IMG/VR virus record: IMGVR_UViG_3300034139_000007 | Location: 16,821 to 80,820 of that record | Source: a virus | DNA length: 64,000 nucleotides | Strand: one strand, 5' to 3' | In this document: positions 1-64,000 of the stretch, one piece after another | How the letters are laid out: the number at the start of each line of letters is the position of its first letter | Numbering within the stretch: the first letter of the stretch is position 1 | Program-made: the position numbers and the translations under genes | Notes under the pieces: model-generated | What the model was told of the DNA's origin: nothing | What the model saw: only the letters and a program-made list of their open reading frames with translations | The model's database searches: none

Positions 1-66
1 AGCGTCAGGTCTTGCGTCTTGAAACCCAGCTGGCCAGATTTCTGACCACTCACCAGGAGAATACCC

Positions 67-300
67 ATGGTCGCGAAGCCGACACTCAAGGAACTGACGG
101 CCCAAGTGGCCGAGCGGCAGCGGGAGGCGCTGGAGGAGACCCAGACTGGTCTAAGGGCACTGATGGCGTCTCTGAAGCCGCTGGATGAGGCTGGCATTCC
201 CAGCGTCGCCGGGGCCTACATCAACCGCATCATCTCGACCTGCCAGGTCTGGGACAGTGAGGCAGATGGCCTCATCGCCCAGGTCACGATCAAGGAATAA
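67..300 (+). CDS. hypothetical protein (last gene of upstream + strand operon)
   Basis: AGGAGA SD upstream of ATG 67; phage-like codon usage; followed directly by a terminator. Confidence 0.8.
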   Translation: MVAKPTLKELTAQVAERQREALEETQTGLRALMASLKPLDEAGIPSVAGAYINRIISTCQVWDSEADGLIAQVTIKE

Positions 301-302
301 GA

Positions 303-331
303 GAGGCCCGCTTCGGCGGGCCTTTTCTTTT
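303..331 (+). terminator. Rho-independent terminator
   Basis: GGCCCGC-TTCG-GCGGGCC hairpin followed by TTTTCTTTT. Confidence 0.9.
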
Positions 332-336
332 GCCGT

Positions 337-349
337 TATCCAGTAGACA
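337..349. promoter_or_regulatory. palindromic motif B (TRTCYASTRGAYA), copy 1
   Basis: TATCCAGTAGACA, intergenic, upstream of the lysis cassette; one of 8 copies. Confidence 0.7.
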
Positions 350-401
350 TTTTAAACACGCAACGCGGGCACTATCACCCGATCTATGGCATGGCTCTGA
401 A

Positions 402-581
402 ATGGCACGCAATAAAGCAATCATGGCTTGGGGTAACGAAGCCGACCGTCACAGGTTGGCGGCTATCGCCCGGTCCGAGCAGCAGAGCGGAAGCCAAGTC
501 CTTCTTACGTTCATCCAGACCCGCTACCGGGAGCTGTTTGGCGATCTCGACCCTTCGCTGACAGTGCCGAAGGACCAGTAG
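402..581 (+). CDS. putative ribbon-helix-helix DNA-binding protein
   Basis: MARNKAIMAWGNEADRHRLAAIARSEQQSGSQVLLTFIQTRY fits a beta-strand/helix/helix RHH pattern; start placed at ATG 402 rather than TTG 330. Confidence 0.5.
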   Translation: MARNKAIMAWGNEADRHRLAAIARSEQQSGSQVLLTFIQTRYRELFGDLDPSLTVPKDQ

Positions 582-582
582 C

Positions 583-948
583 GTGGAACCGACCGAAATG
601 CAGAATGTTATCCTGCCGCTGATCGATCGGTTGATCGCGCCGGTCGTCCAGCGTCTGGACCAAATGGACACCCGCCAACGGGAAGACGCCCAGCATCTGC
701 ACGCCAAGCTCGACGCGGTCGCCGCCGTCGGCCACCGGGTCCAGAACTTCGAGGGCACCGCACAGGACCTCAAGCATCGCCTCGAAGAGGTGGAGAACAA
801 CCAGATCGCTCAGGCCGCCAGCCTCGCGCGTACCCAAGGCCGTAACGACGTGATCGTGTGGGTCCTGGGCGTCATCGGCGGCCCGGTCGTAGTCGCCCTC
901 ACCCTGGCCGGGATCGCCAAGGTGTTCAACATATCGCTGGGAGTGTAA
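583..948 (+). CDS. holin-like / lysis-associated membrane protein
   Basis: coiled-coil N-terminus plus one C-terminal TM segment (VIVWVLGVIGGPVVVALTLAGIA); immediately upstream of the endolysin. Confidence 0.5.
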   Translation: MEPTEMQNVILPLIDRLIAPVVQRLDQMDTRQREDAQHLHAKLDAVAAVGHRVQNFEGTAQDLKHRLEEVENNQIAQAASLARTQGRNDVIVWVLGVIGGPVVVALTLAGIAKVFNISLGV

Positions 949-1038
949 GACCCCAGCGAACCGTAACCTCCAGGTCAGGCGATCTGCCTCACCCTTGGAA
1001 CAACACCAGCGCACGATCCAGCGCCTGGAGGCCCCCTC

Positions 1039-1911
1039 ATGAGCAAGCTCGCAAACATCCTTCCCCTCGTCCTGGCCCATGAAGGTGGCTTCTCGGACCA
1101 CCCCCGCGACCCGGGTGGTGCGACGATGAAGGGCGTGACACAGCGCGTCTACGACCACTACCGCGAGCTGAAGGGACTTGAGCCTCGCAGCGTGCGGCAC
1201 ATCACGACCCGCGAGCTGGAAGAGATCTACCAGAAGCAGTACTTCGACGCCGTCAAGGGCGACCAGCTCCCCGCTGGTCTCGACTACGCCGTGTTCGACT
1301 ACGCCGTGAACAGCGGACCTGGCCGGGCCGCCAAGGACCTCCAGCGCACGCTGGGCAGGGGTCTGAAGGTGGATGGCCAGATCGGCCTCGGCACCCTGGC
1401 CGTGATCCGTGAGGCCATGGCCGAGGACGAGGAAGGCCTGATCCAGAAGTACTGCGACCGTCGCCTGCGCTTCCTGCGCGGTCTGAAGACCTGGGACGTC
1501 TTCGGCAAGGGCTGGGGCCGTCGCGTCTTCGGCAACCACGAGGGCTTCCAGGAGACCGACAAGGGCGTGGTCGACTATGCCATCATGATGGCCCGCAAGG
1601 ATCTGGAGTTCCCGATCAAGGTCTCCGAGCTGCCGGTTGCCATCGGCGTCCGTGAAGGCGAAGAAGGCGGTCGCGGCACTGAGGCTGAGACTGCGGTCAC
1701 CAAGACGCCCGCCGGGATCGGCACGATCATTGCCGCGACCGGCGTCTCGGGTCAGACGATCATCGCTGCCGCCGAGCAGGTGAAGCCACATATCGGTGAC
1801 ACCCTGGTCGGCAAGCTGGCCCTCATCGCCTTCCTGGTGATGATGCTGGCCGGCGCTGGCCTGCTGGGTTACACCTTCTACCGTCGCATGAAGGAGAAGG
1901 GTGCCATCTGA
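1039..1911 (+). CDS. endolysin, glycoside hydrolase family 108, with C-terminal hydrophobic segments
   Basis: HEGGFSDHPRDPGGATMKGVT and FDYAVNSGP (GH108 signatures), DGQIG, FGKGWGRR (PG-binding-like); GGAGG SD. Confidence 0.9.
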   Translation: MSKLANILPLVLAHEGGFSDHPRDPGGATMKGVTQRVYDHYRELKGLEPRSVRHITTRELEEIYQKQYFDAVKGDQLPAGLDYAVFDYAVNSGPGRAAKDLQRTLGRGLKVDGQIGLGTLAVIREAMAEDEEGLIQKYCDRRLRFLRGLKTWDVFGKGWGRRVFGNHEGFQETDKGVVDYAIMMARKDLEFPIKVSELPVAIGVREGEEGGRGTEAETAVTKTPAGIGTIIAATGVSGQTIIAAAEQVKPHIGDTLVGKLALIAFLVMMLAGAGLLGYTFYRRMKEKGAI

Positions 1912-2339
1912 TGGCCAATCCGTGGATGATCCTGGGGGCGTCCCTGCTGCTTGCCGCAGCAGGGTCCGCTGCCGGTTACAAGGTCAGGGACTTCCAGGCC
2001 ACTGAGCGGCGGGCTGCATGCGCAGCAAGCATCAATGACCTGACCCTGAAGAACTGCCCGCAGGAGATCGTCACCGCATTCGACGCGGTGAAGGGCCAGC
2101 TGGCGATCACTCAAATCGAATACCGGGACCGGACGGTCACGGTCATGGCTCAAGGCAGCACCGAGGACCGGGCTGCTCGACGGGCGCTCTCGGACCAGAT
2201 CGCGGCTCTGAGCAACGTGGAGAAGACGTATGCGTGTGCTGCTAGTCCTGCTTTCGAGCTTCGCCGTAGCCAGCTGTGGGCCGATGCTGCAGCGGAGGGT
2301 GTCTATCCCGGACCCAGTGGGGCCGACGAAGCTCCCTAG
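1911..2339 (+). CDS. i-spanin (Rz-like)
   Basis: N-terminal TM anchor, helical periplasmic domain, follows endolysin, overlapped by a lipoprotein ORF. Confidence 0.7.
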   Translation: MANPWMILGASLLLAAAGSAAGYKVRDFQATERRAACAASINDLTLKNCPQEIVTAFDAVKGQLAITQIEYRDRTVTVMAQGSTEDRAARRALSDQIAALSNVEKTYACAASPAFELRRSQLWADAAAEGVYPGPSGADEAP

Positions 2340-2571
2340 CGAGCTGTTCGAGTGCGACGCCGAACCCCTTCCCGTAGCGGCGGGGGTCTCTGATCCTGTC
2401 GCTGCGGTCAATGAAACGGAGCGTACCGGTGCCGGACGCGATTGCCGACGGCAGCTCCGCAGGGTGTGTCTGACCCTGTCGGCCATTGATCAGGTAACAG
2501 GAGAATGCCCCGATGCGCGCAACTTCCGTCGGCCCGCCCAACCGTCTGCGCGAACCCCCATACAGGAGTAG
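2230..2571 (+). CDS. o-spanin (Rz1-like lipoprotein)
   Basis: MRVLLVLLSSFAVAS-C lipobox, Pro-rich, overlaps 3' end of the i-spanin in another frame. Confidence 0.75.
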   Translation: MRVLLVLLSSFAVASCGPMLQRRVSIPDPVGPTKLPSELFECDAEPLPVAAGVSDPVAAVNETERTGAGRDCRRQLRRVCLTLSAIDQVTGECPDARNFRRPAQPSARTPIQE

Positions 2572-2618
2572 CTAGAGCCCCTGAACTAGCTCATCGACCT
2601 ACGGGCCTCGGCGGATTT

Positions 2619-2631
2619 TATCTACTGGATA
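2619..2631. promoter_or_regulatory. palindromic motif B, copy 2
   Basis: TATCTACTGGATA between lysis cassette and fibre cassette. Confidence 0.7.
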
Positions 2632-2711
2632 ACATTCACCTTGTAGGCCTACTCCGGGGAAACGATATTCCAGCCTGACTGGCGTTCGCCCTTCTCCGGT
2701 CACTTCCGTGG

Positions 2712-2746
2712 AACCCCCCGTCCGTGCCCCCGGGCGGGGGGTTTTG
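2712..2746 (+). terminator. probable Rho-independent terminator
   Basis: CCCCCCGTCCG...CGGGCGGGGGG stem followed by TTTT. Confidence 0.6.
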
Positions 2747-2762
2747 CAAATGGACCAGAAGC

Positions 2763-3098
2763 ATGCCGATCAAGATTTTCCGCGGTGAGACCCTGACGAC
2801 TGCCATGGCGGCGACGGTCGGCGACATCACGGGTGCGACCATCGTAGCGACGATGAAGAAGGCGCGGGTCGCCAAGGTAGCCCCACCCGCCAGCACCCCC
2901 GTCGCCGCGACGCTCAACGCCACCCCTGTGGCCAACGTCGCCAACACCGGCAAGCCGGGGTGGCACCTCGAAATCCCCGCCGCACAGACCAACGGCCTCC
3001 CGCTCGGCGACTATGTCGCCCAGGCGAAGATCACGCTGCCCAGCGGCGTCGTGGACTACAGCCCCCTCATGGACATCCTGATCGAGGAGCGCATCTGA
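2763..3098 (+). CDS. putative virion structural protein (beta-rich, Ig/BppU-like), first gene of fibre cassette
   Basis: MPIKIFRGETL...TNGLPLGDYVAQAKITLP pattern resembles phage BppU-like N-terminal domains; TGATG coupling to next gene. Confidence 0.45.
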   Translation: MPIKIFRGETLTTAMAATVGDITGATIVATMKKARVAKVAPPASTPVAATLNATPVANVANTGKPGWHLEIPAAQTNGLPLGDYVAQAKITLPSGVVDYSPLMDILIEERI

Positions 3099-3316
3099 TG
3101 TTGGTGCTCCAGTGGGTCGAGCTGCCGAAGCTGGGCCTGGCTTGGGTCGGCCCAACTGCACCCGCCCCTTCAACGCCTCTAGGCACCCCACCGGCCATCA
3201 ACGTGGTGATCGGGGCACAGGGCCGAGACGGTCAACAAGGTCTCCGGGGGCCGCCCGGCGACGGCGCTGCCGACCCCGGTGACATCACTCTCATCTTCGA
3301 AAACCAACTGCTGTAA
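3098..3316 (+). CDS. short collagen-like (GXY) structural protein
   Basis: GAQGRDGQQGLRGPPGDG triplets; C-terminal DPGDITLIFENQLL. Confidence 0.6.
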   Translation: MLVLQWVELPKLGLAWVGPTAPAPSTPLGTPPAINVVIGAQGRDGQQGLRGPPGDGAADPGDITLIFENQLL

Positions 3317-3328
3317 GGAGCTACTTCC

Positions 3329-3853
3329 ATGTCATTTGCGACCCGTCTGTCGGACCTCGCCACTCGGGTTGCAACCGAGTGTAAGAGCCTGCGCACGCTG
3401 CTGAACGGCAACGCCGCCGACAACAGCGCCCTCATCACCACGGCCAAGTCCAACCTGGTCGCGGCCATCAACGAGGTGAAGACCCAGGCCAACTCCCTCG
3501 CCGCCTCTGGCGGGGCCACCATCAACGATGCGTCCAGCAACTCGACGACCCAGACCTACTCGATCAACAAGATCCTGCAGTCGCTGACCGATCTGAGTAC
3601 TTCCATCAAGAGCGAGATCCTGGGCGGGGTCGGCCTCGACGGCGACACCCTGGCTGAGCTGAAGGCCTTCATCGACAGCAGCGCGGGCGACATCACCGCC
3701 CTGGTGGCCAACCGTCTGCGCTTCGATGCTCCTCAGACGCTGACCACGCCCCAGAAGGTGCAGGTCAACGAGAATGCCGGGTCGCTGTCGCTCGTCCAGT
3801 CGGGCGATCCCGAGACCAACCTGGTCAACATCTTCCAGACCGGCCTGGCGTAA
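3329..3853 (+). CDS. fibre/filament-like virion protein
   Basis: AAGGAG SD; LITTAKSNLVAAINEV and DTLAEL motifs of phage fibre proteins. Confidence 0.6.
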   Translation: MSFATRLSDLATRVATECKSLRTLLNGNAADNSALITTAKSNLVAAINEVKTQANSLAASGGATINDASSNSTTQTYSINKILQSLTDLSTSIKSEILGGVGLDGDTLAELKAFIDSSAGDITALVANRLRFDAPQTLTTPQKVQVNENAGSLSLVQSGDPETNLVNIFQTGLA

Positions 3854-3856
3854 TCC

Positions 3857-4855
3857 ATGAGCCTGGCCAGCCGCCTCACCGATGTGGTCGGAGCGATCCG
3901 CGATAAGTTCAATACTATCGCGCCTCGCCTGCTGGCCAATGGCGGTAGCGTGGGCCAGGTCTACACCCACAACGGCAGCGGCCATGGCTGGGCCGCCCCG
4001 TCTGGCGGTGGAGGCGGCGGTGGATCTGCCTGTCAGGTAGACATTTTCGACACCCCTGGTTCGGGGCAGACCTGGACGAAGCCAGCTGGGGCCAAGTGGG
4101 TCGAAGTCACCCTTATCGCTGGCGGCGGCGGCGGCGGTTCGGGCCGCAAGGGTCCTGCAGGGACGGCACGTTCCGGTGGCGGCGGCGGTGCTGGTGGTGC
4201 TTGCCAAGTTGTCACTCTGTCGGCTGACGCGCTCGGTGCCACCGAGAACGTCACCGTGGGTGCCGGTGGCGCGGGCGGTGCCTCGCAGACGAACAACAAT
4301 GCCTCGGGGTCGAATGGTGGGTCGGGCGGGCTCAGTCGCTTCGCCAACATCTCCACCAACTCATCGTCGGCGGGCAACGCGGGTTCCGGTTCGGCAGCAG
4401 GGGCGGCGAACGCATCGACAGGCCACATCTTTAACGGCAGCAATGGTGGCGCGTCCAGCATTACGGCGAACGCCGCCAACGTCTCTCATCCGGGGACGCA
4501 AGCTGCGAGCGGAGGGGCTGGGGGAGGCTGTCTCTCAACAGCGAACGCCTCATTCGCTGGCGGCGGCGCTCTTGTCCCACTCATTCAGACCGGCGGAAAC
4601 TCCGCTGCAGGCGGCGCGGGGGGCACCGGAACAAATGGCGGCTCTATCGCCACCCGCACCCCTGGCATGCCCATCGGTGGCCAGGGTGGCGGCGGTGGCG
4701 GTTCAGGGGCGACTGTTAACGGCGGGACCGGCGGCGCTGGTCAGTGGCCTGGCGGTGGTGGCGGCGGCGGTGGTGCTGCTACCGATAGCCTTGGAAACTC
4801 TGGTGCTGGTGGAGCGGGCGCAGGTGGCGTCGTGATTGTGGTGACGTACTTCTGA
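3857..4855 (+). CDS. glycine-rich fibre/adhesin protein
   Basis: TWTKPAGAKWVEVTLIAGGGGGG...GGAGAGGVVIVVTY glycine-rich domain typical of phage fibre tips. Confidence 0.75.
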   Translation: MSLASRLTDVVGAIRDKFNTIAPRLLANGGSVGQVYTHNGSGHGWAAPSGGGGGGGSACQVDIFDTPGSGQTWTKPAGAKWVEVTLIAGGGGGGSGRKGPAGTARSGGGGGAGGACQVVTLSADALGATENVTVGAGGAGGASQTNNNASGSNGGSGGLSRFANISTNSSSAGNAGSGSAAGAANASTGHIFNGSNGGASSITANAANVSHPGTQAASGGAGGGCLSTANASFAGGGALVPLIQTGGNSAAGGAGGTGTNGGSIATRTPGMPIGGQGGGGGGSGATVNGGTGGAGQWPGGGGGGGGAATDSLGNSGAGGAGAGGVVIVVTYF

Positions 4856-5163
4856 TGAACAAGCTCTTCACGCAGGCCGCCTGCCTGACCGCCGAGATGA
4901 TCGGCAAGCCGATCACGTTCGTCATCAACGTCGCCATCATCCTGCTGTGGGCGGTGAGCGGTCCGCTCTTCCAGTTCAGCGACACCTGGCAGCTGGTGGT
5001 GAACACCGGCACCACAGTCTTCACCTACCTGATGTTGTTCCTGCTGCAGCACACTCAGAACCGCGACGGCAAGGCGCTCCAGACGAAGCTGGACGAGATC
5101 CTTCGGGCCATCCCGCAGGCCGACGATGGCTTGCGCGGCATCGAAAAAGACCCCAGAGCCTAA
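4855..5163 (+). CDS. low-affinity iron permease family protein (Fet4-like)
   Basis: WAVSGPLFQFSDTWQLVVNTGTTVFTYLMLFLLQHTQNRDGKALQTKLDEILRA matches the family signature as I recall it; TGATG coupling to upstream gene. Confidence 0.85.
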   Translation: MNKLFTQAACLTAEMIGKPITFVINVAIILLWAVSGPLFQFSDTWQLVVNTGTTVFTYLMLFLLQHTQNRDGKALQTKLDEILRAIPQADDGLRGIEKDPRA

Positions 5164-5211
5164 GCTCCGGGGCCTTCCCGTCGTCGACATCCCGCCCGGG
5201 GTGGGTGTCTA

Positions 5212-6342
5212 CTACTCCACCCGACGCTGAGCGTCAAACCGATCCCAGACAGCACCGTAGGTGCCGCCCGATGCGCCCTTGGAATACTCGGTGGCCCGAG
5301 CCTCGAAGAAGTTCGCGTGCTCCTGGCCGGAGAGCAGCGCCTGGAGCCACAGCAGCGGGTGCTCGGTGATACCGAACGGGTCGTCCAGCCCCAGCTGGCG
5401 CATGCGCCAGCCAGCGATGAAGCGGATGTACTGCTTGATGTCGTCGGCGGTCATACCCTCCACGGCACCCAGTTCGAAGGCCAGGTCGATGAAGGCGTCT
5501 TCCTGCTCGATCACCTTCAGGCAGGTCTTCAGGATGTCAGCCTTCACCAGCGGGGTCAGAGCGCCCGTCTCGTTGGCGAACTCGTGGAACAGGCGGATGA
5601 TCCCCTCGCAGTGGATGCTCTCGTCACGCACCGACCACGAGACGATCTGGCCCATGCCCTTCATCTTGTTGAAGCGCGGGAAGTTCATCAGCATGGCGAA
5701 GCTGGCGAACAGCTGCAGACCTTCAGCGAACCCGCCGAACATGGCCAGGGTGCGCAGGATGTTGGCGTCGGTGTCGACCGTGAAGGTGTCCCAGTGATCG
5801 ACCTTGGCCTTCATGGCCTCGTATTCAGCGAAGGCCGCGTACTCGCTGTCGGGCATGCCGACGGTCTCCAGGACCAGCGAGTAAGCGTCGATGTGGACCG
5901 GCTCCCGACCGGCGAAGCCGGACAGCATCATGCAGATCTCGGTTGGCTTGAACAGGCCACCGAGGCGGGTCATGTAGTTGTTGCTGACCTCCTCGTCGGA
6001 CTTCACGAACAGGCGGAAGATCTGCGTTAGCAGGTTTTTCTCACCCGGCGTCAGGTTGCGCTCCCAGTCCTTGACGTCCTCGCCCAGCGGCACCTCCTTG
6101 GGGAGCCAGTGGACTTCCTCATGCACCTTCCACAGGTCGTAGGCCCAGGGGTAGCGCATGGGCTTGAAGGGACCGGGGCGACGCAGGCTGACCGGGATCA
6201 GCTCGTGGATGGCCAGCAGGGCCTCCTGCTTCACGGCGGTCATGGTCGGCGAGCTTTCGCCAGCGATGTGCGGCATCACCACCGTATCGCGCACGGTGCC
6301 CTCGGGGACGAGATCGTAGTTGGGTGTGACGTCTACTGACAT
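5212..6342 (-). CDS. nrdB: ribonucleotide reductase class Ia beta subunit
   Basis: YPWAY, HWLPKEVPL, EPVHIDAYS, EGLQLFASF, WSVRDESIH, NFFEARATEY; start uncertain (6342 or 6243). Confidence 0.95.
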   Translation of the reverse strand: MSVDVTPNYDLVPEGTVRDTVVMPHIAGESSPTMTAVKQEALLAIHELIPVSLRRPGPFKPMRYPWAYDLWKVHEEVHWLPKEVPLGEDVKDWERNLTPGEKNLLTQIFRLFVKSDEEVSNNYMTRLGGLFKPTEICMMLSGFAGREPVHIDAYSLVLETVGMPDSEYAAFAEYEAMKAKVDHWDTFTVDTDANILRTLAMFGGFAEGLQLFASFAMLMNFPRFNKMKGMGQIVSWSVRDESIHCEGIIRLFHEFANETGALTPLVKADILKTCLKVIEQEDAFIDLAFELGAVEGMTADDIKQYIRFIAGWRMRQLGLDDPFGITEHPLLWLQALLSGQEHANFFEARATEYSKGASGGTYGAVWDRFDAQRRVE

Positions 6343-8165
6343 GCGAGGCACTCGTCGTACTGGGGTTGCTGATCAGGGGTGGCCATGGTTGGGACCGGGG
6401 TGGCATCAGACCCGGCGTGGGCGGCGCGCTTCGTCGAGCGGGAGCGCAGGTAGTAGAGCGACTTGGCACCGCGCTCCCATGCGGTGAAGTGCAGCATGTG
6501 CAGGTCCCACTTGTCCACGGTGCCTGGCAGGAAGATGTTCACCGACTGGCCCTGGCAGATGTAGGGCGTCCGGTCGATCATGTGTTCGACGACCCACCGC
6601 TGGTCCAGCTCGAAGCTGGTTCGGAACACCTTCTTCTGATCTTCGTTCAGGTAGTCGAGATGCTGAACCGATCCGTCGGCTTCCAGGATGCTATCCCACT
6701 GCTCCTGGAGCCAGCCCTTGCGATGGGCACCGAAGCCAGTGGGGGCAATCTGGGTCTTCCAGACCGACTTCAGGAGCGCGTCCAAGTACGGGTTCTTGAC
6801 CACGAACGAGCCGGAGAGGGTCTTATGAACGTAGATGTTCGAAGGGATAGGTTCGATACCCGCCGAGGTCCCACCGGCGATGATCGAGATCGACGCCGTC
6901 GGGGCGACGGCCAGTTTATGGCTGAACCGTTCCATCACCTGGTCATCAGCCGCATCCAGGCAGGGGCCGCGCTCGACCGCCAGCTTCTGGCTGGCCGCGT
7001 CAGCTTCGCGCCGTAGCATACGGAACATCCGCATGTTCCACGACTTGGCCATCGGTCCCTCGAAGGCCAGTCCCTGCTTCTGCAAGAACGAGTGGAAGCC
7101 CATCAGGCCCAGGCCGACCGAGCGTTCACGCTTGGCCGAGTAGACCGCTGCAGCCATGGCTGGCGGGGCGCGGGTGATGAAGTCCTCCAGGACGTTGTCC
7201 AGGAACCGCATGATGTCTTCGATGAAGTAGGGGTCGTCCTGCCACTCCAGGAAGGTCTCGGCGTTGACCGACGACAGGCAGCACACGGCTGTCCGGTCCG
7301 TGCCCAGGTGGTCCTTGCCGCTGTGCAGCAGGATCTCGGTGCATAGGTTCGACTGCTGGACCTTCAGGCCAACCTTGCGCTGGAACTCCGGCATGGCCTC
7401 GTTCGCCCGGTCCACGAAGACCAGATAGGGCTCGCCGGTCTGGAGGCGCGTGTCGAGGATCTTCTGCCACAGCGCGCGGGCATCCACGGTCTTCATGACC
7501 ATGCCGCTCTTGGGCGACGTCAGGGCGAAGCTGGTGCCATCACGGACCGCGACCATGAAGGCGTCGGTGATGTTCAGACCATGGTGCAGGTTAGGCGCAC
7601 GTCGGTTGGCATCCCCGGTCGGCTTCCTGATCTCCAGGAACTCTTCGACCTCGGGGTGGTGGATGTCGAGGTAGACGGCGGCAGAGCCCCGTCGCAAGGA
7701 CCCCTGCGCGATGGCCAGGGTCAGACTATCCATGACGCGGATGAAGGGAATGATGCCGGACGTCTGGCCCGCGCGCCCGACTTCCTCACCGATGGAGCGC
7801 ACACCGCCCCAGTAGGTGCCGATGCCGCCGCCGTTGGAGGCCAGCGCGATGTTCTCGTTCCAGATCGACTGGATGCCGTCGAGGCTGTCGCCAACGGCGT
7901 TCAGGAAGCAGGAGATGGGCAGGCCACGGTCGGCACCACCATTGGACAGGACCGGTGTGGCCGGCATGAACCAGAGCTTCGACATGTAGTCGTAGACGCG
8001 CTGGGCATGGGCCTCGTCATCGGAGAACGCAGCGGCGACGCGCGCGAACATGTCCTGATAGGTCTCACTGGGGAGCAGGTAGCGGTCGTCGAGGGTCTTC
8101 TTGCCGAATGCGGTGAGGAAGGCGTCGCGCTCCGGGCACAGGACGACAGCCGAGGGGTCGGTCAT
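6333..8165 (-). CDS. nrdA: ribonucleotide reductase class Ia alpha subunit (no ATP cone)
   Basis: PATPVLSN, LPISCF, QGSLRRG, QSNLCTEI, APTASIS, KSLYYLRS, C-terminal CLAC. Confidence 0.97.
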   Translation of the reverse strand: MTDPSAVVLCPERDAFLTAFGKKTLDDRYLLPSETYQDMFARVAAAFSDDEAHAQRVYDYMSKLWFMPATPVLSNGGADRGLPISCFLNAVGDSLDGIQSIWNENIALASNGGGIGTYWGGVRSIGEEVGRAGQTSGIIPFIRVMDSLTLAIAQGSLRRGSAAVYLDIHHPEVEEFLEIRKPTGDANRRAPNLHHGLNITDAFMVAVRDGTSFALTSPKSGMVMKTVDARALWQKILDTRLQTGEPYLVFVDRANEAMPEFQRKVGLKVQQSNLCTEILLHSGKDHLGTDRTAVCCLSSVNAETFLEWQDDPYFIEDIMRFLDNVLEDFITRAPPAMAAAVYSAKRERSVGLGLMGFHSFLQKQGLAFEGPMAKSWNMRMFRMLRREADAASQKLAVERGPCLDAADDQVMERFSHKLAVAPTASISIIAGGTSAGIEPIPSNIYVHKTLSGSFVVKNPYLDALLKSVWKTQIAPTGFGAHRKGWLQEQWDSILEADGSVQHLDYLNEDQKKVFRTSFELDQRWVVEHMIDRTPYICQGQSVNIFLPGTVDKWDLHMLHFTAWERGAKSLYYLRSRSTKRAAHAGSDATPVPTMATPDQQPQYDECLACQ

Positions 8166-8193
8166 GGGTAATCTCTCCAGGATGGGACGACGA

Positions 8194-8225
8194 CCCTAGC
8201 GGTCGTTGGTCGACGACCGCTAGGG
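8194..8225. other. stem-loop in nrdA leader
   Basis: CCCTAGCGGTCGT-TGGTCG-ACGACCGCTAGGG inverted repeat between motif B copy 3 and the nrdA SD. Confidence 0.6.
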
Positions 8226-8237
8226 GGCAAAAGCGAG

Positions 8238-8250
8238 TATCTACTGGACG
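8238..8250. promoter_or_regulatory. palindromic motif B, copy 3
   Basis: TATCTACTGGACG (1 mismatch) upstream of nrdA. Confidence 0.65.
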
Positions 8251-8257
8251 TTCTGAT

Positions 8258-8794
8258 TTAGCCGACGAAACCCGTCATCATCGCGTGCAGAGTGTCGACC
8301 GATCCGTTGTTCACGATGGTCACGTTGACGTCCAGCGTGTCGATCAGCACTTCGGAGGAATGCTCCTCCCCGGTGCCGACCGGGCGGTCGGGTCGTTCGA
8401 TGCGGATGACCCGCCCACCGGCGTCCTGGATGGCCTGCACCTCGTTGGGGAAGCGGACGTCGGTGATGACCGCCTGCTGGACCTGCTTGGCCTTCTCCAG
8501 AGCGATGTCCACCCAGAAGCTGTCAGCCATCTGCTGGCGGCCCCACTCGGTCCCGAGACGCTGCAGGGCATAGCGCGGCGTCTGGCCAGCCAGGAGCGGC
8601 GTGGGGACCTCCTTCAGGTCCCCTTCCAGCATCCGATCGATCAACTCGTCGTCTGCCCCCTGGTATCGCAGCAGTGTGGCCAGCATCAGCTTCAGCGGGG
8701 TGGCGAAGGCCAGCTGCTCATAGCCGACCAGCGCGTCTGCTGCCGTGTTCTTGCCCGCCCTCTTGCGCCCGGCGACCCCGATAATCTTGGTCAT
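8258..8794 (-). CDS. deoxynucleoside monophosphate kinase
   Basis: IIGVAGRKRAGKNT P-loop, AFATPLK, TPRYALQRLGTEWGR, ITDVRFPNE, HSSE. Confidence 0.92.
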   Translation of the reverse strand: MTKIIGVAGRKRAGKNTAADALVGYEQLAFATPLKLMLATLLRYQGADDELIDRMLEGDLKEVPTPLLAGQTPRYALQRLGTEWGRQQMADSFWVDIALEKAKQVQQAVITDVRFPNEVQAIQDAGGRVIRIERPDRPVGTGEEHSSEVLIDTLDVNVTIVNNGSVDTLHAMMTGFVG

Positions 8795-9597
8795 GCTTCG
8801 ATCTCCTTACGGAACTGGACCCAGCCCCTGAAGTTGGCGTGGAACTCGGTGTCGCCAGACGGTGTGGCCTGGTGCTCGACGGGCGAGAGATGGGGCGGCC
8901 AGGCGACGGCCAGCTTCTGGAACAGGCCCAGGTCGTCCTTGTGTAGGGGCAGCAGCCCGTCGTGGGTGACGTAGCTGGTCCGCGCACAGCGAGCAGCGGA
9001 GATCTGACGTGCCTCTACCCCGGATCGATCCTTGTAGGCGTCCTGGATATACGGCAGGTGCCAGTCGCCCTCGTGCAGCAGTCGGGGGTCCGACGTCTCC
9101 ATGGCCAGCTTGATGGCCACGGCCAGCACCTGGATCGTCGGGTCGGCGTCCGGGTGGTCGCGCAGCAGCATGAAGTTGGCCCACTCGGTGGACGACACCA
9201 CCACGGTGATATGCGACCAGGGCTCGACCATGCGGTTCACGATCTGCTTGTGCCCGCCGAGCGCCGCCATCCAGCCAGCCGCGATACACATGGCGCGCCC
9301 CGACACTCGCCACAGCAGGCGCGCGGCGGTGAGACGCCAGCCTGACAGCTCCTCGCGTGCCTGCATGCCCGGCTGGTTCTTGCCCCAGTGGACGGGCTCG
9401 GCCATGTCGCCGACAATGGAGGCCAGCAGACGCTTGGTCGGGATGGCGCGGCTGGAGCCAGCGTTACGGCTGAAGACCCGGTGGGTCATGAACTCGGAAT
9501 GGATGAAGCGGGGGTAGCGCAGCTCCAGGGTGGTCAGGCGGATCGCGGTGTTGGCCGCGACGCTGTCGGCGATGACCTTGGCGGTGATGGTGGTCAA
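8791..9597 (-). CDS. thyX: FAD-dependent thymidylate synthase (phage ThyX type)
   Basis: YPRFIHSEFMTHRVFSRNAGSSRAIP, HKQIVNR, SAARCARTSY, HLSPVEHQA; TTG start with GAGAGG SD. Confidence 0.88.
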   Translation of the reverse strand: MTTITAKVIADSVAANTAIRLTTLELRYPRFIHSEFMTHRVFSRNAGSSRAIPTKRLLASIVGDMAEPVHWGKNQPGMQAREELSGWRLTAARLLWRVSGRAMCIAAGWMAALGGHKQIVNRMVEPWSHITVVVSSTEWANFMLLRDHPDADPTIQVLAVAIKLAMETSDPRLLHEGDWHLPYIQDAYKDRSGVEARQISAARCARTSYVTHDGLLPLHKDDLGLFQKLAVAWPPHLSPVEHQATPSGDTEFHANFRGWVQFRKEIEA

Positions 9598-9598
9598 G

Positions 9599-9859
9599 TT
9601 AGTCCTCTCGGGGATCGGTAAAGGTGAAATGGCTCCAGCCATCGATGCGCTTGGCCCAGTCCGGCACGATACCGTCGCGGGCGTCCTGGCTCTCGCACCA
9701 CTCCCACCATTCCCGGCGACGCTCGTCAGGGATCAGGTAGTAGTGGCTGCTGTCGTCTACGGCCAGACGGTAGCGGGGAAGGCCAAGATCGACCCTCCCC
9801 CGCACGATGCTCGGCGACAAGGGGACACAACGCCCCACGACCATGGGCTGGTCAGCCAT
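9599..9859 (-). CDS. hypothetical protein
   Basis: in-operon ORF overlapping neighbours; DDSSHYYLIP, Trp-rich. Confidence 0.65.
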   Translation of the reverse strand: MADQPMVVGRCVPLSPSIVRGRVDLGLPRYRLAVDDSSHYYLIPDERRREWWEWCESQDARDGIVPDWAKRIDGWSHFTFTDPRED

Positions 9860-10292
9860 CGATCAGGTTCCACTCATCGTTGGTGCGGCTGTCGACAAGC
9901 GTGTCCTCGACCTTGTAGCGCCACACCTTGAAGCCATGGGCCTGAAGAGCACGGACCAGGTGTTGCACGCGCAGCGACAGGTCGTTCTTGGACTTCGAGT
10001 GGCCGGTCATGAAGGTGTCCTTGGCCGACCGCTCCTCGGTGTCCTCGGCCCGCTTCTTCATCAGCAGCTCGGCCAGCTTGAAGTTGAACCGGCCAGCCAC
10101 CTCGGTGGCCAGTTCGCGGCGTTCATCGAAGACCGGCTCGATGGTGATATGGGCCTCCAGGTACAGAGGCACCTCGTCGAACTGGCCCATCAGGCGGTTG
10201 TCGTTCTGAGCCTTGCGACACCGACCCGTCGCGGGGTCGGTCTCGATCATATCGCCGATGGCGATGGCTTCCATTGCGCGTCCGATCAACAT
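9852..10292 (-). CDS. hypothetical protein
   Basis: in-operon ORF, AGGAGA SD; EAHITIEP...RYKVED motifs. Confidence 0.7.
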   Translation of the reverse strand: MLIGRAMEAIAIGDMIETDPATGRCRKAQNDNRLMGQFDEVPLYLEAHITIEPVFDERRELATEVAGRFNFKLAELLMKKRAEDTEERSAKDTFMTGHSKSKNDLSLRVQHLVRALQAHGFKVWRYKVEDTLVDSRTNDEWNLIDG

Positions 10293-10564
10293 CAGGTTCT
10301 CTCCTTTGCGTGGTCCAGCAGCAGCTTACGAGCTGCCCTGGCTTGGGCGACGATGCCCGATGCGCCCTTGACGCCCTCGAAGAAGGACCGAAGTCCTGCC
10401 TCGTGCGGCTCCATGTAGGCCTTGCCGAGCTTGGTGTAGAAGGTGTCCAGAAAGCTGCCAACGCCATAGCCGGTTAGCGCGTCGATGGCAGCGATCTCAT
10501 CCTCGTTCAGTTCGAGGACGGCAGTAGCCTCGACCTTTGTCGTGTGTCTGACGAAGCGGGCCAT
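10292..10564 (-). CDS. hypothetical protein
   Basis: MARFVRHTT... start coupled to upstream stop (TGATG). Confidence 0.7.
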   Translation of the reverse strand: MARFVRHTTKVEATAVLELNEDEIAAIDALTGYGVGSFLDTFYTKLGKAYMEPHEAGLRSFFEGVKGASGIVAQARAARKLLLDHAKERT

Positions 10565-11004
10565 CAGATCCCCCTCGCCGCCTTCACGGCCTGCTTGTCG
10601 GCGATCCTCTGGATCATCTCCGGCGTGTCGATGCGGGCCAGCTCGCGTCGGGCCTCCTCGTCCGTGGAGACGCCCTTCATGGCGTTGAGGCAGAGCAGCG
10701 TCACCATGACGCCGCCCACCTCCTGTGGGTACTCGCCCACCGGGCGGCTGTAGGCGTCGATGGTGGGCTTCAGGAAGTCGATCAGCGACAGCCCACCAGC
10801 CTGACACAGCTCCGCGGCCTCCTCGGCGAACCGGCGCAGCCGCATCTGGACGTCGGGATCGACACCCAGCACGGCGTTGACCTTGTCCAGCCAGGCGCCG
10901 TTGGCCGCCTGCAACTGGTCAAGCTGGCTCACCTCGGGGAGCGGGAAGCACAGGCGACAGCCGGAGCCGGGCCAGTCGTGCTCGCACATGTCCACGTTGG
11001 CCAT
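10564..11004 (-). CDS. MazG-like nucleotide pyrophosphohydrolase with N-terminal Cys/His cluster
   Basis: RLRRFAEEAAEL and QEVGGVMVTL helices of the all-alpha NTP-PPase fold; N-terminal CEH...CRLC. Confidence 0.6.
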   Translation of the reverse strand: MANVDMCEHDWPGSGCRLCFPLPEVSQLDQLQAANGAWLDKVNAVLGVDPDVQMRLRRFAEEAAELCQAGGLSLIDFLKPTIDAYSRPVGEYPQEVGGVMVTLLCLNAMKGVSTDEEARRELARIDTPEMIQRIADKQAVKAARGI

Positions 11005-12170
11005 CAGAGGACCCTCCCTTCAGTGCCCAGCCAGGCCTTCACGGTGGCCATGCGGGGGATGCCGTCGGCGGTGAAGCCGAAGTGCTGGACGGTCGCCGAC
11101 AACTGGCCGGAGCTGTCCGCCAGCAGGTCCATATTGAACTGCGACTGGCCGCCCTTGATGCCAGCCCCGAAGGTGCGGCCATCGGGCAGGCGGAAGGTGG
11201 CGCGCTTGGCATAGCGGCTGTAGTTGCCCAGCCCAGCCTCGACACGGACCAGCGGGAACTCGTTGTCGTCGAAGACCTTGCACTTCAGGTTCGACCACGA
11301 CCGCTTGCCGACCCGGTAGGCCAGGTCCAGCTTCACCATCGCGCCCTCGTAGCCATCGTCGATGAAGCGGCTGCGGTAGACGTCCACCTCACTGGTGTCG
11401 TTGACGGGGTAGAAGGGGTTCAGGCGGACCGTGCCGCTCTGGCCGATCTCATCACCCGTGAAGAGGCCCAGGTCCATCTGCAGCATCTCCCGCCGCTCGG
11501 TGTAGGGCAGCGGAGCCACGTCCGGCGACGGATAGTCGTAGACGTGGAACTGCATGACCTTGGCGGCCTCCAGCTGCTCCGGCCCCAGGTTCTTGGTCTT
11601 CTTCAAGATCGACGACAGCTGCTCGAAGTCGTCCTTGTAGTCGTGGTTGTACAGCTCACCGTGCAGAACGGCGTCGGGGAAGTCGCGGAAGAAGGGCGAG
11701 AGGGCCGACATGATATGCGGCACCGCCACGATAGGCTGACCCTCGCGGCTCGTCAGGCCGGTGGCCTGGGCGATGCAGCAGAAGCCATCCAGCTTGGGCT
11801 CGACGAAGACGCCGGTGCCCTGCGGCGACCTGGCACTGACGCGGTCCTTGGCGACCCGCGCCACGCACTTCTCGAACGTGGTGTCGGCCCACTTCTCGGC
11901 CAGCATGGGCGCGAAGAAGCGGGGCGTGTCGATCTCGGCGATGGTCTCGAAGTACTTCCGCTTCAGCTGGTAGGTGTACCCGGCGTCGATCTCGAAGGCC
12001 GCCTGCTCTTCATCGGTGCGCTTCTGCTTGCCGACGCAGGTGGTCCATTCGGACGTGACCAGATTGCCGCCCAGGATGCCGTGGGTGGTGCGGTGCTTGT
12101 TGCCCTCCTGCTCCATGGACCAGACGAGGACTTGGCCGGGCTTGCCCCGGCGATAGAGGATGCGGCTCAC
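11004..12170 (-). CDS. ATP-dependent DNA ligase
   Basis: PMLA, EPKLDG (motif I), GELY, FHVYD, EGAMVK, LK.K. Confidence 0.92.
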   Translation of the reverse strand: MSRILYRRGKPGQVLVWSMEQEGNKHRTTHGILGGNLVTSEWTTCVGKQKRTDEEQAAFEIDAGYTYQLKRKYFETIAEIDTPRFFAPMLAEKWADTTFEKCVARVAKDRVSARSPQGTGVFVEPKLDGFCCIAQATGLTSREGQPIVAVPHIMSALSPFFRDFPDAVLHGELYNHDYKDDFEQLSSILKKTKNLGPEQLEAAKVMQFHVYDYPSPDVAPLPYTERREMLQMDLGLFTGDEIGQSGTVRLNPFYPVNDTSEVDVYRSRFIDDGYEGAMVKLDLAYRVGKRSWSNLKCKVFDDNEFPLVRVEAGLGNYSRYAKRATFRLPDGRTFGAGIKGGQSQFNMDLLADSSGQLSATVQHFGFTADGIPRMATVKAWLGTEGRVL

Positions 12171-12379
12171 AGGGTGGCTCCATACTTAGCCAGCCCGTAG
12201 GCGTGGCCGATGCTGAGCGCGGCCATGCGGACGCGGCTCTCATTGCTGGCAGTGGTGTCCTCGTTGAGGGTGTCGTAGGTGCCAGCCAGCTCCTCCTCGA
12301 TGGTCGACAGAATGCCGACGGTCGCGGACAGCTTGGTCTCCAGCCGAGCGTTCTCGGCGATCAACTCGTCTTTGGTCAT
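12167..12379 (-). CDS. hypothetical protein
   Basis: in-operon, ATGA overlap, GGAGG SD. Confidence 0.7.
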   Translation of the reverse strand: MTKDELIAENARLETKLSATVGILSTIEEELAGTYDTLNEDTTASNESRVRMAALSIGHAYGLAKYGATL

Positions 12380-12576
12380 CGGAAGCCTCCCCCGAACAGG
12401 ATCAACAGCGCGATGAAGTAGTAGAACCCGGCCACGCTGGAAGCGCAGGCCTCCGGCGTCAGCTCGGGGAAGCGGGGTTGCAGCAGCCAGCCTGCGCCAT
12501 AGGCGATCCAGGTCAGTGCGGCGGGGAGACCGATCAAGCCTGTGAACCAGGCGCGGCCTTCTTCGGTGGTCTTCAT
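12376..12576 (-). CDS. small membrane protein (2 TM)
   Basis: two hydrophobic segments; overlaps next gene. Confidence 0.6.
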   Translation of the reverse strand: MKTTEEGRAWFTGLIGLPAALTWIAYGAGWLLQPRFPELTPEACASSVAGFYYFIALLILFGGGFR

Positions 12577-12604
12577 GGGAGAGTTTGCCCTTCTCCAGTT
12601 GATG

Positions 12605-12997
12605 TTACGAGTAGGTGTGAAAGAACTTCCTACCCTCGGTCTGCTTCCGTCGTGGGATCGAGTACTGGATGAACCAGTCGCGGTCCCGGCCTTGCATCAT
12701 CTCATGGGTGCCTGCCTCGTAATCGGCACGCGCCCGCGCGATGGCGTCTTGGTACTCCCGTGGCCACAACGGGTTGTCGGCGTGGCGCACGGCGATGATG
12801 TACTGGGGGTTGGGCTTGCCAGGGGCGTGGCCCAAGTCCTCGGGTGGTGGTCGGCGTCGCGCAGGCGGGGTGGCTGGTGGGGCCATCTCCGCACCAAAGC
12901 GCGCGACGAAATCACTGTAGGGTAGGTTGAGGCGCTCCGCTACTACTTCCAGATCGCCTCCGCACTCATCGTACAGGGCTCGAACGTCAATCTTCAC
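12605..12997 (-). CDS. hypothetical protein, possible N-terminal HTH
   Basis: GTG start with GGAGG SD; LEVVAERLNLPY HTH-like. Confidence 0.65.
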   Translation of the reverse strand: MKIDVRALYDECGGDLEVVAERLNLPYSDFVARFGAEMAPPATPPARRRPPPEDLGHAPGKPNPQYIIAVRHADNPLWPREYQDAIARARADYEAGTHEMMQGRDRDWFIQYSIPRRKQTEGRKFFHTYS

Positions 12998-15065
12998 TAA
13001 ATCCTCCAAGCCGGATGTGATGCGGCGCATCCACCTGCTTATGCGAAACCAGCAAGACTTGGGAGACCCTTTCTTCCAACATTCGAAGAACGCTGGAAGT
13101 TTGTTCGGCACGGAAGTCATCCATGCTGTCGTCGATTTCATCAGCGAGCATGATGCTGATGACCCGATTAGTGAGAACCTGGCCCAGAGCGATCCTTAAC
13201 GAAAGGTTAGCGCAAGCCTTGCCCGAGCCGGATAGAGTATCGAGGTCCTGGTTATCGACCTGGACGTTGAACTCATCATCGACGTTGACCAGGTTGCGCT
13301 GGCCTCCAGTCATCTGACGGAGCAGCTGACTTGCCACCGTGTTGAGCGACGGCAGGACATGCTGTTTGATCAGGCCACGGAGGACCGCCATCACTTCGCG
13401 CACCTTCCGGTGCTCTTCAGCATTGGTCTGGATTTCACCAACGACGCGGACGCCCTCGACATAGGCATCCTTGACCTGATCGTAGCGATCACGGGCGGCC
13501 TCGTATTGCTTCGAGGTCTCCAGCTCCACGGCCAGAGCCTGATACCGCTCCACCGCACCATCCAGCTGGCCCTTGCGGGTCATCTTCTCGGTGCGGTCGG
13601 TCAGCCAGGCCTCGTAGCCACGGGTCTGGTTCTGCCACGTCTCCAGGTTGGCCTCGTACTGGCGGCGGTCGGCCAACATGGCCTCGTAGTCCGCCATGTC
13701 GGCGAACTTTTTCTCGGCCACGGCCAGCTCGGACGCCAGAGCCACGCGCTGCACGGCCTGATCGATCATCCGACGGTAGGTGTCGATCTCACGCTCGGCC
13801 AGATCCGGCTTGGCGACGGGGGCCATCGCATCGAAGGCGTCCCACCGCTCGGCCTGGAAATCTTCCCACGCCTTCTGCATGCGGTCGATCTGGGCCGAAG
13901 ACATAGACGGCGCGTCCGGCTTCGGCATGGACGGCTGTTCCAGCAACGCCTCGGCGGCGATCAGCTCCTCCTTCAGGCGCGCGGCATGATCCGCGTGCAG
14001 CGCGAACGACGCCTTGCACTCGGGGCAGTCGATCTTCTCGACCCCGGCCAGTGCCGTGCGCAGCCGCTCCACCTCGGCCAGCTGGTTCTCGTAGTGGCCC
14101 CATTCATCGCGGTCGGACCAGCGTACTTCCATGATCGTCAGATCGACCACAGAGATGGCCGGCGGTGCATTGCTGGCCGCCCACCGCGCCTCGGCATCGT
14201 AGGCGTGGAAGGCGGTCCACGCCGCCTGCACCTGGTCCAGCAGCGCGTTGGTGAACGGAGCCGTCTCCGGCAGGGCGTTGACCTGTGCGCGCAGCGTGGC
14301 GACCCGCTCGCGGGCAGCGCCGCGCTTCTCGGCGAGGCTGATAAGGTTCGCTGCTGGGAGATCGACCTTGGTGGTCGGCTTCTCCGGCTTGGCAGGCTGC
14401 GGCGCGGCCAGCCAGCCCTCGACAGAGGCCAGCTCCATGGCCTCCTTCTGGCGTTCCTCGACCTGCCCGACCAGCTTGGACGATGGCACCCAGTCGTCGG
14501 GCTTCTCGGGCGGTGCGCCGGGCGGCGTCAGCCGCTCCATCATACCTTCCGCCTGCCGTTCCAGGGCCTTGGCCTCCTCGAGCGCCCACTTGGCCACCAG
14601 GTCTAGGGCGTTGAGCCCCAGGACGCTGTCGACCATGGCCTTGCGGGCCGTGGGGGTCATGCTGCCCAGCTTGCCGACCTCACCCTGATTGATCGAGCAG
14701 GCGATGTCGAAGACCGTCAGGTTGAAGCCCAGCTCCTCGATGACCTTGGCGTTGACCGGCTTGGTGCCAGTGGCCACGGTCACGTCGTTGCGCTTCATCG
14801 TGGCCCCGCGCGTGTTGCGCTCGATCTCGATGATATTGCCCTTGATGACGAACTCGCCCTTCACCGCCAGTGACTTGTAGTCGTCGGACTTGCCGCGCAG
14901 CACGGCGACCCCGAACAACAGGTACCGGGCCATCTCGAAGATCATGGACTTGCCACTCTCGTTCGGGCCGGTGATGGCGGTGAAGCCTTCCACGAACGAC
15001 AGATCAGCGGACAGGGTCCGGCCAGTCGTGGGGAAGGTGACGGAGTACTTCAGCTTACGGAGCAT
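12987..15065 (-). CDS. SbcC/Rad50-like SMC ATPase (recombination nuclease subunit)
   Basis: Walker A GPNESGKS, Q-loop INQG, coiled coils with CPEC hook, LSGSG signature, Walker B MLADEID, LVSH. Confidence 0.92.
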   Translation of the reverse strand: MLRKLKYSVTFPTTGRTLSADLSFVEGFTAITGPNESGKSMIFEMARYLLFGVAVLRGKSDDYKSLAVKGEFVIKGNIIEIERNTRGATMKRNDVTVATGTKPVNAKVIEELGFNLTVFDIACSINQGEVGKLGSMTPTARKAMVDSVLGLNALDLVAKWALEEAKALERQAEGMMERLTPPGAPPEKPDDWVPSSKLVGQVEERQKEAMELASVEGWLAAPQPAKPEKPTTKVDLPAANLISLAEKRGAARERVATLRAQVNALPETAPFTNALLDQVQAAWTAFHAYDAEARWAASNAPPAISVVDLTIMEVRWSDRDEWGHYENQLAEVERLRTALAGVEKIDCPECKASFALHADHAARLKEELIAAEALLEQPSMPKPDAPSMSSAQIDRMQKAWEDFQAERWDAFDAMAPVAKPDLAEREIDTYRRMIDQAVQRVALASELAVAEKKFADMADYEAMLADRRQYEANLETWQNQTRGYEAWLTDRTEKMTRKGQLDGAVERYQALAVELETSKQYEAARDRYDQVKDAYVEGVRVVGEIQTNAEEHRKVREVMAVLRGLIKQHVLPSLNTVASQLLRQMTGGQRNLVNVDDEFNVQVDNQDLDTLSGSGKACANLSLRIALGQVLTNRVISIMLADEIDDSMDDFRAEQTSSVLRMLEERVSQVLLVSHKQVDAPHHIRLGGFSED

Positions 15066-15267
15066 TGAGGCGGCCCTTGATCTTTTCGAACAGCTTCCAG
15101 ACCTCGTCGGCCCGGTGCTGATTGCTCGTGCCCCAGGCACGCAGGGAGTTGGTCTGGGCGGCCATCAGCATCTCCCGCAGCAGGCTGCGTTCGGTGTTGC
15201 TGATGTCCTCCAGACTATTGACGCAGTAGCTTAGAAACCCGACGGCGACTGTTGGGTCAGCCGACAT
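15055..15267 (-). CDS. hypothetical protein
   Basis: small ORF overlapping both SbcD-like and SbcC-like genes. Confidence 0.6.
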   Translation of the reverse strand: MSADPTVAVGFLSYCVNSLEDISNTERSLLREMLMAAQTNSLRAWGTSNQHRADEVWKLFEKIKGRLNAP

Positions 15268-16243
15268 TCTGGTCGTCCTCGTGCAGACGGTGTTCCTTCA
15301 GGCGGTCTCGCATGGCGGCGTCGACGGCGGGGGCCAGTCCGACCTGCTCGATGGCGCGACCCAGGAGCTGGTCGAAGTCAAAGGCCTCGAACTCAACATC
15401 CAGCGCCATAGCCTCCTCCTCCTGACCATCCCTGATCTGAGTGAGCTGGAGGCAATCAACCTGTACATCGAGACGTTCACCCGGCTGGAGACGGACCCGC
15501 AGATGCTTGTCCTGGAAGGCGTCCAGGTTGGCAAGGACGAAGGCCAGATCTCTGGTGACGTAGAAGCGTTCATCAGCGTCCTGGCTGTGGTCCAGCGGCT
15601 GCATGGAGCCTGTCACCTCGACCGGCAGGCCGTCGATGATCATGTCGCGCTTGTTGTGGTCGTGGCCGGTCACGGCCTGCTTGACGCCCAGCGCCTCCAG
15701 GGTGGCCGCGGGGATGTAGTTGGTGCTCTCGGCCTGTCGTGCATCGACGTCCCAGTGGCCATAGATCACGTCGGCACCACGGACCAGCTCGTCGTGCAGG
15801 ACGATCATCTCACCAGCGGTGTGGACGGGGTGCCATGGCATGAAGACGTGCTGCTCGCTGCCGATCACCAGCATGAACGGCTCGTCGGCGGCGATCATGA
15901 CGGCCTCACCCACGATGGCGGTGAAGATCCTGAAGGCCGTGACCTTCTCGGCATCGCGGCTGGCGTCGTGGTTGCCCCGGTACAGGATGTAGGTGCAATG
16001 AGGATTGGCCTCGACCGCTGCGAGATAGGCCATGGCTGCGCGCCAGATGGTACCGTAGGGCACGATGGCCTCGTCGAACAGGTCGCCGACCTGGACGTGG
16101 TGCGTGACGCCCTCGACGTCCATCAGGTTGGCTTCGAACTCTGCCCACTGCATCGCCTCGCGGTCCCCGCGACGGCCCAGTGAGACCCCGTTCTTCCAGC
16201 GTTTGCCGAGGTGAACGTCACCTAGTTTCTTGATCTTGGTCAT
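15257..16243 (-). CDS. SbcD/Mre11-like metallophosphoesterase nuclease
   Basis: GDVHLG, VGDLFD, GNHD, GHWD, GHDH motifs. Confidence 0.92.
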   Translation of the reverse strand: MTKIKKLGDVHLGKRWKNGVSLGRRGDREAMQWAEFEANLMDVEGVTHHVQVGDLFDEAIVPYGTIWRAAMAYLAAVEANPHCTYILYRGNHDASRDAEKVTAFRIFTAIVGEAVMIAADEPFMLVIGSEQHVFMPWHPVHTAGEMIVLHDELVRGADVIYGHWDVDARQAESTNYIPAATLEALGVKQAVTGHDHNKRDMIIDGLPVEVTGSMQPLDHSQDADERFYVTRDLAFVLANLDAFQDKHLRVRLQPGERLDVQVDCLQLTQIRDGQEEEAMALDVEFEAFDFDQLLGRAIEQVGLAPAVDAAMRDRLKEHRLHEDDQNVG

Positions 16244-16263
16244 GGTCCTGCCCTTGGTCGGTA

Positions 16264-16292
16264 GAAAGGCCGGTCCGTCGCCGGACCGGCCC
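16264..16292 (-). terminator. Rho-independent terminator
   Basis: GGCCGGTCC-N6-GGACCGGCC then TTTCT on - strand. Confidence 0.6.
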
Positions 16293-16299
16293 ATGGTTG

Positions 16300-16758
16300 T
16301 TAAACCAGCTTCAGATACAGCACGGTGATGATCGACCGTGCATCGAAGTCGCCGCCGTAGTGGCGCTTCAGGTCGTCATGAAGCAGCTCGGCGGCGACGG
16401 GGCCATGCTGGCCGTACTCGTGGTTGTCGGCGGCCAGAGCCTTCATGCGATCCCAGGTGCCGCTGTGGATGCTGACCACCTCGGCCTCGACGACCTCGTA
16501 TTCAGCATCCTCGGTCTTGGCCAGCTTGACCGTGTCGCCGATCTCGACGCGCTCGGCCCACTTCTTGCCGACGCGGAAGGTGTTGAACACGTCGCCCTTC
16601 TTCTTGCGGGGCTGGGGCGGGTTGGTGAACAGCATGACGCCGTCCTTCACGCCGCGCTCGGCCTTCTTGGCCGGTGCGGGGGTCTCGACCTTGGGCTCGG
16701 GGCCAGGGTCACCGACGGTCTTGTCGATCACGGGGGTCTTGGCGTTGGAGTTAGGCAT
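16300..16758 (-). CDS. ASCH/PUA-like domain protein
   Basis: FNTFRVGKKW...IGDTVKL...AEVVSI...LKRHYG pattern resembles the ASCH fold. Confidence 0.5.
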   Translation of the reverse strand: MPNSNAKTPVIDKTVGDPGPEPKVETPAPAKKAERGVKDGVMLFTNPPQPRKKKGDVFNTFRVGKKWAERVEIGDTVKLAKTEDAEYEVVEAEVVSIHSGTWDRMKALAADNHEYGQHGPVAAELLHDDLKRHYGGDFDARSIITVLYLKLV

Positions 16759-17338
16759 CGGGGTCTTCCTTCTTGGGCTCAACGGCGAACTTCGCCTTCG
16801 CGGTCAGGGCGACCGCAATCTGGTGTAACGTATCATCAAGCGCATGGTGCTCGCGACCGACGAATGGAACCTGCTTATCAAAGGCGGGAGCTGATGGGTC
16901 CATCCGCATCCCCCTGATAAAGCTCTGCATATCGATGCAGTCCCGGAAGAAGAACGGGTTGTCGACACCGGCGTCCTTGAAGCAGCTCTCGATGAACGGC
17001 CACTCGAAGCTGATCGGCTTGGCCCACAGGCGGGGCTGCTCCAGCGCACCCGTCACGCGGCGCACCCACTGCTGGTAGCGATACATGCCCTCGCCCAGGC
17101 TGACAGGGTCCTCGGTGGCCAGCCGGAAGGTCTCCGGGTCCTGCTTGTGCCACCAACCGCGCGTGTCCTCGCACCAGCTGCGCCAGGGTGGCATCTCCAT
17201 GGTGACGTAGAAGGTGTCGGGGCAGACGGTGCCCTCGGCGTAGTTGAACGCCACGCCGGCCAGGGAGAGCATGGCGTTGCGGTCGGGTCGGGTGCCGGTC
17301 GTCTCGATGTCCGACATGATGTCGTAGAATGCAGTCAT
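16751..17338 (-). CDS. 3'-5' exonuclease (DEDDh family)
   Basis: DIETTG, WAKPISFE, RDCID, HHALDD. Confidence 0.85.
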   Translation of the reverse strand: MTAFYDIMSDIETTGTRPDRNAMLSLAGVAFNYAEGTVCPDTFYVTMEMPPWRSWCEDTRGWWHKQDPETFRLATEDPVSLGEGMYRYQQWVRRVTGALEQPRLWAKPISFEWPFIESCFKDAGVDNPFFFRDCIDMQSFIRGMRMDPSAPAFDKQVPFVGREHHALDDTLHQIAVALTAKAKFAVEPKKEDPDA

Positions 17339-17790
17339 GGAACCCACTGGCTGTTGGCCCGACGCAGGAAGTCGAGCGCGAGAGATGAGGCCCCGTCAGT
17401 CTGGGCCTGCTGGACCAGCGCGTAGGGGAAGCGGAACCACTCGTCGGTCGACAGGTGGTGGTAGTAGACCCAGTAGCCGCCACCCGCCGAGACGGTCTGG
17501 CTGGCGGCTGACTTCTGCCCCGGCTTCAGGAGCTTGAAATCGAACCGGTCGTGGGTCGCGGTAGAGGACTTCACTTCGGCCAAGAACATCACGCCGTCAA
17601 GTACTACTAGACGATCTGCGGGCTGGGCCTTGATGTTCACGAAGCCGCCCTTCCCGACACGCCCCTGGTTCATGCCTGTCGCCTCGGAGGCGTCAGTGAA
17701 GGCATGGACGTAGGCTCGCTTGCCGAGCAGGGCGAAGTGCTGGTCGAAGATCCGTTCCGACGGCTTGCCGGTGTTCTTAGAACTCGACAT
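17335..17790 (-). CDS. PD-(D/E)XK nuclease, probable Holliday junction resolvase
   Basis: GKPSE, QPADR, LAEVKS, Q helix. Confidence 0.7.
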   Translation of the reverse strand: MSSSKNTGKPSERIFDQHFALLGKRAYVHAFTDASEATGMNQGRVGKGGFVNIKAQPADRLVVLDGVMFLAEVKSSTATHDRFDFKLLKPGQKSAASQTVSAGGGYWVYYHHLSTDEWFRFPYALVQQAQTDGASSLALDFLRRANSQWVP

Positions 17791-18079
17791 CTGGCATCCC
17801 CGTCGCAAGAAACGCACCCGGCTTCAGGCTGATGACCTGGGCGGTGGGCTGGGGCACGACACGGACGATGGTCCACGCCTTGTCCCAGTGCATCCCGGCC
17901 TCCTCGGTGGTCTCCAGGAAGGCCTTGGGGTACTTGCCCGGTTCGAGGAACTCGACCCGCATCTCTGCGGGCTCGTTCTTCTCTCCGTCCCAGCGCCACA
18001 GGATGCCGTAGCAGAAGTCCTGGCCCCTCTTCGCAGCGTCGGCCTTGATGCCCTCGATATGGTCAGCGATGGTGGTCAT
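17777..18079 (-). CDS. hypothetical protein
   Basis: in-operon ORF, ATGA overlap with polymerase stop. Confidence 0.7.
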   Translation of the reverse strand: MTTIADHIEGIKADAAKRGQDFCYGILWRWDGEKNEPAEMRVEFLEPGKYPKAFLETTEEAGMHWDKAWTIVRVVPQPTAQVISLKPGAFLATGMPDVEF

Positions 18080-20835
18080 GCGGCCTGCCTCTGGTGCATC
18101 AGGAAGTCGACGACCTGACGGGTCTGGTCGTCATTCAGACGTCCGCCCCAGACGCTCTCGGGCAGGAAGTCCAGCTTGGGTGCTTCGAACAGCTCGATCT
18201 GGCCGATCTGACCAGCCAGAGGGTTGTCAGGGTTCCAGGGTTCGAACGTCAGGCCGACCGCCGGGGTGGCGTCCAGCTTGAGGGTCGGGAAGATGTCGTT
18301 GTGGGACATCATGACCTGGCGGGCCAGGGTGATGAACTCGGCGACCAGGTCCTTGTGGACCGACCAGACCTTCTCATCGTGCACCGGGATCTTGAAGTTA
18401 GCCTCCCGCTTCGTCCAGCCCATCTCCTTGATGATGGCCTTCAGCCGCAGGATCGACCGCTTGATGACGAAGGCGTTCGTGCCCTGCACCATGGCGTTCA
18501 CAGCCTGGTTCTTCGCCCGCTTGTTGATGCGACGGGCGATCTCGTGGACGATGGGGCGCAGCTCGACGACGTCGGGCCACTTGGCCTTGAAGACCTGCAT
18601 CCACTCTTCCGTGGCCTCGTAGCGGAACCGGCGGTGGCCGTCCGGCAGCTCGACATAGCCGTAGATCTCGGCGTGCTGGATGGTGTCCATGCGCCACTGC
18701 TCCGCACCCCAGAAGCGGTTCCGATAGAACTCGGTCGCCTCCCCGGTGCGCTGCAGACCCCAGCCCATGCGCTGCCCGACAGTGGTCAGGAAGCCCGAGT
18801 ACCAGTAGTTGAAGTTCGCGCCCTTGCCGATCTCGGTCCGCCAGTACTTGGCGGCCTTGGCACCGGTCATGCTCTCGCCCTTCAGGTTGGTGAACATCCG
18901 GTCCCGCTCGTAGGGCTTGCAGCCGTACTCCTTCATGAAGTCGTCGGGGTTCTGGTAGTTCTTCAGGGTCTTGAAGATCTCCTCCGTCATCCATGGAAGT
19001 TCGGCCCGGAAGATGTCCGCCGCCGCACCCAGGTGCATATCCTGGTGGGGCAGCTGACCGAAGGCCCGGTGGAACTCCTCGTCCTTGGACAGCTCGCCGA
19101 TGATGACCAGCTCGAAGGCCGACCAATCGAGCGAGACCAGGATGTGGTCGTCATAGTCCGGCAGGAAGAAGCCCCGGACGTAGGTGCTCTCGCCACGCTT
19201 GGCCAGCTGCATCAGGTTCGGGGTGGAGCCAGCCAGACGGCGGGTGTTCAGCAGGCAGTTGACGGTCGGGTACATCCGATCCGTCTCCGGGTCGGTCAGC
19301 ATCGTGTAAGGCGTCAGGTACAGCTTCATGCGCTGCTCGACGCCGGCCATGGCCGTCATGATCTCGATGACCTTGAGCTTGGCCTCGGCGTTGTCGACCT
19401 GGGACTGCTTGATCCAGTCCTGGATCTTGCCTCGGGCCTCGCCGTCCGACTGGATCGCGCCCTTGTCGAACATCATCTTGGCGCGCATCAGGTCGTACAG
19501 CAGGACCCGCACCGGCATGTAGTGGGTGATCGACAGCTCCGGCTTGGCCTTGCCCTTCAGCTCGAAGCCACGGGCCTCCAGGTGCCAGGCGTTGCCGACC
19601 GGCGAGGAGACCTGCATGCACTGCGTCAGGTCGTCGTCGCTGTCGGGCATGTTGGCCCAATCGGACCACTTTTTGCGGTACTTGTGGTAGCCGCAGGCGG
19701 CGTCCGGCTTCTCGGGATTGAAGTACCAGTCCTGCCGCTTGGCCAGCTCGCGCTCCGGGCCATCGGCAGAGGGCAGTAGGGCACGGATGGCGGGCTTCAG
19801 GTCACGCAGCAGCTTGGCGAACTCGATGCGCTCCAGCGCGCGGCGCTCGTCGATGGCGGGCTTGTTGACCCGCATGCCGTCGGTCCAGATCTCCGAGAAG
19901 ACGTGGACCATAGGGTTCTCTTGCTCGAAGAAAGTCCCCAGCGCGTTCGGGCTGTTGCGGGCCAGCTCCTGCATCAGCACATGGAACAGGGGGATCACCC
20001 AGTAGGCGTCCTCCGCACCGTAGTCCGACACCTCGTCGCCGGACAGCATGCCCATGTGGGCGTTACCATCCATGGTCTCCTCGAAGGTCGACATGTCGTA
20101 GCCGAAGAACTTCTTCACCAGCTTCTTCAGGCCGTGGCCGTAGGCCATGTCATAGACGTAGCCGTTGTAGGAGCCGTCGCTGTCGGCGGTCTTGGACGTG
20201 ATCTTGCCGATGATTTCGTCGACCTTGCGGCTGAACCGACGGTCCTGCTCGTCCTCGTCGTCGGGGACCAGGTCCTGGGGCGTCGTCTCCAGCGCGGCCA
20301 TCATCAGCGGGTGGACGTGGCGCTGCAGCTCGCCCAGCGGGGCCTTCCAGAACTCGTTCTTGTCGTAGTTGTCGTCACCGAAGGCCGACACCGACATCTG
20401 CATGGTGCAGACGATGTTGTTCAGAGGGTAGTCGAAGCAGGAGGCGAAAGCCGTCAGCTCGTAGGTGGCGTTGTGAGCGACCCACAGCACGCCCTCGGGC
20501 TTGGCGTCGAGGATCGGCTGGACGTCGGCCCAGGTCAGGCGGTTGGCGACGTCGGAGTGGCCCAGGTTGAAGTACCAGGCTACGTCGTGGCCCTCGGGGT
20601 AGAGCGAGAAGCCGGTCATCACGGTGCGACGCATGTCGAACACCAGCTTCTTGTTCTTAGCCTTGTGGCGGGTCTCCTCGTTGACCTTCATGAAGGCGTT
20701 GAGGCCGTCGTGCCGGGCGTCGTCCTGCGTCTCGCAGTCGATGCCGAGCAGGGTGGTGCAGGCCTGGATGGCGGCCAGCACGCGGGGCAACTCGGTCTGG
20801 AAGTTGCGACGGTCGATCAGGGTGGTGCGGATCAC
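18076..20835 (-). CDS. DNA polymerase family A with 3'-5' exonuclease domain
   Basis: Exo DCET, HNATYE, YGAED; TRRLAGSTPNLMQL; motif A DWSAFEL; motif B RTEIGKGANFNYWY; motif C VHDE. Confidence 0.93.
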   Translation of the reverse strand: MIRTTLIDRRNFQTELPRVLAAIQACTTLLGIDCETQDDARHDGLNAFMKVNEETRHKAKNKKLVFDMRRTVMTGFSLYPEGHDVAWYFNLGHSDVANRLTWADVQPILDAKPEGVLWVAHNATYELTAFASCFDYPLNNIVCTMQMSVSAFGDDNYDKNEFWKAPLGELQRHVHPLMMAALETTPQDLVPDDEDEQDRRFSRKVDEIIGKITSKTADSDGSYNGYVYDMAYGHGLKKLVKKFFGYDMSTFEETMDGNAHMGMLSGDEVSDYGAEDAYWVIPLFHVLMQELARNSPNALGTFFEQENPMVHVFSEIWTDGMRVNKPAIDERRALERIEFAKLLRDLKPAIRALLPSADGPERELAKRQDWYFNPEKPDAACGYHKYRKKWSDWANMPDSDDDLTQCMQVSSPVGNAWHLEARGFELKGKAKPELSITHYMPVRVLLYDLMRAKMMFDKGAIQSDGEARGKIQDWIKQSQVDNAEAKLKVIEIMTAMAGVEQRMKLYLTPYTMLTDPETDRMYPTVNCLLNTRRLAGSTPNLMQLAKRGESTYVRGFFLPDYDDHILVSLDWSAFELVIIGELSKDEEFHRAFGQLPHQDMHLGAAADIFRAELPWMTEEIFKTLKNYQNPDDFMKEYGCKPYERDRMFTNLKGESMTGAKAAKYWRTEIGKGANFNYWYSGFLTTVGQRMGWGLQRTGEATEFYRNRFWGAEQWRMDTIQHAEIYGYVELPDGHRRFRYEATEEWMQVFKAKWPDVVELRPIVHEIARRINKRAKNQAVNAMVQGTNAFVIKRSILRLKAIIKEMGWTKREANFKIPVHDEKVWSVHKDLVAEFITLARQVMMSHNDIFPTLKLDATPAVGLTFEPWNPDNPLAGQIGQIELFEAPKLDFLPESVWGGRLNDDQTRQVVDFLMHQRQAA

Positions 20836-21119
20836 TTGGTCTGTGCCTTCTTGGCTGCGGCGATGGCCCGGTTCAGGTTGGCCAGCTTGCGGTCATCACC
20901 CCGCATGCGCTTCCTCGCCTTGTTGCGCTCGATCTCGATGCGGAGGGACGACATGCCCGGCTCGATGGGCATGGTGACGCCGCGGATCGTCTGGTAGCGG
21001 ACCTCGTCTGGCTGGCCCGCCACCTTCAAGAAGTCCTCGTCAGGGTGGCGCTGGTAGATCCCGTCGCGGTCGAAGCCAGGGATGAGGCGGTAATCAGTCA
21101 CAGCATATACTCCGAGCAA
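20832..21119 (-). CDS. hypothetical protein
   Basis: in-operon ORF; start uncertain (possibly GTG near 21101). Confidence 0.6.
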   Translation of the reverse strand: MLGVYAVTDYRLIPGFDRDGIYQRHPDEDFLKVAGQPDEVRYQTIRGVTMPIEPGMSSLRIEIERNKARKRMRGDDRKLANLNRAIAAAKKAQTK

Positions 21120-21892
21120 AGGCGGTAGAGCGTGGCTTCGTCGCGCACGCCCTGTTTCAGGTGGGTGTTGATCACGTCCTGACCGACCGGCAGAGGGTCG
21201 ATGATCCGACGCATGACGGCCAGCTCGTCGATGTTCTCCTGCTCCTTGAGCCAGTTGCAGGAGCCAGGCCGGATGCCGATGGCCAGCGCGCGGGGGACTT
21301 CATCGTCCGTCAGCGGGCGGCGATTGTCCAGCAGGTCCGTGATGAGGGCGCGCAGGCCTTCCTTGTCGCACTCGTCCCAGCCGCCCTTACCGAAGCCCTT
21401 GAGGCCGGGGAGGGTGTCAGAGGGGTCGCCGACCGTGGTCTTGTACAGGCGGATGTCGGACGCTGGCATCTTCGGATCGTAGGTGCAGGTCACGCGGGGC
21501 GACAGCGCGCACAGCGCAGCAATGTCAGCATCCCGGCATACGATCTCGATGGGCAGGTTGGTGGTGGCCAGGAAGTGCTCGGTCAGGGCAGCGATCACGT
21601 CGTCGCCCTCGAACCCCGGCACGCGGATCTGCCACGAGCCGGTAAAGGCCATCAGCTCGCGCACGAAGTTCAGGTCGCGGATGACGGTGCCCTTCGGCTT
21701 CTTGCGGGTCTTGTAGGCGGGGAACAGGGCACGCCTGGCCTTGTTCGCGCCCTCGCCGTCCCAGACCCAGATGCGCAGGTCGTAGGGGTTGGCCGTCTGG
21801 TTCAGGCATCCCATCAGGAAGTCGCGCAGCTTCGTCGTCTCCAGCTGCACGCGCAGGTAGGACAGGCTGTCGTAGAGGACGATCTTTTTCAT
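21098..21892 (-). CDS. 5'-3' exonuclease / flap endonuclease
   Basis: WVWDG, RRALFPAYK, FEGDDVIA, RDAD, GDPSDTLPGLKGFG (H3TH). Confidence 0.9.
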   Translation of the reverse strand: MKKIVLYDSLSYLRVQLETTKLRDFLMGCLNQTANPYDLRIWVWDGEGANKARRALFPAYKTRKKPKGTVIRDLNFVRELMAFTGSWQIRVPGFEGDDVIAALTEHFLATTNLPIEIVCRDADIAALCALSPRVTCTYDPKMPASDIRLYKTTVGDPSDTLPGLKGFGKGGWDECDKEGLRALITDLLDNRRPLTDDEVPRALAIGIRPGSCNWLKEQENIDELAVMRRIIDPLPVGQDVINTHLKQGVRDEATLYRLCSEYML

Positions 21893-21905
21893 GGGGTCTC
21901 CAAAC

Positions 21906-21937
21906 GAAGAAAGGGCGGCGGCCTAAACCGCCGCCCC
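21906..21937 (-). terminator. Rho-independent terminator
   Basis: GGGCGGCGG-TTTAGG-CCGCCGCCC followed by TTTCTT on - strand. Confidence 0.75.
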
Positions 21938-21960
21938 TCCGAGCTTCAGTTGAACAGGGC

Positions 21961-22752
21961 TTAGCCCGGCTCGTGGTCACGCTCGTCCGTGGCACCGGCG
22001 ACCGCCAGGAAGTCGACGAAGTCGGCCTTCCCGTAGGTGTTGCCGCCACCTTCAGCCGTCTTGTGGACCAGCTTGCCGCGCAGCGTCAGATCGTGGGGGA
22101 TCTGACCCGCAGCGCGCAGGTCGTCATACGGCTTGATGAACGAAGCGAACTCCTTGAAGTTCGTGATCGAGAGCGTCAGGCCCAGCGTCTGGCCGGTCTT
22201 GACCAGGGCCTTGCCCTTGTTCTCGCCCTTCTCGGCGATGACGTCTTCACCCACCAGCGTGAACGGAATGTCCGCCGAAGCGTAGTCCCCACGGCAGCGG
22301 CTGTCGGCCTGCATCGCCTCGGCCACGCAAGCGGCCCAGGACTTCTTGGTCCGGCTTTCGGTCTGACGGTCGAACGACCGCAGATACTTGGCCGGGGTGG
22401 AACCCCAACGAAGACCGAAGAAGGGGACCACGTCGGAGAGCTTGAACTCCACCGTGATTTCTTCCAGGGCGTTCTTGGTGTCGGTGCCGATCAGGAAGCC
22501 GGTCTTGTCGACCTTCAGATAGGCGTCGACGCGCATGCCGCCCTGGGACAGCAGCTCACCCAGCGTAACGGGGCGACCGGCAGCGACCGCACCCGGTTGG
22601 GCCGGCGGCTGATAGGCACCGCCGACGGCGGGGGGAGTGGGGTCCTGAGTGGGGGGAGCACCAGCTGCGGCAGCGCCGCCGGAAGCCGCGGCTGCACGAG
22701 CGTTGGCGATTTGCTGGTTGATGGCGTCGAGGGGATTGGCTGCATCAGTCAT
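21961..22752 (-). CDS. putative single-stranded DNA-binding protein
   Basis: position between helicase and exonuclease, own terminator, beta-rich core; function inferred from context only. Confidence 0.45.
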   Translation of the reverse strand: MTDAANPLDAINQQIANARAAAASGGAAAAGAPPTQDPTPPAVGGAYQPPAQPGAVAAGRPVTLGELLSQGGMRVDAYLKVDKTGFLIGTDTKNALEEITVEFKLSDVVPFFGLRWGSTPAKYLRSFDRQTESRTKKSWAACVAEAMQADSRCRGDYASADIPFTLVGEDVIAEKGENKGKALVKTGQTLGLTLSITNFKEFASFIKPYDDLRAAGQIPHDLTLRGKLVHKTAEGGGNTYGKADFVDFLAVAGATDERDHEPG

Positions 22753-22848
22753 TTGTAGTCTCTGTTTTTGAAAAGTACGCCGCCGGATTGGTCGGCGCAG
22801 AGGACTTGAACACTAGTTCCGGCGACGCCTCAAGCCGCCGAAATGGAA

Positions 22849-22861
22849 TGTCTACTAGATA
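22849..22861. promoter_or_regulatory. palindromic motif B, copy 4
   Basis: TGTCTACTAGATA overlapping the helicase stop codon, upstream of the SSB-like gene. Confidence 0.65.
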
Positions 22862-24309
22862 GTAGAACTTTGTTCGTGCATCTGCTGATAATGGTTGAAC
22901 CGCAGCACCTCGCGGGTCGGATCGACCCTCCAGGCGTCCAGAGACTTGGTCTCCAGGATCTGCATGAACCGTGGGTCCAGGCTTTCGTAGTAGGCAAGTG
23001 TTGTAATGCGCAGGGGTGTCTGGCGCTTCTCCCTCACCGTCCGGCGGTAGCCTTGGATGAAGTCGCTGTCCATGTAACCGAGGGAGACGTTGATGACGTG
23101 GTCCACCTCGATGCGCTTCGGACCCCAGTACTGCCAGTTGAAGCCGACCGAGGCCACACCGGGTGTGGCGATGACCGCGTCCAGCTCACCGGCGCGGAAC
23201 GCCTCGTCGACCCGGTTCTTCTGGGCACGAGACATCGACCCGTTCATCAGCGCCGCCCGCAGGCCACTCTCGCGAGCCACCTCCAGGATCTGACGCTGCT
23301 GGGGGATCAGGGCAGCGAACATGATCAGAGGCTTGCCGGTGCGGACGTGGTCCTCGAAGTGGATCTTCAGGGCCTCGACCTTACCAGGCAGCTTGTTCGG
23401 CATGATGTCGACCGGCGGCAGGCCCAGCTTGTGGTCCAGGTCGCGCAGGTCGGGGAAGGCGTTCGGATGCTCCATCAGCTGACGGGCACGGATCATGGCC
23501 GGGCCGGGCTGACTGCCGTCCACGAAGAAGTCCTCCAGCTCCAAGAAGGCATCCTTGCGCAGCTGCTCAAACATCTTCAACTGGGCCGGGTGCATCGACA
23601 CCCACTGAACCTCGGGGATCACGGCCTGCTTGCCGAAGATCTGCTCGAAGGTATAGCGGATGCCGTGGGTGCCGAAGATCGACGACAGCTTCTCGTGACC
23701 GGACCAGAAGATCGGGCGGCCATAGTCGTCCAGCTGGGCGTGCTCCGACAGGAACGACAGCTCGTAACCGAACGGGTAGTAGCGGGGCTCGATGGCGGCG
23801 ATGGCCGAGTACCCGGTGTCCAGCCTGCCATTGATCATGGTGCCGGTCATCATGACCATCTCGTCCATGTACTTGGCCATCTCCAGGAACACCTCGGTGC
23901 GGGCGCTCTCCGGCCCACCGAAGCACATGTGATGCTCGTCGGTGTCGAGGGCGCGGACGCCCTGCTCCCAGATGCCCTGGTAGGTGGTTTTCAGGCGGTC
24001 CGGGCCGAGCATGAAGATCTGCGCACCCTTGGTCATCTCCTTCTGGATCTTGGCCGCGGAGCCATCCAGCACGGCGATGGCCGACCGGGGCAGGCCGGTC
24101 CAGCGTATCACTTCCTGGATGTTCTTCTCGATCAGGGCCAGGGGCTGGACCCAGGCGGTCTTGATGCCGTCGGCCACACGTCGGCCCATGTTCACGCACA
24201 CCGGCGGCGTCTTGCCGGTGCCGGGGTCGGACAGGTCCATGCACTTCTTCTGCTGCATGTAGAAGGCCAGGCGGGGCACCTGGTCATCGTCTCTGAGGCG
24301 TAGGGTCAT
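22855..24309 (-). CDS. superfamily 2 DNA helicase
   Basis: SDPGTGKT, DEHH, MTGT, ASVGFN, QGYRR. Confidence 0.88.
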   Translation of the reverse strand: MTLRLRDDDQVPRLAFYMQQKKCMDLSDPGTGKTPPVCVNMGRRVADGIKTAWVQPLALIEKNIQEVIRWTGLPRSAIAVLDGSAAKIQKEMTKGAQIFMLGPDRLKTTYQGIWEQGVRALDTDEHHMCFGGPESARTEVFLEMAKYMDEMVMMTGTMINGRLDTGYSAIAAIEPRYYPFGYELSFLSEHAQLDDYGRPIFWSGHEKLSSIFGTHGIRYTFEQIFGKQAVIPEVQWVSMHPAQLKMFEQLRKDAFLELEDFFVDGSQPGPAMIRARQLMEHPNAFPDLRDLDHKLGLPPVDIMPNKLPGKVEALKIHFEDHVRTGKPLIMFAALIPQQRQILEVARESGLRAALMNGSMSRAQKNRVDEAFRAGELDAVIATPGVASVGFNWQYWGPKRIEVDHVINVSLGYMDSDFIQGYRRTVREKRQTPLRITTLAYYESLDPRFMQILETKSLDAWRVDPTREVLRFNHYQQMHEQSSTI

Positions 24310-24312
24310 AGG

Positions 24313-24528
24313 CTAGTCCTTGATGCGGCCACGGCGGGGGCTGGCACGCCGACAGCGGCGCAGCACCTCATCCTTGGGGTACAGGGCGATGCGACCATAC
24401 ACGTCGCGGACCACGTCCACCCCATGCAGGGTCATGTTGCCATCGTGAATGCGGACCGGGGTGTACAACGGGAACCTCTTCAGCTCCTCGATCAGATCGC
24501 CGACGGTGGGGATGCGGGCGTCAGGCAT
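24313..24528 (-). CDS. hypothetical protein
   Basis: TVGDLIEELKRFP motif common in small phage proteins. Confidence 0.65.
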   Translation of the reverse strand: MPDARIPTVGDLIEELKRFPLYTPVRIHDGNMTLHGVDVVRDVYGRIALYPKDEVLRRCRRASPRRGRIKD

Positions 24529-24760
24529 GCGTTTTCCAGTACCATTTCTGGGAGGGGTAGTAGCGTACTACTCGCCCCGCCCGGTGTCCACCAGCGAGGA
24601 AGCCAAGGCGCTTCAGCTCCTTGCAGCGGGCGTGGAGCCAGTCGTCTCGCCATCTCAGGCTGACGTCGAAGAAGCCTTTCGACCGCGCGATGTGGACGAT
24701 CTGGGCCGGGGTGTCGCGTTCTTTGCGCTCGCTTTCAGCGCGGCGGTCATAGTAGCCCAT
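24521..24760 (-). CDS. hypothetical protein
   Basis: in-operon ORF. Confidence 0.55.
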   Translation of the reverse strand: MGYYDRRAESERKERDTPAQIVHIARSKGFFDVSLRWRDDWLHARCKELKRLGFLAGGHRAGRVVRYYPSQKWYWKTHA

Positions 24761-25026
24761 CGTGCTTCATCCTCTGCCCTGATGCGGGCGTTGTGGGTCG
24801 CCACCTCATCCGGTGTGCGTGGCCGGTCCGGGGCGGGGGCGTCGTTGGGCCGGGCCAGCGGTGTGCCAGGCGTGTCGTCGCTGGGGCGGCGGCGAAAGCT
24901 GGGGAACAACGCACCCCTAGCTCGGGGGTTGAAGCTCTCCAGGTCGTTCTCATCCTTGGTCAGGATCTTGATCGGCCCATGGTGCGCAACCTGGCTGGCG
25001 CGGCGGACGTCGTCATCCTTGCCCAT
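24655..25026 (-). CDS. hypothetical protein
   Basis: GGAGG SD before MGKDDD; 3' part overlaps next ORF by about 100 nt. Confidence 0.45.
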   Translation of the reverse strand: MGKDDDVRRASQVAHHGPIKILTKDENDLESFNPRARGALFPSFRRRPSDDTPGTPLARPNDAPAPDRPRTPDEVATHNARIRAEDEARWATMTAALKASAKNATPRPRSSTSRGRKASSTSA

Positions 25027-25636
25027 TCTGGATTGCCTCCATGTGTCGACGCAGCAGGCCTGCGCCGATCTCTTCAAACGGTGCCGTCGTGTCGACGTGG
25101 AAGGGCTCGACCCACTCGACGCCCTGGAAGATCGGGACGCGGCTCTCGCACACGATCAGGATGCGCCGGCCAGAGGCGGCGGCCAGCTCGATATGCCGCT
25201 CGATCTCTCGGGTCCGGTTCACGTTGCCCGCCGTCCAGACCAGTGGTCCCAGGTTAGTCAGCTCGTAAAGCGGAGCCAGCTGTAGGGCCTTGCGCCACCA
25301 GACGGGGCGGACTGGCACCTCCGTGGGCGTGGACAGCCTTGCCAGCGCCTCCAGGCTTGGCCCGAGGGTGTTATCGACATCGACGATCATCTTCGCCGTG
25401 GAGCCCTCGCGGCGCGGGACCGGCCAGAAGACCTTGGCCAGCGGCTCGTGGACCCACGAAGGGGCCTCAACTATATGGTCAAGGTCGATGTTGTGCTGGC
25501 ACCGGGCGTTCCGTGGCCTGATCTGGGGCTCGAAGGGTGCCCGCAGGTTGGGCGAGATCAGGTTCTGGACGCCGGACTTCTGGAGCAGGAACGGTATGCC
25601 GCCCGCGACGTGCAGGCCGAAGCGGCTGACGATCAT
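25013..25636 (-). CDS. hypothetical protein
   Basis: ATGA overlap with upstream ORF. Confidence 0.65.
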   Translation of the reverse strand: MIVSRFGLHVAGGIPFLLQKSGVQNLISPNLRAPFEPQIRPRNARCQHNIDLDHIVEAPSWVHEPLAKVFWPVPRREGSTAKMIVDVDNTLGPSLEALARLSTPTEVPVRPVWWRKALQLAPLYELTNLGPLVWTAGNVNRTREIERHIELAAASGRRILIVCESRVPIFQGVEWVEPFHVDTTAPFEEIGAGLLRRHMEAIQNGQG

Positions 25637-25824
25637 GCGGTGGCGACCTTGATCTCGCGGTTCATCAGCCGACCCAGCATCTGGCGGCGGATCTGGCACG
25701 GGCTGTTGGCGATGGTGGGACCGACGGTGAACATCAGGAACTGCTCCTTCTGCTCTTCGGTTTTCAGGGCGGCGAGATGCTGGCTGAACTTCCAGTACTC
25801 TTTGGTGGCTTCGGCTAGGGTCAC
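25633..25824 (-). CDS. hypothetical protein
   Basis: GTGA overlap, AGGAG SD. Confidence 0.6.
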   Translation of the reverse strand: MTLAEATKEYWKFSQHLAALKTEEQKEQFLMFTVGPTIANSPCQIRRQMLGRLMNREIKVATA

Positions 25825-26267
25825 GTCTTCTCCTTGGGCAGGGCTGGTGTGATGAGGGTGTCGAAGTCCACGCCGAGGACGCTGGACAGCGTATACAACT
25901 GTCCGAGCGTAAAGTCGTGGGCTCCGACCTCCATGTTGCGGACGACCACGCGGCTGACGTTAATCTGTAGTCCCATCTTGGTCGGGGTCAGGTCATGCTC
26001 GGCGGCGTATCTGGCGATCTGGATGCCGATCCAGGAATGTCGCTTCGACAGGGCCTTTTTGTTGACCATGATCCGGGGGTCATCAGCCTTGGCCACCCGC
26101 TTGCGCGGGCCATTGGCCATCCGGTCAGCGTTCACCAGTTTGTGGATCGTGCTGACCGAACGGCCATAGGTCTTGGCTAGGTCGGGGACACTCTGGCCCT
26201 CCCAATAGCTTTCCACGATCTTGGTGTTCAGATCGCGAATGTCATCACGGCTGGGGGGCATGGTCAC
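25821..26267 (-). CDS. transcriptional regulator with two HTH domains (C-terminal XRE-like)
   Basis: SVPDLAKTYGRSVSTIHKLV and LTPTKMGLQINVSRVVVRNMEVGAHDFTLGQLYTLSSVLGV. Confidence 0.8.
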   Translation of the reverse strand: MTMPPSRDDIRDLNTKIVESYWEGQSVPDLAKTYGRSVSTIHKLVNADRMANGPRKRVAKADDPRIMVNKKALSKRHSWIGIQIARYAAEHDLTPTKMGLQINVSRVVVRNMEVGAHDFTLGQLYTLSSVLGVDFDTLITPALPKEKT

Positions 26268-26287
26268 TCCGGTGCAGTAGTTGATTT

Positions 26288-26300
26288 TGTCTACTGGACA
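26288..26300. promoter_or_regulatory. palindromic motif B, copy 5
   Basis: TGTCTACTGGACA about 20 bp upstream of the HTH gene. Confidence 0.7.
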
Positions 26301-26307
26301 TTTTCGA

Positions 26308-26964
26308 TCAATGATAGTGGTAGTTTACATCTGCCGTCGTCCAGCAGGTGTCGCACGAACCGCACTTATTGCCCTGCTGCAAGGCCGGGCAATGGCTGAA
26401 TGCCTCGCTGTCGACACCGACGGTCGAGACCGGCAGGTCGAACGGACGGGACTTGGGCGCGACGCCCAGCTTGGGGCTGGAGGTGCGGACCACCAGGTTG
26501 GACGGGAAGGTGCCGCCCTTGGCCAGGAAGGCGCGGACGACGGGCAGCTCGCGGGTCGGCAACCAGTGTGACAGCTGCGGGGTGCGGACGGCGATCTCGA
26601 CGATCTTCTGCAGCATCTCGACCGACTGCAGGTCACCGGCGTCGAACCAGCGGAAGCGGTTCTCGACGACACCCGGGGAACGCTCGCGCCGCTGGTGGGT
26701 GTACAGGTGGTTCAGGACGGTGACGAAGTTGTCGACGAAGGCGGGGTCATCGACGGCGGCCAGGCGGCGCTGCTGGGCCTCGACCACGTTGGAGAACCGG
26801 TAGTTGCCTTTGAGCGCATAGCAGCCGGAGCAGGTGGTGCCCTCGACCGCGGCCAGCTTGGACCCGGTGATGCAGGTGGTGGCCGATATGGACCAGGACC
26901 ACCAGGGCATTTTCGACGGCTTGCCGAGGCCGCCGATGGCTTTGAGTGCTTCTAGGTATTGCAT
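26308..26964 (-). CDS. GP88-family protein (Cys-rich, radical-SAM-like)
   Basis: SKMP, C...CSGCYA, RFRWFDAGD, HWLPTRE, NLVVRTS, CPA...CGSCDTCW. Confidence 0.8.
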   Translation of the reverse strand: MQYLEALKAIGGLGKPSKMPWWSWSISATTCITGSKLAAVEGTTCSGCYALKGNYRFSNVVEAQQRRLAAVDDPAFVDNFVTVLNHLYTHQRRERSPGVVENRFRWFDAGDLQSVEMLQKIVEIAVRTPQLSHWLPTRELPVVRAFLAKGGTFPSNLVVRTSSPKLGVAPKSRPFDLPVSTVGVDSEAFSHCPALQQGNKCGSCDTCWTTADVNYHYH

Positions 26965-27185
26965 TTCATTTCCTTGACCATGCGGCGAATGTTCTGCCGC
27001 ACCCAGTCTTCCTGGTGCTGGAGTTTCTTCTTGTTCGACGTGTCCGAGAGCGTCGTCTGACGGCGCTGATCACCGTAGCGGACCACCATCAGGATGTGTT
27101 TGCTACCGTGCTGGAACTCGACGGAGGCCCCGTGTTTCGGGGCCTCCGCTTCAGCTGCAGCACGAACCTTTCGGTCCCGCGCCAT
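26952..27185 (-). CDS. small protein, HicA-like fold possible
   Basis: KHGASVEFQHGSKHILMVV helix-beta-GSKH-beta pattern. Confidence 0.45.
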   Translation of the reverse strand: MARDRKVRAAAEAEAPKHGASVEFQHGSKHILMVVRYGDQRRQTTLSDTSNKKKLQHQEDWVRQNIRRMVKEMKCNT

Positions 27186-27186
27186 G

Positions 27187-28122
27187 TTAGACCCGAGAGA
27201 TGCCGTTGCCGGGATCGACGTGCGGCTTGGGCTCGATGCCCCGACTGTCCGTGATCTTGCCGGTGATGCGGTAGAGGGTCGTCGCATCAGTCGCCAGGGT
27301 CTGGCCCTTGTACTTGCCGTCGTACTCGTCACCGGCCACGAAGGGCTGGAGCACGAGCCGCCCGGTGAAGCGCAGGTCGCCCTCGTCGTCGGCATAGCGC
27401 AGCCGGTCGTGGTCGGGGCCATAGGGGACGATCTCGACGTCGCCCAGCTCTTCGGCATGATCATCCGAGTTCCCCTCCAGGACCTTGCGCTCCGCAACCG
27501 TGTCGCGGTTGATGGCCAGGTCGGCGTCGAACTTGTCCGGGAAGCGACGGAACAGCTTGTCGATGTTCTGCTGGTCGTTCTCGCGGATGGTCTGGCCCAG
27601 GGCGATCAGGGCGTTGGCGCGGTACCAGGCCACGTCGCCCATTTCTTCCTGCATGTTGACCTCGTCGAGGGTCGCGCCGTCGAACAGGACGGGGATCAGG
27701 GCTTCCAGCAGCTCGCCGGCCTCGGTCACGATGCCCAGGATCATGTGCGTCAGCAGCAGGATCTTGGTGTTCGTCACCTCCAGCGGCGGGTGGACGTCGC
27801 CGAACACGGTCGGCTTGCCGTAGGCCAGGGCCTTCTTGAAGCTGTCGAGCGCGACGGTGGCGTCACGGGCTTCTTCGAGGCGGATGCGGAAGTGCTCGGC
27901 GGGCACCAGGTCGGTGCGGTGCTGGTGGCCAGCCGGGCAGGTGCGGCTAGCGAGGGTCTGGTAGTCGAAGTCGGTCATCAGGTTGTCCATCATGTGAGCG
28001 ACGACGCGGAGTTCCAGGTCCGCGAAGTCCAGGTGAAGCAGGCTAGGCTGCGGGTCGGGGCGGTGTGGTCGAAGGCCCTGCCACTCGGGGCTGGATCGGT
28101 AGGCCCTGCCGGTCGGGGTCAT
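27187..28122 (-). CDS. MazG-like NTP pyrophosphohydrolase with N-terminal PolA-motif peptide
   Basis: HMILGIVTEAGELLE, EEMGDVAWY, NIDKLFRRFP; N-terminus TPTGR..SSP..QGL and LDFADLELRVVAH; GGAG SD 7 nt before ATG 28122. Confidence 0.8.
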   Translation of the reverse strand: MTPTGRAYRSSPEWQGLRPHRPDPQPSLLHLDFADLELRVVAHMMDNLMTDFDYQTLASRTCPAGHQHRTDLVPAEHFRIRLEEARDATVALDSFKKALAYGKPTVFGDVHPPLEVTNTKILLLTHMILGIVTEAGELLEALIPVLFDGATLDEVNMQEEMGDVAWYRANALIALGQTIRENDQQNIDKLFRRFPDKFDADLAINRDTVAERKVLEGNSDDHAEELGDVEIVPYGPDHDRLRYADDEGDLRFTGRLVLQPFVAGDEYDGKYKGQTLATDATTLYRITGKITDSRGIEPKPHVDPGNGISRV

Positions 28123-28399
28123 CGGGGAACTCCAGCACGGTGAGAGGGATGCAGTAGTAAGTCTCGTCGAGGAAGCCTCGAAAATCCTTACGGTAGAGCT
28201 TGAGGTCGAAGCGGACCTCGCGGTTCCAGATCACCACGTCGTGGATCTCGGCGGTACGGCCAGCGTGCTTGCCGCTCTTGACCTTGACCTTGGTACCGAT
28301 GATCGCTTTGCCGAACAGCTTGAGCTGGTCGTCGAGTTCCTTTCGGCGAAACTCCAGACTGGCGACTTTGAGGCGGATGAACGTCTCGATCTGGTTCAT
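28043..28399 (-). CDS. hypothetical protein with KOW-like motif
   Basis: IGTKVKVKSGKHAGRTAEI. Confidence 0.6.
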   Translation of the reverse strand: MNQIETFIRLKVASLEFRRKELDDQLKLFGKAIIGTKVKVKSGKHAGRTAEIHDVVIWNREVRFDLKLYRKDFRGFLDETYYCIPLTVLEFPDDPDRQGLPIQPRVAGPSTTPPRPAA

Positions 28400-28400
28400 G

Positions 28401-28709
28401 TCAGTCCCACGGTGGGCTGTCGTCGTCCTGCGACGGGGCCAGGTTTACGGGCTGGGGCAGGAACCCCAGGGTGGTGAAGTGCAGCGCGGCGAGCAGCGGC
28501 TCCAGGTTTCGAATGTCGAAAATCGGATGGGATTGGGTGTCGACGTTCAGTCGGGCGGTCTTAGTGGTGGGCCACCAATCGACCCAGACCTCCCGGCCAT
28601 AGGCTATCCGATAGTGGTAAGGGCTTAGCTGCTGGACCAGGTGGCCCTTCAGGGCCAGTTCCTGGGCCAGCAGTGCGGCCTCCTCCTTCGTGTAGAAGGT
28701 CCTACCCAT
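28401..28709 (-). CDS. hypothetical protein
   Basis: in-operon; YHYRI, VDWWPTT motifs. Confidence 0.7.
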   Translation of the reverse strand: MGRTFYTKEEAALLAQELALKGHLVQQLSPYHYRIAYGREVWVDWWPTTKTARLNVDTQSHPIFDIRNLEPLLAALHFTTLGFLPQPVNLAPSQDDDSPPWD

Positions 28710-29082
28710 AGACGACGTCCTTCAGCACGATGCACTGGAGCAGCACGTCGCCGGTTTCGGCGTCGTGACTACCCTCAATAAGGTCGGCGAAATGCAGCGG
28801 ATGTTTGGTGGCCACCAGCTGCACACCGGCCTCCACCTGCTCCGGCCCGATCCAGATGGTCTTGTCGCCCTCGTCCTCGGGGTTGTCGAAGCGGACGCGA
28901 ATGCGGTAGTTGCCGCTCTCGTAGAACTCGCCCTCGGCGTAGAAGTTGGGAAGGTCGGGTCCATCCTCGCGGATGAAGTCATGGCACCAGTAGTTGGAGC
29001 CGCCTTCGATGGCGTTACAGATGACGTCAGCGACGCTCTGGAACGGCACCTCAGTCGTGACTTGGACGGTGATTTTCTTCAT
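28702..29082 (-). CDS. hypothetical protein
   Basis: AIEGGSNYW...DAETGDVLLQ...VVYG pattern of a widespread phage family. Confidence 0.75.
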   Translation of the reverse strand: MKKITVQVTTEVPFQSVADVICNAIEGGSNYWCHDFIREDGPDLPNFYAEGEFYESGNYRIRVRFDNPEDEGDKTIWIGPEQVEAGVQLVATKHPLHFADLIEGSHDAETGDVLLQCIVLKDVVYG

Positions 29083-29392
29083 GGCTGGTCGCTTTCTTGG
29101 CTAGGGGATATTCGCTCCCCAGTTGGACGTTTTCGACGGCGGTGCGCCAGCCCTGCCTGCTGGCCCATGCGAACAGCTGAACGGCCTCAGACTGTTCCGG
29201 CGTCAGCATGGATAGCTGCTCGGCGGTCCAGACCTTGAGCCGTTGTTCGGCGGGCGTTGCAGCGCGGGGCGGACGGGATTTCAGGTAGACGACGATCAGG
29301 CTCACCAACAGGACGGCGAGCAAGATCGACAGAACGATGACGGCAGTGAACATGTGGAGACCTATAAGGATCAGGGGCTCGGCGTCAGCCAA
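29051..29392 (-). CDS. membrane protein
   Basis: long N-terminal hydrophobic segment; TTG start directly after motif A. Confidence 0.55.
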   Translation of the reverse strand: MADAEPLILIGLHMFTAVIVLSILLAVLLVSLIVVYLKSRPPRAATPAEQRLKVWTAEQLSMLTPEQSEAVQLFAWASRQGWRTAVENVQLGSEYPLAKKATSHEENHRPSHD

Positions 29393-29408
29393 GCCCCTGA
29401 TTTAACGG

Positions 29409-30596
29409 TTAAAGTCCCGCAGCGGTCTCGGCACGCTGCAGTCGATCGATCTGCGGCGGGGCACTGTCGGTCAGGCCCAGCTCCGCTTCGATCTCATCGA
29501 GACGATCCGACAGGGTCTTGTCGTCCCAGTCGCTGTCGTCGATGTTGAGCGTGGCGCGGAGACGCTCGACGCGGTCGGTGAAGCTGACCGGTGCGTCGTC
29601 ACCGACAACCGGACCCAGGTCACCGCTCAGGTCGCGCATGGCCACCAGAGCCTCGACGCGAGAAGCATAGGTGTCCACGACGGTGCCCGCGGGGTTCACA
29701 AGGTCCCATTGATCGCCGTCACGGTCGGCCCAGAGCACACGCCAGCCAGCGTCCCAGGCGGCCAGGGCCGGACCGCAATCCTCACCCTCGGGCAAGGCAA
29801 ACTTGATGCCCTCACGCTGGTACAGGGCCACGCGGTCGTAGCTGAACACCAGCTGGTCCTCGCCCTCGAAGAAGACGCCCTCGCGGGCCTCCTGCATCGA
29901 GATCTCGAACAGCACCTCGTGCTTCTCGGTGCGGCCCTTGGAGCCGCCGCCGTCCTGCGGGAAAGACACGACGTCAGACGGGTCCTCGGCCATGATCAGG
30001 CAGCGATAGTCCGACATGCTCTTCAGGTACTTGTGATTGCAGAAGTGCAGGCCACGCGAGCAGGTGTTGTTGTAGTTGAGGTCGCACTCGTCGCGCGGCA
30101 TCCGAACGATCCGACCCGGTGAGTTGTCCATGGACCTGGTGTGGGCGTCCAGGTACTGCATGTTGACGTACCGATAGGCCAGGAAGCGACCGTCCGGCAG
30201 GATCGGCAGCTCGGCCCGCTCGACCCACTGAAACAGCATGTCGATGGCGTCGCGGGTCGGGTTGCGCATGACGCGGTCCAGGAACAGCGCATACGGCTCC
30301 GGGTCGCGGCCACGGTTCACCATCTGGAGGATGCGGTCGACGAGGTAGTTGTCGACACGTCGGCCCTGGAAGGTGACGCGACCGGCGAAGACGGTCACGT
30401 CGCCATAGTTGCCCAGGGCTTTGGTGAGGCGGTCCGAGGCGTTGACGATGCCGTCGACCTGGTCGTAGTCACCATTGGCGATGGCCGTCTTCAGCTCCTC
30501 GTATCGAGGGTTGTCCGACGGAACCGTGAAGGGCCTGCCGGCCACGAACACGGTCACGCTGTCAGCGGACACGATTGAGATCACAGGGTTAGTCAT
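29409..30596 (-). CDS. rIIB: rIIB-like protein
   Basis: LFQWVE...LPILPDGRFLAYR...DNSPG..VRMPR.ECD...TCSRGLHF; downstream of rIIA-like gene. Confidence 0.85.
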   Translation of the reverse strand: MTNPVISIVSADSVTVFVAGRPFTVPSDNPRYEELKTAIANGDYDQVDGIVNASDRLTKALGNYGDVTVFAGRVTFQGRRVDNYLVDRILQMVNRGRDPEPYALFLDRVMRNPTRDAIDMLFQWVERAELPILPDGRFLAYRYVNMQYLDAHTRSMDNSPGRIVRMPRDECDLNYNNTCSRGLHFCNHKYLKSMSDYRCLIMAEDPSDVVSFPQDGGGSKGRTEKHEVLFEISMQEAREGVFFEGEDQLVFSYDRVALYQREGIKFALPEGEDCGPALAAWDAGWRVLWADRDGDQWDLVNPAGTVVDTYASRVEALVAMRDLSGDLGPVVGDDAPVSFTDRVERLRATLNIDDSDWDDKTLSDRLDEIEAELGLTDSAPPQIDRLQRAETAAGL

Positions 30597-32784
30597 TCAG
30601 CTTGGTCCTTCTGAATGCGGCGAGGGCGGGGACGTCCACGTCGCTGTAGTTGAAGATGTTTGTCTCGGTCCGTTCCCAGATCGCGACGGCGAGGCGTAGT
30701 AGTGGAGATCGATTGTAGACTTTCTCGACCTCCTTGGCCACCGACACCCGCAGCTTCTTGGGTGTCGGCATGTCGAGCCCGGCACGACGGGCATAATCCC
30801 GGGCGTGATCGATCTCACGCTGGAGCGCGCTGGCATCCTCGGGAGCCTTGAGGGCTTCGAGGCGGGCCGTGATCGTCGGGAACAGGTCCGGGTGCCGGGT
30901 GGTCAGGCGGCGCACGGTCTTGGTGAGCTTGTCCTGATCGACCTGGGCCGCGGCGGCCTGACGGGCCAGCTCGGCCAGCACATCCGGGTTACGGATGGTC
31001 AGATCGAACTTGGCCTTGAGCCAGACGTCCAGACGGATGAAGTCCGCCTGATTACCGTCGCGCTTGACCTGGGCCTGGGCCTTCTTGGACAGACCCAGCA
31101 CCAGTTGGCCACCGTCGGTACGCCAGCTAGAGTTGATGACCTTGTTGTCGAAGCCGACCGTGTCGTCGATGTCGTGACCCGTAAGGGGGATGTAGACACC
31201 GGCGGTGGCCAGCTCGTCGGTCTGGTTCCAGTCCGAACGGCACCCGTGGTAGCGGTAGCCGCCATACTGGGTGCCAGGAGACAGGGTCAGGACGCGCAGC
31301 TCGGTCTTCTTGCCGCTGGCCAGCTTGGTCTTGGGCTCTGGCAGGGGCAGCTCCGACAACAACATGATGTTCTGGTCAGAGTAGCGCCAGTCGGCGAAGT
31401 GGGCACGCATGGCCTCGATGGAAGGCCAGTTGGGCACATCGGCACCCTTGTGGTCGAGACGATGGTCGAACAGATAGACCGCCAGCTTTCTGACGCCCAG
31501 ATCCTCGGCCAGTTGGCGAGCACGCGAGGTGACCCGGCGCTTGCTGTCGGACACGTCCTTCATGTCGTCAAAGACGAAGAACCGGTTGTCGCGGAAGGCG
31601 TCGACCGGGAAGGTGTCCTTGACGTAGCGACTGAAGGTGACCTCGGTCTTGTCACTCTTCCAGGACTTGGGCTCGACGTTCAGGACCTGCGGGCGACCGT
31701 AGGGCAGGGCGATCTCGTCGCGGATGCCCGGGAAGCCAGCGTGCTGGACGATGTCGCGCATCACGATGCCGGGCTTGGCGTCGGCCTTGATCTCGGGCCA
31801 CTTCTTGGTGATCATCGACCAGGTGTTGTTGTCCTTCAGCTTCTGGATGAACTCCAGCTGCTCGAAGGGGTTCATGGTCTTGACCAGCTCGAACTGCTGC
31901 TCGGCATAGTCGTCGCAGATCTGACGATACCGCTCGCGCAGCCGGGTCAGGGTCAGGGTGTCATACGACAGACCCTCACGGCTCGGCAGGAGGTCCAGCT
32001 CACCGATGCCGAACACCATGATGATGGTGCCGGGCAGCTTGGCGTCGCCCTCCTGGAGCACGATGCCCCAGTCCAGCGGGTAGGCGACCGGACCCATCAG
32101 GACGTAGGGCTTGGCCGGAGCCTCGGTGCGGACCCAGTAGTTGGACTTCTGATCGGTGTACTCGATCACCGGCACGTCAATGCCGTGGACCTCGTAGCTG
32201 CCCAGCGGCAAGTGCTGCAGCAGGTCAGCGGCAGTGCTCTCGAAGACGCCCCAGTCGTTGGTCTTGATCGGGACCTGGACCTGGATGCCGTCCGGCTCGT
32301 CGGTGGGCTGCTCATCGATGCGCGACATCTGAGGGATGCCGTCGCCGCCACGGTAGGCGGCGTAGCTGCGCTTGATGCCGGCCTGCACGGACGCCACGGT
32401 GAAGGCGTCGGCGTAGGCGAAGGGCGACTTGCAGCCCAGACCGAAGCCGCCGATGGCGTCGTCGCCCTGATCCTTGGTCGATGCACCGAACGAGGTGTAC
32501 ATCAGCATCACGTCGTCGTCGCTCATGCCGGGGCCGTAGTCGCGGATCGTCAGCATCGGCTCGATGTGGTTGGGCAGGCTGATCAGGATCGGACGGGTCT
32601 GGCCGTTCATGCCGTGGGCGTCCAGTGCGTTGCACGAGATCTCACGGATGACGGCCCGGGGTTTGTCCGAGTAGAGCTTATCGGCCAGGATGCTGAACAT
32701 CTTGGCGTTGCCCTGGATGGTGAAGGCGGCAGTCGGCAGCTCGTCGCTGACCGAGACGTCTCTCTTGAAGGCATCGGAACGCAT
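30589..32784 (-). CDS. rIIA: rIIA-like protein (GHKL ATPase N-terminus)
   Basis: LYSDKPRAVIREISCNALDAH, IRDYGPGM, FGASTK, IGGFGLGCKSPFAY. Confidence 0.88.
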   Translation of the reverse strand: MRSDAFKRDVSVSDELPTAAFTIQGNAKMFSILADKLYSDKPRAVIREISCNALDAHGMNGQTRPILISLPNHIEPMLTIRDYGPGMSDDDVMLMYTSFGASTKDQGDDAIGGFGLGCKSPFAYADAFTVASVQAGIKRSYAAYRGGDGIPQMSRIDEQPTDEPDGIQVQVPIKTNDWGVFESTAADLLQHLPLGSYEVHGIDVPVIEYTDQKSNYWVRTEAPAKPYVLMGPVAYPLDWGIVLQEGDAKLPGTIIMVFGIGELDLLPSREGLSYDTLTLTRLRERYRQICDDYAEQQFELVKTMNPFEQLEFIQKLKDNNTWSMITKKWPEIKADAKPGIVMRDIVQHAGFPGIRDEIALPYGRPQVLNVEPKSWKSDKTEVTFSRYVKDTFPVDAFRDNRFFVFDDMKDVSDSKRRVTSRARQLAEDLGVRKLAVYLFDHRLDHKGADVPNWPSIEAMRAHFADWRYSDQNIMLLSELPLPEPKTKLASGKKTELRVLTLSPGTQYGGYRYHGCRSDWNQTDELATAGVYIPLTGHDIDDTVGFDNKVINSSWRTDGGQLVLGLSKKAQAQVKRDGNQADFIRLDVWLKAKFDLTIRNPDVLAELARQAAAAQVDQDKLTKTVRRLTTRHPDLFPTITARLEALKAPEDASALQREIDHARDYARRAGLDMPTPKKLRVSVAKEVEKVYNRSPLLRLAVAIWERTETNIFNYSDVDVPALAAFRRTKLND

Positions 32785-32810
32785 GGTCGTATGTCCTTGC
32801 TTTTTAACGG

Positions 32811-33290
32811 TTAAAGAATGGTGATGCGCGTTGCGCTGTGCACCAGGGTTTTGGCCTGGAACCCACGAGGCAGGGGAATGTCGGACCTGACATTGTAGGG
32901 GTGCTTCTGCCCGATCTCGGTGGAGAGACCCTCCACCCTGATGGCACGGCGAAGCCAGATCGTGTCGCGGCTTTCGTTGCGCACGTCAGCCTCGCGCAGC
33001 AGGGCCTCGATCCCCCGCCAGGTCCATTGTGAGGACCAGTCGACGGTTGGCTTCCTGGCGCTGGCGATGAGGATGTGTGGCTCATAGCCCAGCACCGGTA
33101 GGTCACGATCCGACATCTTCACCGCCGACCGAAGCTGGAGGTGGATGGGCAAGCACGACGCGCGGACAGTCAAGCCGTAACGGGGCTTGCTGGTCGGCTC
33201 GGGCAGGAGCAGGCTGTTGTAGACGAAGTGGAAGACGTGGTCGCTCGGCCCCAGGTCGATGCAGAAGGGGATCGGATCTACTTCGGACAT
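32811..33290 (-). CDS. hypothetical protein
   Basis: GAGGAG SD; stop codon lies within motif A. Confidence 0.6.
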   Translation of the reverse strand: MSEVDPIPFCIDLGPSDHVFHFVYNSLLLPEPTSKPRYGLTVRASCLPIHLQLRSAVKMSDRDLPVLGYEPHILIASARKPTVDWSSQWTWRGIEALLREADVRNESRDTIWLRRAIRVEGLSTEIGQKHPYNVRSDIPLPRGFQAKTLVHSATRITIL

Positions 33291-33676
33291 GGGTCAATCT
33301 CCTCGAAGTCCAGCCCCTCGGACCACCACTCGCCGGCGGGGCCGCCACGCATCTCGATGTGGATGGTGCTGTTGGCACCGACATGGACGACCGACAGCAG
33401 GCTGTTGCTCAGGTCGACGCCGGGGTGAGTGTCCACCTCGCTCTCACCGAACACGCCGTCCGTGTGGCGGTCGCGCAGCTCCTTGGAGGCGAACCCGTCG
33501 GTGGGCAGGGTCTCGGTCCACGGATGGCGCTCGAAGGCCGCCAGCGGCCACAGGACCTCGGAGAAGTCCCACTTGCCACAGACGCGGAGCGCCTCGGTCA
33601 CGCGCTCGATGTCCAGGTCGAAGGAGATCAGCTGATCCTCTTCGTTTTCCTGCATCATGATCGTGTAGATTTTCAC
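33278..33676 (-). CDS. hypothetical protein
   Basis: in-operon GTGA overlap; acidic. Confidence 0.65.
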   Translation of the reverse strand: MKIYTIMMQENEEDQLISFDLDIERVTEALRVCGKWDFSEVLWPLAAFERHPWTETLPTDGFASKELRDRHTDGVFGESEVDTHPGVDLSNSLLSVVHVGANSTIHIEMRGGPAGEWWSEGLDFEEIDPCPK

Positions 33677-33885
33677 AGGTAGCTCTCCATGAGCTTGATG
33701 AAGGCGGGAAGGTCCGCCTTGGGGACTTCGATCTGGGCCGCCGTGGTGCGGTCGCCCTTGCTGTTGATCGGCATCAGCACAATCTCGGTCGGGGTGTCGT
33801 AGCTGCCGACCCCTATCTGGGTGCCGGAACGGTTCCGGCCCCAGTAGGCGGCGGTGCGCTTGTCGCCGAAGAGGATGTCAGGCAT
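33673..33885 (-). CDS. hypothetical protein
   Basis: in-operon overlap. Confidence 0.65.
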   Translation of the reverse strand: MPDILFGDKRTAAYWGRNRSGTQIGVGSYDTPTEIVLMPINSKGDRTTAAQIEVPKADLPAFIKLMESYL

Positions 33886-34300
33886 CGGCCTTCGGGGTCA
33901 CGATCCAGCTGGTCGCGGCCTTGCTCGTCTTCTTGGCCGCCGACAGGATGCTGGCGGCCTTGGCCGCACCGATCTCGTCGATCAGCAGCTTCATCAGGGC
34001 GTCCGGGTCGATCATCTCGCGACCGTTGGCGGTCTTGGCGAAGATCCGGTAGCTGTCGGTCTCGGCGAACTCGACCTGTTCGAGGCTGGGACGCTGCTCG
34101 GCATCGGTGATGATGCCCAGCTTCACGGCGGCGGTCTTGGCCTTCTTCTTGCGCGCCTCGGCCAGCGTGGCCAGGCTCAGCGCGGTCAACAGCTCGTGGG
34201 CCGCGAGGTCACGCTCGCCGCTCTCGGGCTTCGGCGCGGTGCCGTTGGTGGTGCCGATCTTCTTGAAGGCGGCAACGATTTTGTCGGTCAGGGTTCCCAT
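33878..34300 (-). CDS. hypothetical protein
   Basis: GGAG SD; strong codon bias; Lys/Ala-rich. Confidence 0.75.
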   Translation of the reverse strand: MGTLTDKIVAAFKKIGTTNGTAPKPESGERDLAAHELLTALSLATLAEARKKKAKTAAVKLGIITDAEQRPSLEQVEFAETDSYRIFAKTANGREMIDPDALMKLLIDEIGAAKAASILSAAKKTSKAATSWIVTPKADA

Positions 34301-34578
34301 GGGTCTTCTCCATCTTGGGCTAGCGGGATTGCTTGGTCGAAAAAGTACAGCAGGGCGATGAGGTCGGACCGGTCGGCGAACTTGTCGTCGCGGTCCTCGC
34401 CCTTCTGGACGCGGGCCAGCAGGTCGAGCGTGTACTCGATGCAGGCCTGCTGGTGGGTGGGGTTAGTCGGGGTCGCGTCGTTCAGGTAGAAGCTGTAGAA
34501 GCACGCCCCGAGATCCCCCACAGAGATATAGCTCCCCCATTGGGAGGCAATCTCGAAGGCTCTCTCGCGGGTAATCAT
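34288..34578 (-). CDS. hypothetical protein
   Basis: AAGGA SD; ASQWGSY...GDLGACFYSF. Confidence 0.7.
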   Translation of the reverse strand: MITRERAFEIASQWGSYISVGDLGACFYSFYLNDATPTNPTHQQACIEYTLDLLARVQKGEDRDDKFADRSDLIALLYFFDQAIPLAQDGEDPWEP

Positions 34579-34616
34579 CGTCGAAGTCCTTGTCTAACAG
34601 GGACTGCAGCGCAGGC

Positions 34617-35099
34617 TTATGCTGCAGCATTCGCCACCGCCTGAAGGAACTTGCCGTAGGCAGTGCCGTAGGCTTGGGTGGCGTGGGCCAGGTCGTGGGC
34701 CGCGGCTTGGAGGACGGCCTGGGCCTTGCTGATCTCGTCGGGGCCGTAGGCGACTTCCGCCTGTTCGGGCTCTTCGCCCTCGGTGCTGATCCAGCCGCCG
34801 GAGGCCAGCTTGGTGGCCACCTCGTCGAGGAAGTCGTTGAAGTCACCGATGAAACTTTTGACCTGATCGGGCATGTCGATCCGGTACTCGAAGAACCCAT
34901 CGACGACGGTCAGCTCCATCTGGTCATCCCAGTCGTAGTAGTTGCCCTCGTCGTCGGTTCTGGGCGGCGGGACGTCAGTGTCGTTTTCCCAGAAGCCAGC
35001 TCGGTCGCAGCCATGCTCCTTGAGCAGCTCGATGACGGTGGTGAGGGTGACGCCGTCCTTGAGGGGCACGACGCCGCGATAATAGACTGGTCCAGCCAT
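34617..35099 (-). CDS. hypothetical acidic protein
   Basis: AAGGA SD; acidic centre. Confidence 0.7.
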   Translation of the reverse strand: MAGPVYYRGVVPLKDGVTLTTVIELLKEHGCDRAGFWENDTDVPPPRTDDEGNYYDWDDQMELTVVDGFFEYRIDMPDQVKSFIGDFNDFLDEVATKLASGGWISTEGEEPEQAEVAYGPDEISKAQAVLQAAAHDLAHATQAYGTAYGKFLQAVANAAA

Positions 35100-35125
35100 G
35101 GTCGAACTTTCCTTACGGTGAAGGT

Positions 35126-35147
35126 TGGGGTGGCCGAAGCCACCCCG
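35126..35147 (-). other. UUCG stem-loop after gene 35156-36049
   Basis: GGGGTGGC-TTCG-GCCACCCC on - strand; no U-tract. Confidence 0.55.
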
Positions 35148-35155
35148 GTTTCAGA

Positions 35156-36049
35156 TCAGACGCCCAGCGTCGCCTTGACGGCGCGGACGTGCGGGGCCGA
35201 GCCGGTGAACGACTTGGCCAGGACGAACTGGAAGGCATCCCGGTCGCTGGCGATGGGACCATCGACGACGGCCAGGATGTTCTTGCCAGTGGGGCTCATC
35301 GCCCAGCCTTCGGACTGAGCCAGGTCGGCGTCAGCGGAGGCTTCCTCGATCTCCTCGATGCCGTCGATCTGGCGGTGGTGGTCGATCCACCCTGCCTTGA
35401 CGGGCATGGCGTCGAAGATGGCCTGGGCCTGACGCTTGGCGTCGGACGGGGTCCTGGCGCTGACGATCACCGACCGCTCGGAATAGACCCGCGCGTCCTG
35501 GATCACCTTGTAGTTCACGACCGGCGGGGCAGTAGCGACACCGGCAGGCTGGACCGGCAGGGTGAACTGGTTGCCGATCTGCAGGCGGTAGGAAGGCTTG
35601 CCTTCACGCAACTCGACCGACACGACAGTGCCGATGGCACCGCGATCAGCCGTATTGGCAGCAGGCGGGACGGGGCTGTAGGTCGTGTCAGCCGTGTCGT
35701 ACAGGTTCAGCTGCTGGAGGGTCTCCAGCTCGTCGCCGACCTTGAACTCGGCGTCGCCCAGCAGGATCATGGCGGCCAGCTCGCGGCAGTCATCGATGGT
35801 CAGGGTCTCGGCCTGGCCAGCGAGCCAGATCTGGATGGTGCCGTCTTCCAGAACCCACAGGCCGACAGGCAGGCGGTTCTGCGAGGCCCAGACGTTCTTG
35901 TCCGTCTTGAACGCCGGGGTGGCGACCTCGTCGGAGGCCAGGGCTTTGGCGAAGTTGGCGGCGTCTTCAGCGGACAGCTGGAGCGGGGCCGGCAGTTGGG
36001 GGTGAGCCAGGTCGAACCCAGCGTCGGTCTTGGTCAGAGTGATGTTCAT
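35156..36049 (-). CDS. hypothetical multi-domain protein
   Basis: AGGA SD before MNITLTK; SH3-like segment FKVGD...GTVVSV. Confidence 0.7.
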   Translation of the reverse strand: MNITLTKTDAGFDLAHPQLPAPLQLSAEDAANFAKALASDEVATPAFKTDKNVWASQNRLPVGLWVLEDGTIQIWLAGQAETLTIDDCRELAAMILLGDAEFKVGDELETLQQLNLYDTADTTYSPVPPAANTADRGAIGTVVSVELREGKPSYRLQIGNQFTLPVQPAGVATAPPVVNYKVIQDARVYSERSVIVSARTPSDAKRQAQAIFDAMPVKAGWIDHHRQIDGIEEIEEASADADLAQSEGWAMSPTGKNILAVVDGPIASDRDAFQFVLAKSFTGSAPHVRAVKATLGV

Positions 36050-36093
36050 CAGGGTGGTTCCTAGTTGATGGTTGGTACGCACGACTACCTCCG

Positions 36094-36384
36094 TCAGGAG
36101 GATCTGGGGATGATGAGGGTCGCTTGGTTGATGACCATCAGGGCAGCGAGCCATGTGGTCATCCTCTGCACAACGTGGATGGGGACGACGGGGTCGACGA
36201 TCAGCACAGGGCCGAGCATCAGGCCGGTCGGTTCGAAGTAGAAGGGCCGGATGCCGGGTGTCATGACGGACATGGGGTCCGAGACCAGCAGGCCGATCCC
36301 GGCGACCTCCACACCCGTGACGTGGGCGGGAGGCTCGACCGTCCGCACCAGCTGCGTGCGGGGATCAATCAGGATTGCCGTCAT
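36094..36384 (-). CDS. hypothetical protein
   Basis: MTAILIDP start typical of a small phage family; GGAG SD. Confidence 0.6.
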   Translation of the reverse strand: MTAILIDPRTQLVRTVEPPAHVTGVEVAGIGLLVSDPMSVMTPGIRPFYFEPTGLMLGPVLIVDPVVPIHVVQRMTTWLAALMVINQATLIIPRSS

Positions 36385-36736
36385 CGGGCAGCTCCAGACT
36401 GGGGTGCGGGCCGCTCAAGGTGTGACGGCGGCTGATGATGTAGTTGTAAGCCGCCACGCGGGCCTTAGGGAAGATGCCGGGCGTGGACCAGTCGAGGGTG
36501 GCGACCAGCTCGGGGACGAACTCGAAGTCGAAGGCCACGCGACCATCGTTGAAGTCGCCCTCGTTGATGACGTCGTAGACCAGCTCGACCCATTTGGCGA
36601 TGTCGAGGGCGTAGTCGCGCATGTCGAACGAGCCGCGGTTGCCCCACAAGGTATCGAGGCCGGGGCTCTTGTCGCGCTGGTCGATCATGGCCTCCCAGAC
36701 GATCATGCCCGTGGTTGCGATAACGTCGGTGATCAT
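36365..36736 (-). CDS. hypothetical protein
   Basis: starts 5 nt after motif A; FDFEFVP. Confidence 0.7.
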   Translation of the reverse strand: MITDVIATTGMIVWEAMIDQRDKSPGLDTLWGNRGSFDMRDYALDIAKWVELVYDVINEGDFNDGRVAFDFEFVPELVATLDWSTPGIFPKARVAAYNYIISRRHTLSGPHPSLELPDDGNPD

Positions 36737-36790
36737 TGGATTTTAACCGTTAAAGTGGCCCACTCCGGGATGGAGCGGGCCGGGTTGTAG

Positions 36791-37213
36791 TCAGACGCCC
36801 AGAGCCTCCAGGCGGTCCATCAGCTCACGGATCTCGGGCGAGCCGGCGGCCAGGGCCTCGATGCGGGCACGTTCGGCGGCTTCCTTGGCGAGGCGGTCGA
36901 TCTCCTTGCGGATGCGACGGGCCTCGGCCAGGTTGCGCTCGGCCTTCTCGTAGTCGGCGAAGTCGACGACATCGACGATCCGGCGCGTGGCCTTCTCGGG
37001 GGTGTCGCTGGGCTGGCCGACGATCTTGACGACCTTCAGGCCGCCAGCGTCGGTCGGAGCACGCACGACGGCGAACTCCAGCTTGTCGGCTTCGATCCGG
37101 CGAGCCTGCTCGTCGGTGACGTAGTAGGCGTATTTCCGGGAGGACCAGCGGTCCGCGTTGCGGCCAGTGGCGAACTCGTCGCCGGCGTTGAACTGTACGT
37201 CGATGCTTTTCAT
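36791..37213 (-). CDS. hypothetical protein with C-terminal coiled coil
   Basis: KYAY...AVV...VVKIV...IVDVVDF followed by coiled coil. Confidence 0.75.
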   Translation of the reverse strand: MKSIDVQFNAGDEFATGRNADRWSSRKYAYYVTDEQARRIEADKLEFAVVRAPTDAGGLKVVKIVGQPSDTPEKATRRIVDVVDFADYEKAERNLAEARRIRKEIDRLAKEAAERARIEALAAGSPEIRELMDRLEALGV

Positions 37214-37569
37214 GGGTTTCTTATCCAGATTTTCCGCAGGGTGGCGCGGTTGGGGTTGAGCCGGAACAGGGCCAGGCGGGTGGCTCGGAAGTCCGCCAGG
37301 AATGGGGTGGGGCCGCGCAGTCGCTCGATCAGGGCGGTGACTTCGTCGCTGATCTCGGACACGATGAACACGTCCGTCATCTCATCGAGGTAGGCGCGGG
37401 TCGCGGGCATCATGAACCGGGTCTCACCCTCCATCTGCTCGAGACCCCAGACGAGGATCTCCTGTTGGCGATAGGCCTCGGCGACATCGACAGGCGGGAA
37501 GTTCATCATGCCAGCGAGCATGCGGGATTTGCTGGTGCGGGCTTCGGTCAGCGCGGTTTCCATCATCAC
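37210..37569 (-). CDS. hypothetical protein
   Basis: in-operon overlaps. Confidence 0.6.
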   Translation of the reverse strand: MMMETALTEARTSKSRMLAGMMNFPPVDVAEAYRQQEILVWGLEQMEGETRFMMPATRAYLDEMTDVFIVSEISDEVTALIERLRGPTPFLADFRATRLALFRLNPNRATLRKIWIRNP

Positions 37570-37898
37570 GGCGGGTTCGCCTTTCCACAGTTGGTGCAGG
37601 TGAAGCGGGCGGCGGGGTCGCGCGAGCCCATGTAGGGCGTCGTCGGGTCGCCGTTCTGATAGGGGCGGTCGGGATAGGGATCGCCCGGCCAGACGTCGTT
37701 CAGGCCGCGCTGGGCTTCATCCTCGCTGGCGGGGTGGAAGCTGGGCTCCGGCGATGTCGGGGCGCGCAGCGCGTTCATGTAGTCGATCATGCCCTGCTGG
37801 TCGTTGGGCACGATCTCGGTCTCGAACTTCAGGCCGGAGGCTTTGGCCTCGGCCTGTGTTCGGTGCAGCTGTCCGCTGCTGTCCTTGTAGCACTTCAA
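37566..37898 (-). CDS. hypothetical protein, C-terminal CxxC
   Basis: TTGA overlap start (MKCYKD...); ends CTNCGK. Confidence 0.6.
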   Translation of the reverse strand: MKCYKDSSGQLHRTQAEAKASGLKFETEIVPNDQQGMIDYMNALRAPTSPEPSFHPASEDEAQRGLNDVWPGDPYPDRPYQNGDPTTPYMGSRDPAARFTCTNCGKANPP

Positions 37899-38413
37899 GG
37901 CCTTGCTCCCATGGCGGTGGCGATGATGGAGTTCTGGGTCAGCGTTGGCAGCTGAGCCCAGTCGGGCACGGTGTCGGCCATGGTGGCCATGACCTTCTCG
38001 CGCTTCTTCTCGAAAGCCTCCTTGCGCGCGGCTTCCGCGCCAGCTTCGATGACGCGGTCGTGCTCGGCCTTGCGAACCACAGCCTCGTCGGCGGCCTTCT
38101 TCTCGATGGCCATCCATTGGAGGTCAGGCAGGTCGAGATAGCTGGCGGGGAAGGTGATCATCAGCTCGGGCTGACAGTCGTAGTCCCACCACGAGTACTT
38201 GACCTCGACGCTGTCGCCGTAGGTGTCGAAGTCGACGGGCGAGCCGAGGACGGGGTCCAGCCAGCGACTGGTGATCTTCGGGAACGCGCTGTCCCGGACG
38301 ATCTTGCGCTGCTCGTGGCAGTAGCGGGCGATGACGTCGAGGCGCTTCAGCGTCAGCTCGATGGTCTTGGCCAGCTGGGCCAGTGCCGTGCTGCTGATGT
38401 GGTTGTCGGTCAT
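37895..38413 (-). CDS. hypothetical protein
   Basis: ATGA overlap. Confidence 0.7.
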   Translation of the reverse strand: MTDNHISSTALAQLAKTIELTLKRLDVIARYCHEQRKIVRDSAFPKITSRWLDPVLGSPVDFDTYGDSVEVKYSWWDYDCQPELMITFPASYLDLPDLQWMAIEKKAADEAVVRKAEHDRVIEAGAEAARKEAFEKKREKVMATMADTVPDWAQLPTLTQNSIIATAMGARP

Positions 38414-38601
38414 CGGAAGAACTTCCCGATGTGCTCTTCCCAGGTCGTCATGATGTCGATGCAGATCTCGTCGTCGAACTGATCGGCCTCCTGACGCCAG
38501 CCACGGCGGTCGGTGACGTCGTTCCAGATCGCGGCGACAGCCTGCTGGACAGGGTCGGAGCTGGCCGCCAGTTTGGCGACGTGTTCGTAGCGGCAGGCCA
38601 T
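38410..38601 (-). CDS. hypothetical protein
   Basis: starts 4 nt after motif A variant; DVTDRRGWRQE.D..D.EI...I..TW. Confidence 0.7.
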   Translation of the reverse strand: MACRYEHVAKLAASSDPVQQAVAAIWNDVTDRRGWRQEADQFDDEICIDIMTTWEEHIGKFFR

Positions 38602-38638
38602 GGATTTTACCCGTTAAAGTCTGAGGAAGGGGAAGGGT

Positions 38639-38662
38639 GGACCGGCCCCGAAGGGCCGGTCC
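38639..38662 (-). other. UUCG stem-loop / possible terminator
   Basis: GGACCGGCCC-TTCG-GGGCCGGTCC on - strand followed by a pyrimidine tract. Confidence 0.65.
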
Positions 38663-38674
38663 GGTGGCGGTCGA

Positions 38675-39082
38675 TCAGGCGTCGTCGTCGTCCTTCAGCG
38701 CGGCCAGCTGCTTCTGCAGGTCCGCGATGCTGGTGCCGGCCAGCTTCTCGGCTTCGGCGCGGGCCAGGGCGTCCGTCAGTGTGCGCTTCAGGTCGGCCTT
38801 GGCGGCGCGCTTGGTGGCGCGTTCGGCGTCCAGCTGCTTGTCGGCGATCACCTCGATCACCAGGTCCAGCGCGTCCTGGAGCAGGCCACGGCGGGGGTCC
38901 GGCGTGGTCTGGATGAAGCTCTCCTCCGTGATGGACTTCAGCTCCGCGTTGACGGCACGGGCGGTGGCGTCGAGATCGGGCAGCTTCAGATCGTAGAGCT
39001 GCTCGGCAGTCAACGGGCCGCGGGTGGAGTTGAAGCGCGTCTTGCGACGGGCAGCGAGTTTGAACAGGTTCTTGTCAGTCAT
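38675..39082 (-). CDS. conserved phage protein (partner of upstream 667-aa gene)
   Basis: LFKLAARRKTRFNSTRGPLTAEQLYDL followed by coiled coil. Confidence 0.8.
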   Translation of the reverse strand: MTDKNLFKLAARRKTRFNSTRGPLTAEQLYDLKLPDLDATARAVNAELKSITEESFIQTTPDPRRGLLQDALDLVIEVIADKQLDAERATKRAAKADLKRTLTDALARAEAEKLAGTSIADLQKQLAALKDDDDA

Positions 39083-39091
39083 GGGTGGTTC

Positions 39092-41095
39092 CTAGAACTG
39101 GATTTCGTAGGCGCGACCATCCGCGACTACGGTGAGGGTGTTCCTCTGGGTGGAAGAGAAGCCCAGCCCGGACAGCTGGTCTTCGGCGAAGGGAGCCTTG
39201 GTCTTGGCCCCCAGCACCTCGAACACCTTGCGGTGCTCATGCAGGTCCGGTCGCAGGTACTCGTTGTAGATCCCACGGACCGGGTCCGGGTTCTGCACCC
39301 CGCGAAGGATGAAGAACCAGTGCTTGTTGCCGATGGCCTGCCCGTTCCAGTGGTTCGGGCTGAGCATCAGCGTGTCGACCGGCACCAGCGTCTCGGTGGT
39401 GATGCCCCAACGCTTCTGGCTGCTGGTGGTGGTCGGATGCTTGTGGTCGATGGTCCACGCCCCGTCCTTGAGCGTGGCGACGGCCAGGGTAAGCCACTCC
39501 TTGTGCGCGAGGGGCTCGGGGTGGTCGTACTGGTAGACCTGCCCGCCGACCTCGATCTCGGCCTTGAAGCCGGATGTGGTCGGGGCGCGGTTGTGCCAGT
39601 TGTGGATCTTGAAGACGTACTGGCCGTCGCGCAACTTGGCCAGGTCGGGGAAGGTGATGTTCTCGACGGGGACATAGCCCTCCGGCGCAGGCTGGGTGTA
39701 GTCGACGTCCTGAACCCCGCCCGACATGCGGTCGTTTCTCGCGTTCCAGCCGACGCGCTGGCCGACCGGATAGCCGTCGTGGCGACCATCCTGATGCGGC
39801 GTCGCGCCGGGCATGAAGACGTGCAGGTCCATCAGGCTGGCATTGCGGCCCACGTCATTCCATAGGTGGGAGAAGCGCAGGACGCCATCCACCCGTCCGC
39901 CGGCCATCGCCACCCGCTGGCGCAGGGTGCTGTCGGTCACGTCGCCGTCGTAGGACCAGCTGAAGCCATTGGCCCACGGGAACAGGCCCTCGTCGCCCTG
40001 GGTGATCGACATGAAGTTGCCGAGGTGCCGGTTCTCGACCAGCGCGCTGATCGACTTGTGCGACTTGGCGAAGAAGTCGGCGGCGGCGATGAGCGTCGGG
40101 TTGTCGATCTTGACCTTGGACAGGGTGGCAGCAGGCATCAGCAGGTCAGCCAGGCTGTCCTTCATCTTGCTGGCCACGGTGTTGTCGACGAACAGGACGT
40201 CGTTGACCGACACATCGGTGATGCGAGCATGGCGGCGAGTGATCGCGCCGCGCAGGCCGAGTTCGTCGACCTTGGCCAGAGCCTGCTCGATCATGCGGGG
40301 CGTGACGAGGGCCGAGGGGCGCTTGTAGTTGGCCGGGGCGACCATCCTCTCGTACTTCTTGACCGCGATTTCCAGCTCGGTCCCTTCGGACAGCTCCAGC
40401 AGCAGCTGGCCGATGGCCGTGTTGCGGAACCGGGCCGACTTGTCGTCCAGGTTCGACCAGATCAGCAGGTCGGTGCCGTCCCAGCTGGCCTTCAGACTGC
40501 GGAAGGCCTTGATCGCGGGCAGAAACTCCTCGCCCTTGTACAGGTTGTTGGCCTCGGCCAGGTCGATCACGGTGTCGAGGGCATCGAGACTGATCTCGAT
40601 CAGGCCACGCTTCAGGACCTGAGCGGTCGTGTTGATCTTGCCCCGCACCTCGTCCGGGCTGGTCGAGAAGTGCTTGTCAGCCACCGACCCCGAGAAGTGA
40701 TCCCAGGTCCTGACGGTGTTGTCGGGCAGCAGCTCGTTGGAGGTGGCGTTGCCGTACTTGCGCTCCTTGGTGCGCCAGACCGACTTGATCGGCGCTTGGC
40801 GGACGCGGTCGGCCAGGATCTTGGTGACCTGATCGTAGGGGAAGGGCGGCGTGACGTCCCAGACGGTCTGGACTTGGCCGTCGATGATGGCGACCACGTT
40901 GCCGATGTTGCGGATGAACTGCTTGCAGCAGGAGCAGTCGTGCTCGGTGCGCTCACGGAACAGAGGGTTGGTGCCCTCGGGGAAGGCCGACAGGTAGGTG
41001 GCGAACAGGTCCTCGGTGTCGACGACGAACAGCTCGTGTTGGCGCATCGCCTCGTACCGCTTGTGAACGAGGTCGGAGAAGTCTTTGAATGACAT
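39092..41095 (-). CDS. large conserved phage protein with HDCSCC motif and TerD/YfaP-like segment
   Basis: EHDCSCCKQFIR, VAPANYKRP, FSWSY, MDLHV...DVDY...PVENI, LSPNHW, GNKHWFF, LSGLGFSST. Confidence 0.8.
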   Translation of the reverse strand: MSFKDFSDLVHKRYEAMRQHELFVVDTEDLFATYLSAFPEGTNPLFRERTEHDCSCCKQFIRNIGNVVAIIDGQVQTVWDVTPPFPYDQVTKILADRVRQAPIKSVWRTKERKYGNATSNELLPDNTVRTWDHFSGSVADKHFSTSPDEVRGKINTTAQVLKRGLIEISLDALDTVIDLAEANNLYKGEEFLPAIKAFRSLKASWDGTDLLIWSNLDDKSARFRNTAIGQLLLELSEGTELEIAVKKYERMVAPANYKRPSALVTPRMIEQALAKVDELGLRGAITRRHARITDVSVNDVLFVDNTVASKMKDSLADLLMPAATLSKVKIDNPTLIAAADFFAKSHKSISALVENRHLGNFMSITQGDEGLFPWANGFSWSYDGDVTDSTLRQRVAMAGGRVDGVLRFSHLWNDVGRNASLMDLHVFMPGATPHQDGRHDGYPVGQRVGWNARNDRMSGGVQDVDYTQPAPEGYVPVENITFPDLAKLRDGQYVFKIHNWHNRAPTTSGFKAEIEVGGQVYQYDHPEPLAHKEWLTLAVATLKDGAWTIDHKHPTTTSSQKRWGITTETLVPVDTLMLSPNHWNGQAIGNKHWFFILRGVQNPDPVRGIYNEYLRPDLHEHRKVFEVLGAKTKAPFAEDQLSGLGFSSTQRNTLTVVADGRAYEIQF

Positions 41096-41114
41096 GGTAT
41101 TTTAACCGTTAAAG

Positions 41115-41471
41115 TCAGTCGACAACGTCGATCTGGGTTGATGATTTGATGGTGGTGCGGCGGTCGCCATCGTAGCTGACGACGATGCCGAGGACTTCGC
41201 CCTTGAGCCAGCCGCGGCCTTTGCGCCAGTGGCTGACCTTGCTGCCGAGGCGCGGGGTGCGCTGGCCCATCTTGTGGGTTGGGGAGAAGCCCAGCTCGAA
41301 CCACTTCTGGTACCAGTGCAGGCGGGTCGCCTCGTTGTCCTCGTAGTGAACCTGCTCATCCAGCGCGTAGAGCGTGCCGAAGAGGCTCATCTGCTGGCCG
41401 TTGCCGCCGCTGATCATCTTCTTCAGCAGGCGGCACAGCAGCCAGTGCTCGACCTTGGTCAGGGCGGCCAT
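41115..41471 (-). CDS. hypothetical protein
   Basis: in-operon ORF. Confidence 0.65.
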   Translation of the reverse strand: MAALTKVEHWLLCRLLKKMISGGNGQQMSLFGTLYALDEQVHYEDNEATRLHWYQKWFELGFSPTHKMGQRTPRLGSKVSHWRKGRGWLKGEVLGIVVSYDGDRRTTIKSSTQIDVVD

Positions 41472-41474
41472 GGC

Positions 41475-41828
41475 TCACCAGATGTCCGAGGACAGCAGGT
41501 CGCGTCCGACAGTGAGCCACTGCTTGGTCAGCTGGCCGCTGGCGACGCCGATCTCCTTGGCCTGCTCGCGGGTCACGAACCGGTTGTTCGAGGTCCAGAA
41601 GCCGTAGGTGTCGGTGACGTCAGCCGTGTAGGGTTGGTCCCGGCCCAGGTTGACGCGCAGGTCAGAGTGCGACTTGAACCCATGGTGCAGGTTCCCTTGG
41701 GCGTCGACCAGGGCGCAGGCCATGATCATCTCGGGGTCGGTGTGGACTTTCGAGGTGTCCATCCGTGGCAGTTGGGCGGCGTTCTTGGCCATCGCCTTCT
41801 GCTCGCGGCGTCGGTCGGCTCGGGTCAT
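41475..41828 (-). CDS. hypothetical protein
   Basis: GFWTSNNRFVTREQA...LLSSDIW, a motif of a widespread phage family. Confidence 0.75.
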   Translation of the reverse strand: MTRADRRREQKAMAKNAAQLPRMDTSKVHTDPEMIMACALVDAQGNLHHGFKSHSDLRVNLGRDQPYTADVTDTYGFWTSNNRFVTREQAKEIGVASGQLTKQWLTVGRDLLSSDIW

Positions 41829-42079
41829 GCGGGCATCCTGTAAATGAGGCGTTCCAGCTCTTGCAGCTGGAGACGCGCGTTGGTGACGCGGCGAAGCGCC
41901 TCGTCGCGGGTATCGGTGCCTTCCTTGGCGTCCAGCTCGATCATCAGGAAGATGAACAGCGTGTCGCCCTGGGTGCGGCACTCGTCGAGGGTCTGGACGT
42001 GGGCATAGTCGCCCCCACCGTAGTTGTCCGCGACCAGGCGCTGGAAGGGGTTCAGCGGCGCTGGCTTGGGCTTGGGCAC
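41825..42079 (-). CDS. hypothetical protein
   Basis: GTG start with GGAGGA SD; YGGGDY...GDTLFIFLM.EL. Confidence 0.7.
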   Translation of the reverse strand: MPKPKPAPLNPFQRLVADNYGGGDYAHVQTLDECRTQGDTLFIFLMIELDAKEGTDTRDEALRRVTNARLQLQELERLIYRMPA

Positions 42080-42318
42080 AGCTCCTCCAGTGGCGTGGTC
42101 GCGGACGCCTTCTCGACGATGGGATAGCTGCCGTGGATGGTCCGCATGTAGCGGTCCCCGGTCAGCGGATCGAGCCAGATGGTCTGGCTGGCGCTGCACA
42201 CCCGCAGGACCTCAAGACGCTTGCGCGTCTCGTGGTCGTTGACCTGCTGCTGGGTCGGGGGTGCGGTGCAGGCGGTCAGTCCTGCGAGGAGGACAAGGAT
42301 GGCTTGATGACGTCCCAC
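42052..42318 (-). CDS. putative lipoprotein
   Basis: MGRHQAILVLLAGLTA-C lipobox. Confidence 0.6.
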   Translation of the reverse strand: MGRHQAILVLLAGLTACTAPPTQQQVNDHETRKRLEVLRVCSASQTIWLDPLTGDRYMRTIHGSYPIVEKASATTPLEELCPSPSQRR

Positions 42319-42722
42319 TTCACTTCTCCAGTTTCGATCAGGTGGTTCAGGACCACGGCGGCCTGTTCCGGGGTGGCTTGGTAGTAGCCGCTGCTGTCGC
42401 GGTCGCCGATTGGCGCGGCGTCGAACACGGGCGGGTAGAACAGCTGGCCAGCCTGGCCGCCGATCACCACCGGGGTGGGTTCGTGGTTCAGCCCCAGATA
42501 ATCCGCGGCAATGACCTCGATCTCCTCGCTGTCATTGCCCCGATAGCCGGCGGCATAGGCCGCCCAGCCAGCGATGCAGGCCGTGGTGTTGCAGGTGTGC
42601 AGGTTTTCGAGCGTGGCGTCGTAGCGGCCTCTGGGATTGTAGACCAGGTACGACATGTTGAAGTGCTGGGGCGCATCCAGGATCAGATCCCGGACATGAG
42701 CGATGTTCGCTTTATTCAGCAT
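42276..42722 (-). CDS. Cys-motif protein, paralog 1
   Basis: FNMS...CNTTACIAGWA...AADYLGL...QLF...TGEVKW. Confidence 0.8.
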   Translation of the reverse strand: MLNKANIAHVRDLILDAPQHFNMSYLVYNPRGRYDATLENLHTCNTTACIAGWAAYAAGYRGNDSEEIEVIAADYLGLNHEPTPVVIGGQAGQLFYPPVFDAAPIGDRDSSGYYQATPEQAAVVLNHLIETGEVKWDVIKPSLSSSQD

Positions 42723-42888
42723 CGGGAACGATCCTGACGAGACGACGGCCTTCGGGCTCTTCGTCGATGATGATGGTGGCCTTGCCGGTCAGCAAAGCTG
42801 ACACGCCAGTGAGGATCGCGTCGAACATCTGTTCGCGGTTCTCTTCCTGCTGGCGGCGGGCGGCCTGTTGCATTTCGTAGTCACGCAT
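42712..42888 (-). CDS. hypothetical protein
   Basis: AGGAGA SD before MRDYEM. Confidence 0.55.
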   Translation of the reverse strand: MRDYEMQQAARRQQEENREQMFDAILTGVSALLTGKATIIIDEEPEGRRLVRIVPDAE

Positions 42889-42952
42889 CTCGGTTTCTCT
42901 CCTTGCCTGCCTTGCGGCGTCGGCGTTGTGGCGTTTCCAGGCTCGGCGGCGG

Positions 42953-43096
42953 TTACGACCGGGCTTCAATGTCCGCCTCGACCTGAGCCACGGTGCTGGC
43001 ACCGTTTTGCACGGCGACAGCCGCGAGGCGGTGGCGGGCTCGGTCGGGGGAGCGGAACTGGTTCACCAGATCGGCGCGTTGGGCGTTGGTCAGCAT
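42953..43096 (-). CDS. small hypothetical protein (47 aa, not in the ORF track)
   Basis: motif A, then AAGGA SD, then MLTNAQRADLVNQF...EARS stop. Confidence 0.6.
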   Translation of the reverse strand: MLTNAQRADLVNQFRSPDRARHRLAAVAVQNGASTVAQVEADIEARS

Positions 43097-43141
43097 GGTC
43101 GTAAGTCCTTGTTTTTAACGGTTAAAGTGGAGGGTGGAGGG

Positions 43142-43543
43142 TCAGTCTTTGAAGATCTCGGCGGGGTCCAGCTCGCCGTGGAGGACCTGGCGCAGTTCCT
43201 CCAGGATCTTGGGTCGCACTTGGCCCGCGGCGTCGGTGGCCTCGTCGTGGGTGTTCTGCAGATTGCAGATCAACTGCAGCTCGGCAGGGTCGCAGGTCAG
43301 GATCGGATCATCCTCCATGGTCAGCAGGGTGCTGATGGCCGAGGCGTTGTGGCCCCGCTTGTCGATGATCGCGAAGACCTCGTCGGGGATGGCCGCGCCG
43401 ACCACGCAGGGCAGCTTAGTGAAAGGGTCGCGGTAGGTGCACGCGCCGACCCCGTTCTGGGCCTGTAGCCGCTCCTCGTCGAAGGCCTTGCGGCCAGCTT
43501 CGATGATGTTGGCGACGGTCAGGTGGAAGGGGGCAGCGGTCAC
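43142..43543 (-). CDS. Cys-motif protein (CxY...CVVG, LQxxHD)
   Basis: ACTYRD...PCVVGAAI...LQNTHD; AAGGA SD. Confidence 0.75.
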   Translation of the reverse strand: MTAAPFHLTVANIIEAGRKAFDEERLQAQNGVGACTYRDPFTKLPCVVGAAIPDEVFAIIDKRGHNASAISTLLTMEDDPILTCDPAELQLICNLQNTHDEATDAAGQVRPKILEELRQVLHGELDPAEIFKD

Positions 43544-43899
43544 CAGTTCAGTTCCTTTTCGATGCGGGTCGGCCAGGTGGGGAGCGCGTTGCCTTGGATG
43601 AGGCTGTCGATGGCCGCCAGGGTGGTGGGTTTGTCGATCTTGCCGATGGCTTGCGGGCCGAGGTGCGACAGGAACAGGTAGTTGGCCTGCTGCGGGGTCA
43701 GGCCCAGAAAGTCGCGAGCCTGGGCCAGGCTGGGGGCGGCAGGGGTGTAGTCGGGCATCGCGGTGCAGGCCCAGCCAGCGATGCAGCGAGGGCTCCCGCA
43801 GTCCTTGGGGTTGCCGACCTCTCGCATGTCGACGAGGGCGTCGGGGGCGTCGGCGATCAGGCCGCGGACCAGGGTGAAGTTGGCGATGTTCAGGGCCAT
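43540..43899 (-). CDS. Cys-motif protein, paralog 2
   Basis: VDMRE...CGSPRCIAGWA...ARDFLGL...YLF. Confidence 0.8.
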   Translation of the reverse strand: MALNIANFTLVRGLIADAPDALVDMREVGNPKDCGSPRCIAGWACTAMPDYTPAAPSLAQARDFLGLTPQQANYLFLSHLGPQAIGKIDKPTTLAAIDSLIQGNALPTWPTRIEKELNW

Positions 43900-44276
43900 T
43901 GGACTTCTCCGGTTTCGGCGAGCCGGCGCAGGGTCGCGACGGCTTGGGCTTGGGTGATGCTGGCCCAGTCGAGATCAGGCATGAAGAGTTGCTCGATCAG
44001 ATGCTGATCGTCATCGATGCCCAACCATTTGGCTGCAGCGTTGGTGGGGTCGCCGGTCAGGCCGAGGCGGACATCGACCCGCTCCCCGGGAGGGGTGGCG
44101 AGAGCCTGCGCCCAACCGCCGATGCAGGCGCACGTCCCACAGTCGTGGATCAGGTCCGCGGCAGTGACCATCGCCGCTTCATTGCCGACTTGGGTGGCCC
44201 AGAAGCGCATGTTGAACCGTTCGGGCGGCAGGGCCTCGATCAGGTTGGCCAGGAGGGTGATGTTTTGAGTATTCAT
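43890..44276 (-). CDS. Cys-motif protein, paralog 3
   Basis: FNMRFW...CGTCACIGGWA...AAKWLGI...QLF...TGEVQW. Confidence 0.8.
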   Translation of the reverse strand: MNTQNITLLANLIEALPPERFNMRFWATQVGNEAAMVTAADLIHDCGTCACIGGWAQALATPPGERVDVRLGLTGDPTNAAAKWLGIDDDQHLIEQLFMPDLDWASITQAQAVATLRRLAETGEVQWP

Positions 44277-44312
44277 CGGAGATGACCCAGTCTTTGTTTA
44301 ACGGTTAAAGTA

Positions 44313-44570
44313 TCAGGCTCGACGTTCGAGGCGAGCGACCGGAGTGGTGGCAGGCTGGTCCTGCACGATGGTGACCTGGGCGCGGAACGTCGGCCCGACC
44401 TGCCACAGCTGGAACGCGCGGTGGGTCCGCTCGGTGAGTGCGCCTTGGCCGGTCTTCTGGGCCGAGGCGTAGCTCATTTTCAGGGGCTGGCCGTCGTTGC
44501 CGGTGAAGGCCTCGAAGCGTTCGGGGCCGGTGTTCGGGCACAGGGCCAGGATGTAGGTTTCGGCGCTCAT
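44313..44570 (-). CDS. hypothetical protein
   Basis: ATGA overlap with protease gene, AGGA SD. Confidence 0.6.
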   Translation of the reverse strand: MSAETYILALCPNTGPERFEAFTGNDGQPLKMSYASAQKTGQGALTERTHRAFQLWQVGPTFRAQVTIVQDQPATTPVARLERRA

Positions 44571-45076
44571 TGGGCGGGTTCCTGTTGACACATGGGGGTG
44601 GTGGCCAGCTCGATGATGCCGACCTTGCCGTCAGCCGTGGTGGCGCTGATGATGCCGACGAGCCGGTCCTGCTCATCGACGACCGCGCCGCCGGACATGC
44701 CTGGCTCGGGGGTGCGAGATGGGTCCGCGCCACGTAGGTTGTAGGTGATTTGGGTCGGGGCGACGCGGACATCGTATCGCGTGTCGATGGCGCGGACTGT
44801 GGATCTGGCCCGGGAGCCTATGAGGCGATACGTCTCGTTGGTGGTGATCGGGGCGCAGCTGACGGTCATCTGGCGCTGGAAGGGCCGGTCGGGGTCCGTG
44901 GTGAGGATGACCACGTCGCTGTCGGCGTCCTGGTAGACGATGGTCGCGGACCTGTTGTCGATGATGCAGGTGTCGTTTTGGAAGACGTGCGCTGCTGAAA
45001 TGACGGTGTTCGGGGCGATGACCACGCCGGAGCCGAAGCCCATGGCGCAGCTGATCAGAACGACTTCGATACCCAT
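44567..45076 (-). CDS. trypsin-like serine protease
   Basis: GSGVVI...ISAAHV (His), SDVVIL (Asp), PGMSGGAV (Ser), LVGI. Confidence 0.85.
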   Translation of the reverse strand: MGIEVVLISCAMGFGSGVVIAPNTVISAAHVFQNDTCIIDNRSATIVYQDADSDVVILTTDPDRPFQRQMTVSCAPITTNETYRLIGSRARSTVRAIDTRYDVRVAPTQITYNLRGADPSRTPEPGMSGGAVVDEQDRLVGIISATTADGKVGIIELATTPMCQQEPAQ

Positions 45077-45093
45077 GGTGTGAGGCCTTTTGG

Positions 45094-45495
45094 TTAGTGG
45101 ATGGGGGGCGCGAGGTAGGTCCGCGTCGCCTCGAATGAGGTTGAAATCCAGTTGTCGACCGACTGGCGAAGCTCCAGGTTCTGCGCGTCGGTCAGCTGCA
45201 GTTCCTTGGTTATGTGATCGACATACTGGACCAGATTGGCCAGATCGCCGACGTAGCTGTCGTGGTGCTCGACGCCCTGGGTGTCGATGAAGTCAGCTCT
45301 CAGCTCACCGTTCACGGACACGATGGGGCGGCTCGTATAGCGGGCGGGGGCGGCTGCGGGGTGCGGTGGCAAGTCCCGCGCTGCGAGGATTTGGGCATGG
45401 AGCGAGTTCACCGATGGACCCCACATGAGCCGCGTGTCGAGGTCCATGGCGAAGAGCTGCTTCGCGGACTGGGGTCGGAGGGGTGGGAGTTTCAT
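45094..45495 (-). CDS. hypothetical protein
   Basis: in-strand ORF filling the gap. Confidence 0.55.
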   Translation of the reverse strand: MKLPPLRPQSAKQLFAMDLDTRLMWGPSVNSLHAQILAARDLPPHPAAAPARYTSRPIVSVNGELRADFIDTQGVEHHDSYVGDLANLVQYVDHITKELQLTDAQNLELRQSVDNWISTSFEATRTYLAPPIH

Positions 45496-45575
45496 TGGGA
45501 GGGTCGCTCGTGGTGGAGGGTGGAGGGGTGCCCGGTCCTGTTTCGTGGCGCGCAGACCGGGCTATGATGCGCCTG

Positions 45576-46061
45576 TCAGCTAGGCCATGTGTCACCTCCG
45601 GGGTCGTAAGGGAGTGCGCGAGCGTGCTTCAGGACGCCGGCGATAGCGGGGAGAGGCAGGTTCAGGTGGAGGGGCTCGCCGTCGTTCAGATGGACGATGG
45701 TCCAGTAGAAGGCGTTCGAGCGTTTCTCGCTGATCGTGAACTCGGTCGTATACATGTCCAGCTGTTCGATGCCCGCGACTTTCAGCCCTAGCAGCAGGGC
45801 GTTGGCGTTGCCGTGGCGGGCGAAATACTGGCGGATCGTGTCGGGGTAGAAGACCGCGAGGCCGGCACCCTGGGCGCAGAAGCAGGGGGTCTGGTTGTCG
45901 AACTTCACCATCACCCCCGTGGCTTTGATAGTGGCCGGATCTTCGAGGGCGGTCATCCAAGCGTCAAAAGCAGTCTGGTCGGCTTGGCTGAGTTCTCGTG
46001 TCAGGCTCGACTGTTGCGATGGTTCGAGGCTTTCGAAGATTTCTTTGGGAGAGTTTAACAT
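45576..46061 (-). CDS. Cys-motif protein (W..AL...CFCAQG...LND)
   Basis: ATG embedded in the motif A variant; WMTALE, CFCAQG, HLND. Confidence 0.65.
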   Translation of the reverse strand: MLNSPKEIFESLEPSQQSSLTRELSQADQTAFDAWMTALEDPATIKATGVMVKFDNQTPCFCAQGAGLAVFYPDTIRQYFARHGNANALLLGLKVAGIEQLDMYTTEFTISEKRSNAFYWTIVHLNDGEPLHLNLPLPAIAGVLKHARALPYDPGGDTWPS

Positions 46062-46062
46062 G

Positions 46063-46686
46063 TTAAAGTTCCTGGGCCTCGATGAGGGCTTCATTGATGA
46101 TGTCCAGATCGTATACTCCACCTACGGCGTCGAATACTTCCTGGGGCGTCTTGTCGCGCAACTCCATCGCGGCGATGGTGTCAGCGCATTCTGTCACGTC
46201 CTGCTGGCGGCTTGGGGGTGTGGCCAGAGCCTGCACCTGCCACGGGAGCGGGACCGCGTCGGGGTCGCTGGGGATGATTTCCAGCTTGTAGTGGTGCGGG
46301 TTGATACAGGGCACCCATCCGCGGGGCAGGCTGGGGTTCGAGATGATTGTGGCGGGACCGCGAACCTCGACACGCGATCCCGAAGGGGTATCACCCAAAA
46401 TCGAGGGGGCTTCACCGTCAGGCTCGACAGGCTCACAAAACAGGAACGGGCCGCGCGTGCCTTGATGCGAGACGCGGTGGGAACTGTGGATCGGTTGCTG
46501 GAGGATAAGGGATAGGCACGCGCGGGGGGTCGACATCATCGTCTCGCCGGACCAGATCAGCCGTGGCCCGGGCCAGCATGGCGTGGCTTTATTGGGCCAG
46601 CTGGTCAGGTCAGGCCAATGGCCTAACATCTGCGACAGGCGGGTCTGGAGATCGGTCGAGGGGCGTCCGCCCTTGGTCTGGCTCAT
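46063..46686 (-). CDS. hypothetical protein with degenerate HNH/Zn-loop signatures
   Basis: PCWPG and CINPHHY; stop lies in motif A variant; preceded by motif B. Confidence 0.5.
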   Translation of the reverse strand: MSQTKGGRPSTDLQTRLSQMLGHWPDLTSWPNKATPCWPGPRLIWSGETMMSTPRACLSLILQQPIHSSHRVSHQGTRGPFLFCEPVEPDGEAPSILGDTPSGSRVEVRGPATIISNPSLPRGWVPCINPHHYKLEIIPSDPDAVPLPWQVQALATPPSRQQDVTECADTIAAMELRDKTPQEVFDAVGGVYDLDIINEALIEAQEL

Positions 46687-46705
46687 AGTTGGCTACTACC
46701 ACGAA

Positions 46706-46718
46706 TATCTAGTGGATA
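46706..46718. promoter_or_regulatory. palindromic motif B, copy 6
   Basis: TATCTAGTGGATA. Confidence 0.65.
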
Positions 46719-46825
46719 AAATAGGGCTTGCCAGTCTCTGCGAACGGGACCAGGCTGCGCCTTGGGCGGCCCGGCGAAACAACAGGATTTCCAGGCTGGA
46801 GGTTTCCATAACAGGATCGACCGTC

Positions 46826-46910
46826 CATTTACTATTCTATCTTATATTCTTTTCTATAGATAAAAAATTTTAAGAGAATAGTGTTTCGGCTTTTTATTCC
46901 GTTTGGAAAC
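46826..46910. other. very AT-rich non-coding tract, candidate replication origin/unwinding element
   Basis: CTATTCTATCTTATATTCTTTTCTATAGATAAAAAATTTTAAGAGAATAG in an otherwise GC-rich genome. Confidence 0.4.
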
Positions 46911-46927
46911 CCCCGCTCTCAGGCGCT

Positions 46928-47413
46928 TTACGCCGCACCCCGGCCCAAGAGCCTCGCACGGACCTCTTCACGCGACAAAATCGGCCCCGGACGACGACGC
47001 ACTACCGGCACCGCGTCGACGCGCTCCAGCTCCAGCACCACGTCGCGCACGTCGTAATCGCTAGCCTCGCACAGACGATGGACCTCATCCCAGGCCATAT
47101 CGACCGTGGGAGCGGAGATCGTCCAGAACCGAACCCCGCGTGCCTTGACCACGTAACGATCCCCACCCGCGAGCTGCGGCAGGCAAGTCGCGGGCGGGGC
47201 ACGCGGGGTGTCATCTATGAACACCTTGGGTGGCTTGCACCAGACGAGGGCTACTGTGTCGAACACCAGATCGTTCGTACCTAGCAGCTGCTGGCCGGCA
47301 CCGGGCAGGCCCAGATCCTGCGACGCGGGGATTTGCTGGCGACCGACCACGGCACCGACGTCATCGGTGCTGGTGGTCTTCACGGCGTCGAGGCCGAAGC
47401 GGGATTTTAACAT
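46928..47413 (-). CDS. hypothetical protein
   Basis: ATG embedded in motif A variant. Confidence 0.55.
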   Translation of the reverse strand: MLKSRFGLDAVKTTSTDDVGAVVGRQQIPASQDLGLPGAGQQLLGTNDLVFDTVALVWCKPPKVFIDDTPRAPPATCLPQLAGGDRYVVKARGVRFWTISAPTVDMAWDEVHRLCEASDYDVRDVVLELERVDAVPVVRRRPGPILSREEVRARLLGRGAA

Positions 47414-47414
47414 G

Positions 47415-47648
47415 TTAAAAACTCCAGTGAATGAGGATGCCGCACAGGCACAGAACCATGGCGGGGATGGCGATGGCCGCGACCGCGTCCTGGATGGCTG
47501 CGTCGCGCTGGAAACGGTAGGCTGCACTCTTGAACCGGTCGCGGGCCTCGAAAAGACAGACCAGACCCAGGATGATGGTCAGTAGGGCCAGGCCCGCGCC
47601 GCCGAAGCGGGCGAACATTTGGGCCAGGACCAAGATTTCAGAACTCAT
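47415..47648 (-). CDS. small 2-TM membrane protein
   Basis: two hydrophobic segments; start after motif A; stop in motif A variant. Confidence 0.6.
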   Translation of the reverse strand: MSSEILVLAQMFARFGGAGLALLTIILGLVCLFEARDRFKSAAYRFQRDAAIQDAVAAIAIPAMVLCLCGILIHWSF

Positions 47649-47677
47649 CGGCTTCGCCTTTTTAACCGTTAAAGTGG

Positions 47678-47752
47678 AAGGGGCTCTTGTCGCACGCGCG
47701 TAACGCGCACAGGCGTGCGACAAGAGCCCCTTGGTGCTTTCGCACCAAGGGG
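47678..47752. repeat. perfect 20-bp inverted repeat plus overlapping second hairpin
   Basis: AAGGGGCTCTTGTCGCACGC (47678-47697) / GCGTGCGACAAGAGCCCCTT (47713-47732); CCCCTTGGTGC-TTTC-GCACCAAGGGG (47727-47752). Confidence 0.85.
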
Positions 47753-47779
47753 TCAGGGGAGGGGACTTTAACCGTTAAA

Positions 47780-48421
47780 TCAGGCGGCGATGGCCTCCTG
47801 CGACGGGGCGGCGCGGGCCGTCAGGCCCTTGTCCAGCATGGCGAACAGGGTTTCCAGCGCCTGCGTCGCTTCCGGCGATGCGTTGTCCAGCAACGCGGCG
47901 ATGGCCTTGGAAGCCGTGGTCTGGCAATCCAGAACCGGGTTATAGTCCGGGTTCAGGACAGTCAGGCCCGCCTCGTCGTCGCCCTCCTCGCGGATATTGT
48001 CCGTCTTGGCCTGCTCTTGCTCAATGGCCGTGGTCGCCTTGCCGGCCTTTTGTTCCTCAATCCACTTGCGGGGATTGATCGACGCCGCATAGGCGGTCAC
48101 GGCGGCGTCAAACTCTTCCGGCGTCATGGCTTCCGGCGAGGGGATGGCCTTGCGGGCATTGGCAAGGTTCGCGTCATCCTTGAAGAAGGTGTTAGCGCGG
48201 GACTTGTGCACGGCGGCGACGCCGCCACCCTTGGATTGAGGGACCTTTTCGCCGACAAGTGTCGACACGGCTTTGAGCGAGAGGGTCGGGTCGGCGACGA
48301 TGAAGGCGACGAACAGAGCCGTCATCGTCGAGGCGACTTTGCCCGTCGCCTTTTCGGCTTTGGAAGCCGCGTCGCGGGCGGCATGAACGGCGGAGGCGGT
48401 ATGCGTTTGAACGTTGAACAT
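47780..48421 (-). CDS. hypothetical Ala/Lys-rich protein, first gene of the early array
   Basis: AAAGGG SD, strong codon bias, flanked by motif A on both sides. Confidence 0.75.
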   Translation of the reverse strand: MFNVQTHTASAVHAARDAASKAEKATGKVASTMTALFVAFIVADPTLSLKAVSTLVGEKVPQSKGGGVAAVHKSRANTFFKDDANLANARKAIPSPEAMTPEEFDAAVTAYAASINPRKWIEEQKAGKATTAIEQEQAKTDNIREEGDDEAGLTVLNPDYNPVLDCQTTASKAIAALLDNASPEATQALETLFAMLDKGLTARAAPSQEAIAA

Positions 48422-48748
48422 TGTGTGCCCTTTCAAGGCGAAGGTTGAAGTTTAACCGTTAAAGTTTGGGAGTAAGTTGCAAGTCATAAGGGTGGTCACT
48501 CGCCGACCTACTGGGTCAGCACCTGTCACGCGCGCGGGGCGCGTGAACCCTCTTCATGTATGGCCTTGCTTCCGTCTCCTTCTCTTCATCCGATAACTAA
48601 GAATACCCTATCCTACCATGCAGAGGGGGTGCAGCACGAAGGTGTACACCCTCTCTGGTCAGTGGTGGCGTGGGGAGAGATGCGACCATCCGAGAAACAC
48701 TCCCGGAAAAAATCCGCAGAAAAAGCACTAGTAACGTACAAAAGGCAT

Positions 48749-48781
48749 AGAAAAAGCCCCGATCCAGGAGGATCGGGGCTC
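48749..48781 (-). terminator. Rho-independent terminator
   Basis: AGCCCCGATCC-TCCT-GGATCGGGGCT then TTTTC on - strand. Confidence 0.85.
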
Positions 48782-48803
48782 ATTCCGTTCAGTTTTCGGT
48801 CGA

Positions 48804-49400
48804 TCAGCGGCCCAAGTAGGCCAGAACCGTCCCATCCCACCCTCGACGCGCGATCCAACGACGCTCCCGGCTGGTCTGGTCCGGTTCCAGGGTGATGTCC
48901 GACATCGGCACCCCGGTCAGACCCGCGAGCCGGAAACGCTGGTCGTCACACCACTTGGCGTCCTCGACAGCCGCGGCCTGCACGGCGAGACCGGCCCCAA
49001 CACCCAAACCGGCCATCCGAGCGCCCGCCGGGATGATGTATTCGCCGTCACGGAGCGGCTCGCGAACCAGACCGCCGTCGGCGAACATCCGCTCTAGGTC
49101 ACGACGCGACTGATCCGCCGATTTCTGCATCGACGTCGCGGCGTACTGGAACGCCCGCGACGCCGCGCGCATCTGATCCGCCGCCGAGGGTGCCCTACGC
49201 ATGCAGACCCGCGCAGCGCGGTCGGCCTCCACGTCGGAGCAGCCCAGCCAGATCCAATAGTCCTTCCACCGAAGCTCCAGATACTTGGCCTGGACCTGAC
49301 GGTCGGTGTCCTCGACGAAGGTCGTGATGACGCTGTTCGGCACCGACGCCCCCGCCGGCCCCAAGATCGCCGCCCGGATCTTCTCAATCAGCTTTCGCAT
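48804..49400 (-). CDS. hypothetical protein
   Basis: last gene of the primase operon. Confidence 0.6.
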   Translation of the reverse strand: MRKLIEKIRAAILGPAGASVPNSVITTFVEDTDRQVQAKYLELRWKDYWIWLGCSDVEADRAARVCMRRAPSAADQMRAASRAFQYAATSMQKSADQSRRDLERMFADGGLVREPLRDGEYIIPAGARMAGLGVGAGLAVQAAAVEDAKWCDDQRFRLAGLTGVPMSDITLEPDQTSRERRWIARRGWDGTVLAYLGR

Positions 49401-49573
49401 TCCGTCACCCTCAGAGCATCCACGCCCGTTTCCGTCGCGACAGCCGTCGCCTCATATTCGGATGGGAACCGCGTTGCCGCAGCCTCATCCGTGGTCCAGG
49501 TCCACGCCATGCCGTGCCCCATCAGGTACTTGGGGTCCGCTAGTGGCCCCCTCTCGATAATCCAGTCGTTCAT
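49388..49573 (-). CDS. hypothetical protein
   Basis: GAGGAG SD; WIIE...WTTD..AA.RF..E.EA motif. Confidence 0.7.
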   Translation of the reverse strand: MNDWIIERGPLADPKYLMGHGMAWTWTTDEAAATRFPSEYEATAVATETGVDALRVTECES

Positions 49574-49643
49574 GCCATCTCCTCACTCTCGGTGCTGGTC
49601 AGGATCATCGCCCACAGCCAGCCCCATTCCATCAGATCGATCT

Positions 49644-52079
49644 CTACTTCTTCGGCCCGTCGCGCCTCGCAATCGTGAGCCCGTCGTAGAACGCGACCTC
49701 CCCCATAGGGGAAGGCTCGATCACTGACCGGAAGCCGATCTCGCTCTGCAACTCCTGCATGATGAGCCTGAACCGCTTCAAAGCGACAGGCGAGGCATTG
49801 GCCTGAACCCTGCAAAATGCGTAGTACAGACCATACAGCTCCTGCTCGGAGGTGCGGGGCAAGCAATCCACGTTGCCCGTCGGTGCGTGGACCTGAACCC
49901 CGCCGGACATCAAGAAATGGCGCACGCTGTTGTTCTGCGATGCAACCTCGGAGATCAGGTGGGCGTGCGACGCGGGCAGGGTGTACTCCTGCCGCCTCAT
50001 CAGGTCCTCGATAGCCGGAACCACCCAGGCCGCGATGGCCTCCTGCTCCTCGGCCAGGATCAGCTGGGCCAGCCCGATGATCTTCTGCCCGTCCGACACC
50101 TGGTTGGTGAAGTGCAGGAAGAGCCAGCGCCGGTTGAAGCCCGCCGACGTGTCCCTGGTGCGCGGAAGGTGGTTCGAAGCGAACCAGTGGGCGCACAGGG
50201 GGCGGAACTTGAAGATGTCACGGCCCTTGAACTGGCCGTTAAGCTCCTCGCCCTCGACGATGGACTTGAACCGGTCGCCCGAGATCAGCTCCTTCTCCGA
50301 CAGCTCGCCGCAGAAGTTCAGCAGCTTGCCGTGCATCTGGGTCGGCAGGAACTTGTCGGCCCAGTCGTGCGGCGGCACCGAACACACGGCCTCGTCCGGG
50401 ATCATGCCCTGGACGATGTCCTTGACCGTCGACTTGCCGGTCTTGGGCGGGCCGAACAGGCAGATCGCCCGCGAGAAGCGGGGTGCCATGGCGAAGAGGG
50501 TCGAGGCCAGGGCCTCACGGAAGGCCTGGACCTTGTCGGTGTAGTCGGGGTCCTGACCCCAGGCCTGATCCAGCAGCGCGAGCAGACGAAGCGGCGCACC
50601 TTCGTTCGGAACATAGCGGTACGGCAGGACGTAGCGAGCGCCGAAGCACGGGTCATGATCGACCAGCTCCATGTCCAGCGTCAGATAGCCGTTGGCGAAG
50701 TTGATACCGGTCGTGTCCCAGGTCTTCAGACCGCGGGGCACCAGGTGCGACACGACCTGGAGGATGCCCCGGTGGTCGTTGTGCTTGCGGGCCGCCTGGA
50801 GCGCCCCGAACTCCTCGGCCAGGACCTTGAGCAGTTCGCTCTCGGTCATCTGACGCCAGTGCGACCCGGCCCACTGGAAGAAGTGCGAGCCGTCGAACCG
50901 CAGCTCGCCGTACCGCTCGATCTCCTTGATCAGCGCCTTGGCCACCTCCGTGTGGTCGGCCCCCGTCATCGACGAGCCCTTCAGCTCCTTGATGCGCTTG
51001 CGCATGGCGGCCATCGTCAGCAGGCGGCTGTTGCCGTTGTAGATGAACTGCAGGATGATGTCGCACTGCAGGTCGCCCATGTGCTGCGACTTGGCCAGGC
51101 GGACCAGCACCTCGTCAACGACCGCAGCCCGGCTGGCCTGCTTGTCACGCGGGATCTCGGTGAACTTGTCGGTCAGGTGGGTCAGATACTCCTCGACCGT
51201 CCATTCCTCGACCTCGTCGCCGAAGTACTTCTTGCACTCCAGGATCTCGTCGTCGCCCAGACCCAGCGACCACCCCTCGGGCAGCACCTTGCCGTGCTCC
51301 ATGATGTCCCGGCGGACGAACTCCATCACCTTCTCGCGCGCCTTGGCGGGGTCCATCGGATCGCCGACGACATTCTCGGTGAACCCGACCACCCACGCCT
51401 CGGCCTCATTCAGGCCTTCGCACAGCGTGCGCTCGCCCTTCAGGATGCCGCGCGCCAGCAGGCCGGCCATGGCGGTCAGCGCACTGTCGCGGCCACCCGC
51501 CGGAACCCACTTCGTCACCTGCACCGACCCGCGCGACGACAGCTTGATGCCCGCGTCGATCAGGGCCTGGCGCAGCTGGACTTCGAAGTCGCGCGGCAGG
51601 GGGTGGATCTTGTCCAGGACGTCGATCAGCTCGCAGTTGGCCGTATAGGGGCGCTGCGTGTCGGGGTGGATCGACGGCGGCAGCACGATCTGCGTCCCGC
51701 GAGACAGGATCTCGCAGATGACCGCGCCATCCTCACCCTTGATCCGGGTCGTGCGCTCCTCGTTGTACTTGAAGACCCGAACCGAGCCCTTCTTGCCGAC
51801 GCGCGTCCAGGGCGACGGCGGCAGCAACAGGTCCAGCACCCGGGCGACACGCGGGTCGTCGCTGTCGAGGTCGAGTGCAACCAGGCCGGACTTGGGTCCG
51901 AGTGGGAGACCGATGTTCCCATCCGGGTACATCGACAGCCACGTCTCCATGGTGTTCTCGTCCGGCATGGCCAGACCGTAGGCCTGCCACGCATTTGGAG
52001 CGGGCATCTTCTGCTTCGGCTTCAACGGGATCGCTGGAAGACCGACGGCCCAGTACGCTGGGGCGGTTTGACTAAACAT
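49644..52079 (-). CDS. bifunctional primase-polymerase / D5-like SF3 helicase
   Basis: N-terminal Prim-Pol (NIGLPLG, LDLDSD, VLPPSIHP), GGRD PriCT-like, INFANG, Walker A GPPKTGKST, FASNHLP, GFNRRW. Confidence 0.92.
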   Translation of the reverse strand: MFSQTAPAYWAVGLPAIPLKPKQKMPAPNAWQAYGLAMPDENTMETWLSMYPDGNIGLPLGPKSGLVALDLDSDDPRVARVLDLLLPPSPWTRVGKKGSVRVFKYNEERTTRIKGEDGAVICEILSRGTQIVLPPSIHPDTQRPYTANCELIDVLDKIHPLPRDFEVQLRQALIDAGIKLSSRGSVQVTKWVPAGGRDSALTAMAGLLARGILKGERTLCEGLNEAEAWVVGFTENVVGDPMDPAKAREKVMEFVRRDIMEHGKVLPEGWSLGLGDDEILECKKYFGDEVEEWTVEEYLTHLTDKFTEIPRDKQASRAAVVDEVLVRLAKSQHMGDLQCDIILQFIYNGNSRLLTMAAMRKRIKELKGSSMTGADHTEVAKALIKEIERYGELRFDGSHFFQWAGSHWRQMTESELLKVLAEEFGALQAARKHNDHRGILQVVSHLVPRGLKTWDTTGINFANGYLTLDMELVDHDPCFGARYVLPYRYVPNEGAPLRLLALLDQAWGQDPDYTDKVQAFREALASTLFAMAPRFSRAICLFGPPKTGKSTVKDIVQGMIPDEAVCSVPPHDWADKFLPTQMHGKLLNFCGELSEKELISGDRFKSIVEGEELNGQFKGRDIFKFRPLCAHWFASNHLPRTRDTSAGFNRRWLFLHFTNQVSDGQKIIGLAQLILAEEQEAIAAWVVPAIEDLMRRQEYTLPASHAHLISEVASQNNSVRHFLMSGGVQVHAPTGNVDCLPRTSEQELYGLYYAFCRVQANASPVALKRFRLIMQELQSEIGFRSVIEPSPMGEVAFYDGLTIARRDGPKK

Positions 52080-52551
52080 CGAGGAAGCCTTCGAGCTTGG
52101 AGATGAACTGGGTGCGTTGGGCGGGGGTCATGAACTCCTCCAGTGCCTCGACCACGCTGCGCTGCATCTTGGCGGCGTTGCGGATGTTGTGGCGGCGGGC
52201 CTGGAGGTCGACGAGCTTGGTCAGCAGGTCCTGGGCGGTCTTCAGGAAGGACATCTTGTCCTTCATGTCAGACCCCGTGTAGGTCGACATGTCCTTCTTC
52301 ACCGTCAGGTAGATCTCGGCGATTTCGAGATCGAGGGCGTCTTCACCGGCATCGACGAGCTTCTGCGCCGCGCCGGTGCCCGTATCGACGCTCATGTCGC
52401 CCGCGAGGCGGCGCAGCATGGCCTTGATCTGGGGTGGATAGGGACATTCGGCGTCGTCCAGGAAGCCCGGATTGCTCTGGAGCTGGATCTCGATGGCGCG
52501 GAATGGGGTGAGGGTGGCCTCGGTCAGAGGCGGGTAATGCGGTTTGGTCAT
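52072..52551 (-). CDS. hypothetical helical protein (terminase small subunit candidate)
   Basis: AGGAGA SD; helical; divergent from terminase; function is a guess. Confidence 0.45.
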   Translation of the reverse strand: MTKPHYPPLTEATLTPFRAIEIQLQSNPGFLDDAECPYPPQIKAMLRRLAGDMSVDTGTGAAQKLVDAGEDALDLEIAEIYLTVKKDMSTYTGSDMKDKMSFLKTAQDLLTKLVDLQARRHNIRNAAKMQRSVVEALEEFMTPAQRTQFISKLEGFLDV

Positions 52552-52684
52552 GGGTCTCTCCTACTTTCCATAACAGACTGTAGTCAACTATTGCTCTGCG
52601 CGAGAAATCATACATCCATGGATGTTTTCTTCTATGGAAGATCCAGGACTTGTTCGCCTCGTCATTTTCAGGCAGTCACGCAGC

Positions 52685-52879
52685 ATGCCCAACCTCTCCG
52701 AAATCGGCAGCTACACCCTGATCGCCGTGGCGCTGGTCGCCTTCATGGTCCTCGCCCCCGTGATCGGCGTCGTCCTGGGTTTCCTGATCGGTCTGTTCGT
52801 CACGTCGAGCCTGGCCTACAACCTCGGCACCACGGTCTGGGACGCCCTCGTGTCCTGGGTGCGCCGACGCCGTGCGTAA
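52685..52879 (+). CDS. small membrane protein
   Basis: long hydrophobic run with basic C-terminus RRRRA; overlaps terminase start. Confidence 0.55.
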   Translation: MPNLSEIGSYTLIAVALVAFMVLAPVIGVVLGFLIGLFVTSSLAYNLGTTVWDALVSWVRRRRA

Positions 52880-54599
52880 CCCGCTCCTCCAGCAGTTCAT
52901 CGAAGACCTGAAGACGCGGTACCCCACCGACGGCGTCAACATGAGCTGGTCGGAGTGGCTGGCCCTGAACACCAAGCTCAATGGCCGCCCCTTCGGCTAC
53001 GAGGGGTTCGAGTTCCAGCGTCAGATCATCGACGACATGCACCCCGATATGCACGTCATCAAGCCGTCTCAGGTCGGGATGACCGAGGTGCAGATCCGCA
53101 AGTTCCTCGCGTTCCTGACCCGTAACCGGGGGACGTCGGGCATCTTCTCCTTCCCCGACGAGAAGATGTTCAAGAAGAACTCCAAGACTCGCATCCGACC
53201 CGTGATCCGCCAGCCGGTCTTCAACTCGACCGGCATCGACGACGAGAAGCCCACCCGGGCCATGAACCTGTACGAGATCAACGGCTCGTTCGCCCACATC
53301 ATGGGGATGACCGAGGGCGACGCGACCTCAACCCCCGCCGACATCCTGTTCCACGATGAGGTGGACCTGTCGGACATGACGATGATCGGCCTCTACCAGT
53401 CGCGCCTGCAGAACTCGCCCTGGCGGATCACCCAGTCGTTCTCGACCCCGACCTTCCCCGGCTTCGGCATCGACGCGGGCTACAAGGCCTCGGACATGCA
53501 CGAGTACATGGTCAAGTGCGCCTGCTGCGGCCACTGGCAGGTGCCCGTGTTCGACATGCGGTTCCTGAACCTGCCGGGTTACGGGGGCGAAGGCGAGCTG
53601 GTGGACCTGGACGCCGACCACGGGATCGACCTGGAGGCCAGCTTCTTCAAGTGCGAGCGGTGCTCCAGTCGACTGGACCTGCGCGACCCTGCGCTACGGG
53701 AATGGGTGGCCGAGCGCCCCACGCGCGACGCCCGCGGCTACCGCATCCGGCCCACGTCCAGCTACAAGCTCGACCCCGCCTACATCATCCGTCAGCTCAT
53801 CAAGATGAAGCGGCTGGACCAGCTGAAGGGCTGGCACAACACCGTCCTGGGCGAGACCTATAATGACGGCAACTCCAAGCTGGAGCCGGAGGCGGTCAAG
53901 CGGCTGATGAAGTCGCCGGGCGTCCCGGAGGTCGGCAGTCTGGTGCCTTGCGTGCTGGCGTCTGACATGGGCCGCACCTGCCACCTCACCGTGGGCCGCG
54001 CCGGACAGGGGGCGGTCAACCCCTTCCTCTTCGAGACCGTTCCGTCGGACCAGATCAAGCAGCGCATCCACGAGCTGCGCCAGAAGTACAACATCGTGGC
54101 CGGCGCGGTGGACCGACACCCCTATACGACCACCGCCGAAGAGATCCGTAACGAGACCAACGGCGTGATCCTGCCGGTCGAATATCGCGGCGCGGAACAC
54201 ATCCGGTTGGTCAAGGACGAGTACGGTGCCCTGGACTACATCCAGATCAACCGTACCAAGGCCATCGACGACGTCGTGAAGCTGGTCCAGCGCCAGGGCT
54301 TCGAGATGACCGGCTATGGGTCGCTGCAGACCGTGGTTGTCGAGCACTTCTGCGACATGGTCCGCATCGAGCTACCCGAGAAGCTGGCCACCTGGGAGAA
54401 GACCACCGGCCAGGACCACTTCATGCACAGCCAGGTGCTGTTGCAGGCTTCCACCAAAATCCGCCACATCATCCAGATGACAGAGCAGGGCGATCCGCCC
54501 AAGAGACAGCTAGGCCTCATTGGCGTCCCGTCGCCGAGGTCCGCGTCCAAGCCTCAACTCGGCGACCCAAAGCGCAAGATCCCTGAGAGGCTCATCTGA
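52872..54599 (+). CDS. terminase large subunit (GpA-like)
   Basis: IKPSQVGMTE Walker A, DEVD Walker B, FSTPT, CACCGHWQ / CERC Zn ribbon, NTVLGETY, SDMG, QDHFMH nuclease motifs. Confidence 0.92.
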   Translation: MRNPLLQQFIEDLKTRYPTDGVNMSWSEWLALNTKLNGRPFGYEGFEFQRQIIDDMHPDMHVIKPSQVGMTEVQIRKFLAFLTRNRGTSGIFSFPDEKMFKKNSKTRIRPVIRQPVFNSTGIDDEKPTRAMNLYEINGSFAHIMGMTEGDATSTPADILFHDEVDLSDMTMIGLYQSRLQNSPWRITQSFSTPTFPGFGIDAGYKASDMHEYMVKCACCGHWQVPVFDMRFLNLPGYGGEGELVDLDADHGIDLEASFFKCERCSSRLDLRDPALREWVAERPTRDARGYRIRPTSSYKLDPAYIIRQLIKMKRLDQLKGWHNTVLGETYNDGNSKLEPEAVKRLMKSPGVPEVGSLVPCVLASDMGRTCHLTVGRAGQGAVNPFLFETVPSDQIKQRIHELRQKYNIVAGAVDRHPYTTTAEEIRNETNGVILPVEYRGAEHIRLVKDEYGALDYIQINRTKAIDDVVKLVQRQGFEMTGYGSLQTVVVEHFCDMVRIELPEKLATWEKTTGQDHFMHSQVLLQASTKIRHIIQMTEQGDPPKRQLGLIGVPSPRSASKPQLGDPKRKIPERLI

Positions 54600-56107
54600 T
54601 GGCTGCACCTTCCCTCGATGCCCTGTTCGCCGAGACCGGCGTCGTCAAGAAGCAGCCCCGCGCTGCGGCGTCGATCACGCCGACCTACAACCCGCAGAAC
54701 GCCGCCCAGATCCTGACGGTCCCCGCGTATCGGGAGCACCTCCAGGCCCTGCGCGACAACCGCCTGAACCAGTCCAGCCAAGAGCTGCTGAAGGCGATGT
54801 TCAAGCAGGACCCCGACGTCTCGGCGGCGGTCGGCTCCTGGCTGACCCTGTCCGACACCCGCATGACCTACCTGGTCCGTGATGCCGACGGGAACATCGA
54901 CGTCAACGCCACGGGCCAACTGCCCAAGCTGCTGCGCGCCCTCACCGCGCCGACCACCTACATGGAGGGCTTCACTTTCAAGCCCGGCCTGAGCATGCTG
55001 GTTCAGGAGATGCGCTATCTGCTGCTGCTGCGCGGAGCCATCGGCAACGAGCTGGTCTTCAACAAGAAGCTGGTCCCGGACCGGCTGCAGCACGTCGACA
55101 TGTCCACCATCGAGTGGTTCGAGAAGCAGCCCGGCGTCTACAAGCCGCGCCAGCGCCAGCAGGGCAAGAGCGAGGGCCAGTCCCTCGATATCCCGTCCTT
55201 CTTCGTGGCCTTCCACCGCCGCGACCCCACCTCGATCTACGCCACGTCCGACTTCGTCTCGGTCATCAACACCGCCGCGAGCCGCGCGCAGGTGATCAAC
55301 GACCTGTACCGGATCATGCAGATCACGGGCTTCCCGCGCATCGACATCAAGGTGCTGGAGGAGACCCTGGTCGAGAACGCGCCCGAGAGCGTCAAGGCCG
55401 ACCCGGACCTGATGCGCCAGTGGGCCGCTGACCGCCTGAACGACGTAGCTGGCAACTTCGCCGAGCTGCGGTCGGACCAGAGCTTCGTCCACATGGACAG
55501 CATCGAAGCGAAGATCTTGAACGACAAGTCGCCGGGAGCCAGCCTCGACATCTCCAACGTCATTGACGTCCTGAACTCGCAGAACCAGGCCGCCCTGAAG
55601 ACCATGGCCACCGTCATCGGTCGGGGCTCCGGCACCGCCGGGGTCGCCTCGGTCGAGGCGCGGATCGCGGCGATGAACGCGGACCAGCTGAACGTGCCGA
55701 TCAAGCAGCAGCTGGACCAGTCGCTGACCTTCCTGCTGAACGTCTACGGCGTCCCCGGCTTCGTGGACGTCACCTTCGCGCCCGCCGAGCTGCGCCCGGC
55801 CATGGAGCTGGAGGCCCAGAAGTCTCTGAAGTCCAGCCGCCTGCGCACCGATCTGTCCGACGGCATCATCACCGACGAGGAATATCACGTCGAGATGTAC
55901 GGTCGTCTACCGCCATCCGGCTACAAGCCGCTGTCCGGCACCGGCTTCATGGCCGCCGCTGCCGCAGCTGGCGTGGACGCCAAGGACGTGACCCCGAACG
56001 ACGACCCGATGGGCGCGAGCCAGTCGGGCGAGGGAGCCGACGCCGCCAAGGGCAACGGTAAGCCCGGATCGAAGAAGCCCGGCGCTGGTCGTAAGGCCGC
56101 CGCCTAA
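54599..56107 (+). CDS. portal protein
   Basis: about 500 aa directly after TerL; D.DVSAA, GFPRIDI; low-complexity C-terminus. Confidence 0.8.
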   Translation: MAAPSLDALFAETGVVKKQPRAAASITPTYNPQNAAQILTVPAYREHLQALRDNRLNQSSQELLKAMFKQDPDVSAAVGSWLTLSDTRMTYLVRDADGNIDVNATGQLPKLLRALTAPTTYMEGFTFKPGLSMLVQEMRYLLLLRGAIGNELVFNKKLVPDRLQHVDMSTIEWFEKQPGVYKPRQRQQGKSEGQSLDIPSFFVAFHRRDPTSIYATSDFVSVINTAASRAQVINDLYRIMQITGFPRIDIKVLEETLVENAPESVKADPDLMRQWAADRLNDVAGNFAELRSDQSFVHMDSIEAKILNDKSPGASLDISNVIDVLNSQNQAALKTMATVIGRGSGTAGVASVEARIAAMNADQLNVPIKQQLDQSLTFLLNVYGVPGFVDVTFAPAELRPAMELEAQKSLKSSRLRTDLSDGIITDEEYHVEMYGRLPPSGYKPLSGTGFMAAAAAAGVDAKDVTPNDDPMGASQSGEGADAAKGNGKPGSKKPGAGRKAAA

Positions 56108-56124
56108 CCACCAGGAGAAGACCG

Positions 56125-56382
56125 ATGCGCGCGAAGTTGAAGGTTGGCAGTGTGAGCCCGATCACACAGCAGGACGGTGTCGTCACCCAGGAGCGCGTGG
56201 TCTTCCACGGCGTCGCCCGGTCCAAGGGCTATCCCGACGATGGCTCCGACGAGGACAACACCTTCGCCCGGTTCAGCCCGTCGGCCCTGTTCGACATCAT
56301 GATCACGAACCCAGAGCTGCTGGGCAAGTACACGCCGGGCGACACGTTCTACGTCGACTTCACGCCCGTTCCGGCGGACTGA
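56125..56382 (+). CDS. hypothetical protein
   Basis: AGGAGA SD; MRAKLKV...EDNTFARFSPS...ITNP...PGDTFYVDFTP. Confidence 0.8.
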   Translation: MRAKLKVGSVSPITQQDGVVTQERVVFHGVARSKGYPDDGSDEDNTFARFSPSALFDIMITNPELLGKYTPGDTFYVDFTPVPAD

Positions 56383-56392
56383 TCCACCAACG

Positions 56393-56424
56393 CAAAGAGG
56401 GCGCTGTCCGAAGACAGCGCCCTC
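56393..56424 (-). terminator. terminator hairpin between convergent genes
   Basis: GAGGGCGCTGTC-TTCG-GACAGCGCCCTC-TTT on - strand. Confidence 0.75.
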
Positions 56425-56483
56425 CCGGCGACCAAGCCAAGTCCCACCCTGATGTAAGGACCCGACGCTGATGTAGCGCGGTC

Positions 56484-56669
56484 TTAACCGGCGTGCAAGG
56501 TCGAGGGCCTGGTCTTGACGATCTTGTCCCCGACCTGGACGCGCACGAAGCCGTTGTCGTTCATGCCGAGAACCGTGCCCTTCTGTTCGATGGGGTACCG
56601 ACCGGCGGTCTTGAACGTCACCTCGGTGCCCGTAGCGGGGGCATCCTTCTTCGTCTTCGTCTTGGCCAT
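56484..56669 (-). CDS. small basic SH3-like protein, antisense within the head operon
   Basis: AGGAGA SD; GTEVTF...KGTVLG...FVRVQVG; own terminator. Confidence 0.7.
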   Translation of the reverse strand: MAKTKTKKDAPATGTEVTFKTAGRYPIEQKGTVLGMNDNGFVRVQVGDKIVKTRPSTLHAG

Positions 56670-56744
56670 GTGCTCTTCTCCTATTTCCGTTGAGCTGTCC
56701 CCTAGTAGCAATCCAAGGTTCTGAAGTACCTAACAAGTTTGAGT

Positions 56745-56757
56745 TATCCAGTAGATA
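56745..56757. promoter_or_regulatory. palindromic motif B, copy 7
   Basis: TATCCAGTAGATA in the divergent gap upstream of the protease gene. Confidence 0.7.
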
Positions 56758-56829
56758 CTCACTTCTAGGCACATCGTCGTGAAACAGCCTGTTGCCCATG
56801 TGGCACCACTTAGCCTTTAAGCTGGCGAC

Positions 56830-57984
56830 ATGAAGCAGATCAGCAAGACCGCTGAAGTCCTCGCGAAGCTCCGCGCCTCCTACGGTGCGGACGCAAATCT
56901 CGACGACCTGGCGGTCTACGAAGTGATCCTGGCCAACACTCAGCCCCTCCGCAAGACGGGTGGTTTGTTCAAGGGAGCACGTCTCGCCTCGACGCTCATC
57001 ACGGAGATCGTCTCTGCGGTGAACCTCGAAAGCGTGCCGGTCCAGTTTCAACACGATACGTCGACCGCCCCGTATGGTCGCCTGTTCGCCGCCGCTGCCA
57101 GCGGCGACGAGGCACGCGGTCTGCTGGCGGTAGACGGCAAGGCACACCCCGAAGTCGTGCAGAAGCTCGACAGCGGGACCATCGATCAGGTCTCGGTCGG
57201 CATGGTGAACAAGCAGCTGCTCTGCAGCCAGTGCGGGTTCGACTATGCGAACGAGAAGTCCTACCCCAACCGGTGGGATCTGACGTGCGACAAGGAGCAC
57301 AAGATCGGCGACGCCGGGACGCACGTCCAGGTCGTCGGTCTGGAAAGCCTCTTCGAGGTCTCCTTCGTCGGACAGGGTGCCGTTCGTGGTGCGCGCGTTG
57401 TCGGCCCGTCCGAGAGCGCGTTCCAGGATAACCAGCGTTTGGCCGCCTCTTCGGCTGCTACCGGCGGGGCTCTCGCCGTTCATTTGACCGCAACCGTCGA
57501 GGACGACACTCCCATGGATCTCTCCGCTCTGACCACTCAGCTGACCACCGCCGTCTCGGATGGTGCAACCGCCCGGGCCAACCTGGCGATGATCACGACC
57601 GAACGCGACGGCCTGGCCACCAACCTGGCCACCGTGACCGGCGAACGCGACACCGCGATCACCGAGCGCAACACGGCTCAGACCGACCTGGCCACCGCCA
57701 CCGAAACCGTCACCACGCTGACCGCCGCCCACGAAGCCGCGATCACCGCCCTGTCGGCGGAAGCCAAGGCTGTCCTGACGGCCTGCGGCAAGTCGGAAGC
57801 CGACATCGAAACCGAGCTGAAGGATAAGGACGCCACGGCGCTGCTGGGCATCATCCAGGCCAATCGCTCGCAGTTCGCCGCGATCATCCCGGCTGGTGGA
57901 GCGGCCAACTCGGCTGACCTGGCCTCGACCTCGAAGATCGCACCCCGGCGTACCAACGCCTTCCGCAGCCCCGCACGCGCCTAA
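56830..57984 (+). CDS. prohead protease / scaffold
   Basis: QFQHD...PYGRLF, QVSVG, CSQCG, FEVSFVGQGA (HK97-type protease); C-terminal Thr/Ala coiled coil. Confidence 0.85.
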   Translation: MKQISKTAEVLAKLRASYGADANLDDLAVYEVILANTQPLRKTGGLFKGARLASTLITEIVSAVNLESVPVQFQHDTSTAPYGRLFAAAASGDEARGLLAVDGKAHPEVVQKLDSGTIDQVSVGMVNKQLLCSQCGFDYANEKSYPNRWDLTCDKEHKIGDAGTHVQVVGLESLFEVSFVGQGAVRGARVVGPSESAFQDNQRLAASSAATGGALAVHLTATVEDDTPMDLSALTTQLTTAVSDGATARANLAMITTERDGLATNLATVTGERDTAITERNTAQTDLATATETVTTLTAAHEAAITALSAEAKAVLTACGKSEADIETELKDKDATALLGIIQANRSQFAAIIPAGGAANSADLASTSKIAPRRTNAFRSPARA

Positions 57985-58023
57985 TCCCCGCGACACGCAC
58001 AACTTTCTAGGAGGCATCTGAAG

Positions 58024-58455
58024 ATGGCCGGTTTCCACACTCAAGTCCGCATGGCGAAGTTCGACTTCAAGGACAGCCAGTTCACCGTTCTGATGAACGG
58101 CATCGTCGCCGCCGACATTGGCAAGGCCGTCACCTACGACAACACGGAAGACAACGCCGTGAAGCTCGCTGGTGAAGGCGATCCCATCGTCGGCGTGATC
58201 TACACCGTCGAGGACCGCATCAACGAGGGCCAGATGGTTGGCACCGTCGAGATGCGCTTCGCCGCCTATCTGCCGATCAAGACCGGCCTGACCGGTGCCA
58301 AGGTCGTGGGTCGCGGCAAGAAGCTCTGCGGCGCTGGTGCCGGCGAGGTTCGCGCCATCGACCCGGCCACCGAGGCCGCTCTGCTGAACTCGCAGTCGCA
58401 TCCGCACTGCTGGGGTCTGTGGCAGGGCAAGGCCATCGGCGCTCTGATCGTCTAA
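58024..58455 (+). CDS. head decoration / capsid cement protein
   Basis: DIGKAV...VKLAGEGDPIVG beta-clip-like; located between protease and MCP. Confidence 0.7.
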   Translation: MAGFHTQVRMAKFDFKDSQFTVLMNGIVAADIGKAVTYDNTEDNAVKLAGEGDPIVGVIYTVEDRINEGQMVGTVEMRFAAYLPIKTGLTGAKVVGRGKKLCGAGAGEVRAIDPATEAALLNSQSHPHCWGLWQGKAIGALIV

Positions 58456-58499
58456 TCACCCCAGTTCCAACCCGCTAGCATCTCTCAAGGAGACCTTCG

Positions 58500-59723
58500 A
58501 TGCTGAAGAGCACCACCGAAATCAAGAAGGCCGCCCCGGAAACGGTACTGGCGGGTCTTCTGGACAGCAACTCCACCGGCGCTTCCCTAGAAGCGGCGAA
58601 GAAGCTGATCCTCCAGGCCAAGGAATATGGCCTGGACCTGCGCTCCTATCTGCGCCTGTCCATCGACGCATCGCTCAGCGCCGCTGACCAGATGCACCGC
58701 TACCACGCCGACGCCGCTGGCACTGAACTGCTGAACGGCTACGAGGCTTCCCTGTCGTACCTGGGTCTCCCGACCCGTGACGACCTGGATGCTGGCGTGA
58801 TGCTGCAGGCCGCCGCTGACACCTTCCAGACGTTCCCTGGCACCCGCGCCCTCTTCCCCGAGGTCGTGGACGACATGGTCCAGTGGAAGTATCGCCAGAC
58901 GAACTTCGAAACCACCGAAGGCCTCGTCGCTCAACGCCGGACCATCTCGGGCAACGAGATGATCACCACGGTCGTCGAGGACGCCGAGGCTGACTACGAG
59001 GAGGCCGTCCGTGCGGTCGCCGAGGGTGGCCGCATCCCGATCCACTCGATCCGTTCGAGCGAGAAGCGCGTCAAGTTCTACAAGTTCGGCAACGGCTACA
59101 AGACGACCTACGAGTTCCAGCGTCGCGCTTCGCTCGACATCCTGACCCCGTATGCCGTCCGCACGCAGCGCCAGATCGACCGCTCCAAGGTCGCTGTGGC
59201 CACGCACGTCCTGCTGAACGGCGACGGCGTCACCGGCCCAGCCGCCGTGACTTCGCAGTCGGCCTACAACGACGTGAACACCACGGGTACGTCGGTGAAC
59301 GGCAAGCTCGCCTACAAGCACCTGGCCGCCTGGCTGGTTGCTCGTGCCAAGGCCGGTGCGCCCATCGACACCGTCCTGGGCAACTGGGACATGTACCTGC
59401 AGTGGCTGTTCCTGTTCGCGATCCCGACCACGAACGCGACCACGACCGATGCCGAGCTGCTGGCTCGCTCGGGCTTCCAGATGGGCGGCGTTCCGCTGCT
59501 GTCCGGCAACATCAACTTCAAGCTGGCATCCGATGCGCCTGCTGGACAGCTGATCGGCTTCAGCCGCGCCGACACGCTGGAGGAGCTGACGGAAGCTGGC
59601 TCTCTGATCACGGAGAGCGAGAAGTCCATCGAGACGCAGGAAGTCACCTACGTCCGCACCGAAACCTCGGGCATGCGCCTGATCTTCGGTGATACGCGGT
59701 CGGTCCTGGACCTGGCCTCGTAA
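58500..59723 (+). CDS. major capsid protein
   Basis: AAGGAG SD; 407 aa; VAEGGRIP, KFG...TYE, LLNGDG (HK97-fold signatures). Confidence 0.88.
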   Translation: MLKSTTEIKKAAPETVLAGLLDSNSTGASLEAAKKLILQAKEYGLDLRSYLRLSIDASLSAADQMHRYHADAAGTELLNGYEASLSYLGLPTRDDLDAGVMLQAAADTFQTFPGTRALFPEVVDDMVQWKYRQTNFETTEGLVAQRRTISGNEMITTVVEDAEADYEEAVRAVAEGGRIPIHSIRSSEKRVKFYKFGNGYKTTYEFQRRASLDILTPYAVRTQRQIDRSKVAVATHVLLNGDGVTGPAAVTSQSAYNDVNTTGTSVNGKLAYKHLAAWLVARAKAGAPIDTVLGNWDMYLQWLFLFAIPTTNATTTDAELLARSGFQMGGVPLLSGNINFKLASDAPAGQLIGFSRADTLEELTEAGSLITESEKSIETQEVTYVRTETSGMRLIFGDTRSVLDLAS

Positions 59724-59736
59724 TCCGGGCACAGTC

Positions 59737-59761
59737 GGGGGCGGTCCGCAAGGGCCGCCCC
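59737..59761 (+). other. GCAA-tetraloop hairpin after MCP (stabiliser or weak terminator)
   Basis: GGGCGGTCC-GCAA-GGGCCGCCC. Confidence 0.6.
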
Positions 59762-59796
59762 ATCCTGCTCTTGAACCCAAACCACGGAGAATAATC

Positions 59797-60144
59797 ATGG
59801 CCAAGGCCCTGGTTGAAACGAAGGACAACATTCAGGTTGTCGGCACCGGCGAGGAACTCCACGCCCGTCACAACCGCGCGTCGGTCGTGCGCGTCAACAA
59901 GTTCATCTCGACCCACGTCACTGAGGGCAACCTCACCCTGCTGGCCCAGCTGAACGACGAGGCCTCGGACAAGGAGTTCGAGAAGCTCTGGAACGAAGCC
60001 GCCGAGGGTGCCGACCTGACCAAGAAGGCCGACGTCGAGGCGGTCGCCGCTGCCCGCGAGGACCTGAAGACGGCCTACGCCAAGGACTATGCCCCCGGCG
60101 GCAAGGAAAAGCCTGATCCTGCTCCGAAGCCCGACGCGAAGTAA
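59797..60144 (+). CDS. hypothetical virion-associated protein
   Basis: GGAGA SD before MAKALVETK. Confidence 0.75.
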   Translation: MAKALVETKDNIQVVGTGEELHARHNRASVVRVNKFISTHVTEGNLTLLAQLNDEASDKEFEKLWNEAAEGADLTKKADVEAVAAAREDLKTAYAKDYAPGGKEKPDPAPKPDAK

Positions 60145-60150
60145 ACCCAG

Positions 60151-60876
60151 ATGCTCACCTACGTCGCAGGTGAGGATCTGATGATCGCCGTCCCGCTCAC
60201 GCGGGACGGCGAGCCCTTTTTGGCGGATGACGGCTCGGTCACCTGGTCCCTGCGGGATCATACCGGAGCCCTGATGTCCGGCATGACGAACGTCTCGCTG
60301 CCCAGCAGCGACACCACCCTTCTGGTTGAAGTCCCCGCCGCCGCGAATGAGATCGCGCCGGGGCGTCAGTTCGAGAAGCGTAGCATCTCCATCAAGGGTC
60401 TGGCCGAGGGCCAACCCTTCGTGGCCGGTGCCCAATATCGCATCACCCCCTGGCTCAACCACTCGGTTACGACGTCCCAGATCTGGGCCTTCATTGGCAC
60501 GGACGCTGGTGAGCTGCCCGAGGCAGACATCGACATCACCGGGGCCTACTTCTCCCTGGCCGAAATGGTCGGCGAGACCCAACTGGTTGAGGCTCTGAGC
60601 AGCGGCAGCAAGCTGGAGCAGCGCGCCAATGACGCCATCAAGGGCATGGCCGTCCTGCGCGTCCTGCCCGGCGTCCGTCAGCGGCTGCTGAAGCGTGCCG
60701 AGGACGGCACCCTAAAGGCCGAGCGGTTCGCCATCGACTTCAACCAGCTGGCCGCCGACGCCACCGCGCTTGTCACCCTGGCCGTCCGCGAGGTCGGTGG
60801 CCTGGACGACAACGTGACCGCACCAACTCTCTTCGTCCTGGCGACGCCGAACTTCGAACCATTCCCGGGAGGCTAA
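60151..60876 (+). CDS. putative head-tail adaptor
   Basis: position after MCP; Ig-like N-terminus plus helical C-terminus. Confidence 0.55.
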   Translation: MLTYVAGEDLMIAVPLTRDGEPFLADDGSVTWSLRDHTGALMSGMTNVSLPSSDTTLLVEVPAAANEIAPGRQFEKRSISIKGLAEGQPFVAGAQYRITPWLNHSVTTSQIWAFIGTDAGELPEADIDITGAYFSLAEMVGETQLVEALSSGSKLEQRANDAIKGMAVLRVLPGVRQRLLKRAEDGTLKAERFAIDFNQLAADATALVTLAVREVGGLDDNVTAPTLFVLATPNFEPFPGG

Positions 60877-60877
60877 G

Positions 60878-61408
60878 ATGCTCCCCCTCACGCGCGTCGG
60901 CGACCGGTTCAACGAGCCCATCAAGATCGTGGGCGGCCCCAAGACAGTGGGCCGCATCCAGCGCAGCGACGGCGGCGAGCCGGGCGCAGAGTTTGCGCTG
61001 CCCAAGACCAACCTACGGGTCAACCGCCGCTCGCTCATCCGCGCCGGCCAGGTCGTCCAGGCGCCCGGCGGCGACCACTTCCTCGTGGCCGAGCACAGCG
61101 AGACTGGCGAGTACCGGACCCACCACCTGTTCCCCACCGACCGCCGGGTCGAGTGGACCCGCCAGACCGTCAAGATCCACCCGGTCTCCAAGCAGCAGGT
61201 CGGCAGTGGCAAGGAAGAGCTGGGCACGCTCTGGGTCATGTGGGAGCGCACCCGTCGCGAGTTCATGGATCTGTCGATCCGTATCGCCCAGGAAAACTAC
61301 CTGATCGCCACCGGAGCCGACGTCCAGCTGGGCGACTACATCGACGGCAAGCTGGTCAAGCGCGTGAACCATGCGCTGGGCGTCCGCATTCTGGAGTTGC
61401 AGGGATGA
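60878..61408 (+). CDS. putative head closure protein
   Basis: position, size, beta-rich; GGAGG SD. Confidence 0.55.
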   Translation: MLPLTRVGDRFNEPIKIVGGPKTVGRIQRSDGGEPGAEFALPKTNLRVNRRSLIRAGQVVQAPGGDHFLVAEHSETGEYRTHHLFPTDRRVEWTRQTVKIHPVSKQQVGSGKEELGTLWVMWERTRREFMDLSIRIAQENYLIATGADVQLGDYIDGKLVKRVNHALGVRILELQG

Positions 61409-62265
61409 AGGTTCGGATCGGCGGCGTCGAGCGGTCGGTCGCCAACCAATCCGACCTCAAGCAGGTGGAAGACCAGATCGCCAACACCATCGTCAATGGC
61501 GCTATCGCCGAGGCGTTGGACATCACCCCACGGTTCCTCGACCGGCTGCAGGAGCGCGTCCAGATCTCGGCGACCCGCGAGGCGAACCGGGTCATGGACA
61601 CCATCGTCGATGTCATCGACAATCCGCAGTTTGGCACCGACCCCGGCCTCAATGGCGCGAACCTTACGCGCGGGACAGACCTGTTCGCCTCTGGCCGTGT
61701 CGACTGGAAGCCTCTGTCCTTCCGTTACACCATGCGCAAGGACCGGCAGGTCCGGCGCTGGGGAGCAGGTGCCAAGGCGGCCCGCGCCCGCTCCTCCAAG
61801 ATGTTCTTCAACCGGGGCACCCTGCGCAACTACCTAAAGGGTCGGGGCAGCACGATCATCCGCAATCGCCTCGGCGGGATGGAGGTGAAGGTTGATCGGA
61901 AGTTGACCGACCGGTCCTTCATGTCGGCCAACAACCGCTGGACCAAGCGCGCCTCCGACTTCCTCGGGGAGGGCGACGTGGGCCGGATCGTGCTGGGTCG
62001 TGTCGAGCTGACGATGTTCCCCCGCCTGTCGCCCGCGATGGCCCCCATGCTGGCTACACGACGCTGGACGGACGCTGGTGATGGTGCGATGGAGAAGGCG
62101 GTGTTCGGCGGGACCAAGACCCTGGCCAAGCTGCTCAATCGACGCGACGCCTATCGCGCACTGCTGACGCCGGTGGTCCAGTTCTTCATGCTGGTCCGCA
62201 TCCCTGCCGCGGTCAACCGCAGCGTGACCGACTACCTGCGGAGGACGTCCATTGGCGCTGACTGA
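61405..62265 (+). CDS. putative neck / tail completion protein
   Basis: ATGA overlap; WKPLS..Y..RK motif of phage neck/morphogenesis proteins. Confidence 0.55.
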   Translation: MKVRIGGVERSVANQSDLKQVEDQIANTIVNGAIAEALDITPRFLDRLQERVQISATREANRVMDTIVDVIDNPQFGTDPGLNGANLTRGTDLFASGRVDWKPLSFRYTMRKDRQVRRWGAGAKAARARSSKMFFNRGTLRNYLKGRGSTIIRNRLGGMEVKVDRKLTDRSFMSANNRWTKRASDFLGEGDVGRIVLGRVELTMFPRLSPAMAPMLATRRWTDAGDGAMEKAVFGGTKTLAKLLNRRDAYRALLTPVVQFFMLVRIPAAVNRSVTDYLRRTSIGAD

Positions 62266-62725
62266 GGAGAACCTCTACGAGAGCGTGAAGCTGTCGCTGG
62301 AGCGGTTCGTTGACGACTTCCGAGTGGATCACTTCCCGACCGCGACCCAGATCAACTGGGACGACCACGCCAATATCCAGGAGCTGCCCGAGGCCGACGT
62401 GATCGGTCTGGCCGGGATCGGCCTGGCCGAGGACGAGCACAAGAAGTACCAGATCACCTTCGGCGTCTTGGCTTCGACCTGGGGCGACAAGGGACTGGTC
62501 CGCCTGACCAAGGCGGTCTCGGCCATGTTCGGCAGGATTGCGCCGGAGAACAAGATCGTGGTCTACACCGAGAGCCCCGACGGGCTCAGTGCGGTGCCGA
62601 AGAGCTGGATGGTGACCGCGCTACCGCGCGCCGTCACGCCGGTCCAGAAGGCTGAAGTCAGGGCTGTTCAGGGGGTGGAGTGTCACGTCCTGCTTGACCC
62701 TGGCGCGACATCATATCTGAGATAG
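62252..62725 (+). CDS. putative tail terminator
   Basis: TTG start with GGAGG SD; last + strand gene before the major tail protein. Confidence 0.55.
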   Translation: MALTEENLYESVKLSLERFVDDFRVDHFPTATQINWDDHANIQELPEADVIGLAGIGLAEDEHKKYQITFGVLASTWGDKGLVRLTKAVSAMFGRIAPENKIVVYTESPDGLSAVPKSWMVTALPRAVTPVQKAEVRAVQGVECHVLLDPGATSYLR

Positions 62726-63044
62726 TCTGGATCTCGCGGTCGGTGCGGACCTGGATGGCGTGAGCCACGACGCGCACCAGCTCCGGCCCCATCTTCCGCT
62801 CATATTCCTTGCAGCGGCGCGAGACGGTCATCTCCATTTCGTGGCCAATGCGGACCGTGGACTTGACCTGGTCGTCGGTCGGGACCCTCATCTGGAAGTC
62901 CTCGCCATCGACGAGATCGAGCCCCATTCGCAGCAGGTATCGAAACTCGGCGTTGCGGCTCCGACCGTTCAGCTTGGCGCGCTTCTGGATTTGGTCCAGT
63001 AGACGTTTCGAGATCTCGATGCTGATGTTGCGCTGGTCGGCCAT
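62658..63044 (-). CDS. tandem Arc-like ribbon-helix-helix regulator
   Basis: NISIEISKRLLDQIQKRAKLNGRSRNAEFRYLL resembles P22 Arc (AEENGRSVNSE); second repeat KSTVRIGHEMEMTVSRRCKEYERKMGPELVRVV. Confidence 0.75.
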   Translation of the reverse strand: MADQRNISIEISKRLLDQIQKRAKLNGRSRNAEFRYLLRMGLDLVDGEDFQMRVPTDDQVKSTVRIGHEMEMTVSRRCKEYERKMGPELVRVVAHAIQVRTDREIQTISDMMSRQGQAGRDTPPPEQP

Positions 63045-63151
63045 TAGGAAGCACTTTCCCTCAATACGGCGGGTATACACGAGGGCTTGACCATCGCAAA
63101 TAGCGATCCTGCAATCCCGGCGCGGACCCCCGCGTCATCTAACAGGAGAAG

Positions 63152-63958
63152 ATGATGGCGGGCGAAGCACGCACTTCCGACTTTTTGCTGACCACCGCGA
63201 CCGTCATGATCGGTCCGCGCGCGTCGGTCATGGAACTGACCCCGGAGAAGCACTCCATCGGTCTGGTCAAGAACGTCCAGGTGACGACCGAACCTCAGTT
63301 CGTGTCGCTGACCCAGGGCGTCGAGGCCATCGAGGTCGCCTCGGTGAACGTGGCCAACCCGGCCCGGATCTCGTCCGAGGTCTATGAGTACACCGCGCGG
63401 AACATGGCCTACGGTGCCGGTATCGACGCCGGTGGCGAGGACTACGATCCGATCACGACCCAGGCCGCTCTAGCCTCGGCCATCACGACCGGCGGCCTGA
63501 CGGTCGCCCTGGAGACCGGTGCCATCGCCGCCAACGACATCGTCGTGGGCGACTTCATCGTCATCCAGGACACGAACCAGGGCGACCTGGTCCACGTCGG
63601 CAAGGTCGGTGCCATCGCGGTCGACACCATCACCCTGGCCACGGGCTATGCGATGCCCACGGACGCCGTCTTCGCCGTGGCCACCACGGTCGTCTACCGC
63701 GTGCGCAACATCAAGGTCGGCTCGCAGCTGAAGCGCCCCCTGTTCGGTGCCAAGCTGGTCGGCCTGCTGCCCGAGACCGGCGAGCCCGTCACGCTGATCT
63801 TCCCGAAGGTCCGCATCACGCGCGGCATGGGGCTCTCGTTCCAGAACGAGAACTTCGCCAACATGCCGTTCGAGTTCATGCCGCAGGCCCTGCTGCCCGC
63901 CGATCCGTTCTATGCGGACTTCGGTGGATCGAAGACCTTCTCGGTCTTCAAGCGATAA
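63152..63958 (+). CDS. major tail (tube) protein
   Basis: AGGAGA SD; IGLVKNV, SEVYEYTARN, FPKV, MPFEF; siphovirus tube-like. Confidence 0.75.
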   Translation: MMAGEARTSDFLLTTATVMIGPRASVMELTPEKHSIGLVKNVQVTTEPQFVSLTQGVEAIEVASVNVANPARISSEVYEYTARNMAYGAGIDAGGEDYDPITTQAALASAITTGGLTVALETGAIAANDIVVGDFIVIQDTNQGDLVHVGKVGAIAVDTITLATGYAMPTDAVFAVATTVVYRVRNIKVGSQLKRPLFGAKLVGLLPETGEPVTLIFPKVRITRGMGLSFQNENFANMPFEFMPQALLPADPFYADFGGSKTFSVFKR

Positions 63959-63971
63959 TATCTACTGGACA
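63959..63971. promoter_or_regulatory. palindromic motif B, copy 8
   Basis: TATCTACTGGACA immediately after the major tail protein stop. Confidence 0.7.
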
Positions 63972-64000
63972 TTCCAGTGCTTGAGCTAGAGCTGCGGGCC

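What the first reader, a model, noticed from the sequence alone, without database searches (positions are those of the whole stretch)
2763..4855. Four-gene cassette with plug-and-socket termini suggesting a head-to-tail polymerising virion filament
Seen: protein A (3098-3316, collagen-like) ends DPGDITLIFENQLL and protein B (3329-3853) ends DPETNLVNIFQTGLA, a shared C-terminal motif. Protein B begins MSFATRLSDLATRV and protein C (3857-4855, Gly-rich) begins MSLASRLTDVVGAI, a shared N-terminal motif. So A has only the C-motif, B has both, and C has only the N-motif plus an adhesin-like domain. B has a strong SD (AAGGAG). The cassette is separate from the main structural operon and starts with an Ig-like protein (2763-3098). 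Inference: if the N-motif binds the C-motif, the architecture is base - initiator A - (B)n - capping adhesin C, a pilus-like filament of variable length. Established: some alphaproteobacterial phages such as phiCbK carry long head filaments that engage flagella. I cannot show that this cassette encodes one.
Basis: partly seen in the sequence, partly recalled or inferred. Interest (0 to 1): 0.75.

Follow-up and report, generated by a model that had tools for sequence, protein, structure and literature searches.

The report
Three-piece phage side fibre cassette
These four genes most likely build a side fibre on the phage tail from a collar protein and three separate pieces that appear to snap together through matching end motifs, a widespread but undescribed design; nothing shows that the middle piece polymerises into a long filament.

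Summary
The four ORFs and all quoted end sequences are at the stated coordinates.

The same layout recurs widely. About 110 loci show it, from phages of Alpha-, Beta- and Gammaproteobacteria and Actinobacteria, and from prophages. The layout is an Ig-like protein, a small protein A ending in a C-motif, protein B with both the N-motif and the C-motif, and protein C with the N-motif plus a variable tip.

The Ig-like protein is a distant homologue of LtfC/p132. That is the 12-subunit collar that holds the lateral tail fibres of T5 and DT57C (hhalign probability 90.6%, E 1.3e-6; best structural matches).

This phage has a lambda-type tail tip. The best reading is therefore a lateral tail fibre made of collar, adaptor A, shaft B and a glycine-rich tip C, joined without covalent links at two related junctions.

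The polymer idea, (B)n, is neither shown nor excluded. Several points count against it:
- No locus has more than one B gene.
- Longer fibres arise from repeats inserted inside B.
- A-type and B-type C-motifs differ consistently.

The link to the phiCbK head filament fails, because phiCbK has no relative of B.

One class of lambda-like prophages carries B and C without A or the collar. This remains unexplained.

No multimer fold could be run, so the junction is inferred.

The parts
2714..2745 (+). G+C-rich hairpin followed by TTTT, 17 nt before the first gene of the cassette. It is terminator-like and marks the boundary with the lysis genes.
   Evidence: Read directly. The simple terminator scan did not list it, because it has only four T.
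2763..3098 (+). Ig-like beta-sandwich protein (111 aa), a distant homologue of LtfC/p132, the collar protein of T5-like phages. Proposed anchor ring on the tail.
   Evidence: Model pLDDT 84.9, all beta. Best PDB matches are the T5 tail tip 7qg9_J (Z 8.9) and the DT57C baseplate 8hqz_T (Z 8.7). hhalign of family alignment A2 against Gostya9 LtfC: probability 90.6%, E 1.3e-6, 105 columns. Pfam LtfC hits 4 of 17 family members.
3098..3316 (+). Protein A (72 aa), proposed adaptor. It has two Val-rich strand-like stretches, six G-X-Y triplets and a C-motif at 3272-3313. Its start overlaps the stop of the Ig-like gene (TGATG). SD GAGGAG at 3084-3089.
   Evidence: A-like proteins ending in the C-motif precede B in 27 loci or more. 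A is fused to the Ig-like domain in L007 and others.
3329..3853 (+). Protein B (174 aa), proposed trimeric shaft. N-motif at 3329-3403, C-motif at 3806-3850, SD AAGGAG at 3315-3320.
   Evidence: phrog_4757, E 2e-35. More than 560 homologues of similar length. No Pfam, NCBIfam or PDB relative. The monomer model is mostly helical, with helix 3-60 and a C-terminal helix 161-173, pLDDT 69.
3857..4855 (+). Protein C (332 aa), proposed tip. N-motif at 3857-3931, a GG..GQV unit, and a glycine-rich domain at about 4067-4744.
   Evidence: Pfam Gly_rich_2, E 2e-9. Weak match to Bxb1 gp33 'tail wing brush' 9d93, E 0.0028. In 23 of 25 library hits the N-motif lies at residues 1-40 of the protein.

Best explanation
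The cassette encodes an accessory lateral (side) tail fibre of the Ur-lambda/T5 kind, built from four proteins.

1. The Ig-like protein forms a collar on the tail near the tube/tip junction, as LtfC/p132 does. Homology is shown; the ring and its position are inferred.
2. Protein A docks on that collar with its N-terminal strands. It trimerises through a short collagen-like run and presents its C-motif (inferred).
3. The N-terminal coiled-coil helix of the B trimer binds the C-motif of A. The N-terminal helix of the C trimer binds the related C-motif of B. The result is one A, one B and one C trimer in line (inferred from gene order, co-variation and exchangeable anchors).
4. The glycine-rich domain of C is the distal, surface-binding tip (inferred from its relatives).

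The two junctions are old duplicates of one connector. Tips and anchors can therefore be exchanged between phages as separate genes.
For: **The base protein is a collar homologue.**
- hhalign against LtfC: probability 90.6%, E 1.3e-6 over 105 columns.
- The best structural matches are the T5 and DT57C collar chains.
- Pfam LtfC and BppU_N hit other family members.
- T5 has the same gene order: collar gene, then fibre gene.

**Solved precedents.**
- In DT57C, 12 LtfC subunits hold LtfA trimers. The N-terminal strands of LtfA extend the LtfC sheets and are followed by a trimeric coiled coil (PMC10713586).
- In Ur-lambda the collar domain is fused to the fibre through a linker (PMC12617516).
- Both arrangements occur here. 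The Ig-like protein and A are split in the window and fused in L007.

**The phage itself.** It has a lambda-type tail tip: tape measure, L, K and a J-like protein of 2,200 aa.

**Fixed order across about 110 loci**.

**Other anchors also end in the C-motif and are followed by B-like and C-like proteins.**
- A P2 gpH-type N-terminal domain, PF12571, E 5e-23, in L032.
- An Mtd_N domain in phage Musetta.

**The ends co-vary.**
- Type I and type II ends are never mixed in a cassette.
- C-motif identity between A and B is 31% in the same cassette and 21% across cassettes.
- N-motif identity between B and C is 39% in the same cassette and 31% across cassettes.
- Both differences give p<2e-4 by permutation. 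They persist within type I.

**The system is self-contained.** In this genome only A, B and C carry the motifs.

**The tip.** Its domain is related to the Bxb1 'tail wing brush' (PMC12646305).
Against: - No physical or predicted contact between the N-motif and the C-motif was obtained.
- The C-motif helix in the B model has low confidence.
- About 65 loci from lambda-like prophages have B and C between the large terminase and gpW/portal. A sample of them has no A, no C-motif protein and no LtfC-like protein within 20 kb. The N-end of B can therefore work without a C-motif partner.
- In Musetta and CcrSC the cassette lies next to capsid genes. A head location cannot be excluded for some carriers.
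- The match of the Ig-like fold to LtfC stands only slightly above generic Ig matches (Z 8.9 against 7.5-8).
- The window's own protein does not hit Pfam LtfC.
- The co-variation statistics are not corrected for shared ancestry.
Confidence: 0.5

Rival explanations
1. Same parts, but B joins head to tail with itself. A nucleates the chain, C caps it, and the fibre has variable length.
For: - B is the only protein with both motifs.
- The two junctions are homologous and change flavour together.
- In type II cassettes the N-motifs of B and C are almost the same. A B-to-B contact is therefore conceivable.
- No natural B-C or A-B fusion exists. The free ends seem to matter.
Against: - None of 109 loci has a second B gene.
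- Fibre length is varied genetically, by repeats inside B, in proteins of up to 881 aa that keep the same two ends.
- A-type and B-type C-motifs are each conserved across cassettes and differ from each other: DLTLIFENxL against TNFVxxFEAGL. This suggests two specific junctions.
- A has as good an SD as B.
- The known collar-anchored fibres are of defined length (PMC10713586, PMC12617516).
Confidence: 0.1
2. The C-motif is mainly a C-terminal trimerisation tag (foldon-like) for A and B. The N-motif is a docking helix. B and C are then two alternative or branching fibres that both dock at one site on A or on the collar, rather than a linear chain.
For: - A's short collagen-like run would need a registration domain next to it.
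- The N-motifs of B and C are very alike.
- DT57C has a branched fibre, with LtfB hanging on LtfA (PMC10713586).
- Class 2 prophages show that the B N-end can work without any C-motif protein.
Against: - C always follows B directly, in 92 of 109 loci, even where A is absent. C therefore goes with B, not with A.
- No cassette with A followed directly by C was found.
- C-type and B-type N-motifs differ consistently after about residue 14.
Confidence: 0.2
3. The fibre sits on the capsid as a head fibre, as seen on phage 7-7-1, and not on the tail.
For: - The cassette follows the major capsid gene in Musetta and CcrSC.
- The B-C pair lies between the terminase and portal genes in lambda-like prophages.
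- In 7-7-1 the capsid fibres rest on an Ig-type link protein, and their proteins are unknown (PMC12796354).
Against: - The base protein is homologous to a tail collar protein.
- In L032 the anchor is a baseplate-type fibre N-domain.
- In many loci the cassette follows J-like tail tip genes.
- In this phage it lies after the tail and lysis genes.
- phiCbK lacks B.
Confidence: 0.1

Closest known systems
Lateral tail fibre attachment of T5-like phages: LtfC/p132 collar with LtfA/LtfB or pb1 (PMC10713586)
   Same: - A small beta-sandwich collar protein homologous to the Ig-like protein here.
- It is encoded directly before the fibre genes.
- The fibre starts with short strands and then a trimeric coil.
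- The fibre is accessory and built from more than one protein (LtfA plus LtfB).
   Different: - T5 pb1 is one long chain with a C-terminal chaperone domain.
- Here the fibre is cut into A, B and C, with conserved N-motif/C-motif ends.
- B has no detectable relative among solved structures.
Side tail fibre Stf of Ur-lambda (PMC12617516)
   Same: - A lambda-type tail tip.
- A 12-fold collar of beta domains, linked by short linkers to trimeric fibres.
- The fused Ig+A forms, such as L007, copy this arrangement.
   Different: - In lambda the collar domain and the whole fibre are one polypeptide.
- No sequence similarity to Stf was tested or seen.
Tail wing of mycobacteriophage Bxb1: gp30 base, gp31 arm, gp33 brush (PMC12646305, PMC13243192; PDB 9d93)
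   Same: - A dispensable three-part appendage.
- Its outer part is a glycine-rich polyproline-II bundle, weakly similar to protein C.
   Different: - The Bxb1 base and arm show no similarity to the Ig-like protein, A or B.
- They lack the N-motif and C-motif.
T4 long tail fibre: gp34, gp35, gp36, gp37 (own knowledge)
   Same: A fibre assembled end to end from separate trimeric proteins encoded by adjacent genes.
   Different: Unrelated sequences. It has a monomeric hinge protein and chaperone-dependent assembly, and no repeated junction motif is known. This comparison is from memory and was not tested here.
Head filament of phiCbK (PMC3556154)
   Same: A host from the same bacterial order, and a flexible glycine-rich appendage.
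   Different: - phiCbK has no B relative.
- Its candidate filament protein is a single protein of 2,799 aa.

Membership tests
T5/DT57C-type lateral tail fibre module (LtfC collar plus fibre) | LtfC-like beta-sandwich collar protein | tested here: met
   hhalign of A2 against Gostya9 LtfC: probability 90.6%, E 1.3e-6, 105 columns. Best VIA matches are 7qg9_J (Z 8.9) and 8hqz_T (Z 8.7). Pfam PF23926 hits 4 of 17 family members but not the window's own protein.
T5/DT57C-type lateral tail fibre module (LtfC collar plus fibre) | Collar gene lies directly upstream of the fibre gene | tested here: met
   T5 order is pb4, collar, ltf. Window order is Ig-like, A, B, C.
T5/DT57C-type lateral tail fibre module (LtfC collar plus fibre) | Fibre N-end with two short strands that extend the collar sheets, followed by a trimeric coil | tested here: inconclusive
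   A and its relatives start with two Val-rich stretches, like the first 40 residues of LtfA. No model or complex was made.
T5/DT57C-type lateral tail fibre module (LtfC collar plus fibre) | Twelve-subunit ring around the tail tip | not testable with these tools
   Needs cryo-EM or a multimer prediction.
T5/DT57C-type lateral tail fibre module (LtfC collar plus fibre) | Single long fibre chain (pb1 or LtfA) | tested here: not met
   The fibre is split into A (72 aa), B (174 aa) and C (332 aa). No fused forms were found.
phiCbK-type head filament | Relatives of the cassette present in phiCbK | tested here: not met
   The A1 profile gives no match in JX100813 at E<=0.01. CcrSC and phiM12 match at 2e-58 and 4e-61.
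phiCbK-type head filament | Giant glycine-rich filament protein of the gp76 kind | tested here: not met
   C has 332 aa and a Gly_rich_2 domain. gp76 has 2,799 aa (PMC3556154).
Bxb1 tail wing | Glycine-rich 'brush' domain | tested here: inconclusive
   C against 9d93 gp33: E 0.0028 over 128 residues of biased composition.
Bxb1 tail wing | Relatives of base gp30 and arm gp31 | tested here: not met
   Profile and single-sequence searches of the PDB with B, A1 and the Ig-like protein found no Bxb1 chain. The ends of gp30-gp33 lack the motifs.
Self-polymerising filament (pilus-like) | Subunit whose two ends bind each other, present in many copies per filament | not testable with these tools
   Only indirect evidence exists: one B gene per locus, and length set by internal repeats.
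Collagen-like phage fibre proteins | Collagen triple-helix repeats | tested here: inconclusive
   A has six G-X-Y triplets and no Pfam Collagen hit. The L026 anchor has a true collagen domain, E 1.7e-22. phiM12 A has only two triplets.

The most novel reading that the evidence does not exclude
The N-motif and C-motif form a general, self-compatible snap connector for trimeric fibre segments. It is used by phages of at least two bacterial phyla. With it, anchors, shafts and tips encoded as separate genes can be combined freely. B can also add onto B, giving fibres of variable length that are capped by C.
Probability: 0.12. Interest if true: 0.8.

Novelty: new variant of a known kind. Interest (0 to 1): 0.55.

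Why it matters
Collar-anchored side fibres are known from T5 and Ur-lambda as single long chains. Here the same kind of appendage seems to be split into exchangeable genes with two related end-to-end connectors.

The cassette is found in hundreds of phages and prophages: sipho-, myo- and jumbo phages, of Proteobacteria and Actinobacteria. None of its parts has a curated family name or a solved structure.

If the connector is real, three things follow:
- It explains how these phages swap receptor-binding tips.
- It gives a handle for annotating many 'hypothetical' late genes.
- It offers a natural plug-in junction for engineering host range in laboratory phages.

It also gives a concrete test: stoichiometry of A, B and C, and a multimer fold of the junctions.

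Tried and rejected
- **Sequence searches of the PDB.** B, the B family profile and the Ig-like protein gave nothing useful.
- **NCBIfam.** Nothing for any of the four proteins.
- **tblastn of the Ig-like protein against phages.** No match. Homology appeared only through structure and profile comparison.
- **Search for natural fusions.** Three queries were used: longer B relatives, a read-through B-C junction against 1.84 billion representatives, and a read-through A-B junction. None was found. The one apparent junction hit, P0168, is low-complexity sequence.
- **Search for cassettes with A followed directly by C.** None was found. Most hits were the unrelated GGTTGQVLxK repeat.
- **Read-through of the B stop.** B and C are in one frame, three bases apart. 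The same frame occurs in only about a third of cassettes, which is the chance level, so this was rejected.
- **phiCbK head filament.** Rejected.
- **Bxb1 wing as a homologue of the whole cassette.** Rejected, except for the glycine-rich tip.
- **Promoter scan.** No sigma-70-like site.
- **Earlier findings.** One look-up by sequence failed and then returned nothing.
Full report
**What is there.** The window is the last 64 kb of an 80,820-bp phage genome. All four ORFs of the finding exist as described.
- The Ig-like protein (2763-3098, 111 aa) starts 17 nt after a G+C-rich hairpin with a T-run.
- A (3098-3316, 72 aa) overlaps the stop of the Ig-like gene (TGATG). It has the SD GAGGAG.
- B (3329-3853, 174 aa) has the SD AAGGAG.
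- C (3857-4855, 332 aa) starts three bases after the stop of B.
- A ends in ..DPGDITLIFENQLL and B in ..DPETNLVNIFQTGLA. B begins MSFATRLSDLATRV and C begins MSLASRLTDVVGAI.

Upstream on the same strand lie several late genes:
- a lambda-type tail module, with a tape measure of 1,886 aa, Phage_tail_L, an NlpC/P60 protein and a J-like protein of 2,200 aa;
- a GH108 endolysin.

Downstream lies a small Iron_permease-family gene, followed by convergent ribonucleotide reductase genes.

**The pattern is conserved, not a local coincidence.** B belongs to phrog_4757 (E 2e-35). It has more than 560 relatives of similar length, none with a Pfam, NCBIfam or PDB relative.
- tblastn finds B in 111 phage records. 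These include Sinorhizobium T4-like phages (phiM12), Caulobacter jumbo siphophages (CcrSC), and Pseudomonas, Ralstonia, Gordonia and Microbacterium phages.
- A genome scan finds B in 260 bacterial species genomes.

In annotated phages and 29 viral contigs the neighbours repeat the window's layout:
- an Ig-like protein of 100-130 aa;
- a short protein ending in the C-motif;
- B with both motifs;
- a protein that starts with the N-motif and continues into a variable C-terminal part of 77-776 aa.

Counts over the 109 loci with a full B:

| Feature | Loci |
|---|---|
| N-motif at the start of B | 103 |
| C-motif at the end of B | 97 |
| Next ORF starts with the N-motif within 40 nt | 92 |
| Second B-like gene | 0 |

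In the window's own genome the motif HMMs hit only A, B and C.

**Two flavours that never mix.**
- In type I cassettes A ends ..DLTLIFENxL and B ends ..TNFVxxFEAGL. The N-motifs read ..LATRIATExK.. in B and ..LAxAIRDKxN.. in C.
- In type II cassettes A ends ..DPLAYYILAK and B ends ..DLAAAYTTAK. Both N-motifs read ..ALAQAIGADVKAL.

Figures for the 27 non-redundant cassettes:

| Comparison | Same cassette | Different cassettes | Permutation p |
|---|---|---|---|
| C-motif, A against B | 31% | 21% | <2e-4 |
| N-motif, B against C | 39% | 31% | <2e-4 |

- The effect persists within type I alone (p about 0.003 and 0.001).
- Each role also keeps its own signature across cassettes: A with A 35%, B with B 43%, and the B N-motif with itself 47%.
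- These tests do not correct for shared descent. However, the C proteins have unrelated C-terminal parts, so their matching N-ends are not simply inherited along with the rest of the protein.

**What the base is.** The Ig-like protein folds with confidence into a beta sandwich (pLDDT 84.9).
- Its best PDB matches are a 139-residue chain of the T5 tail tip (7qg9_J, Z 8.9) and of the DT57C baseplate (8hqz_T, Z 8.7). These stand only slightly above generic Ig domains.
- Among predicted viral structures it matches the 107-aa phiM12 cassette protein, labelled 'BppU N-terminal domain'. It also matches the N-termini of several long minor tail proteins.
- Pfam LtfC (PF23926) hits 4 of 17 family members, and BppU_N hits 2.
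- A profile of the family aligns to LtfC of the T5-like phage Gostya9 with probability 90.6% and E 1.3e-6 over 105 columns. The shared ending ..G.V.V..gVT is part of that alignment.

How LtfC and related collars work is known from solved structures:
- LtfC (T5 p132) is needed for fibre attachment. It forms a 12-subunit ring around the tail tip. LtfA trimers are held by two short N-terminal strands that extend the LtfC sheets, and a trimeric coiled coil follows (PMC10713586).
- In T5 the collar gene lies directly before the fibre gene.
- In Ur-lambda the equivalent collar domain is the N-terminus of Stf itself. It is joined by about 10 residues to a trimeric bundle (PMC12617516).

Both arrangements occur in this family. 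The window has a separate Ig-like protein and A. L007 and others have one fused protein that carries the Ig domain, the two strand-like stretches, the collagen-like run and the C-motif.

**Exchangeable anchors.**
- In L032, downstream of two ORFs whose N-termini look like P2 baseplate proteins gpJ and gpI (by eye, no family search), a 295-aa protein carries the P2 gpH-type N-terminal domain (PF12571, E 5e-23). It ends ..NFVHVFDTALLEGRD.
- The next ORF in L032 is B-like, starts with an N-motif-like helix and ends ..DFVALFESSLA... The ORF after that starts ..LEQRIEDVVVRIAQEF.
- In Microbacterium phage Musetta the protein before B has an Mtd_N domain and ends in the C-motif.

The C-motif therefore sits at the end of several kinds of fibre-attachment protein, and B always follows. 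This is the strongest comparative argument that the C-motif of one protein meets the N-motif of the next.

**Shaft and tip.**
- The B monomer model is helical. It has a 58-residue N-terminal helix with a heptad-like pattern and a low-confidence C-terminal helix over the C-motif.
- Longer relatives (306-881 aa) have the same first and last residues. Extra 'phage tail repeat' units are inserted between them. Two relatives of 246 aa have an internal duplication.
- C has a Gly_rich_2 domain (E 2e-9). It matches weakly the 'tail wing brush' gp33 of mycobacteriophage Bxb1, a polyproline-II bundle at the end of a dispensable three-part appendage (PMC12646305, PMC13243192).
- The Bxb1 base and arm are not related to the proteins here.

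**Polymer or defined chain.**

Points for a B polymer:
- B alone has both ends.
- The two junctions are homologous and change together.
- No natural fusions exist.

Points against it:
- There is one B gene everywhere.
- Length is set by repeats inside B.
- A-type and B-type ends differ consistently.
- The translation signals of A and B are equally good.
- The known collar-held fibres have a defined length.

I put the polymer at about 10%.

**Head or tail.** phiCbK, the model for head filaments, has no B relative, whereas CcrSC and phiM12 do. Its proposed filament protein is the 2,799-aa gp76 (PMC3556154). The collar homology, the baseplate-type anchor of L032 and the frequent position after J-like genes all point to the tail. 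Even so, the cassette follows the capsid gene in Musetta and CcrSC.

**An unexplained class.** About 65 of the 80 genome loci are lambda-like prophages of Beta- and Gammaproteobacteria.
- In them a 163-aa B and a 130-aa C lie between the large terminase and gpW/portal.
- In a sample there is no C-motif protein and no LtfC-like protein within 20 kb.
- There the N-end of B (..RIESLVIRVAQEFNDVR) must dock on something else.
- This weakens the claim that the N-motif always needs a C-motif. The B-to-C junction is universal; the A-to-B junction is not.

**Verdict.**
- The cassette is a new, segmented variant of the collar-anchored side tail fibre.
- What is shown: the sequences, their recurrence, the co-variation, the LtfC homology and the domain identities.
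- What is inferred: the ring, the contacts, the stoichiometry and the function in adsorption.

Noticed in passing
L055 (Thauera prophage) 2019-8330; also L050-L115: In lambda-like prophages of Beta- and Gammaproteobacteria, and in one Nitrospira genome, a B-C pair sits between the large terminase and gpW/portal. No collar protein and no C-motif protein lies nearby. Its attachment site on the particle is unknown.
   Followed up: partly
window 4855-5163: A gene of the low-affinity iron permease family (Pfam E 3e-36) starts at the last base of protein C's stop codon. It is the last gene of the plus-strand block.
   Followed up: no
L127-L145 (viral contigs): The unit P.GGTTGQVL.K.S..DY...W follows the N-motif in many C proteins. 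It is also a common tandem repeat inside long fibre proteins of unrelated phages.
   Followed up: no
P0061, P0092 (B relatives of 246 aa): An internal duplication of the ..L.TTAK.NLVAAINEV..IDDA...WSI.KI.. module. The B shaft is built from a repeatable unit.
   Followed up: no
L146 794-6454 (genome 794-6454): The tape measure protein of 1,886 aa carries a phage tail lysozyme domain. The J-like protein has 2,200 aa.
   Followed up: no
L035 13614-14935 (Bxb1 genes 31-33): Bxb1 has a 106-aa beta protein, a 63-aa protein ending ..SPDPDTIYVVVE, and the glycine-rich gp33 starting MSLKVGGLDVV. The sizes and ends faintly recall the Ig-like protein, A and C without a B. No significant similarity was found.
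   Followed up: partly
window 3098, 3329, 3857: A, B and C are all in the same reading frame, separated by TAA plus four codons and TAA plus one codon. This is not conserved in relatives.
   Followed up: yes
L121 6056-6480 (T5 NC_005859): In this T5 record the collar gene is annotated as two short ORFs (T5.135 and T5.136). The DT57C paper attributes this to a frameshift error in the sequence.
   Followed up: no

Follow-up and report, generated by a model that had tools for sequence, protein, structure and literature searches.

The window analysed here, a stretch of 64,000 nucleotides, is most of an 80.8-kb virus record (IMG/VR record IMGVR_UViG_3300034139_000007), and its replication and early region matches that of the Caulobacter siphophage Seuss. 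The window encodes a full-length family A DNA polymerase of 919 aa (positions 18076–20835, minus strand; phrog_17, E 1.7e-65), rIIB (29409–30596) and rIIA (30589–32784), while the other genes of the replication region encode a primase, a helicase, SbcCD, a ligase, FEN, a dNMP kinase and RNR. A Pfam analysis of ten replication-module ORFs, which gave SbcD, exonuclease, FEN, ligase, dNMP kinase and GP88, revealed no PurZ-like protein (0/10), and the idea of a Z-genome (PurZ/MazZ) was dropped.

The gene under study was taken from the ORF list and lies on the minus strand at 27187–28122. Its 311-aa product consists of a leader that is a compact copy of the DNA polymerase I (Pol I) segment from motif 2 to motif A (aa 1–45; 27988–28122), a MazG-like NTP pyrophosphohydrolase core (aa 50–220; 27463–27975) and a C-terminal beta-rich domain (aa 224–292; 27247–27453), all on the same strand; the extent of the ORF and its N-terminal sequence agree with the initial annotation. 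An upstream ORF of 118 aa with a weak KOW motif (28043–28399, minus strand; ORF list and Pfam scan) overlaps the leader by 80 nt with its last 26 codons. An overlap of this size is long, and it was counted against translation of the leader.

The MazG-like identity of the core was established by a profile search (phrog_229, E 8e-43), and the Pfam model MazG (PF03819) matched it with E 2.9e-4 and 21.5 bits, just below the 22-bit cutoff. The metal motif of the MazG and all-alpha NTP pyrophosphohydrolases, defined as ExxE(12-28)ExxD, is present as E134-x-x-E137 and E160-x-x-D163, which are 22 residues apart and invariant in 26 of the 26 aligned sequences. Judging from this alignment, the predicted MazG pyrophosphatase keeps an intact catalytic site within the fusion protein. 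The core is helical in the AF2 model, with pLDDT values of 80–98, and a Foldseek search with the full model placed E. coli MazG, iMazG and DCTPP1 in the top rows, all of them as weak matches (E 0.03–0.3). The strands of the C-terminal domain occupy residues 224–292 of the same model; no Pfam family was found for this domain, and in the alignment it is confined to the Seuss-like group. The core is shared, at 33–47% identity, with the phrog_229 MazG-like pyrophosphatases of Lokivirus, PaMx/YuA-type and Xanthomonas phages, but these proteins begin at about residue 39–52 of the window protein and lack the polymerase-like leader.

The initial annotation described the first 45 residues as carrying two motifs of the family A polymerases in the right order but in condensed form, and the profile searches bore this out. 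A profile built from four leader sequences (those of the window, Seuss, P0003 and L003), when run against all PDB sequences, gave 64 matches, every one of which was a family A polymerase, the best being Taq with E 3.4e-8. Profile positions 2–45 align collinearly to Taq residues 569–623, from TGRLSSSDPNLQ to LDYSQIELRVLAHLS, apart from two places at which 8 and 3 residues are deleted. The first arm of the leader (aa 2–15; 28078–28119, minus strand), TPTGR...PEWQ, is the counterpart of the polymerase sequence TGRLSSxxPNLQ in the HMMER alignment to Taq 569–582. The second arm (aa 28–43; 27994–28041, minus strand), LLHLDFADLELRVVAH, is the counterpart of the motif A strand and helix with the catalytic Asp and the steric-gate Glu (Taq 605–621), and within it the motif A segment LDFADLELRVVAH aligns to Taq 608–621. 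The leader is thus collinear throughout with the part of the polymerase palm that runs from motif 2 (TGRLSSxxPNLQNIP) to motif A (DYSQIELRxLAH), at about positions 113–175 of PF00476, and it shares with these enzymes T-G-R, P, Q, the catalytic Asp, the steric-gate Glu and the Arg that follows it. Between the TGR arginine and the motif A Asp, the spacer measures 25 aa in the window leader, compared with 36 aa in Pol I-type enzymes. The Pfam model DNA_pol_A matched the Seuss leader with E 6e-5 at model positions 115–170 of 381, and covered only about positions 149–171 of 381 in the window leader. Homology of residues 1–45 to the family A segment from motif 2 to motif A was hereby confirmed, the likeness being far beyond chance.

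The leader comprises only about 45 residues of the polymerase, and thumb, fingers, motif B and motif C are all missing. Motif B, or the O-helix (RxxxKxxxFGxxYG), is absent together with the fingers, since the leader stops at residue 45 and is followed by the MazG core, and neither motif C (HDE) nor any match to it is found throughout the 311-aa protein. As both motifs are absent, the module cannot polymerise.

The leader resembles cellular Pol I and not the 919-aa polymerase of the phage itself. A module profile of 21 sequences searched against 5.8 billion proteins retrieved bacterial Pol I at E of about 1e-8, and a pairwise BLASTP of the window leader against Brucella Pol I gave E 3e-6. Likewise, when the module profile was searched across the phage genome, the leader was the sole match (E 7e-23); the phage's own polymerase was not matched at E<=10, and pairwise BLASTP of the leader against this enzyme gave no alignment at the homologous site. 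The motifs of the phage enzyme read TRRLAGSTPNLMQL and DWSAFELVIIGE, and its motif A, DWSAFELVIIGE, is less canonical than that of the leader, as had already been noticed from the sequence. As the leader is near to cellular-type Pol I and does not align with the phage's own polymerase at the homologous site, it was not copied from the latter.

A search of 1.84 billion representative proteins with the leader profile gave 27 matches at E <= 1e-3, the majority of which were proteins of 59–117 aa that contain little beyond the same compact module. The module follows the pattern TGR-x5-PE-x-Q, a spacer of 22–34 aa and D[FY]xx[LIV]ExR[VI]LA or, in a more extended description, [ST]PTGR with PE-x-Q five residues on, a spacer rich in Pro and charged residues, and [LIV]D[FY]xx[LIV]ExR[VI]LA. 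The window leader has both parts, TGR followed by PE-x-Q in TPTGRAYRSSPEWQ and DFADLELRV as its motif A. In an alignment of 19 members, T4, G5, R6, D32 and E37 are invariant, and P12 and R39 nearly so. The PNLQN of the polymerases becomes PE-x-Q-[DE] in the module, in which both primer-contacting Asn residues are consistently replaced by acidic ones (Glu and Asp/Glu). The module is about 11 residues shorter than the Pol I segment, and in most members the TGR arginine lies 22–34 aa before the Asp, as opposed to 32–38 aa in true polymerases. Fragments of true polymerases that occurred in the same match lists keep PNLQNIP and the long spacer, and have a Pfam PF00476 call.

Stand-alone members span 59–140 aa (metagenomic examples are P0028–P0069), and like the window leader they consist of a compact module with the invariant residues and often an MTPTGR N-terminus; unlike the window protein, they have no MazG fusion, have variable tails and are annotated as hypothetical. 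Among cultured phages, the module is carried by the Roseobacter phages RDJL Phi1 (gp54), RDJL Phi2 (gp47) and RDJL6, as 'hypothetical proteins' of 122–134 aa, whose genes belong to a series of small ones downstream of the primase. It is also found embedded in longer proteins, e.g., at about residues 57–114 of the 217-aa gp115 of Dinoroseobacter phage R26L, and in P0035, P0044 and P0070. No other recognisable domains were found in the stand-alone and embedded members, and MazG is the only enzyme known to be fused to the module. Some of the longer members hold additional condensed polymerase motifs (FGVPxE and YAxGPRKLS), and in three members (P0060, P0076 and P0078) the two arms are in swapped order. 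All cultured carriers infect Alphaproteobacteria. The five genomes with the module that were checked each contain a single copy of it, and all five encode a complete family A polymerase, these polymerases coming from three different clades. The RDJL orthologues show pN/pS values of 0.3–0.5, which indicates that orthologues of the stand-alone module are under purifying selection in unrelated phages.

Scans of IMG/VR aimed at stand-alone members returned only true polymerases or no match, and one DNA pattern designed for them recovered RDJL Phi2. Matches of P0066 in the cyanophages S-CBP1 and S-CBP4 were rejected as members because they lie inside unannotated real DNA polymerase genes. The isoelectric points of the family members are mixed (4.7–11.6), and the idea of a basic DNA-binding peptide is for this reason unsupported.

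A related protein is encoded by the Caulobacter phage phiCbK (YP_006988117.1; PHROG 12116). It is a stand-alone Pol I palm fragment of 81 aa, its gene adjoins a GcrA-like gene, and it is called 'DNA polymerase' in RefSeq; the small gene is not discussed in the phiCbK genome paper. Its relationship to the module profile was detected by hhalign (95% probability, E 3e-8), but it differs from the module in its full-length Pol I spacer, its PxIQNIP and a motif C-like RVHDEF. The PHROG 12116 profile had no match in the genome of the window phage at E<=10, the leader included. By these sequence features, the phiCbK-type palm fragment is a subfamily separate from the compact module. No description of such polymerase-fragment proteins or fusions was found in the literature, and by its sequence we assign the leader to the compact module, of which the fusion to MazG and the compact subtype itself seem to be new.

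Among the MazG relatives, the closest counterpart in a cultured phage is gp080 of Caulobacter phage Seuss (YP_009785590.1), which is 36% identical overall and aligns from residue 4. The two proteins share the leader, the MazG core, the C-terminal beta domain and a position downstream of rIIA/rIIB; they differ in a leader spacer that is 4 residues longer in Seuss and in the unrelated upstream gene. The Seuss leader, TGRLSRHQPEIQ ... MDFSEIELKVIAHL, is nearer to the Pol I consensus than that of the window, and the record annotates gp080 as MazG only. The full leader is also present in P0003, and the motif A half is retained in L003/L004, P0004, P0005, P0007 and P0042. The TGR half has been lost or is degenerate repeatedly within the MazG lineage (L003, P0042 and P0010), which makes the first half dispensable in some of the phages with the fusion. 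Scans of IMG/VR and JGI metagenomes with the MazG alignment gave 160 loci, in which the leader occurs only in Seuss and L003/L004; it is absent from the more distant MazG homologues, i.e., those of Lokivirus, PaMx-type phages and the other IMG/VR and metagenome loci examined. A search of the region at the DNA level against 50,697 phage records gave no match.

The leader has diverged at the same rate as the enzyme to which it is attached: its pN is 0.24 in comparison with L003 and 0.42 in comparison with Seuss, and that of the MazG core is 0.25 and 0.39, respectively, with pS saturated at 0.6–0.8 in these comparisons. Compared with L003, the second arm shows seven synonymous changes within 12 conserved codons. 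Neither an unconserved leader nor the lack of a significant polymerase profile match, which would have spoken against the initial annotation, was found, and the presence of the leader in frame in Seuss and P0003, together with the motif A half in further relatives, suggests that it is selectively maintained.

The start of the gene was set differently by the gene caller used for the metagenome, in whose prediction (P0001, 263 aa) the protein begins at M49; as a consequence, the leader is missing from the public protein call. Nevertheless, a Shine–Dalgarno sequence, GGAG, was read at 28133–28130, 7 nt upstream of the ATG at 28122–28120 and on the same strand, just as initially annotated, and it is the best such site among the candidate starts, for no purine-rich site precedes M44 or M45 and M49 is preceded by GGA only. 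The N-terminus 'MTPTGR' is matched exactly by P0003 and by at least seven stand-alone members (P0031, P0039, P0054, P0057, P0061, P0066 and P0069). In the curated Seuss record, the start of gp080 includes the leader and an RBS is annotated, and in L003, GGAGG stands 7 nt before a GTG start which overlaps the preceding gene's stop codon. The window, Seuss and L003 have unrelated genes at this upstream position, and the leader nonetheless stays attached to mazG. GC3 is 0.81 in the leader frame and 0.73 in that part of the upstream ORF which overlaps it. From these data we infer that the leader is translated from ATG 28122 as a part of the MazG protein.

The structural models give the leader little order of its own. 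In the AF2 model of the full-length protein, residues 1–27 have pLDDT values below 50, the only element of the leader is a helix at residues 33–48 predicted with moderate confidence, and the leader is not confidently packed on the MazG core. A stand-alone member was modelled as a coil (the TGR half), the motif A helix and a tail helix, with pTM 0.40 and no autonomous fold. As the module is predicted to be a flexible arm with one amphipathic helix, it is most likely a peptide ligand or mimic. The swapped arms, the variable tails and the small number of conserved residues are likewise more easily reconciled with a flexible peptide that takes up its fold on a partner than with a miniature enzyme.

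The explanation that we favour, with a probability of about 0.5, is that the leader is a translated and maintained mini-Pol I module which is fused to mazG and acts as a peptide ligand or mimic. The module would go back to the palm of a Pol I of the cellular type, namely to the stretch that begins with the primer-contact loop TGRLSS/PNLQ and ends with the motif A strand and helix. It would occur as a free-standing protein in other phages of Alphaproteobacteria and would have been joined in frame to the downstream mazG in the Seuss-like lineage, most simply through loss of the stop codon from a small mini-Pol I gene that preceded mazG. Erosion of the first arm may have followed in some lineages, by recombinational replacement in L003 and by degeneration in P0042 and P0010. 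The module itself would be a non-catalytic peptide that folds on a partner as a ligand or mimic, and any functional coupling to MazG is likewise conjectural. Of the earlier interpretation, the part that can be kept is that the leader, a non-catalytic peptide, derives from a polymerase and is joined in frame to an enzyme of the nucleotide pool. The alternative proposed with it, a relic of a displaced polA of this phage, is not supported, as the compact family stands alone under apparent purifying selection and the leader is like cellular Pol I, not like the phage's own polymerase.

A more specific form of this explanation, which we put forward tentatively and regard as possible rather than probable, is that the small proteins of alphaproteobacterial phages mimic the active site of host Pol I, and either poison or hijack this enzyme or disarm a host factor that reads polymerase motifs. 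In the Seuss-like phages, they would be coupled to MazG, which would link nucleotide sanitation to the same target.

Of the other explanations considered, a mimic or poison of host Pol I with an incidental MazG fusion fares best, although we consider it unlikely. The module would interfere with host Pol I or replace it, for instance in repair synthesis on phage DNA. This is consistent with the similarity of the module to cellular Pol I, including the alphaproteobacterial enzymes, rather than to phage polymerases, as well as with the hosts of the cultured carriers and the presence of a phage-encoded polymerase in every genome checked. Host Pol I would be dispensable to the window phage, which has its own polymerase, FEN and ligase. 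However, the copied segment is buried inside the folded enzyme, and we know of no phage inhibitor that acts by means of a copied segment of the Pol I active site.

A docking function, in which the leader would recruit MazG to the replisome or to primer termini and thereby have the dNTP pool cleaned at the site of DNA synthesis, is distinctly improbable. The module retains the TGR arginine and the PNLQ glutamine, which contact the primer terminus in the Klenow fragment, and the enzyme to which it is fused is a predicted dNTP-pool enzyme. The consistent replacement of both Asn residues of PNLQN by Glu and Asp/Glu speaks against such a function, as acidic residues at these positions should repel the DNA phosphate. 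The same applies to the wide range of isoelectric points within the family, to the fact that most carriers hold the module without MazG, and to the AF2 model, in which the leader does not pack onto MazG.

There is less to be said for a decoy directed at a host toxin or defence sensor that responds to conserved motifs of family A polymerases. The retention of only the most conserved motifs in a flexible and sometimes arm-swapped form is what would be expected for the display of linear epitopes, and all of the carriers checked encode a polymerase. However, the module resembles the consensus of host-type Pol I and not the divergent polymerases of the phages that carry it, and a sensor that binds the module would therefore recognise the host enzyme as well; a decoy aimed at a sensor of phage polymerases sits awkwardly with this. 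The likeness to host-type Pol I suits a mimic or competitor of host Pol I somewhat better. A defence system with such a trigger was not found in a literature search, and none is known to us.

It is also quite improbable that the leader is a functionless, slowly decaying remnant of a captured polA fragment which happens to supply the start codon. The lost or degenerate first half in L003, P0042 and P0010, the low AF2 confidence for the leader and its absence from distant MazG homologues could be read in this way. On the other hand, the full leader has survived in both members of the most divergent pair, at only 36% identity; the leader and the enzyme core have equal pN at saturated pS; and a common set of invariant residues recurs across about 20 stand-alone proteins, whose orthologues appear to be under purifying selection. 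Finally, an untranslated leader, with the true start at M44, M45 or M49 and the similarity lying in a 5' untranslated or overlapped region, has very little in its favour apart from the choice of M49 by the gene caller and the 80-nt overlap with the upstream ORF, as these three codons lack a good Shine–Dalgarno site, the conservation is at the protein level despite many synonymous changes, the leader remains on mazG in three phages with different upstream genes, and GC3 is higher in the leader frame than in the overlapping one.

The leader is a real and conserved feature that is homologous to Pol I, and it represents a new fused form within a little-known family of polymerase-fragment proteins. 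It is unusual for a conserved module to be reduced to those active-site residues that vary least in an essential host enzyme and to lack all of their catalytic context. Such leaders are missed or mislabelled by gene callers and annotations, either because the start is truncated, as in the window, or because an 81-aa protein is called 'DNA polymerase', as in phiCbK. The presence of these proteins in cultured and tractable systems (the Caulobacter phages Seuss and phiCbK, the RDJL phages and R26L) makes the function of a polymerase fragment directly testable. A functional fusion to MazG would tie the module to replication or dNTP metabolism, and an incidental one would show how a phage gene of small size can be taken up by its neighbour.

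The order of the two conserved arms of the mini-Pol I module is not the same in all of the proteins that carry it. In three metagenomic members, P0060 and P0078 (62–65 aa) and P0076 (206 aa), the motif A arm lies ahead of the MTPTGR...PE-x-Q arm, as would arise by circular permutation or from a tandem copy called wrongly. Some module-bearing proteins have a second PolA-like motif, RWPxAYAxGPRKLS, similar to the Pol I sequence YGMSAxRLS; in P0070 it comes after motif A, in P0034 and P0045 ahead of TGR. The counterpart in gp115 of Dinoroseobacter phage R26L (P0079; L198:4833-5486) is only a weaker YGGVPQK, and an FGVPxE-like motif is found C-terminal to motif A in the RDJL proteins, the stand-alone members from Roseobacter phages.

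The protein YP_006988117.1 of Caulobacter phage phiCbK (L208:34178-34423, minus strand), annotated as 'DNA polymerase', combines PolA motif 2, motif A and a motif C-like RVHDEF within 81 aa. Its gene directly adjoins one for a GcrA-like cell-cycle regulator. In Synechococcus phage S-CBP4, a family A polymerase-like match lies in a stretch of about 3.7 kb (L197:720-4399, about 6872-10551 of NC_025464.1), across which the RefSeq record has no annotated features. Locus tags 0014 and 0015 are absent from this record.

The C-terminal beta-rich domain of the MazG protein (aa 224–292; window 27247-27453, minus strand) is kept across the Seuss-like group with the pattern GPDHDRLR ... PFxAGDEYxGKYKGQ ... 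LYRI, and the metagenomic proteins P0003, P0004 and P0009 have an extra copy of a related block ahead of it. No Pfam family was found for this domain, the sole trace being a faint DUF6957 match in P0003. The gene two positions downstream of MazG (26308-26964, minus strand) encodes a 218-aa protein with Cys clusters and a domain that matches Pfam GP88 at E 2.4e-26; this gene also comes after MazG in the metagenomic locus L003.

The ORF upstream (28043-28399, minus strand; 118 aa) shows a weak match to the KOW motif and overlaps the leader by 80 nt, and the genes at this position in Seuss (231 aa) and L003 (125 aa) are unrelated. Because the upstream gene is unrelated in all three, a mosaic junction is placed at the leader or within it. 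The breakpoint in L003 is in the spacer, directly ahead of DYELIGLDF.

Follow-up and report, generated by a model that had tools for sequence, protein, structure and literature searches.

Palindromic sites at the gene junctions of a phage early region: a possible operator array in a Seuss-like siphovirus

Arrays of the layout described here are of a kind already known from other phages. The stoperators of Cluster A mycobacteriophages, which are read by an immunity repressor of the L5 gp71 type, comprise many copies of one 13-bp word located in short gaps within transcribed operons and often over stop codons (PMC9283540, PMC6550527). Their word specificity varies among related phages, and they are proposed to block initiation close to the promoter and elongation elsewhere. 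The array presented here is similar in these respects. However, stoperators are asymmetric, are bound by a monomeric protein that has two DNA-binding domains, occur along both arms of the genome and function in lysogenic immunity, whereas the sites reported here are dyad-symmetric, restricted to the early block and double as ribosome-binding sites in a phage with only a candidate binder and no lysogeny genes found. In Cluster O mycobacteriophages, dyad repeats of 17 bp (TGTTCGG-NNN-CCGAACA; Corndog has 34) share invariant inverted half-sites around a variable centre, a copy number in the tens and a putative function, but are distributed genome-wide and in many cases inside genes (PMC4351075); here, every copy marks a gene junction within one temporal block, and spacer length varies. 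The promoter-early stem-loop (PeSL) modules of T4-type phages combine sigma-70 early promoters with terminators, and likewise represent short repeated regulatory modules with a stem-loop flanking the small ORFans of a hyperplastic early region, with indels and replacements between close relatives abutting the modules (PMC2839356, PMC4122927). In contrast to PeSL, the present array shows no detectable promoter consensus, its repeat is perfectly dyad-symmetric and it belongs to an alphaproteobacterial siphovirus.

Inverted-repeat operators with a phage HTH reader are also found in the early regions of other phages. The conserved inverted repeats of the temperate phage phiC31 are bound by the c repressor at several intergenic sites of the early region, and HTH autorepressors of the Aca type recognize operators ahead of anti-defence operons once or twice per promoter. 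In both systems the repressors are identified, and Aca operators number one or two per promoter in comparison to the 12 sites here.

The DNA analysed, hereafter the window, is a stretch of 64,000 nucleotides covering positions 16821-80820 of a virus record of 80,820 bp (IMGVR_UViG_3300034139_000007). By protein comparison the phage is a Seuss-like siphovirus of the Caulobacter type and not T4-like, its MCP showing 82.8% amino acid identity to that of Caulobacter phage Seuss; a second IMG/VR record (rel1, 54.9 kb; primase 82% identical at the amino acid level) is a closer relative than Seuss. The early block of roughly 19 kb is hyperplastic relative to both and contains 12 near-identical palindromes of 13-14 bases with the sequence TTTAAC-S-GTTAAA or TTTAAC-AT-GTTAAA. 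The features, in the direction of the minus-strand genes of the region, are as follows.

48464-48781, minus strand: intrinsic terminator (48781-48754), then conserved non-coding leader (84% identity to rel1); presumed site of host-type early promoter(s), probably within a collapsed terminal repeat, judging from the DTR annotation of Seuss
48451-48463, minus strand: copy 1 (TTTAACGGTTAAA, coding strand), 29 nt 5' of the ATG that opens the first early gene and 3' of the ~290-nt leader conserved in this phage and rel1; ortholog is rel1 2601
29409-48421, minus strand: early accessory gene block, ~38 small genes, mostly ORFans, plus DUF8224, rIIA and rIIB
47767-47779, plus strand: copy 2, the sole inverted copy (AC extension on the plus strand), abutting the TGA stop of gene 47780-48421; GC hairpins follow
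47674-47766, minus strand: GC-rich double hairpin between copies 2 and 3, terminator-like, without U-tract
47661-47673, minus strand: copy 3, AAGG directly after the site; 12 nt on, ATG of gene 47415-47648 (77 aa, membrane-like)
47406-47419, minus strand: copy 4, 14-bp variant TTTAACATGTTAAA; gene 47415-47648 ends at its TAA, gene 46928-47413 starts at its central ATG; kept in rel1 (3666)
46054-46067, minus strand: copy 5, 14-bp variant; gene 46063-46686 ends at its TAA, gene 45576-46061 starts at its central ATG
44297-44309, minus strand: copy 6, 3 nt past the upstream TGA; ATG of 43890-44276 20 nt on
43114-43126, minus strand: copy 7, followed by aacAAGGActtacgaccATG (SD class)
41101-41113, minus strand: copy 8, 5 nt from the ATG of DUF8224 gene 39092-41095 (667 aa), no separate SD
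38606-38618, minus strand: copy 9, hybrid TTTAACGGGTAAA, 4 nt from the ATG of 38410-38601; GC hairpin ahead, in 38619-38674
36742-36754, minus strand: copy 10, 5 nt from the ATG of 36365-36736; GC hairpin ahead, in 36755-36790
32803-32815, minus strand: copy 11; gene 32811-33290 ends at its TAA, then aagcAAGGAcatacgaccATG of rIIA (30589-32784)
29401-29413, minus strand: copy 12, array end; TAA is the rIIB (29409-30596) stop, followed by a hairpin with a 13-bp stem at ~29371-29400
26288-26300: motif B, a second palindrome, preceding the dual-HTH gene
25821-26267, minus strand: gene of the dual-HTH protein, candidate reader, 148 aa, N-terminal HTH and C-terminal XRE HTH_3

Nine copies match TTTAACSGTTAAA exactly, the copy at 38606 has one mismatch to it and the 14-bp form occurs twice; none of either form is expected from shuffled sequence (100 shuffles for the 13-bp form). 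Allowing up to two mismatches gained no further copies, and the remainder of the 80,820-bp record contains none. Even the hexamer TTTAAC, counted genome-wide on both strands, is largely confined to the array (23 of 25 occurrences). All 12 copies are located at gene junctions. Thus, the first-pass annotation, which had reported these copies, their restriction to gene boundaries and no full copy elsewhere, was correct, as it was concerning the upstream TAA stops inside copies (29409, 32811, 46063, 47415) and an AC extension in most of them (nine copies, inverted at 47767). The genome-wide motif scan that it had suggested gave the same picture in rel1: 13 copies in the early block, at the same junctions, and none elsewhere, with the AC extension weak (5 of 13). 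Flanks show mild asymmetry, namely AC on the 5' side in this genome and A on the 3' side.

The palindrome is not a host regulon site. Five complete Brevundimonas genomes contain no copy, and 151 Caulobacteraceae genomes yield four single matches compared with 12 for a reversed control pattern, which is at or below background. The host regulator CtrA had already been set aside in the first-pass annotation, and rightly so, as the CtrA reading fails.

Translation signals overlap the sites to a large extent. It had been noted that most copies precede a start codon by 4-30 nt, some leaving no room for a Shine-Dalgarno (SD) sequence; accordingly, three copies (36742, 38606, 41101) lie 4-5 nt from the ATG without a separate SD and five lie at 12-29 nt. 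Together with rel1, the spacing is 3-5 nt at eight junctions. All eight copies 3-5 nt from an ATG carry a G 5' of the right half-site (coding strand), compared with 2/8 of those with a separate SD (Fisher p = 0.0035; p = 0.016 for six independent junctions). The G-rich centre may therefore provide a mini-SD (GGU, GGGU or AGGU) 10-11 nt from the AUG of genes lacking another one, just as the half-site TAA is used as a stop codon and the central ATG of the 14-bp form (TTTAAcATG) as a start. Such signals would be overlaid on an operator because intergenic space is minimal.

Could the site instead act in the mRNA, as a translational operator, enhancer or processing site modelled on T4 RegA or RegB? 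Start codons 0-30 nt away and SD-like centre bases which track the lack of another SD fit this idea, as does an SD in the centre or loop of the corresponding words of the phages Seuss and Lumi, and the words of Seuss and JWF are foldable as RNA (-3.5 and -7.0 kcal/mol). We nevertheless regard it as quite improbable. In this phage, none of four copies folded in silico formed the dyad hairpin; their minimum free energies of 0 to -1.8 kcal/mol came from other pairings and were no better than those of shuffled sequences. The symmetry of the complementary halves would be meaningless in single-stranded RNA, and so it is meaningful in duplex DNA only. Furthermore, the words of JWF and Lumi are not AU-rich and thus do not fit a general signal for RNase E or S1, the inverted copy 47767 reads differently as RNA, and no start codon adjoins copies 29401 and 47767, which are followed by GC-rich hairpins, or rel1 copies 3301, 4398 and 19990.

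Comparison with relatives revealed what is conserved. Across eight orthologous junction pairs between this phage and rel1, the half-sites are identical at 96 of 96 positions, compared with 62 of 160 (39%) in the 20-nt flanks on either side, and the spacer differs in five pairs, including 1-nt versus 2-nt lengths; 13-bp and 14-bp forms are also mixed within the single genome. Selection acts on the dyad half-sites alone and leaves the 1-2-nt spacer free. In addition, every lineage carries a private version of the palindrome: TTTACC-TSA-GGTAAA in Seuss at orthologous junctions (first and second terminal-repeat genes, rIIA, DUF8224), gGTTCGT-N-ACGAACc in JWF (10 copies) and TTACT-N5-AGTAA in Lumi (17 copies), both in the matching region. 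Between this phage and Seuss, the change from AAC/GTT to ACC/GGT affects both half-sites together.

These data make it about an even call that the sites form a dyad operator array for a putative phage-encoded dimeric regulator. The first-pass annotation had offered such an operator, for simultaneous shut-off of the early genes, as one of two readings. It is the better-supported one, given half-site conservation, private words, absence from host genomes and the lack of an RNA hairpin; that a protein binds, which protein this is and in which direction it regulates, including shut-off, we infer.

The other reading, a recombination joint making the early region an integron- or PeSL-like array of exchangeable cassettes, can claim that gene order near the sites is A|BC|E..F in this phage but BC|A F|E in rel1, that a unit of hairpin, site and gene at copy 10 (36742) is absent from rel1, and that a wastewater relative has 152 other bases replacing gene 41115-41471, with the breakpoint (41114) adjoining the copy at 41101-41113. 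Gene gain, loss and reordering indeed adjoin sites, as the proposed alignment of breakpoints was meant to reveal, but the opposite end of the replacement (41475) lies away from any site, and breakpoints at gene boundaries are expected regardless. As the main function we judge it very improbable, and such rearrangements, which are reminiscent of PeSL shuffling in T4-type phages, are probably a by-product of recombination. Neither the annotated genes of this phage nor the Seuss annotation include an integrase or site-specific recombinase, 13 bp are short for homologous exchange, and the sites differ between lineages and therefore cannot mediate exchange between them; conserved half-sites with a free centre are the signature of protein recognition and not of crossover. 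The likeness to integron attC sites is confined to a right half resembling GTTRRR and upstream stops in the first box: IntI and the L''/L' boxes are missing, the left box CTTTAAC lacks the purine that RYYYAAC begins with, and the abutting halves, only 1-2 nt apart, preclude an imperfect palindrome of 57-141 bp.

A further alternative concerns transcription initiation. A GC hairpin and a site 4-5 nt before an SD-less ATG also fit a layout of terminator, promoter and leaderless gene. Each site would then be a promoter of a phage class in a PeSL-like terminator-then-promoter module, at which either host RNA polymerase redirected by a phage factor or a phage polymerase not recognised as such starts ~5-6 nt downstream; SD-less genes would thereby have leaderless mRNAs, and the others short leaders with an SD. 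The near-identity of the copies resembles promoters of phage polymerases, GC hairpins lie immediately ahead of copies 36742 and 38606 and of rel1 copies 12473 and 14660, the close ATG spacing recurs in two phages, no sigma-70-type promoters above chance were detected in 29.1-49 kb, and leaderless translation is common in Caulobacter. Still, this explanation appears unlikely. No phage RNA polymerase was found, perfect dyad symmetry across four lineages is not a feature of promoters, the start codon itself lies within the 14-bp copies, hairpins and not genes follow copies 29401 and 47767, and one orthologous junction has a site in rel1 but an ordinary SD alone in this phage. In Seuss, ATGs lie 1, 2, 5 or 6 nt past a site that contains the SD; the spacing is thus not fixed, and the site must be part of the transcript. 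The first gene there has its ATG 2 nt past the site, whose centre holds the annotated SD (GAGG), and the transcript must therefore begin upstream.

In the operator reading, two inverted half-sites TTTA(A/C)C around a free 1-2-bp centre would be recognized in double-stranded DNA by a putative phage-encoded dimeric protein at all 12 sites. The leftward early transcription unit(s), presumably starting within the leader conserved at the genome end, would contain the sites, one between leader and first gene and the remainder at internal junctions, and the bound protein would govern the entire early block jointly. The likeliest effect would be shut-off or damping, by occlusion at the promoter-proximal site and a block of elongating RNA polymerase at each junction following stoperator logic. 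Sites and adjoining GC hairpins make up short repeated modules. As no lysogeny genes were found in the phage, the purpose of a repressor array would have to be a temporal switch. The 1-bp variation of the spacer is unusual for a rigid dimer.

A candidate reader is the dual-HTH protein (25821-26267), which is conserved in all five phages (rel1, Seuss gp077, JWF gp066 and Lumi besides this one) but is equally assignable to motif B; its sequence divergence merely tracks overall phage divergence. No DNA-binding domains were detected by Pfam in the early proteins, and the first early protein has an all-helical predicted model without a match in the PDB. The DUF8224 protein, considered as a polymerase on account of the database annotation of a homologue, was rejected, having no similarity to N4 RNAPII and being assigned to DUF8224 by the Atlas. 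The sole significant Foldseek match of its predicted model (pLDDT 84.5) is TerD-like, which likewise argues against polymerase identity.

The IMG/VR virus record of 80,820 bp, which is 95% complete and has a GC content of 64%, originates from a biocrust metagenome and belongs by annotation to a tailed phage. Genes for the large terminase, the portal, the major head protein, a 1,886-aa tape measure and a J-like tail protein are located on the plus strand. The minus strand carries a single long block that begins at 52.5 kb and ends at 5.2 kb of the window, in which the primase is followed by about 19 kb of small genes and then by helicase, DNA polymerase, SbcCD, ligase and ribonucleotide reductase. 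This small-gene stretch, the early block, harbors mostly unknowns besides a 667-aa DUF8224 protein, rIIA and rIIB. A megablast search with 8 kb against GenBank phages gave no match. Among named phages, the Caulobacter phage Seuss (85,138 bp with terminal repeats of 1,748 bp) is nearest, its major head protein being 82.8% identical, followed by the Achromobacter phages JWF and 2-1 and the Xylophilus phage Lumi. Since the ribonucleotide reductase best resembles a Brevundimonas enzyme (75%), a host within the Caulobacteraceae is probable.

The first-pass annotation had reported twelve copies of a palindrome, TTTAAC-S-GTTAAA (13 bp) or TTTAAC-AT-GTTAAA (14 bp), and all twelve were found within 29.4-48.5 kb of the window, with none expected in shuffled sequence. 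The whole-genome scan proposed there showed the remaining 16.8 kb of the genome to be devoid of copies, and a search allowing two mismatches added none. The placement at gene boundaries was likewise confirmed, as all copies lie at junctions of one co-oriented block and the junction details agree with those described. The hexamer TTTAAC, the only strongly over-represented word of the genome, occurs 25 times on both strands, 23 of them within copies. On the coding (minus) strand the site reads (a)cTTTAAC-S-GTTAAA(a), with one copy (47767) inverted relative to its AC flank, and GC hairpins adjoin five of the twelve copies. The array is real and strongly selected.

Insight into the selected bases came from a related virus of 54.9 kb, IMGVR_UViG_3300043465_001344 (here rel1), with a primase 82% identical to that of the present phage. 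It contains 13 copies of TTTAAC-N1-2-G(T/G)TAAA, all in the block downstream of the primase and none elsewhere. Eight of these occupy junctions orthologous to those of the present phage, including the first gene, a 77-aa gene, the TTTAACATGTTAAA start, the DUF8224 gene, rIIA and the junction after rIIB, where the same hairpin is found. In these eight pairs, with twelve half-site bases per pair, the half-sites are identical at 96 of 96 positions and the adjoining 20 nt on either side at only 62 of 160. The centre varies in five of the pairs, with spacer lengths of 1 nt versus 2 nt among the differences. This pattern indicates selection on the two inverted half-sites alone.

Seuss lacks TTTAAC-S-GTTAAA and has a palindrome of its own, TTTACC-TSA-GGTAAA, in which both half-sites are altered together and which precedes one other early gene besides the orthologues of rIIA, the DUF8224 gene and the first two terminal-repeat genes. 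In JWF (68,996-81,390), ten copies of gGTTCGT-N-ACGAACc are located in the early region, mostly 12-24 nt before starts, and Lumi (58,217-82,651) has 17 copies of TTACT-N5-AGTAA, some with an AGGAG centre and an ATG 2-3 nt beyond the site. With a private word in each of the four phages, the early-region palindrome is a shared architecture of this phage group. The four words are absent from the searchable literature; such repeats are not mentioned in the Seuss and Lumi papers, and the JWF array is likewise absent from the latter. JWF is described as temperate in the Lumi paper, a point that would be relevant to what such arrays are for.

Further searches for related loci returned none with rIIA, and 80 with the DUF8224 protein, of which none was syntenic or carried the motif. 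The first early protein (the product of 47780-48421) had no match in JGI metagenome contigs and matched only rel1 in IMG/VR. A scan of IMG/VR with a 15-mer pattern gave only chance single matches in AT-rich contigs and one unrelated contig with two copies.

As RNA, the words of Seuss and JWF could fold at -3.5 and -7.0 kcal/mol, respectively. In the present phage, no stable hairpin can be made from the word as RNA: the dyad hairpin was not the predicted fold in any of the four copies folded, the minimum free energies of 0 to -1.8 kcal/mol coming from other pairings and being no better than those of shuffled sequences. An Rfam scan of 29-49.5 kb yielded only two sub-threshold chance matches, and a reading as RNase E site or AU-rich enhancer was discarded because AU-richness is not a feature of the JWF and Lumi words. 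We consider an RNA-level signal quite improbable. Common to all lineages is the dyad symmetry in duplex DNA, which, judged from the sequences, would be the hallmark of recognition by a dimeric DNA-binding protein.

Nor is the word a regulatory site of the host. No copies occur in five complete Brevundimonas genomes, and 151 Caulobacteraceae genomes contain four single matches, against 12 for a reversed control pattern. The CtrA box, TTAA-N7-TTAA, lies upstream of host cell-cycle genes; its earlier dismissal on the grounds of spacing was upheld, as the spacing here is N3 or N4 and the word is at or below background in those 151 genomes. Near-absence from host-family genomes, together with lineage-specific words, points to a phage-encoded reader.

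With moderate confidence, we interpret the sites as a lineage-specific dyad operator array that would control the early block, probably by shut-off or as a roadblock in the manner of stoperators. The main competing view, in which each site is a promoter element, draws on the position of several copies directly after GC-rich hairpins and 4-5 nt before starts without a Shine-Dalgarno (SD) sequence, a layout in which terminator, promoter and leaderless gene could follow one another. However, no phage RNA polymerase family was detected among the scanned proteins, whereas T7- and N4-like phage promoters are served by a phage-encoded RNA polymerase at a fixed distance from motif to start. In Seuss the start codons lie 1, 2, 5 and 6 nt beyond the site, with the annotated SD (GAGG or GGAGG) in the site centre, which speaks indirectly against a constant distance between motif and transcription start. 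For the first gene of Seuss, an SD inside the site means that the transcript starts upstream of it, which places the site between promoter and start, in the position of an operator. Moreover, a junction with hairpin and site in rel1 has a hairpin and an ordinary SD in the present phage, so the site is not needed for downstream expression. A promoter function is thus unlikely.

Two specific promoter types were also rejected. A host sigma-70-type promoter in the right half (TAAAAT-like) would start transcription inside or after the ATG. N4-type hairpin promoters have a 5-bp stem, a 3-nt loop and a start 11 nt from the loop centre; three copies fit this geometry numerically, but a virion RNA polymerase is lacking and the Seuss spacings misfit. 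In the array region, no sigma-70-type promoters above chance were found in a scan with the E. coli consensus. The DUF8224 protein (39092-41095, minus strand; PF26675 according to Atlas) was considered and rejected as a hidden RNA polymerase, the lead being that one GenBank record annotates a homologue as ‘DNA-directed RNA polymerase’, which is unsupported here. It shows no similarity to N4 RNAPII, and the C-terminal part of its structural model (pLDDT 84.5) gave the single significant Foldseek match, to the TerD beta-sandwich with E about 1e-4. The family occurs in 521 GenBank phage records from large phages of Salmonella, Klebsiella, Caulobacter, Pseudomonas and other hosts.

Under the operator reading, one or more host-type early promoters would be situated in the leader of about 290 nt (48464-48753), a non-coding stretch that precedes copy 1 (48451-48463) in the present phage and in rel1. 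The leader follows the only clear intrinsic terminator of the region, is 84% identical between the two phages, above the neighbouring genes, and includes a near-invariant block of about 45 nt; no promoter in it was identifiable by consensus. Judged by the terminal repeat of 1,748 bp in Seuss, the leader probably contains the physical genome end as well as the early promoter or promoters, the terminal repeat being collapsed in the contig.

The site centre is free at the DNA level, yet non-random on the coding strand. In copies located 3-5 nt before an ATG in the present phage and rel1, the right half-site is preceded by G in eight of eight cases, against two of eight for copies with a separate AAGGA (Fisher p = 0.0035; p = 0.016 for six independent junctions). 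The G-bearing centres yield CGGU, GGGU or AGGU 10-11 nt before the AUG, and GAGGU in Seuss. A hybrid form, TTTAAC-G-GGTAAA, loses one symmetry base and gains an improved SD-like run, and is found almost exclusively in that orientation. The same word also supplies stop codons, through the TAA of the half-site, and start codons, through the ATG of the 14-bp centre. These overlays explain the mild asymmetries of the site without a directional primary function. As a separate observation, C-rich runs of the CCACCCTCC type at 43127-43141, 45496-45575 and 38619-38640 are similar to the 16S anti-SD sequence; they occur repeatedly in the interval that separates a GC hairpin or stop codon from the following site or start codon.

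Among the early proteins, none was assigned a DNA-binding domain by Pfam. The first of them has a homologue in Seuss, gp120 (28% identity, E = 5e-14), and its model is all-helical with no match in the PDB. The sole recognisable regulator is a 148-aa protein (25821-26267, minus strand) that carries an HTH at its N-terminus and an XRE-type HTH at its C-terminus, and for which only weak XRE-type matches were obtained in the PDB. Homologues of this dual-HTH protein exist in rel1 (66%), Seuss (gp077, 41%), JWF (gp066, 27%) and Lumi (HMM E = 4e-18). Its XRE recognition region is near-identical between the present phage and rel1, which share the same word, slightly different in Seuss with its related word, and unrelated in JWF with its different word, a pattern equally expected from overall divergence. 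The protein is thus a candidate only and may instead read a second palindrome family, motif B (TRTCYASTRGAYA), with eight copies against 0.18 expected:

Copies of motif B in the window
337-349, motif B
2619-2631, motif B
8238-8250, motif B
22849-22861, motif B
26288-26300, motif B, preceding the dual-HTH gene
46706-46718, motif B
56745-56757, motif B
63959-63971, motif B

These copies are located 19-97 nt upstream of genes at the boundaries of middle, late and lysis operons on both strands, several of them directly after terminators. Among the relatives, rel1 has one exact copy and two with one mismatch, and Seuss has none. Motif B is also found, with long A/T runs, in an AT-rich gap of 241 nt within the early block (46687-46927), around which the local GC content drops to 0.61 across 46-48 kb; the gap may be the inner terminal-repeat boundary, an origin or a strong promoter region.

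In plasticity the early block far exceeds the replication block, and a recombination joint had been proposed as an alternative function of the sites. Between the present phage and rel1 the order of several genes near sites differs, a unit of hairpin, site and gene (36365-36790) is found only in the former, and a 63-aa ORF is inserted between one site and its gene. In a relative of about 90% identity from wastewater runs, 152 other bases stand in place of gene 41115-41471, with a breakpoint at 41114, adjoining the copy at 41101-41113. Other breakpoints lie away from sites, and the comparison covers two relatives, too few for statistics. Integron attC sites, the targets of the IntI tyrosine recombinase, are imperfect palindromes of 57-141 bp with R''-L'' ... 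L'-R' boxes and the core sequences RYYYAAC and GTTRRRY. The likeness drawn to them did not hold: the halves are only 1-2 nt apart within 13-14 bp in total, GTTAAA fits GTTRRR but is followed by A instead of Y in seven of the 12 copies, and the left 7-mer CTTTAAC has Y where RYYYAAC needs R. No integrase or recombinase families were found among about 60 window proteins by Pfam or PHROGs, nor in the Seuss annotation. As a mechanism, the exchangeable cassette array thus lacks support; what the relatives show is gene gain, loss and reordering beside sites. We regard a recombination joint as primary function as highly improbable; recombination at the repeated modules is likely a by-product. A centromere of a plasmid prophage, with dispersed sites as in N15, was rejected since neither ParA nor ParB was found.

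Arrays of this kind are already known from stoperators, the phiC31 CIRs and the dyad repeats of Cluster O phages. Like the twelve junction sites described here, the stoperators of Cluster A mycobacteriophages are numerous copies of about 13 bp in short intergenic gaps of operons. Stoperators are bound by the immunity repressor, which blocks elongation. They are asymmetric and oriented with transcription, whereas the present sites are perfect dyads in which only centre and flanks are asymmetric and track translation signals. Furthermore, stoperator phages are temperate, with repressor and integration functions; here, besides the missing integrase, a primase query of 401 Caulobacteraceae genomes revealed no Seuss-like prophage and only two weak matches, one in an unpublished genome. 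The Cluster O repeats (PMC4351075) share invariant inverted half-sites, a variable centre and tens of copies, but are spread genome-wide and also inside genes, in contrast to one block and junctions only. The gene shuffling near sites resembles that associated with the PeSL modules of T4-type phages, which combine a stem-loop terminator with a sigma-70 early promoter and coincide with indel and replacement breakpoints (PMC2839356, PMC4122927). New are the presence of such an array in the Seuss/JWF/Lumi group, its confinement to one temporal block in phages in which no lysogeny genes were found, and the fusion of an operator with ribosome-binding, stop and start signals.

A broader interpretation is possible but tentative: siphoviruses of the Seuss, JWF and Lumi type, none of them seen to carry lysogeny genes, would share an undescribed control layer of private dyad operators fused to early accessory ribosome-binding sites and read by a fast-co-evolving phage regulator. 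This regulator could be the dual-HTH protein, which might read motif B at middle and late operons as an early-to-late switch, and the same modules would serve as exchange breakpoints for anti-host cassettes. If so, one protein-DNA interaction would control about 38 early genes, probably for host takeover or anti-defence, which would account for early accessory regions being co-regulated and at the same time highly plastic. Each lineage would provide a compact orthogonal operator-repressor pair, and temporal control would be directly testable in a cultivable model, Seuss on Caulobacter crescentus CB15. Operator, SD, stop and start within 13 bases would illustrate clearly how several layers of coding can be combined when a genome is compact.

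Two further observations concern the small early genes. A 169-aa product (44567-45076, minus strand) contains a trypsin-like serine peptidase domain (Pfam Trypsin_2, E = 1e-11). In addition, three diverged PHROG 889 paralogues (43890-44276, 43540-43899 and 42276-42722) lie in two neighbouring site-delimited modules within 42276-44276, and this family is also present in rel1 in a different order.
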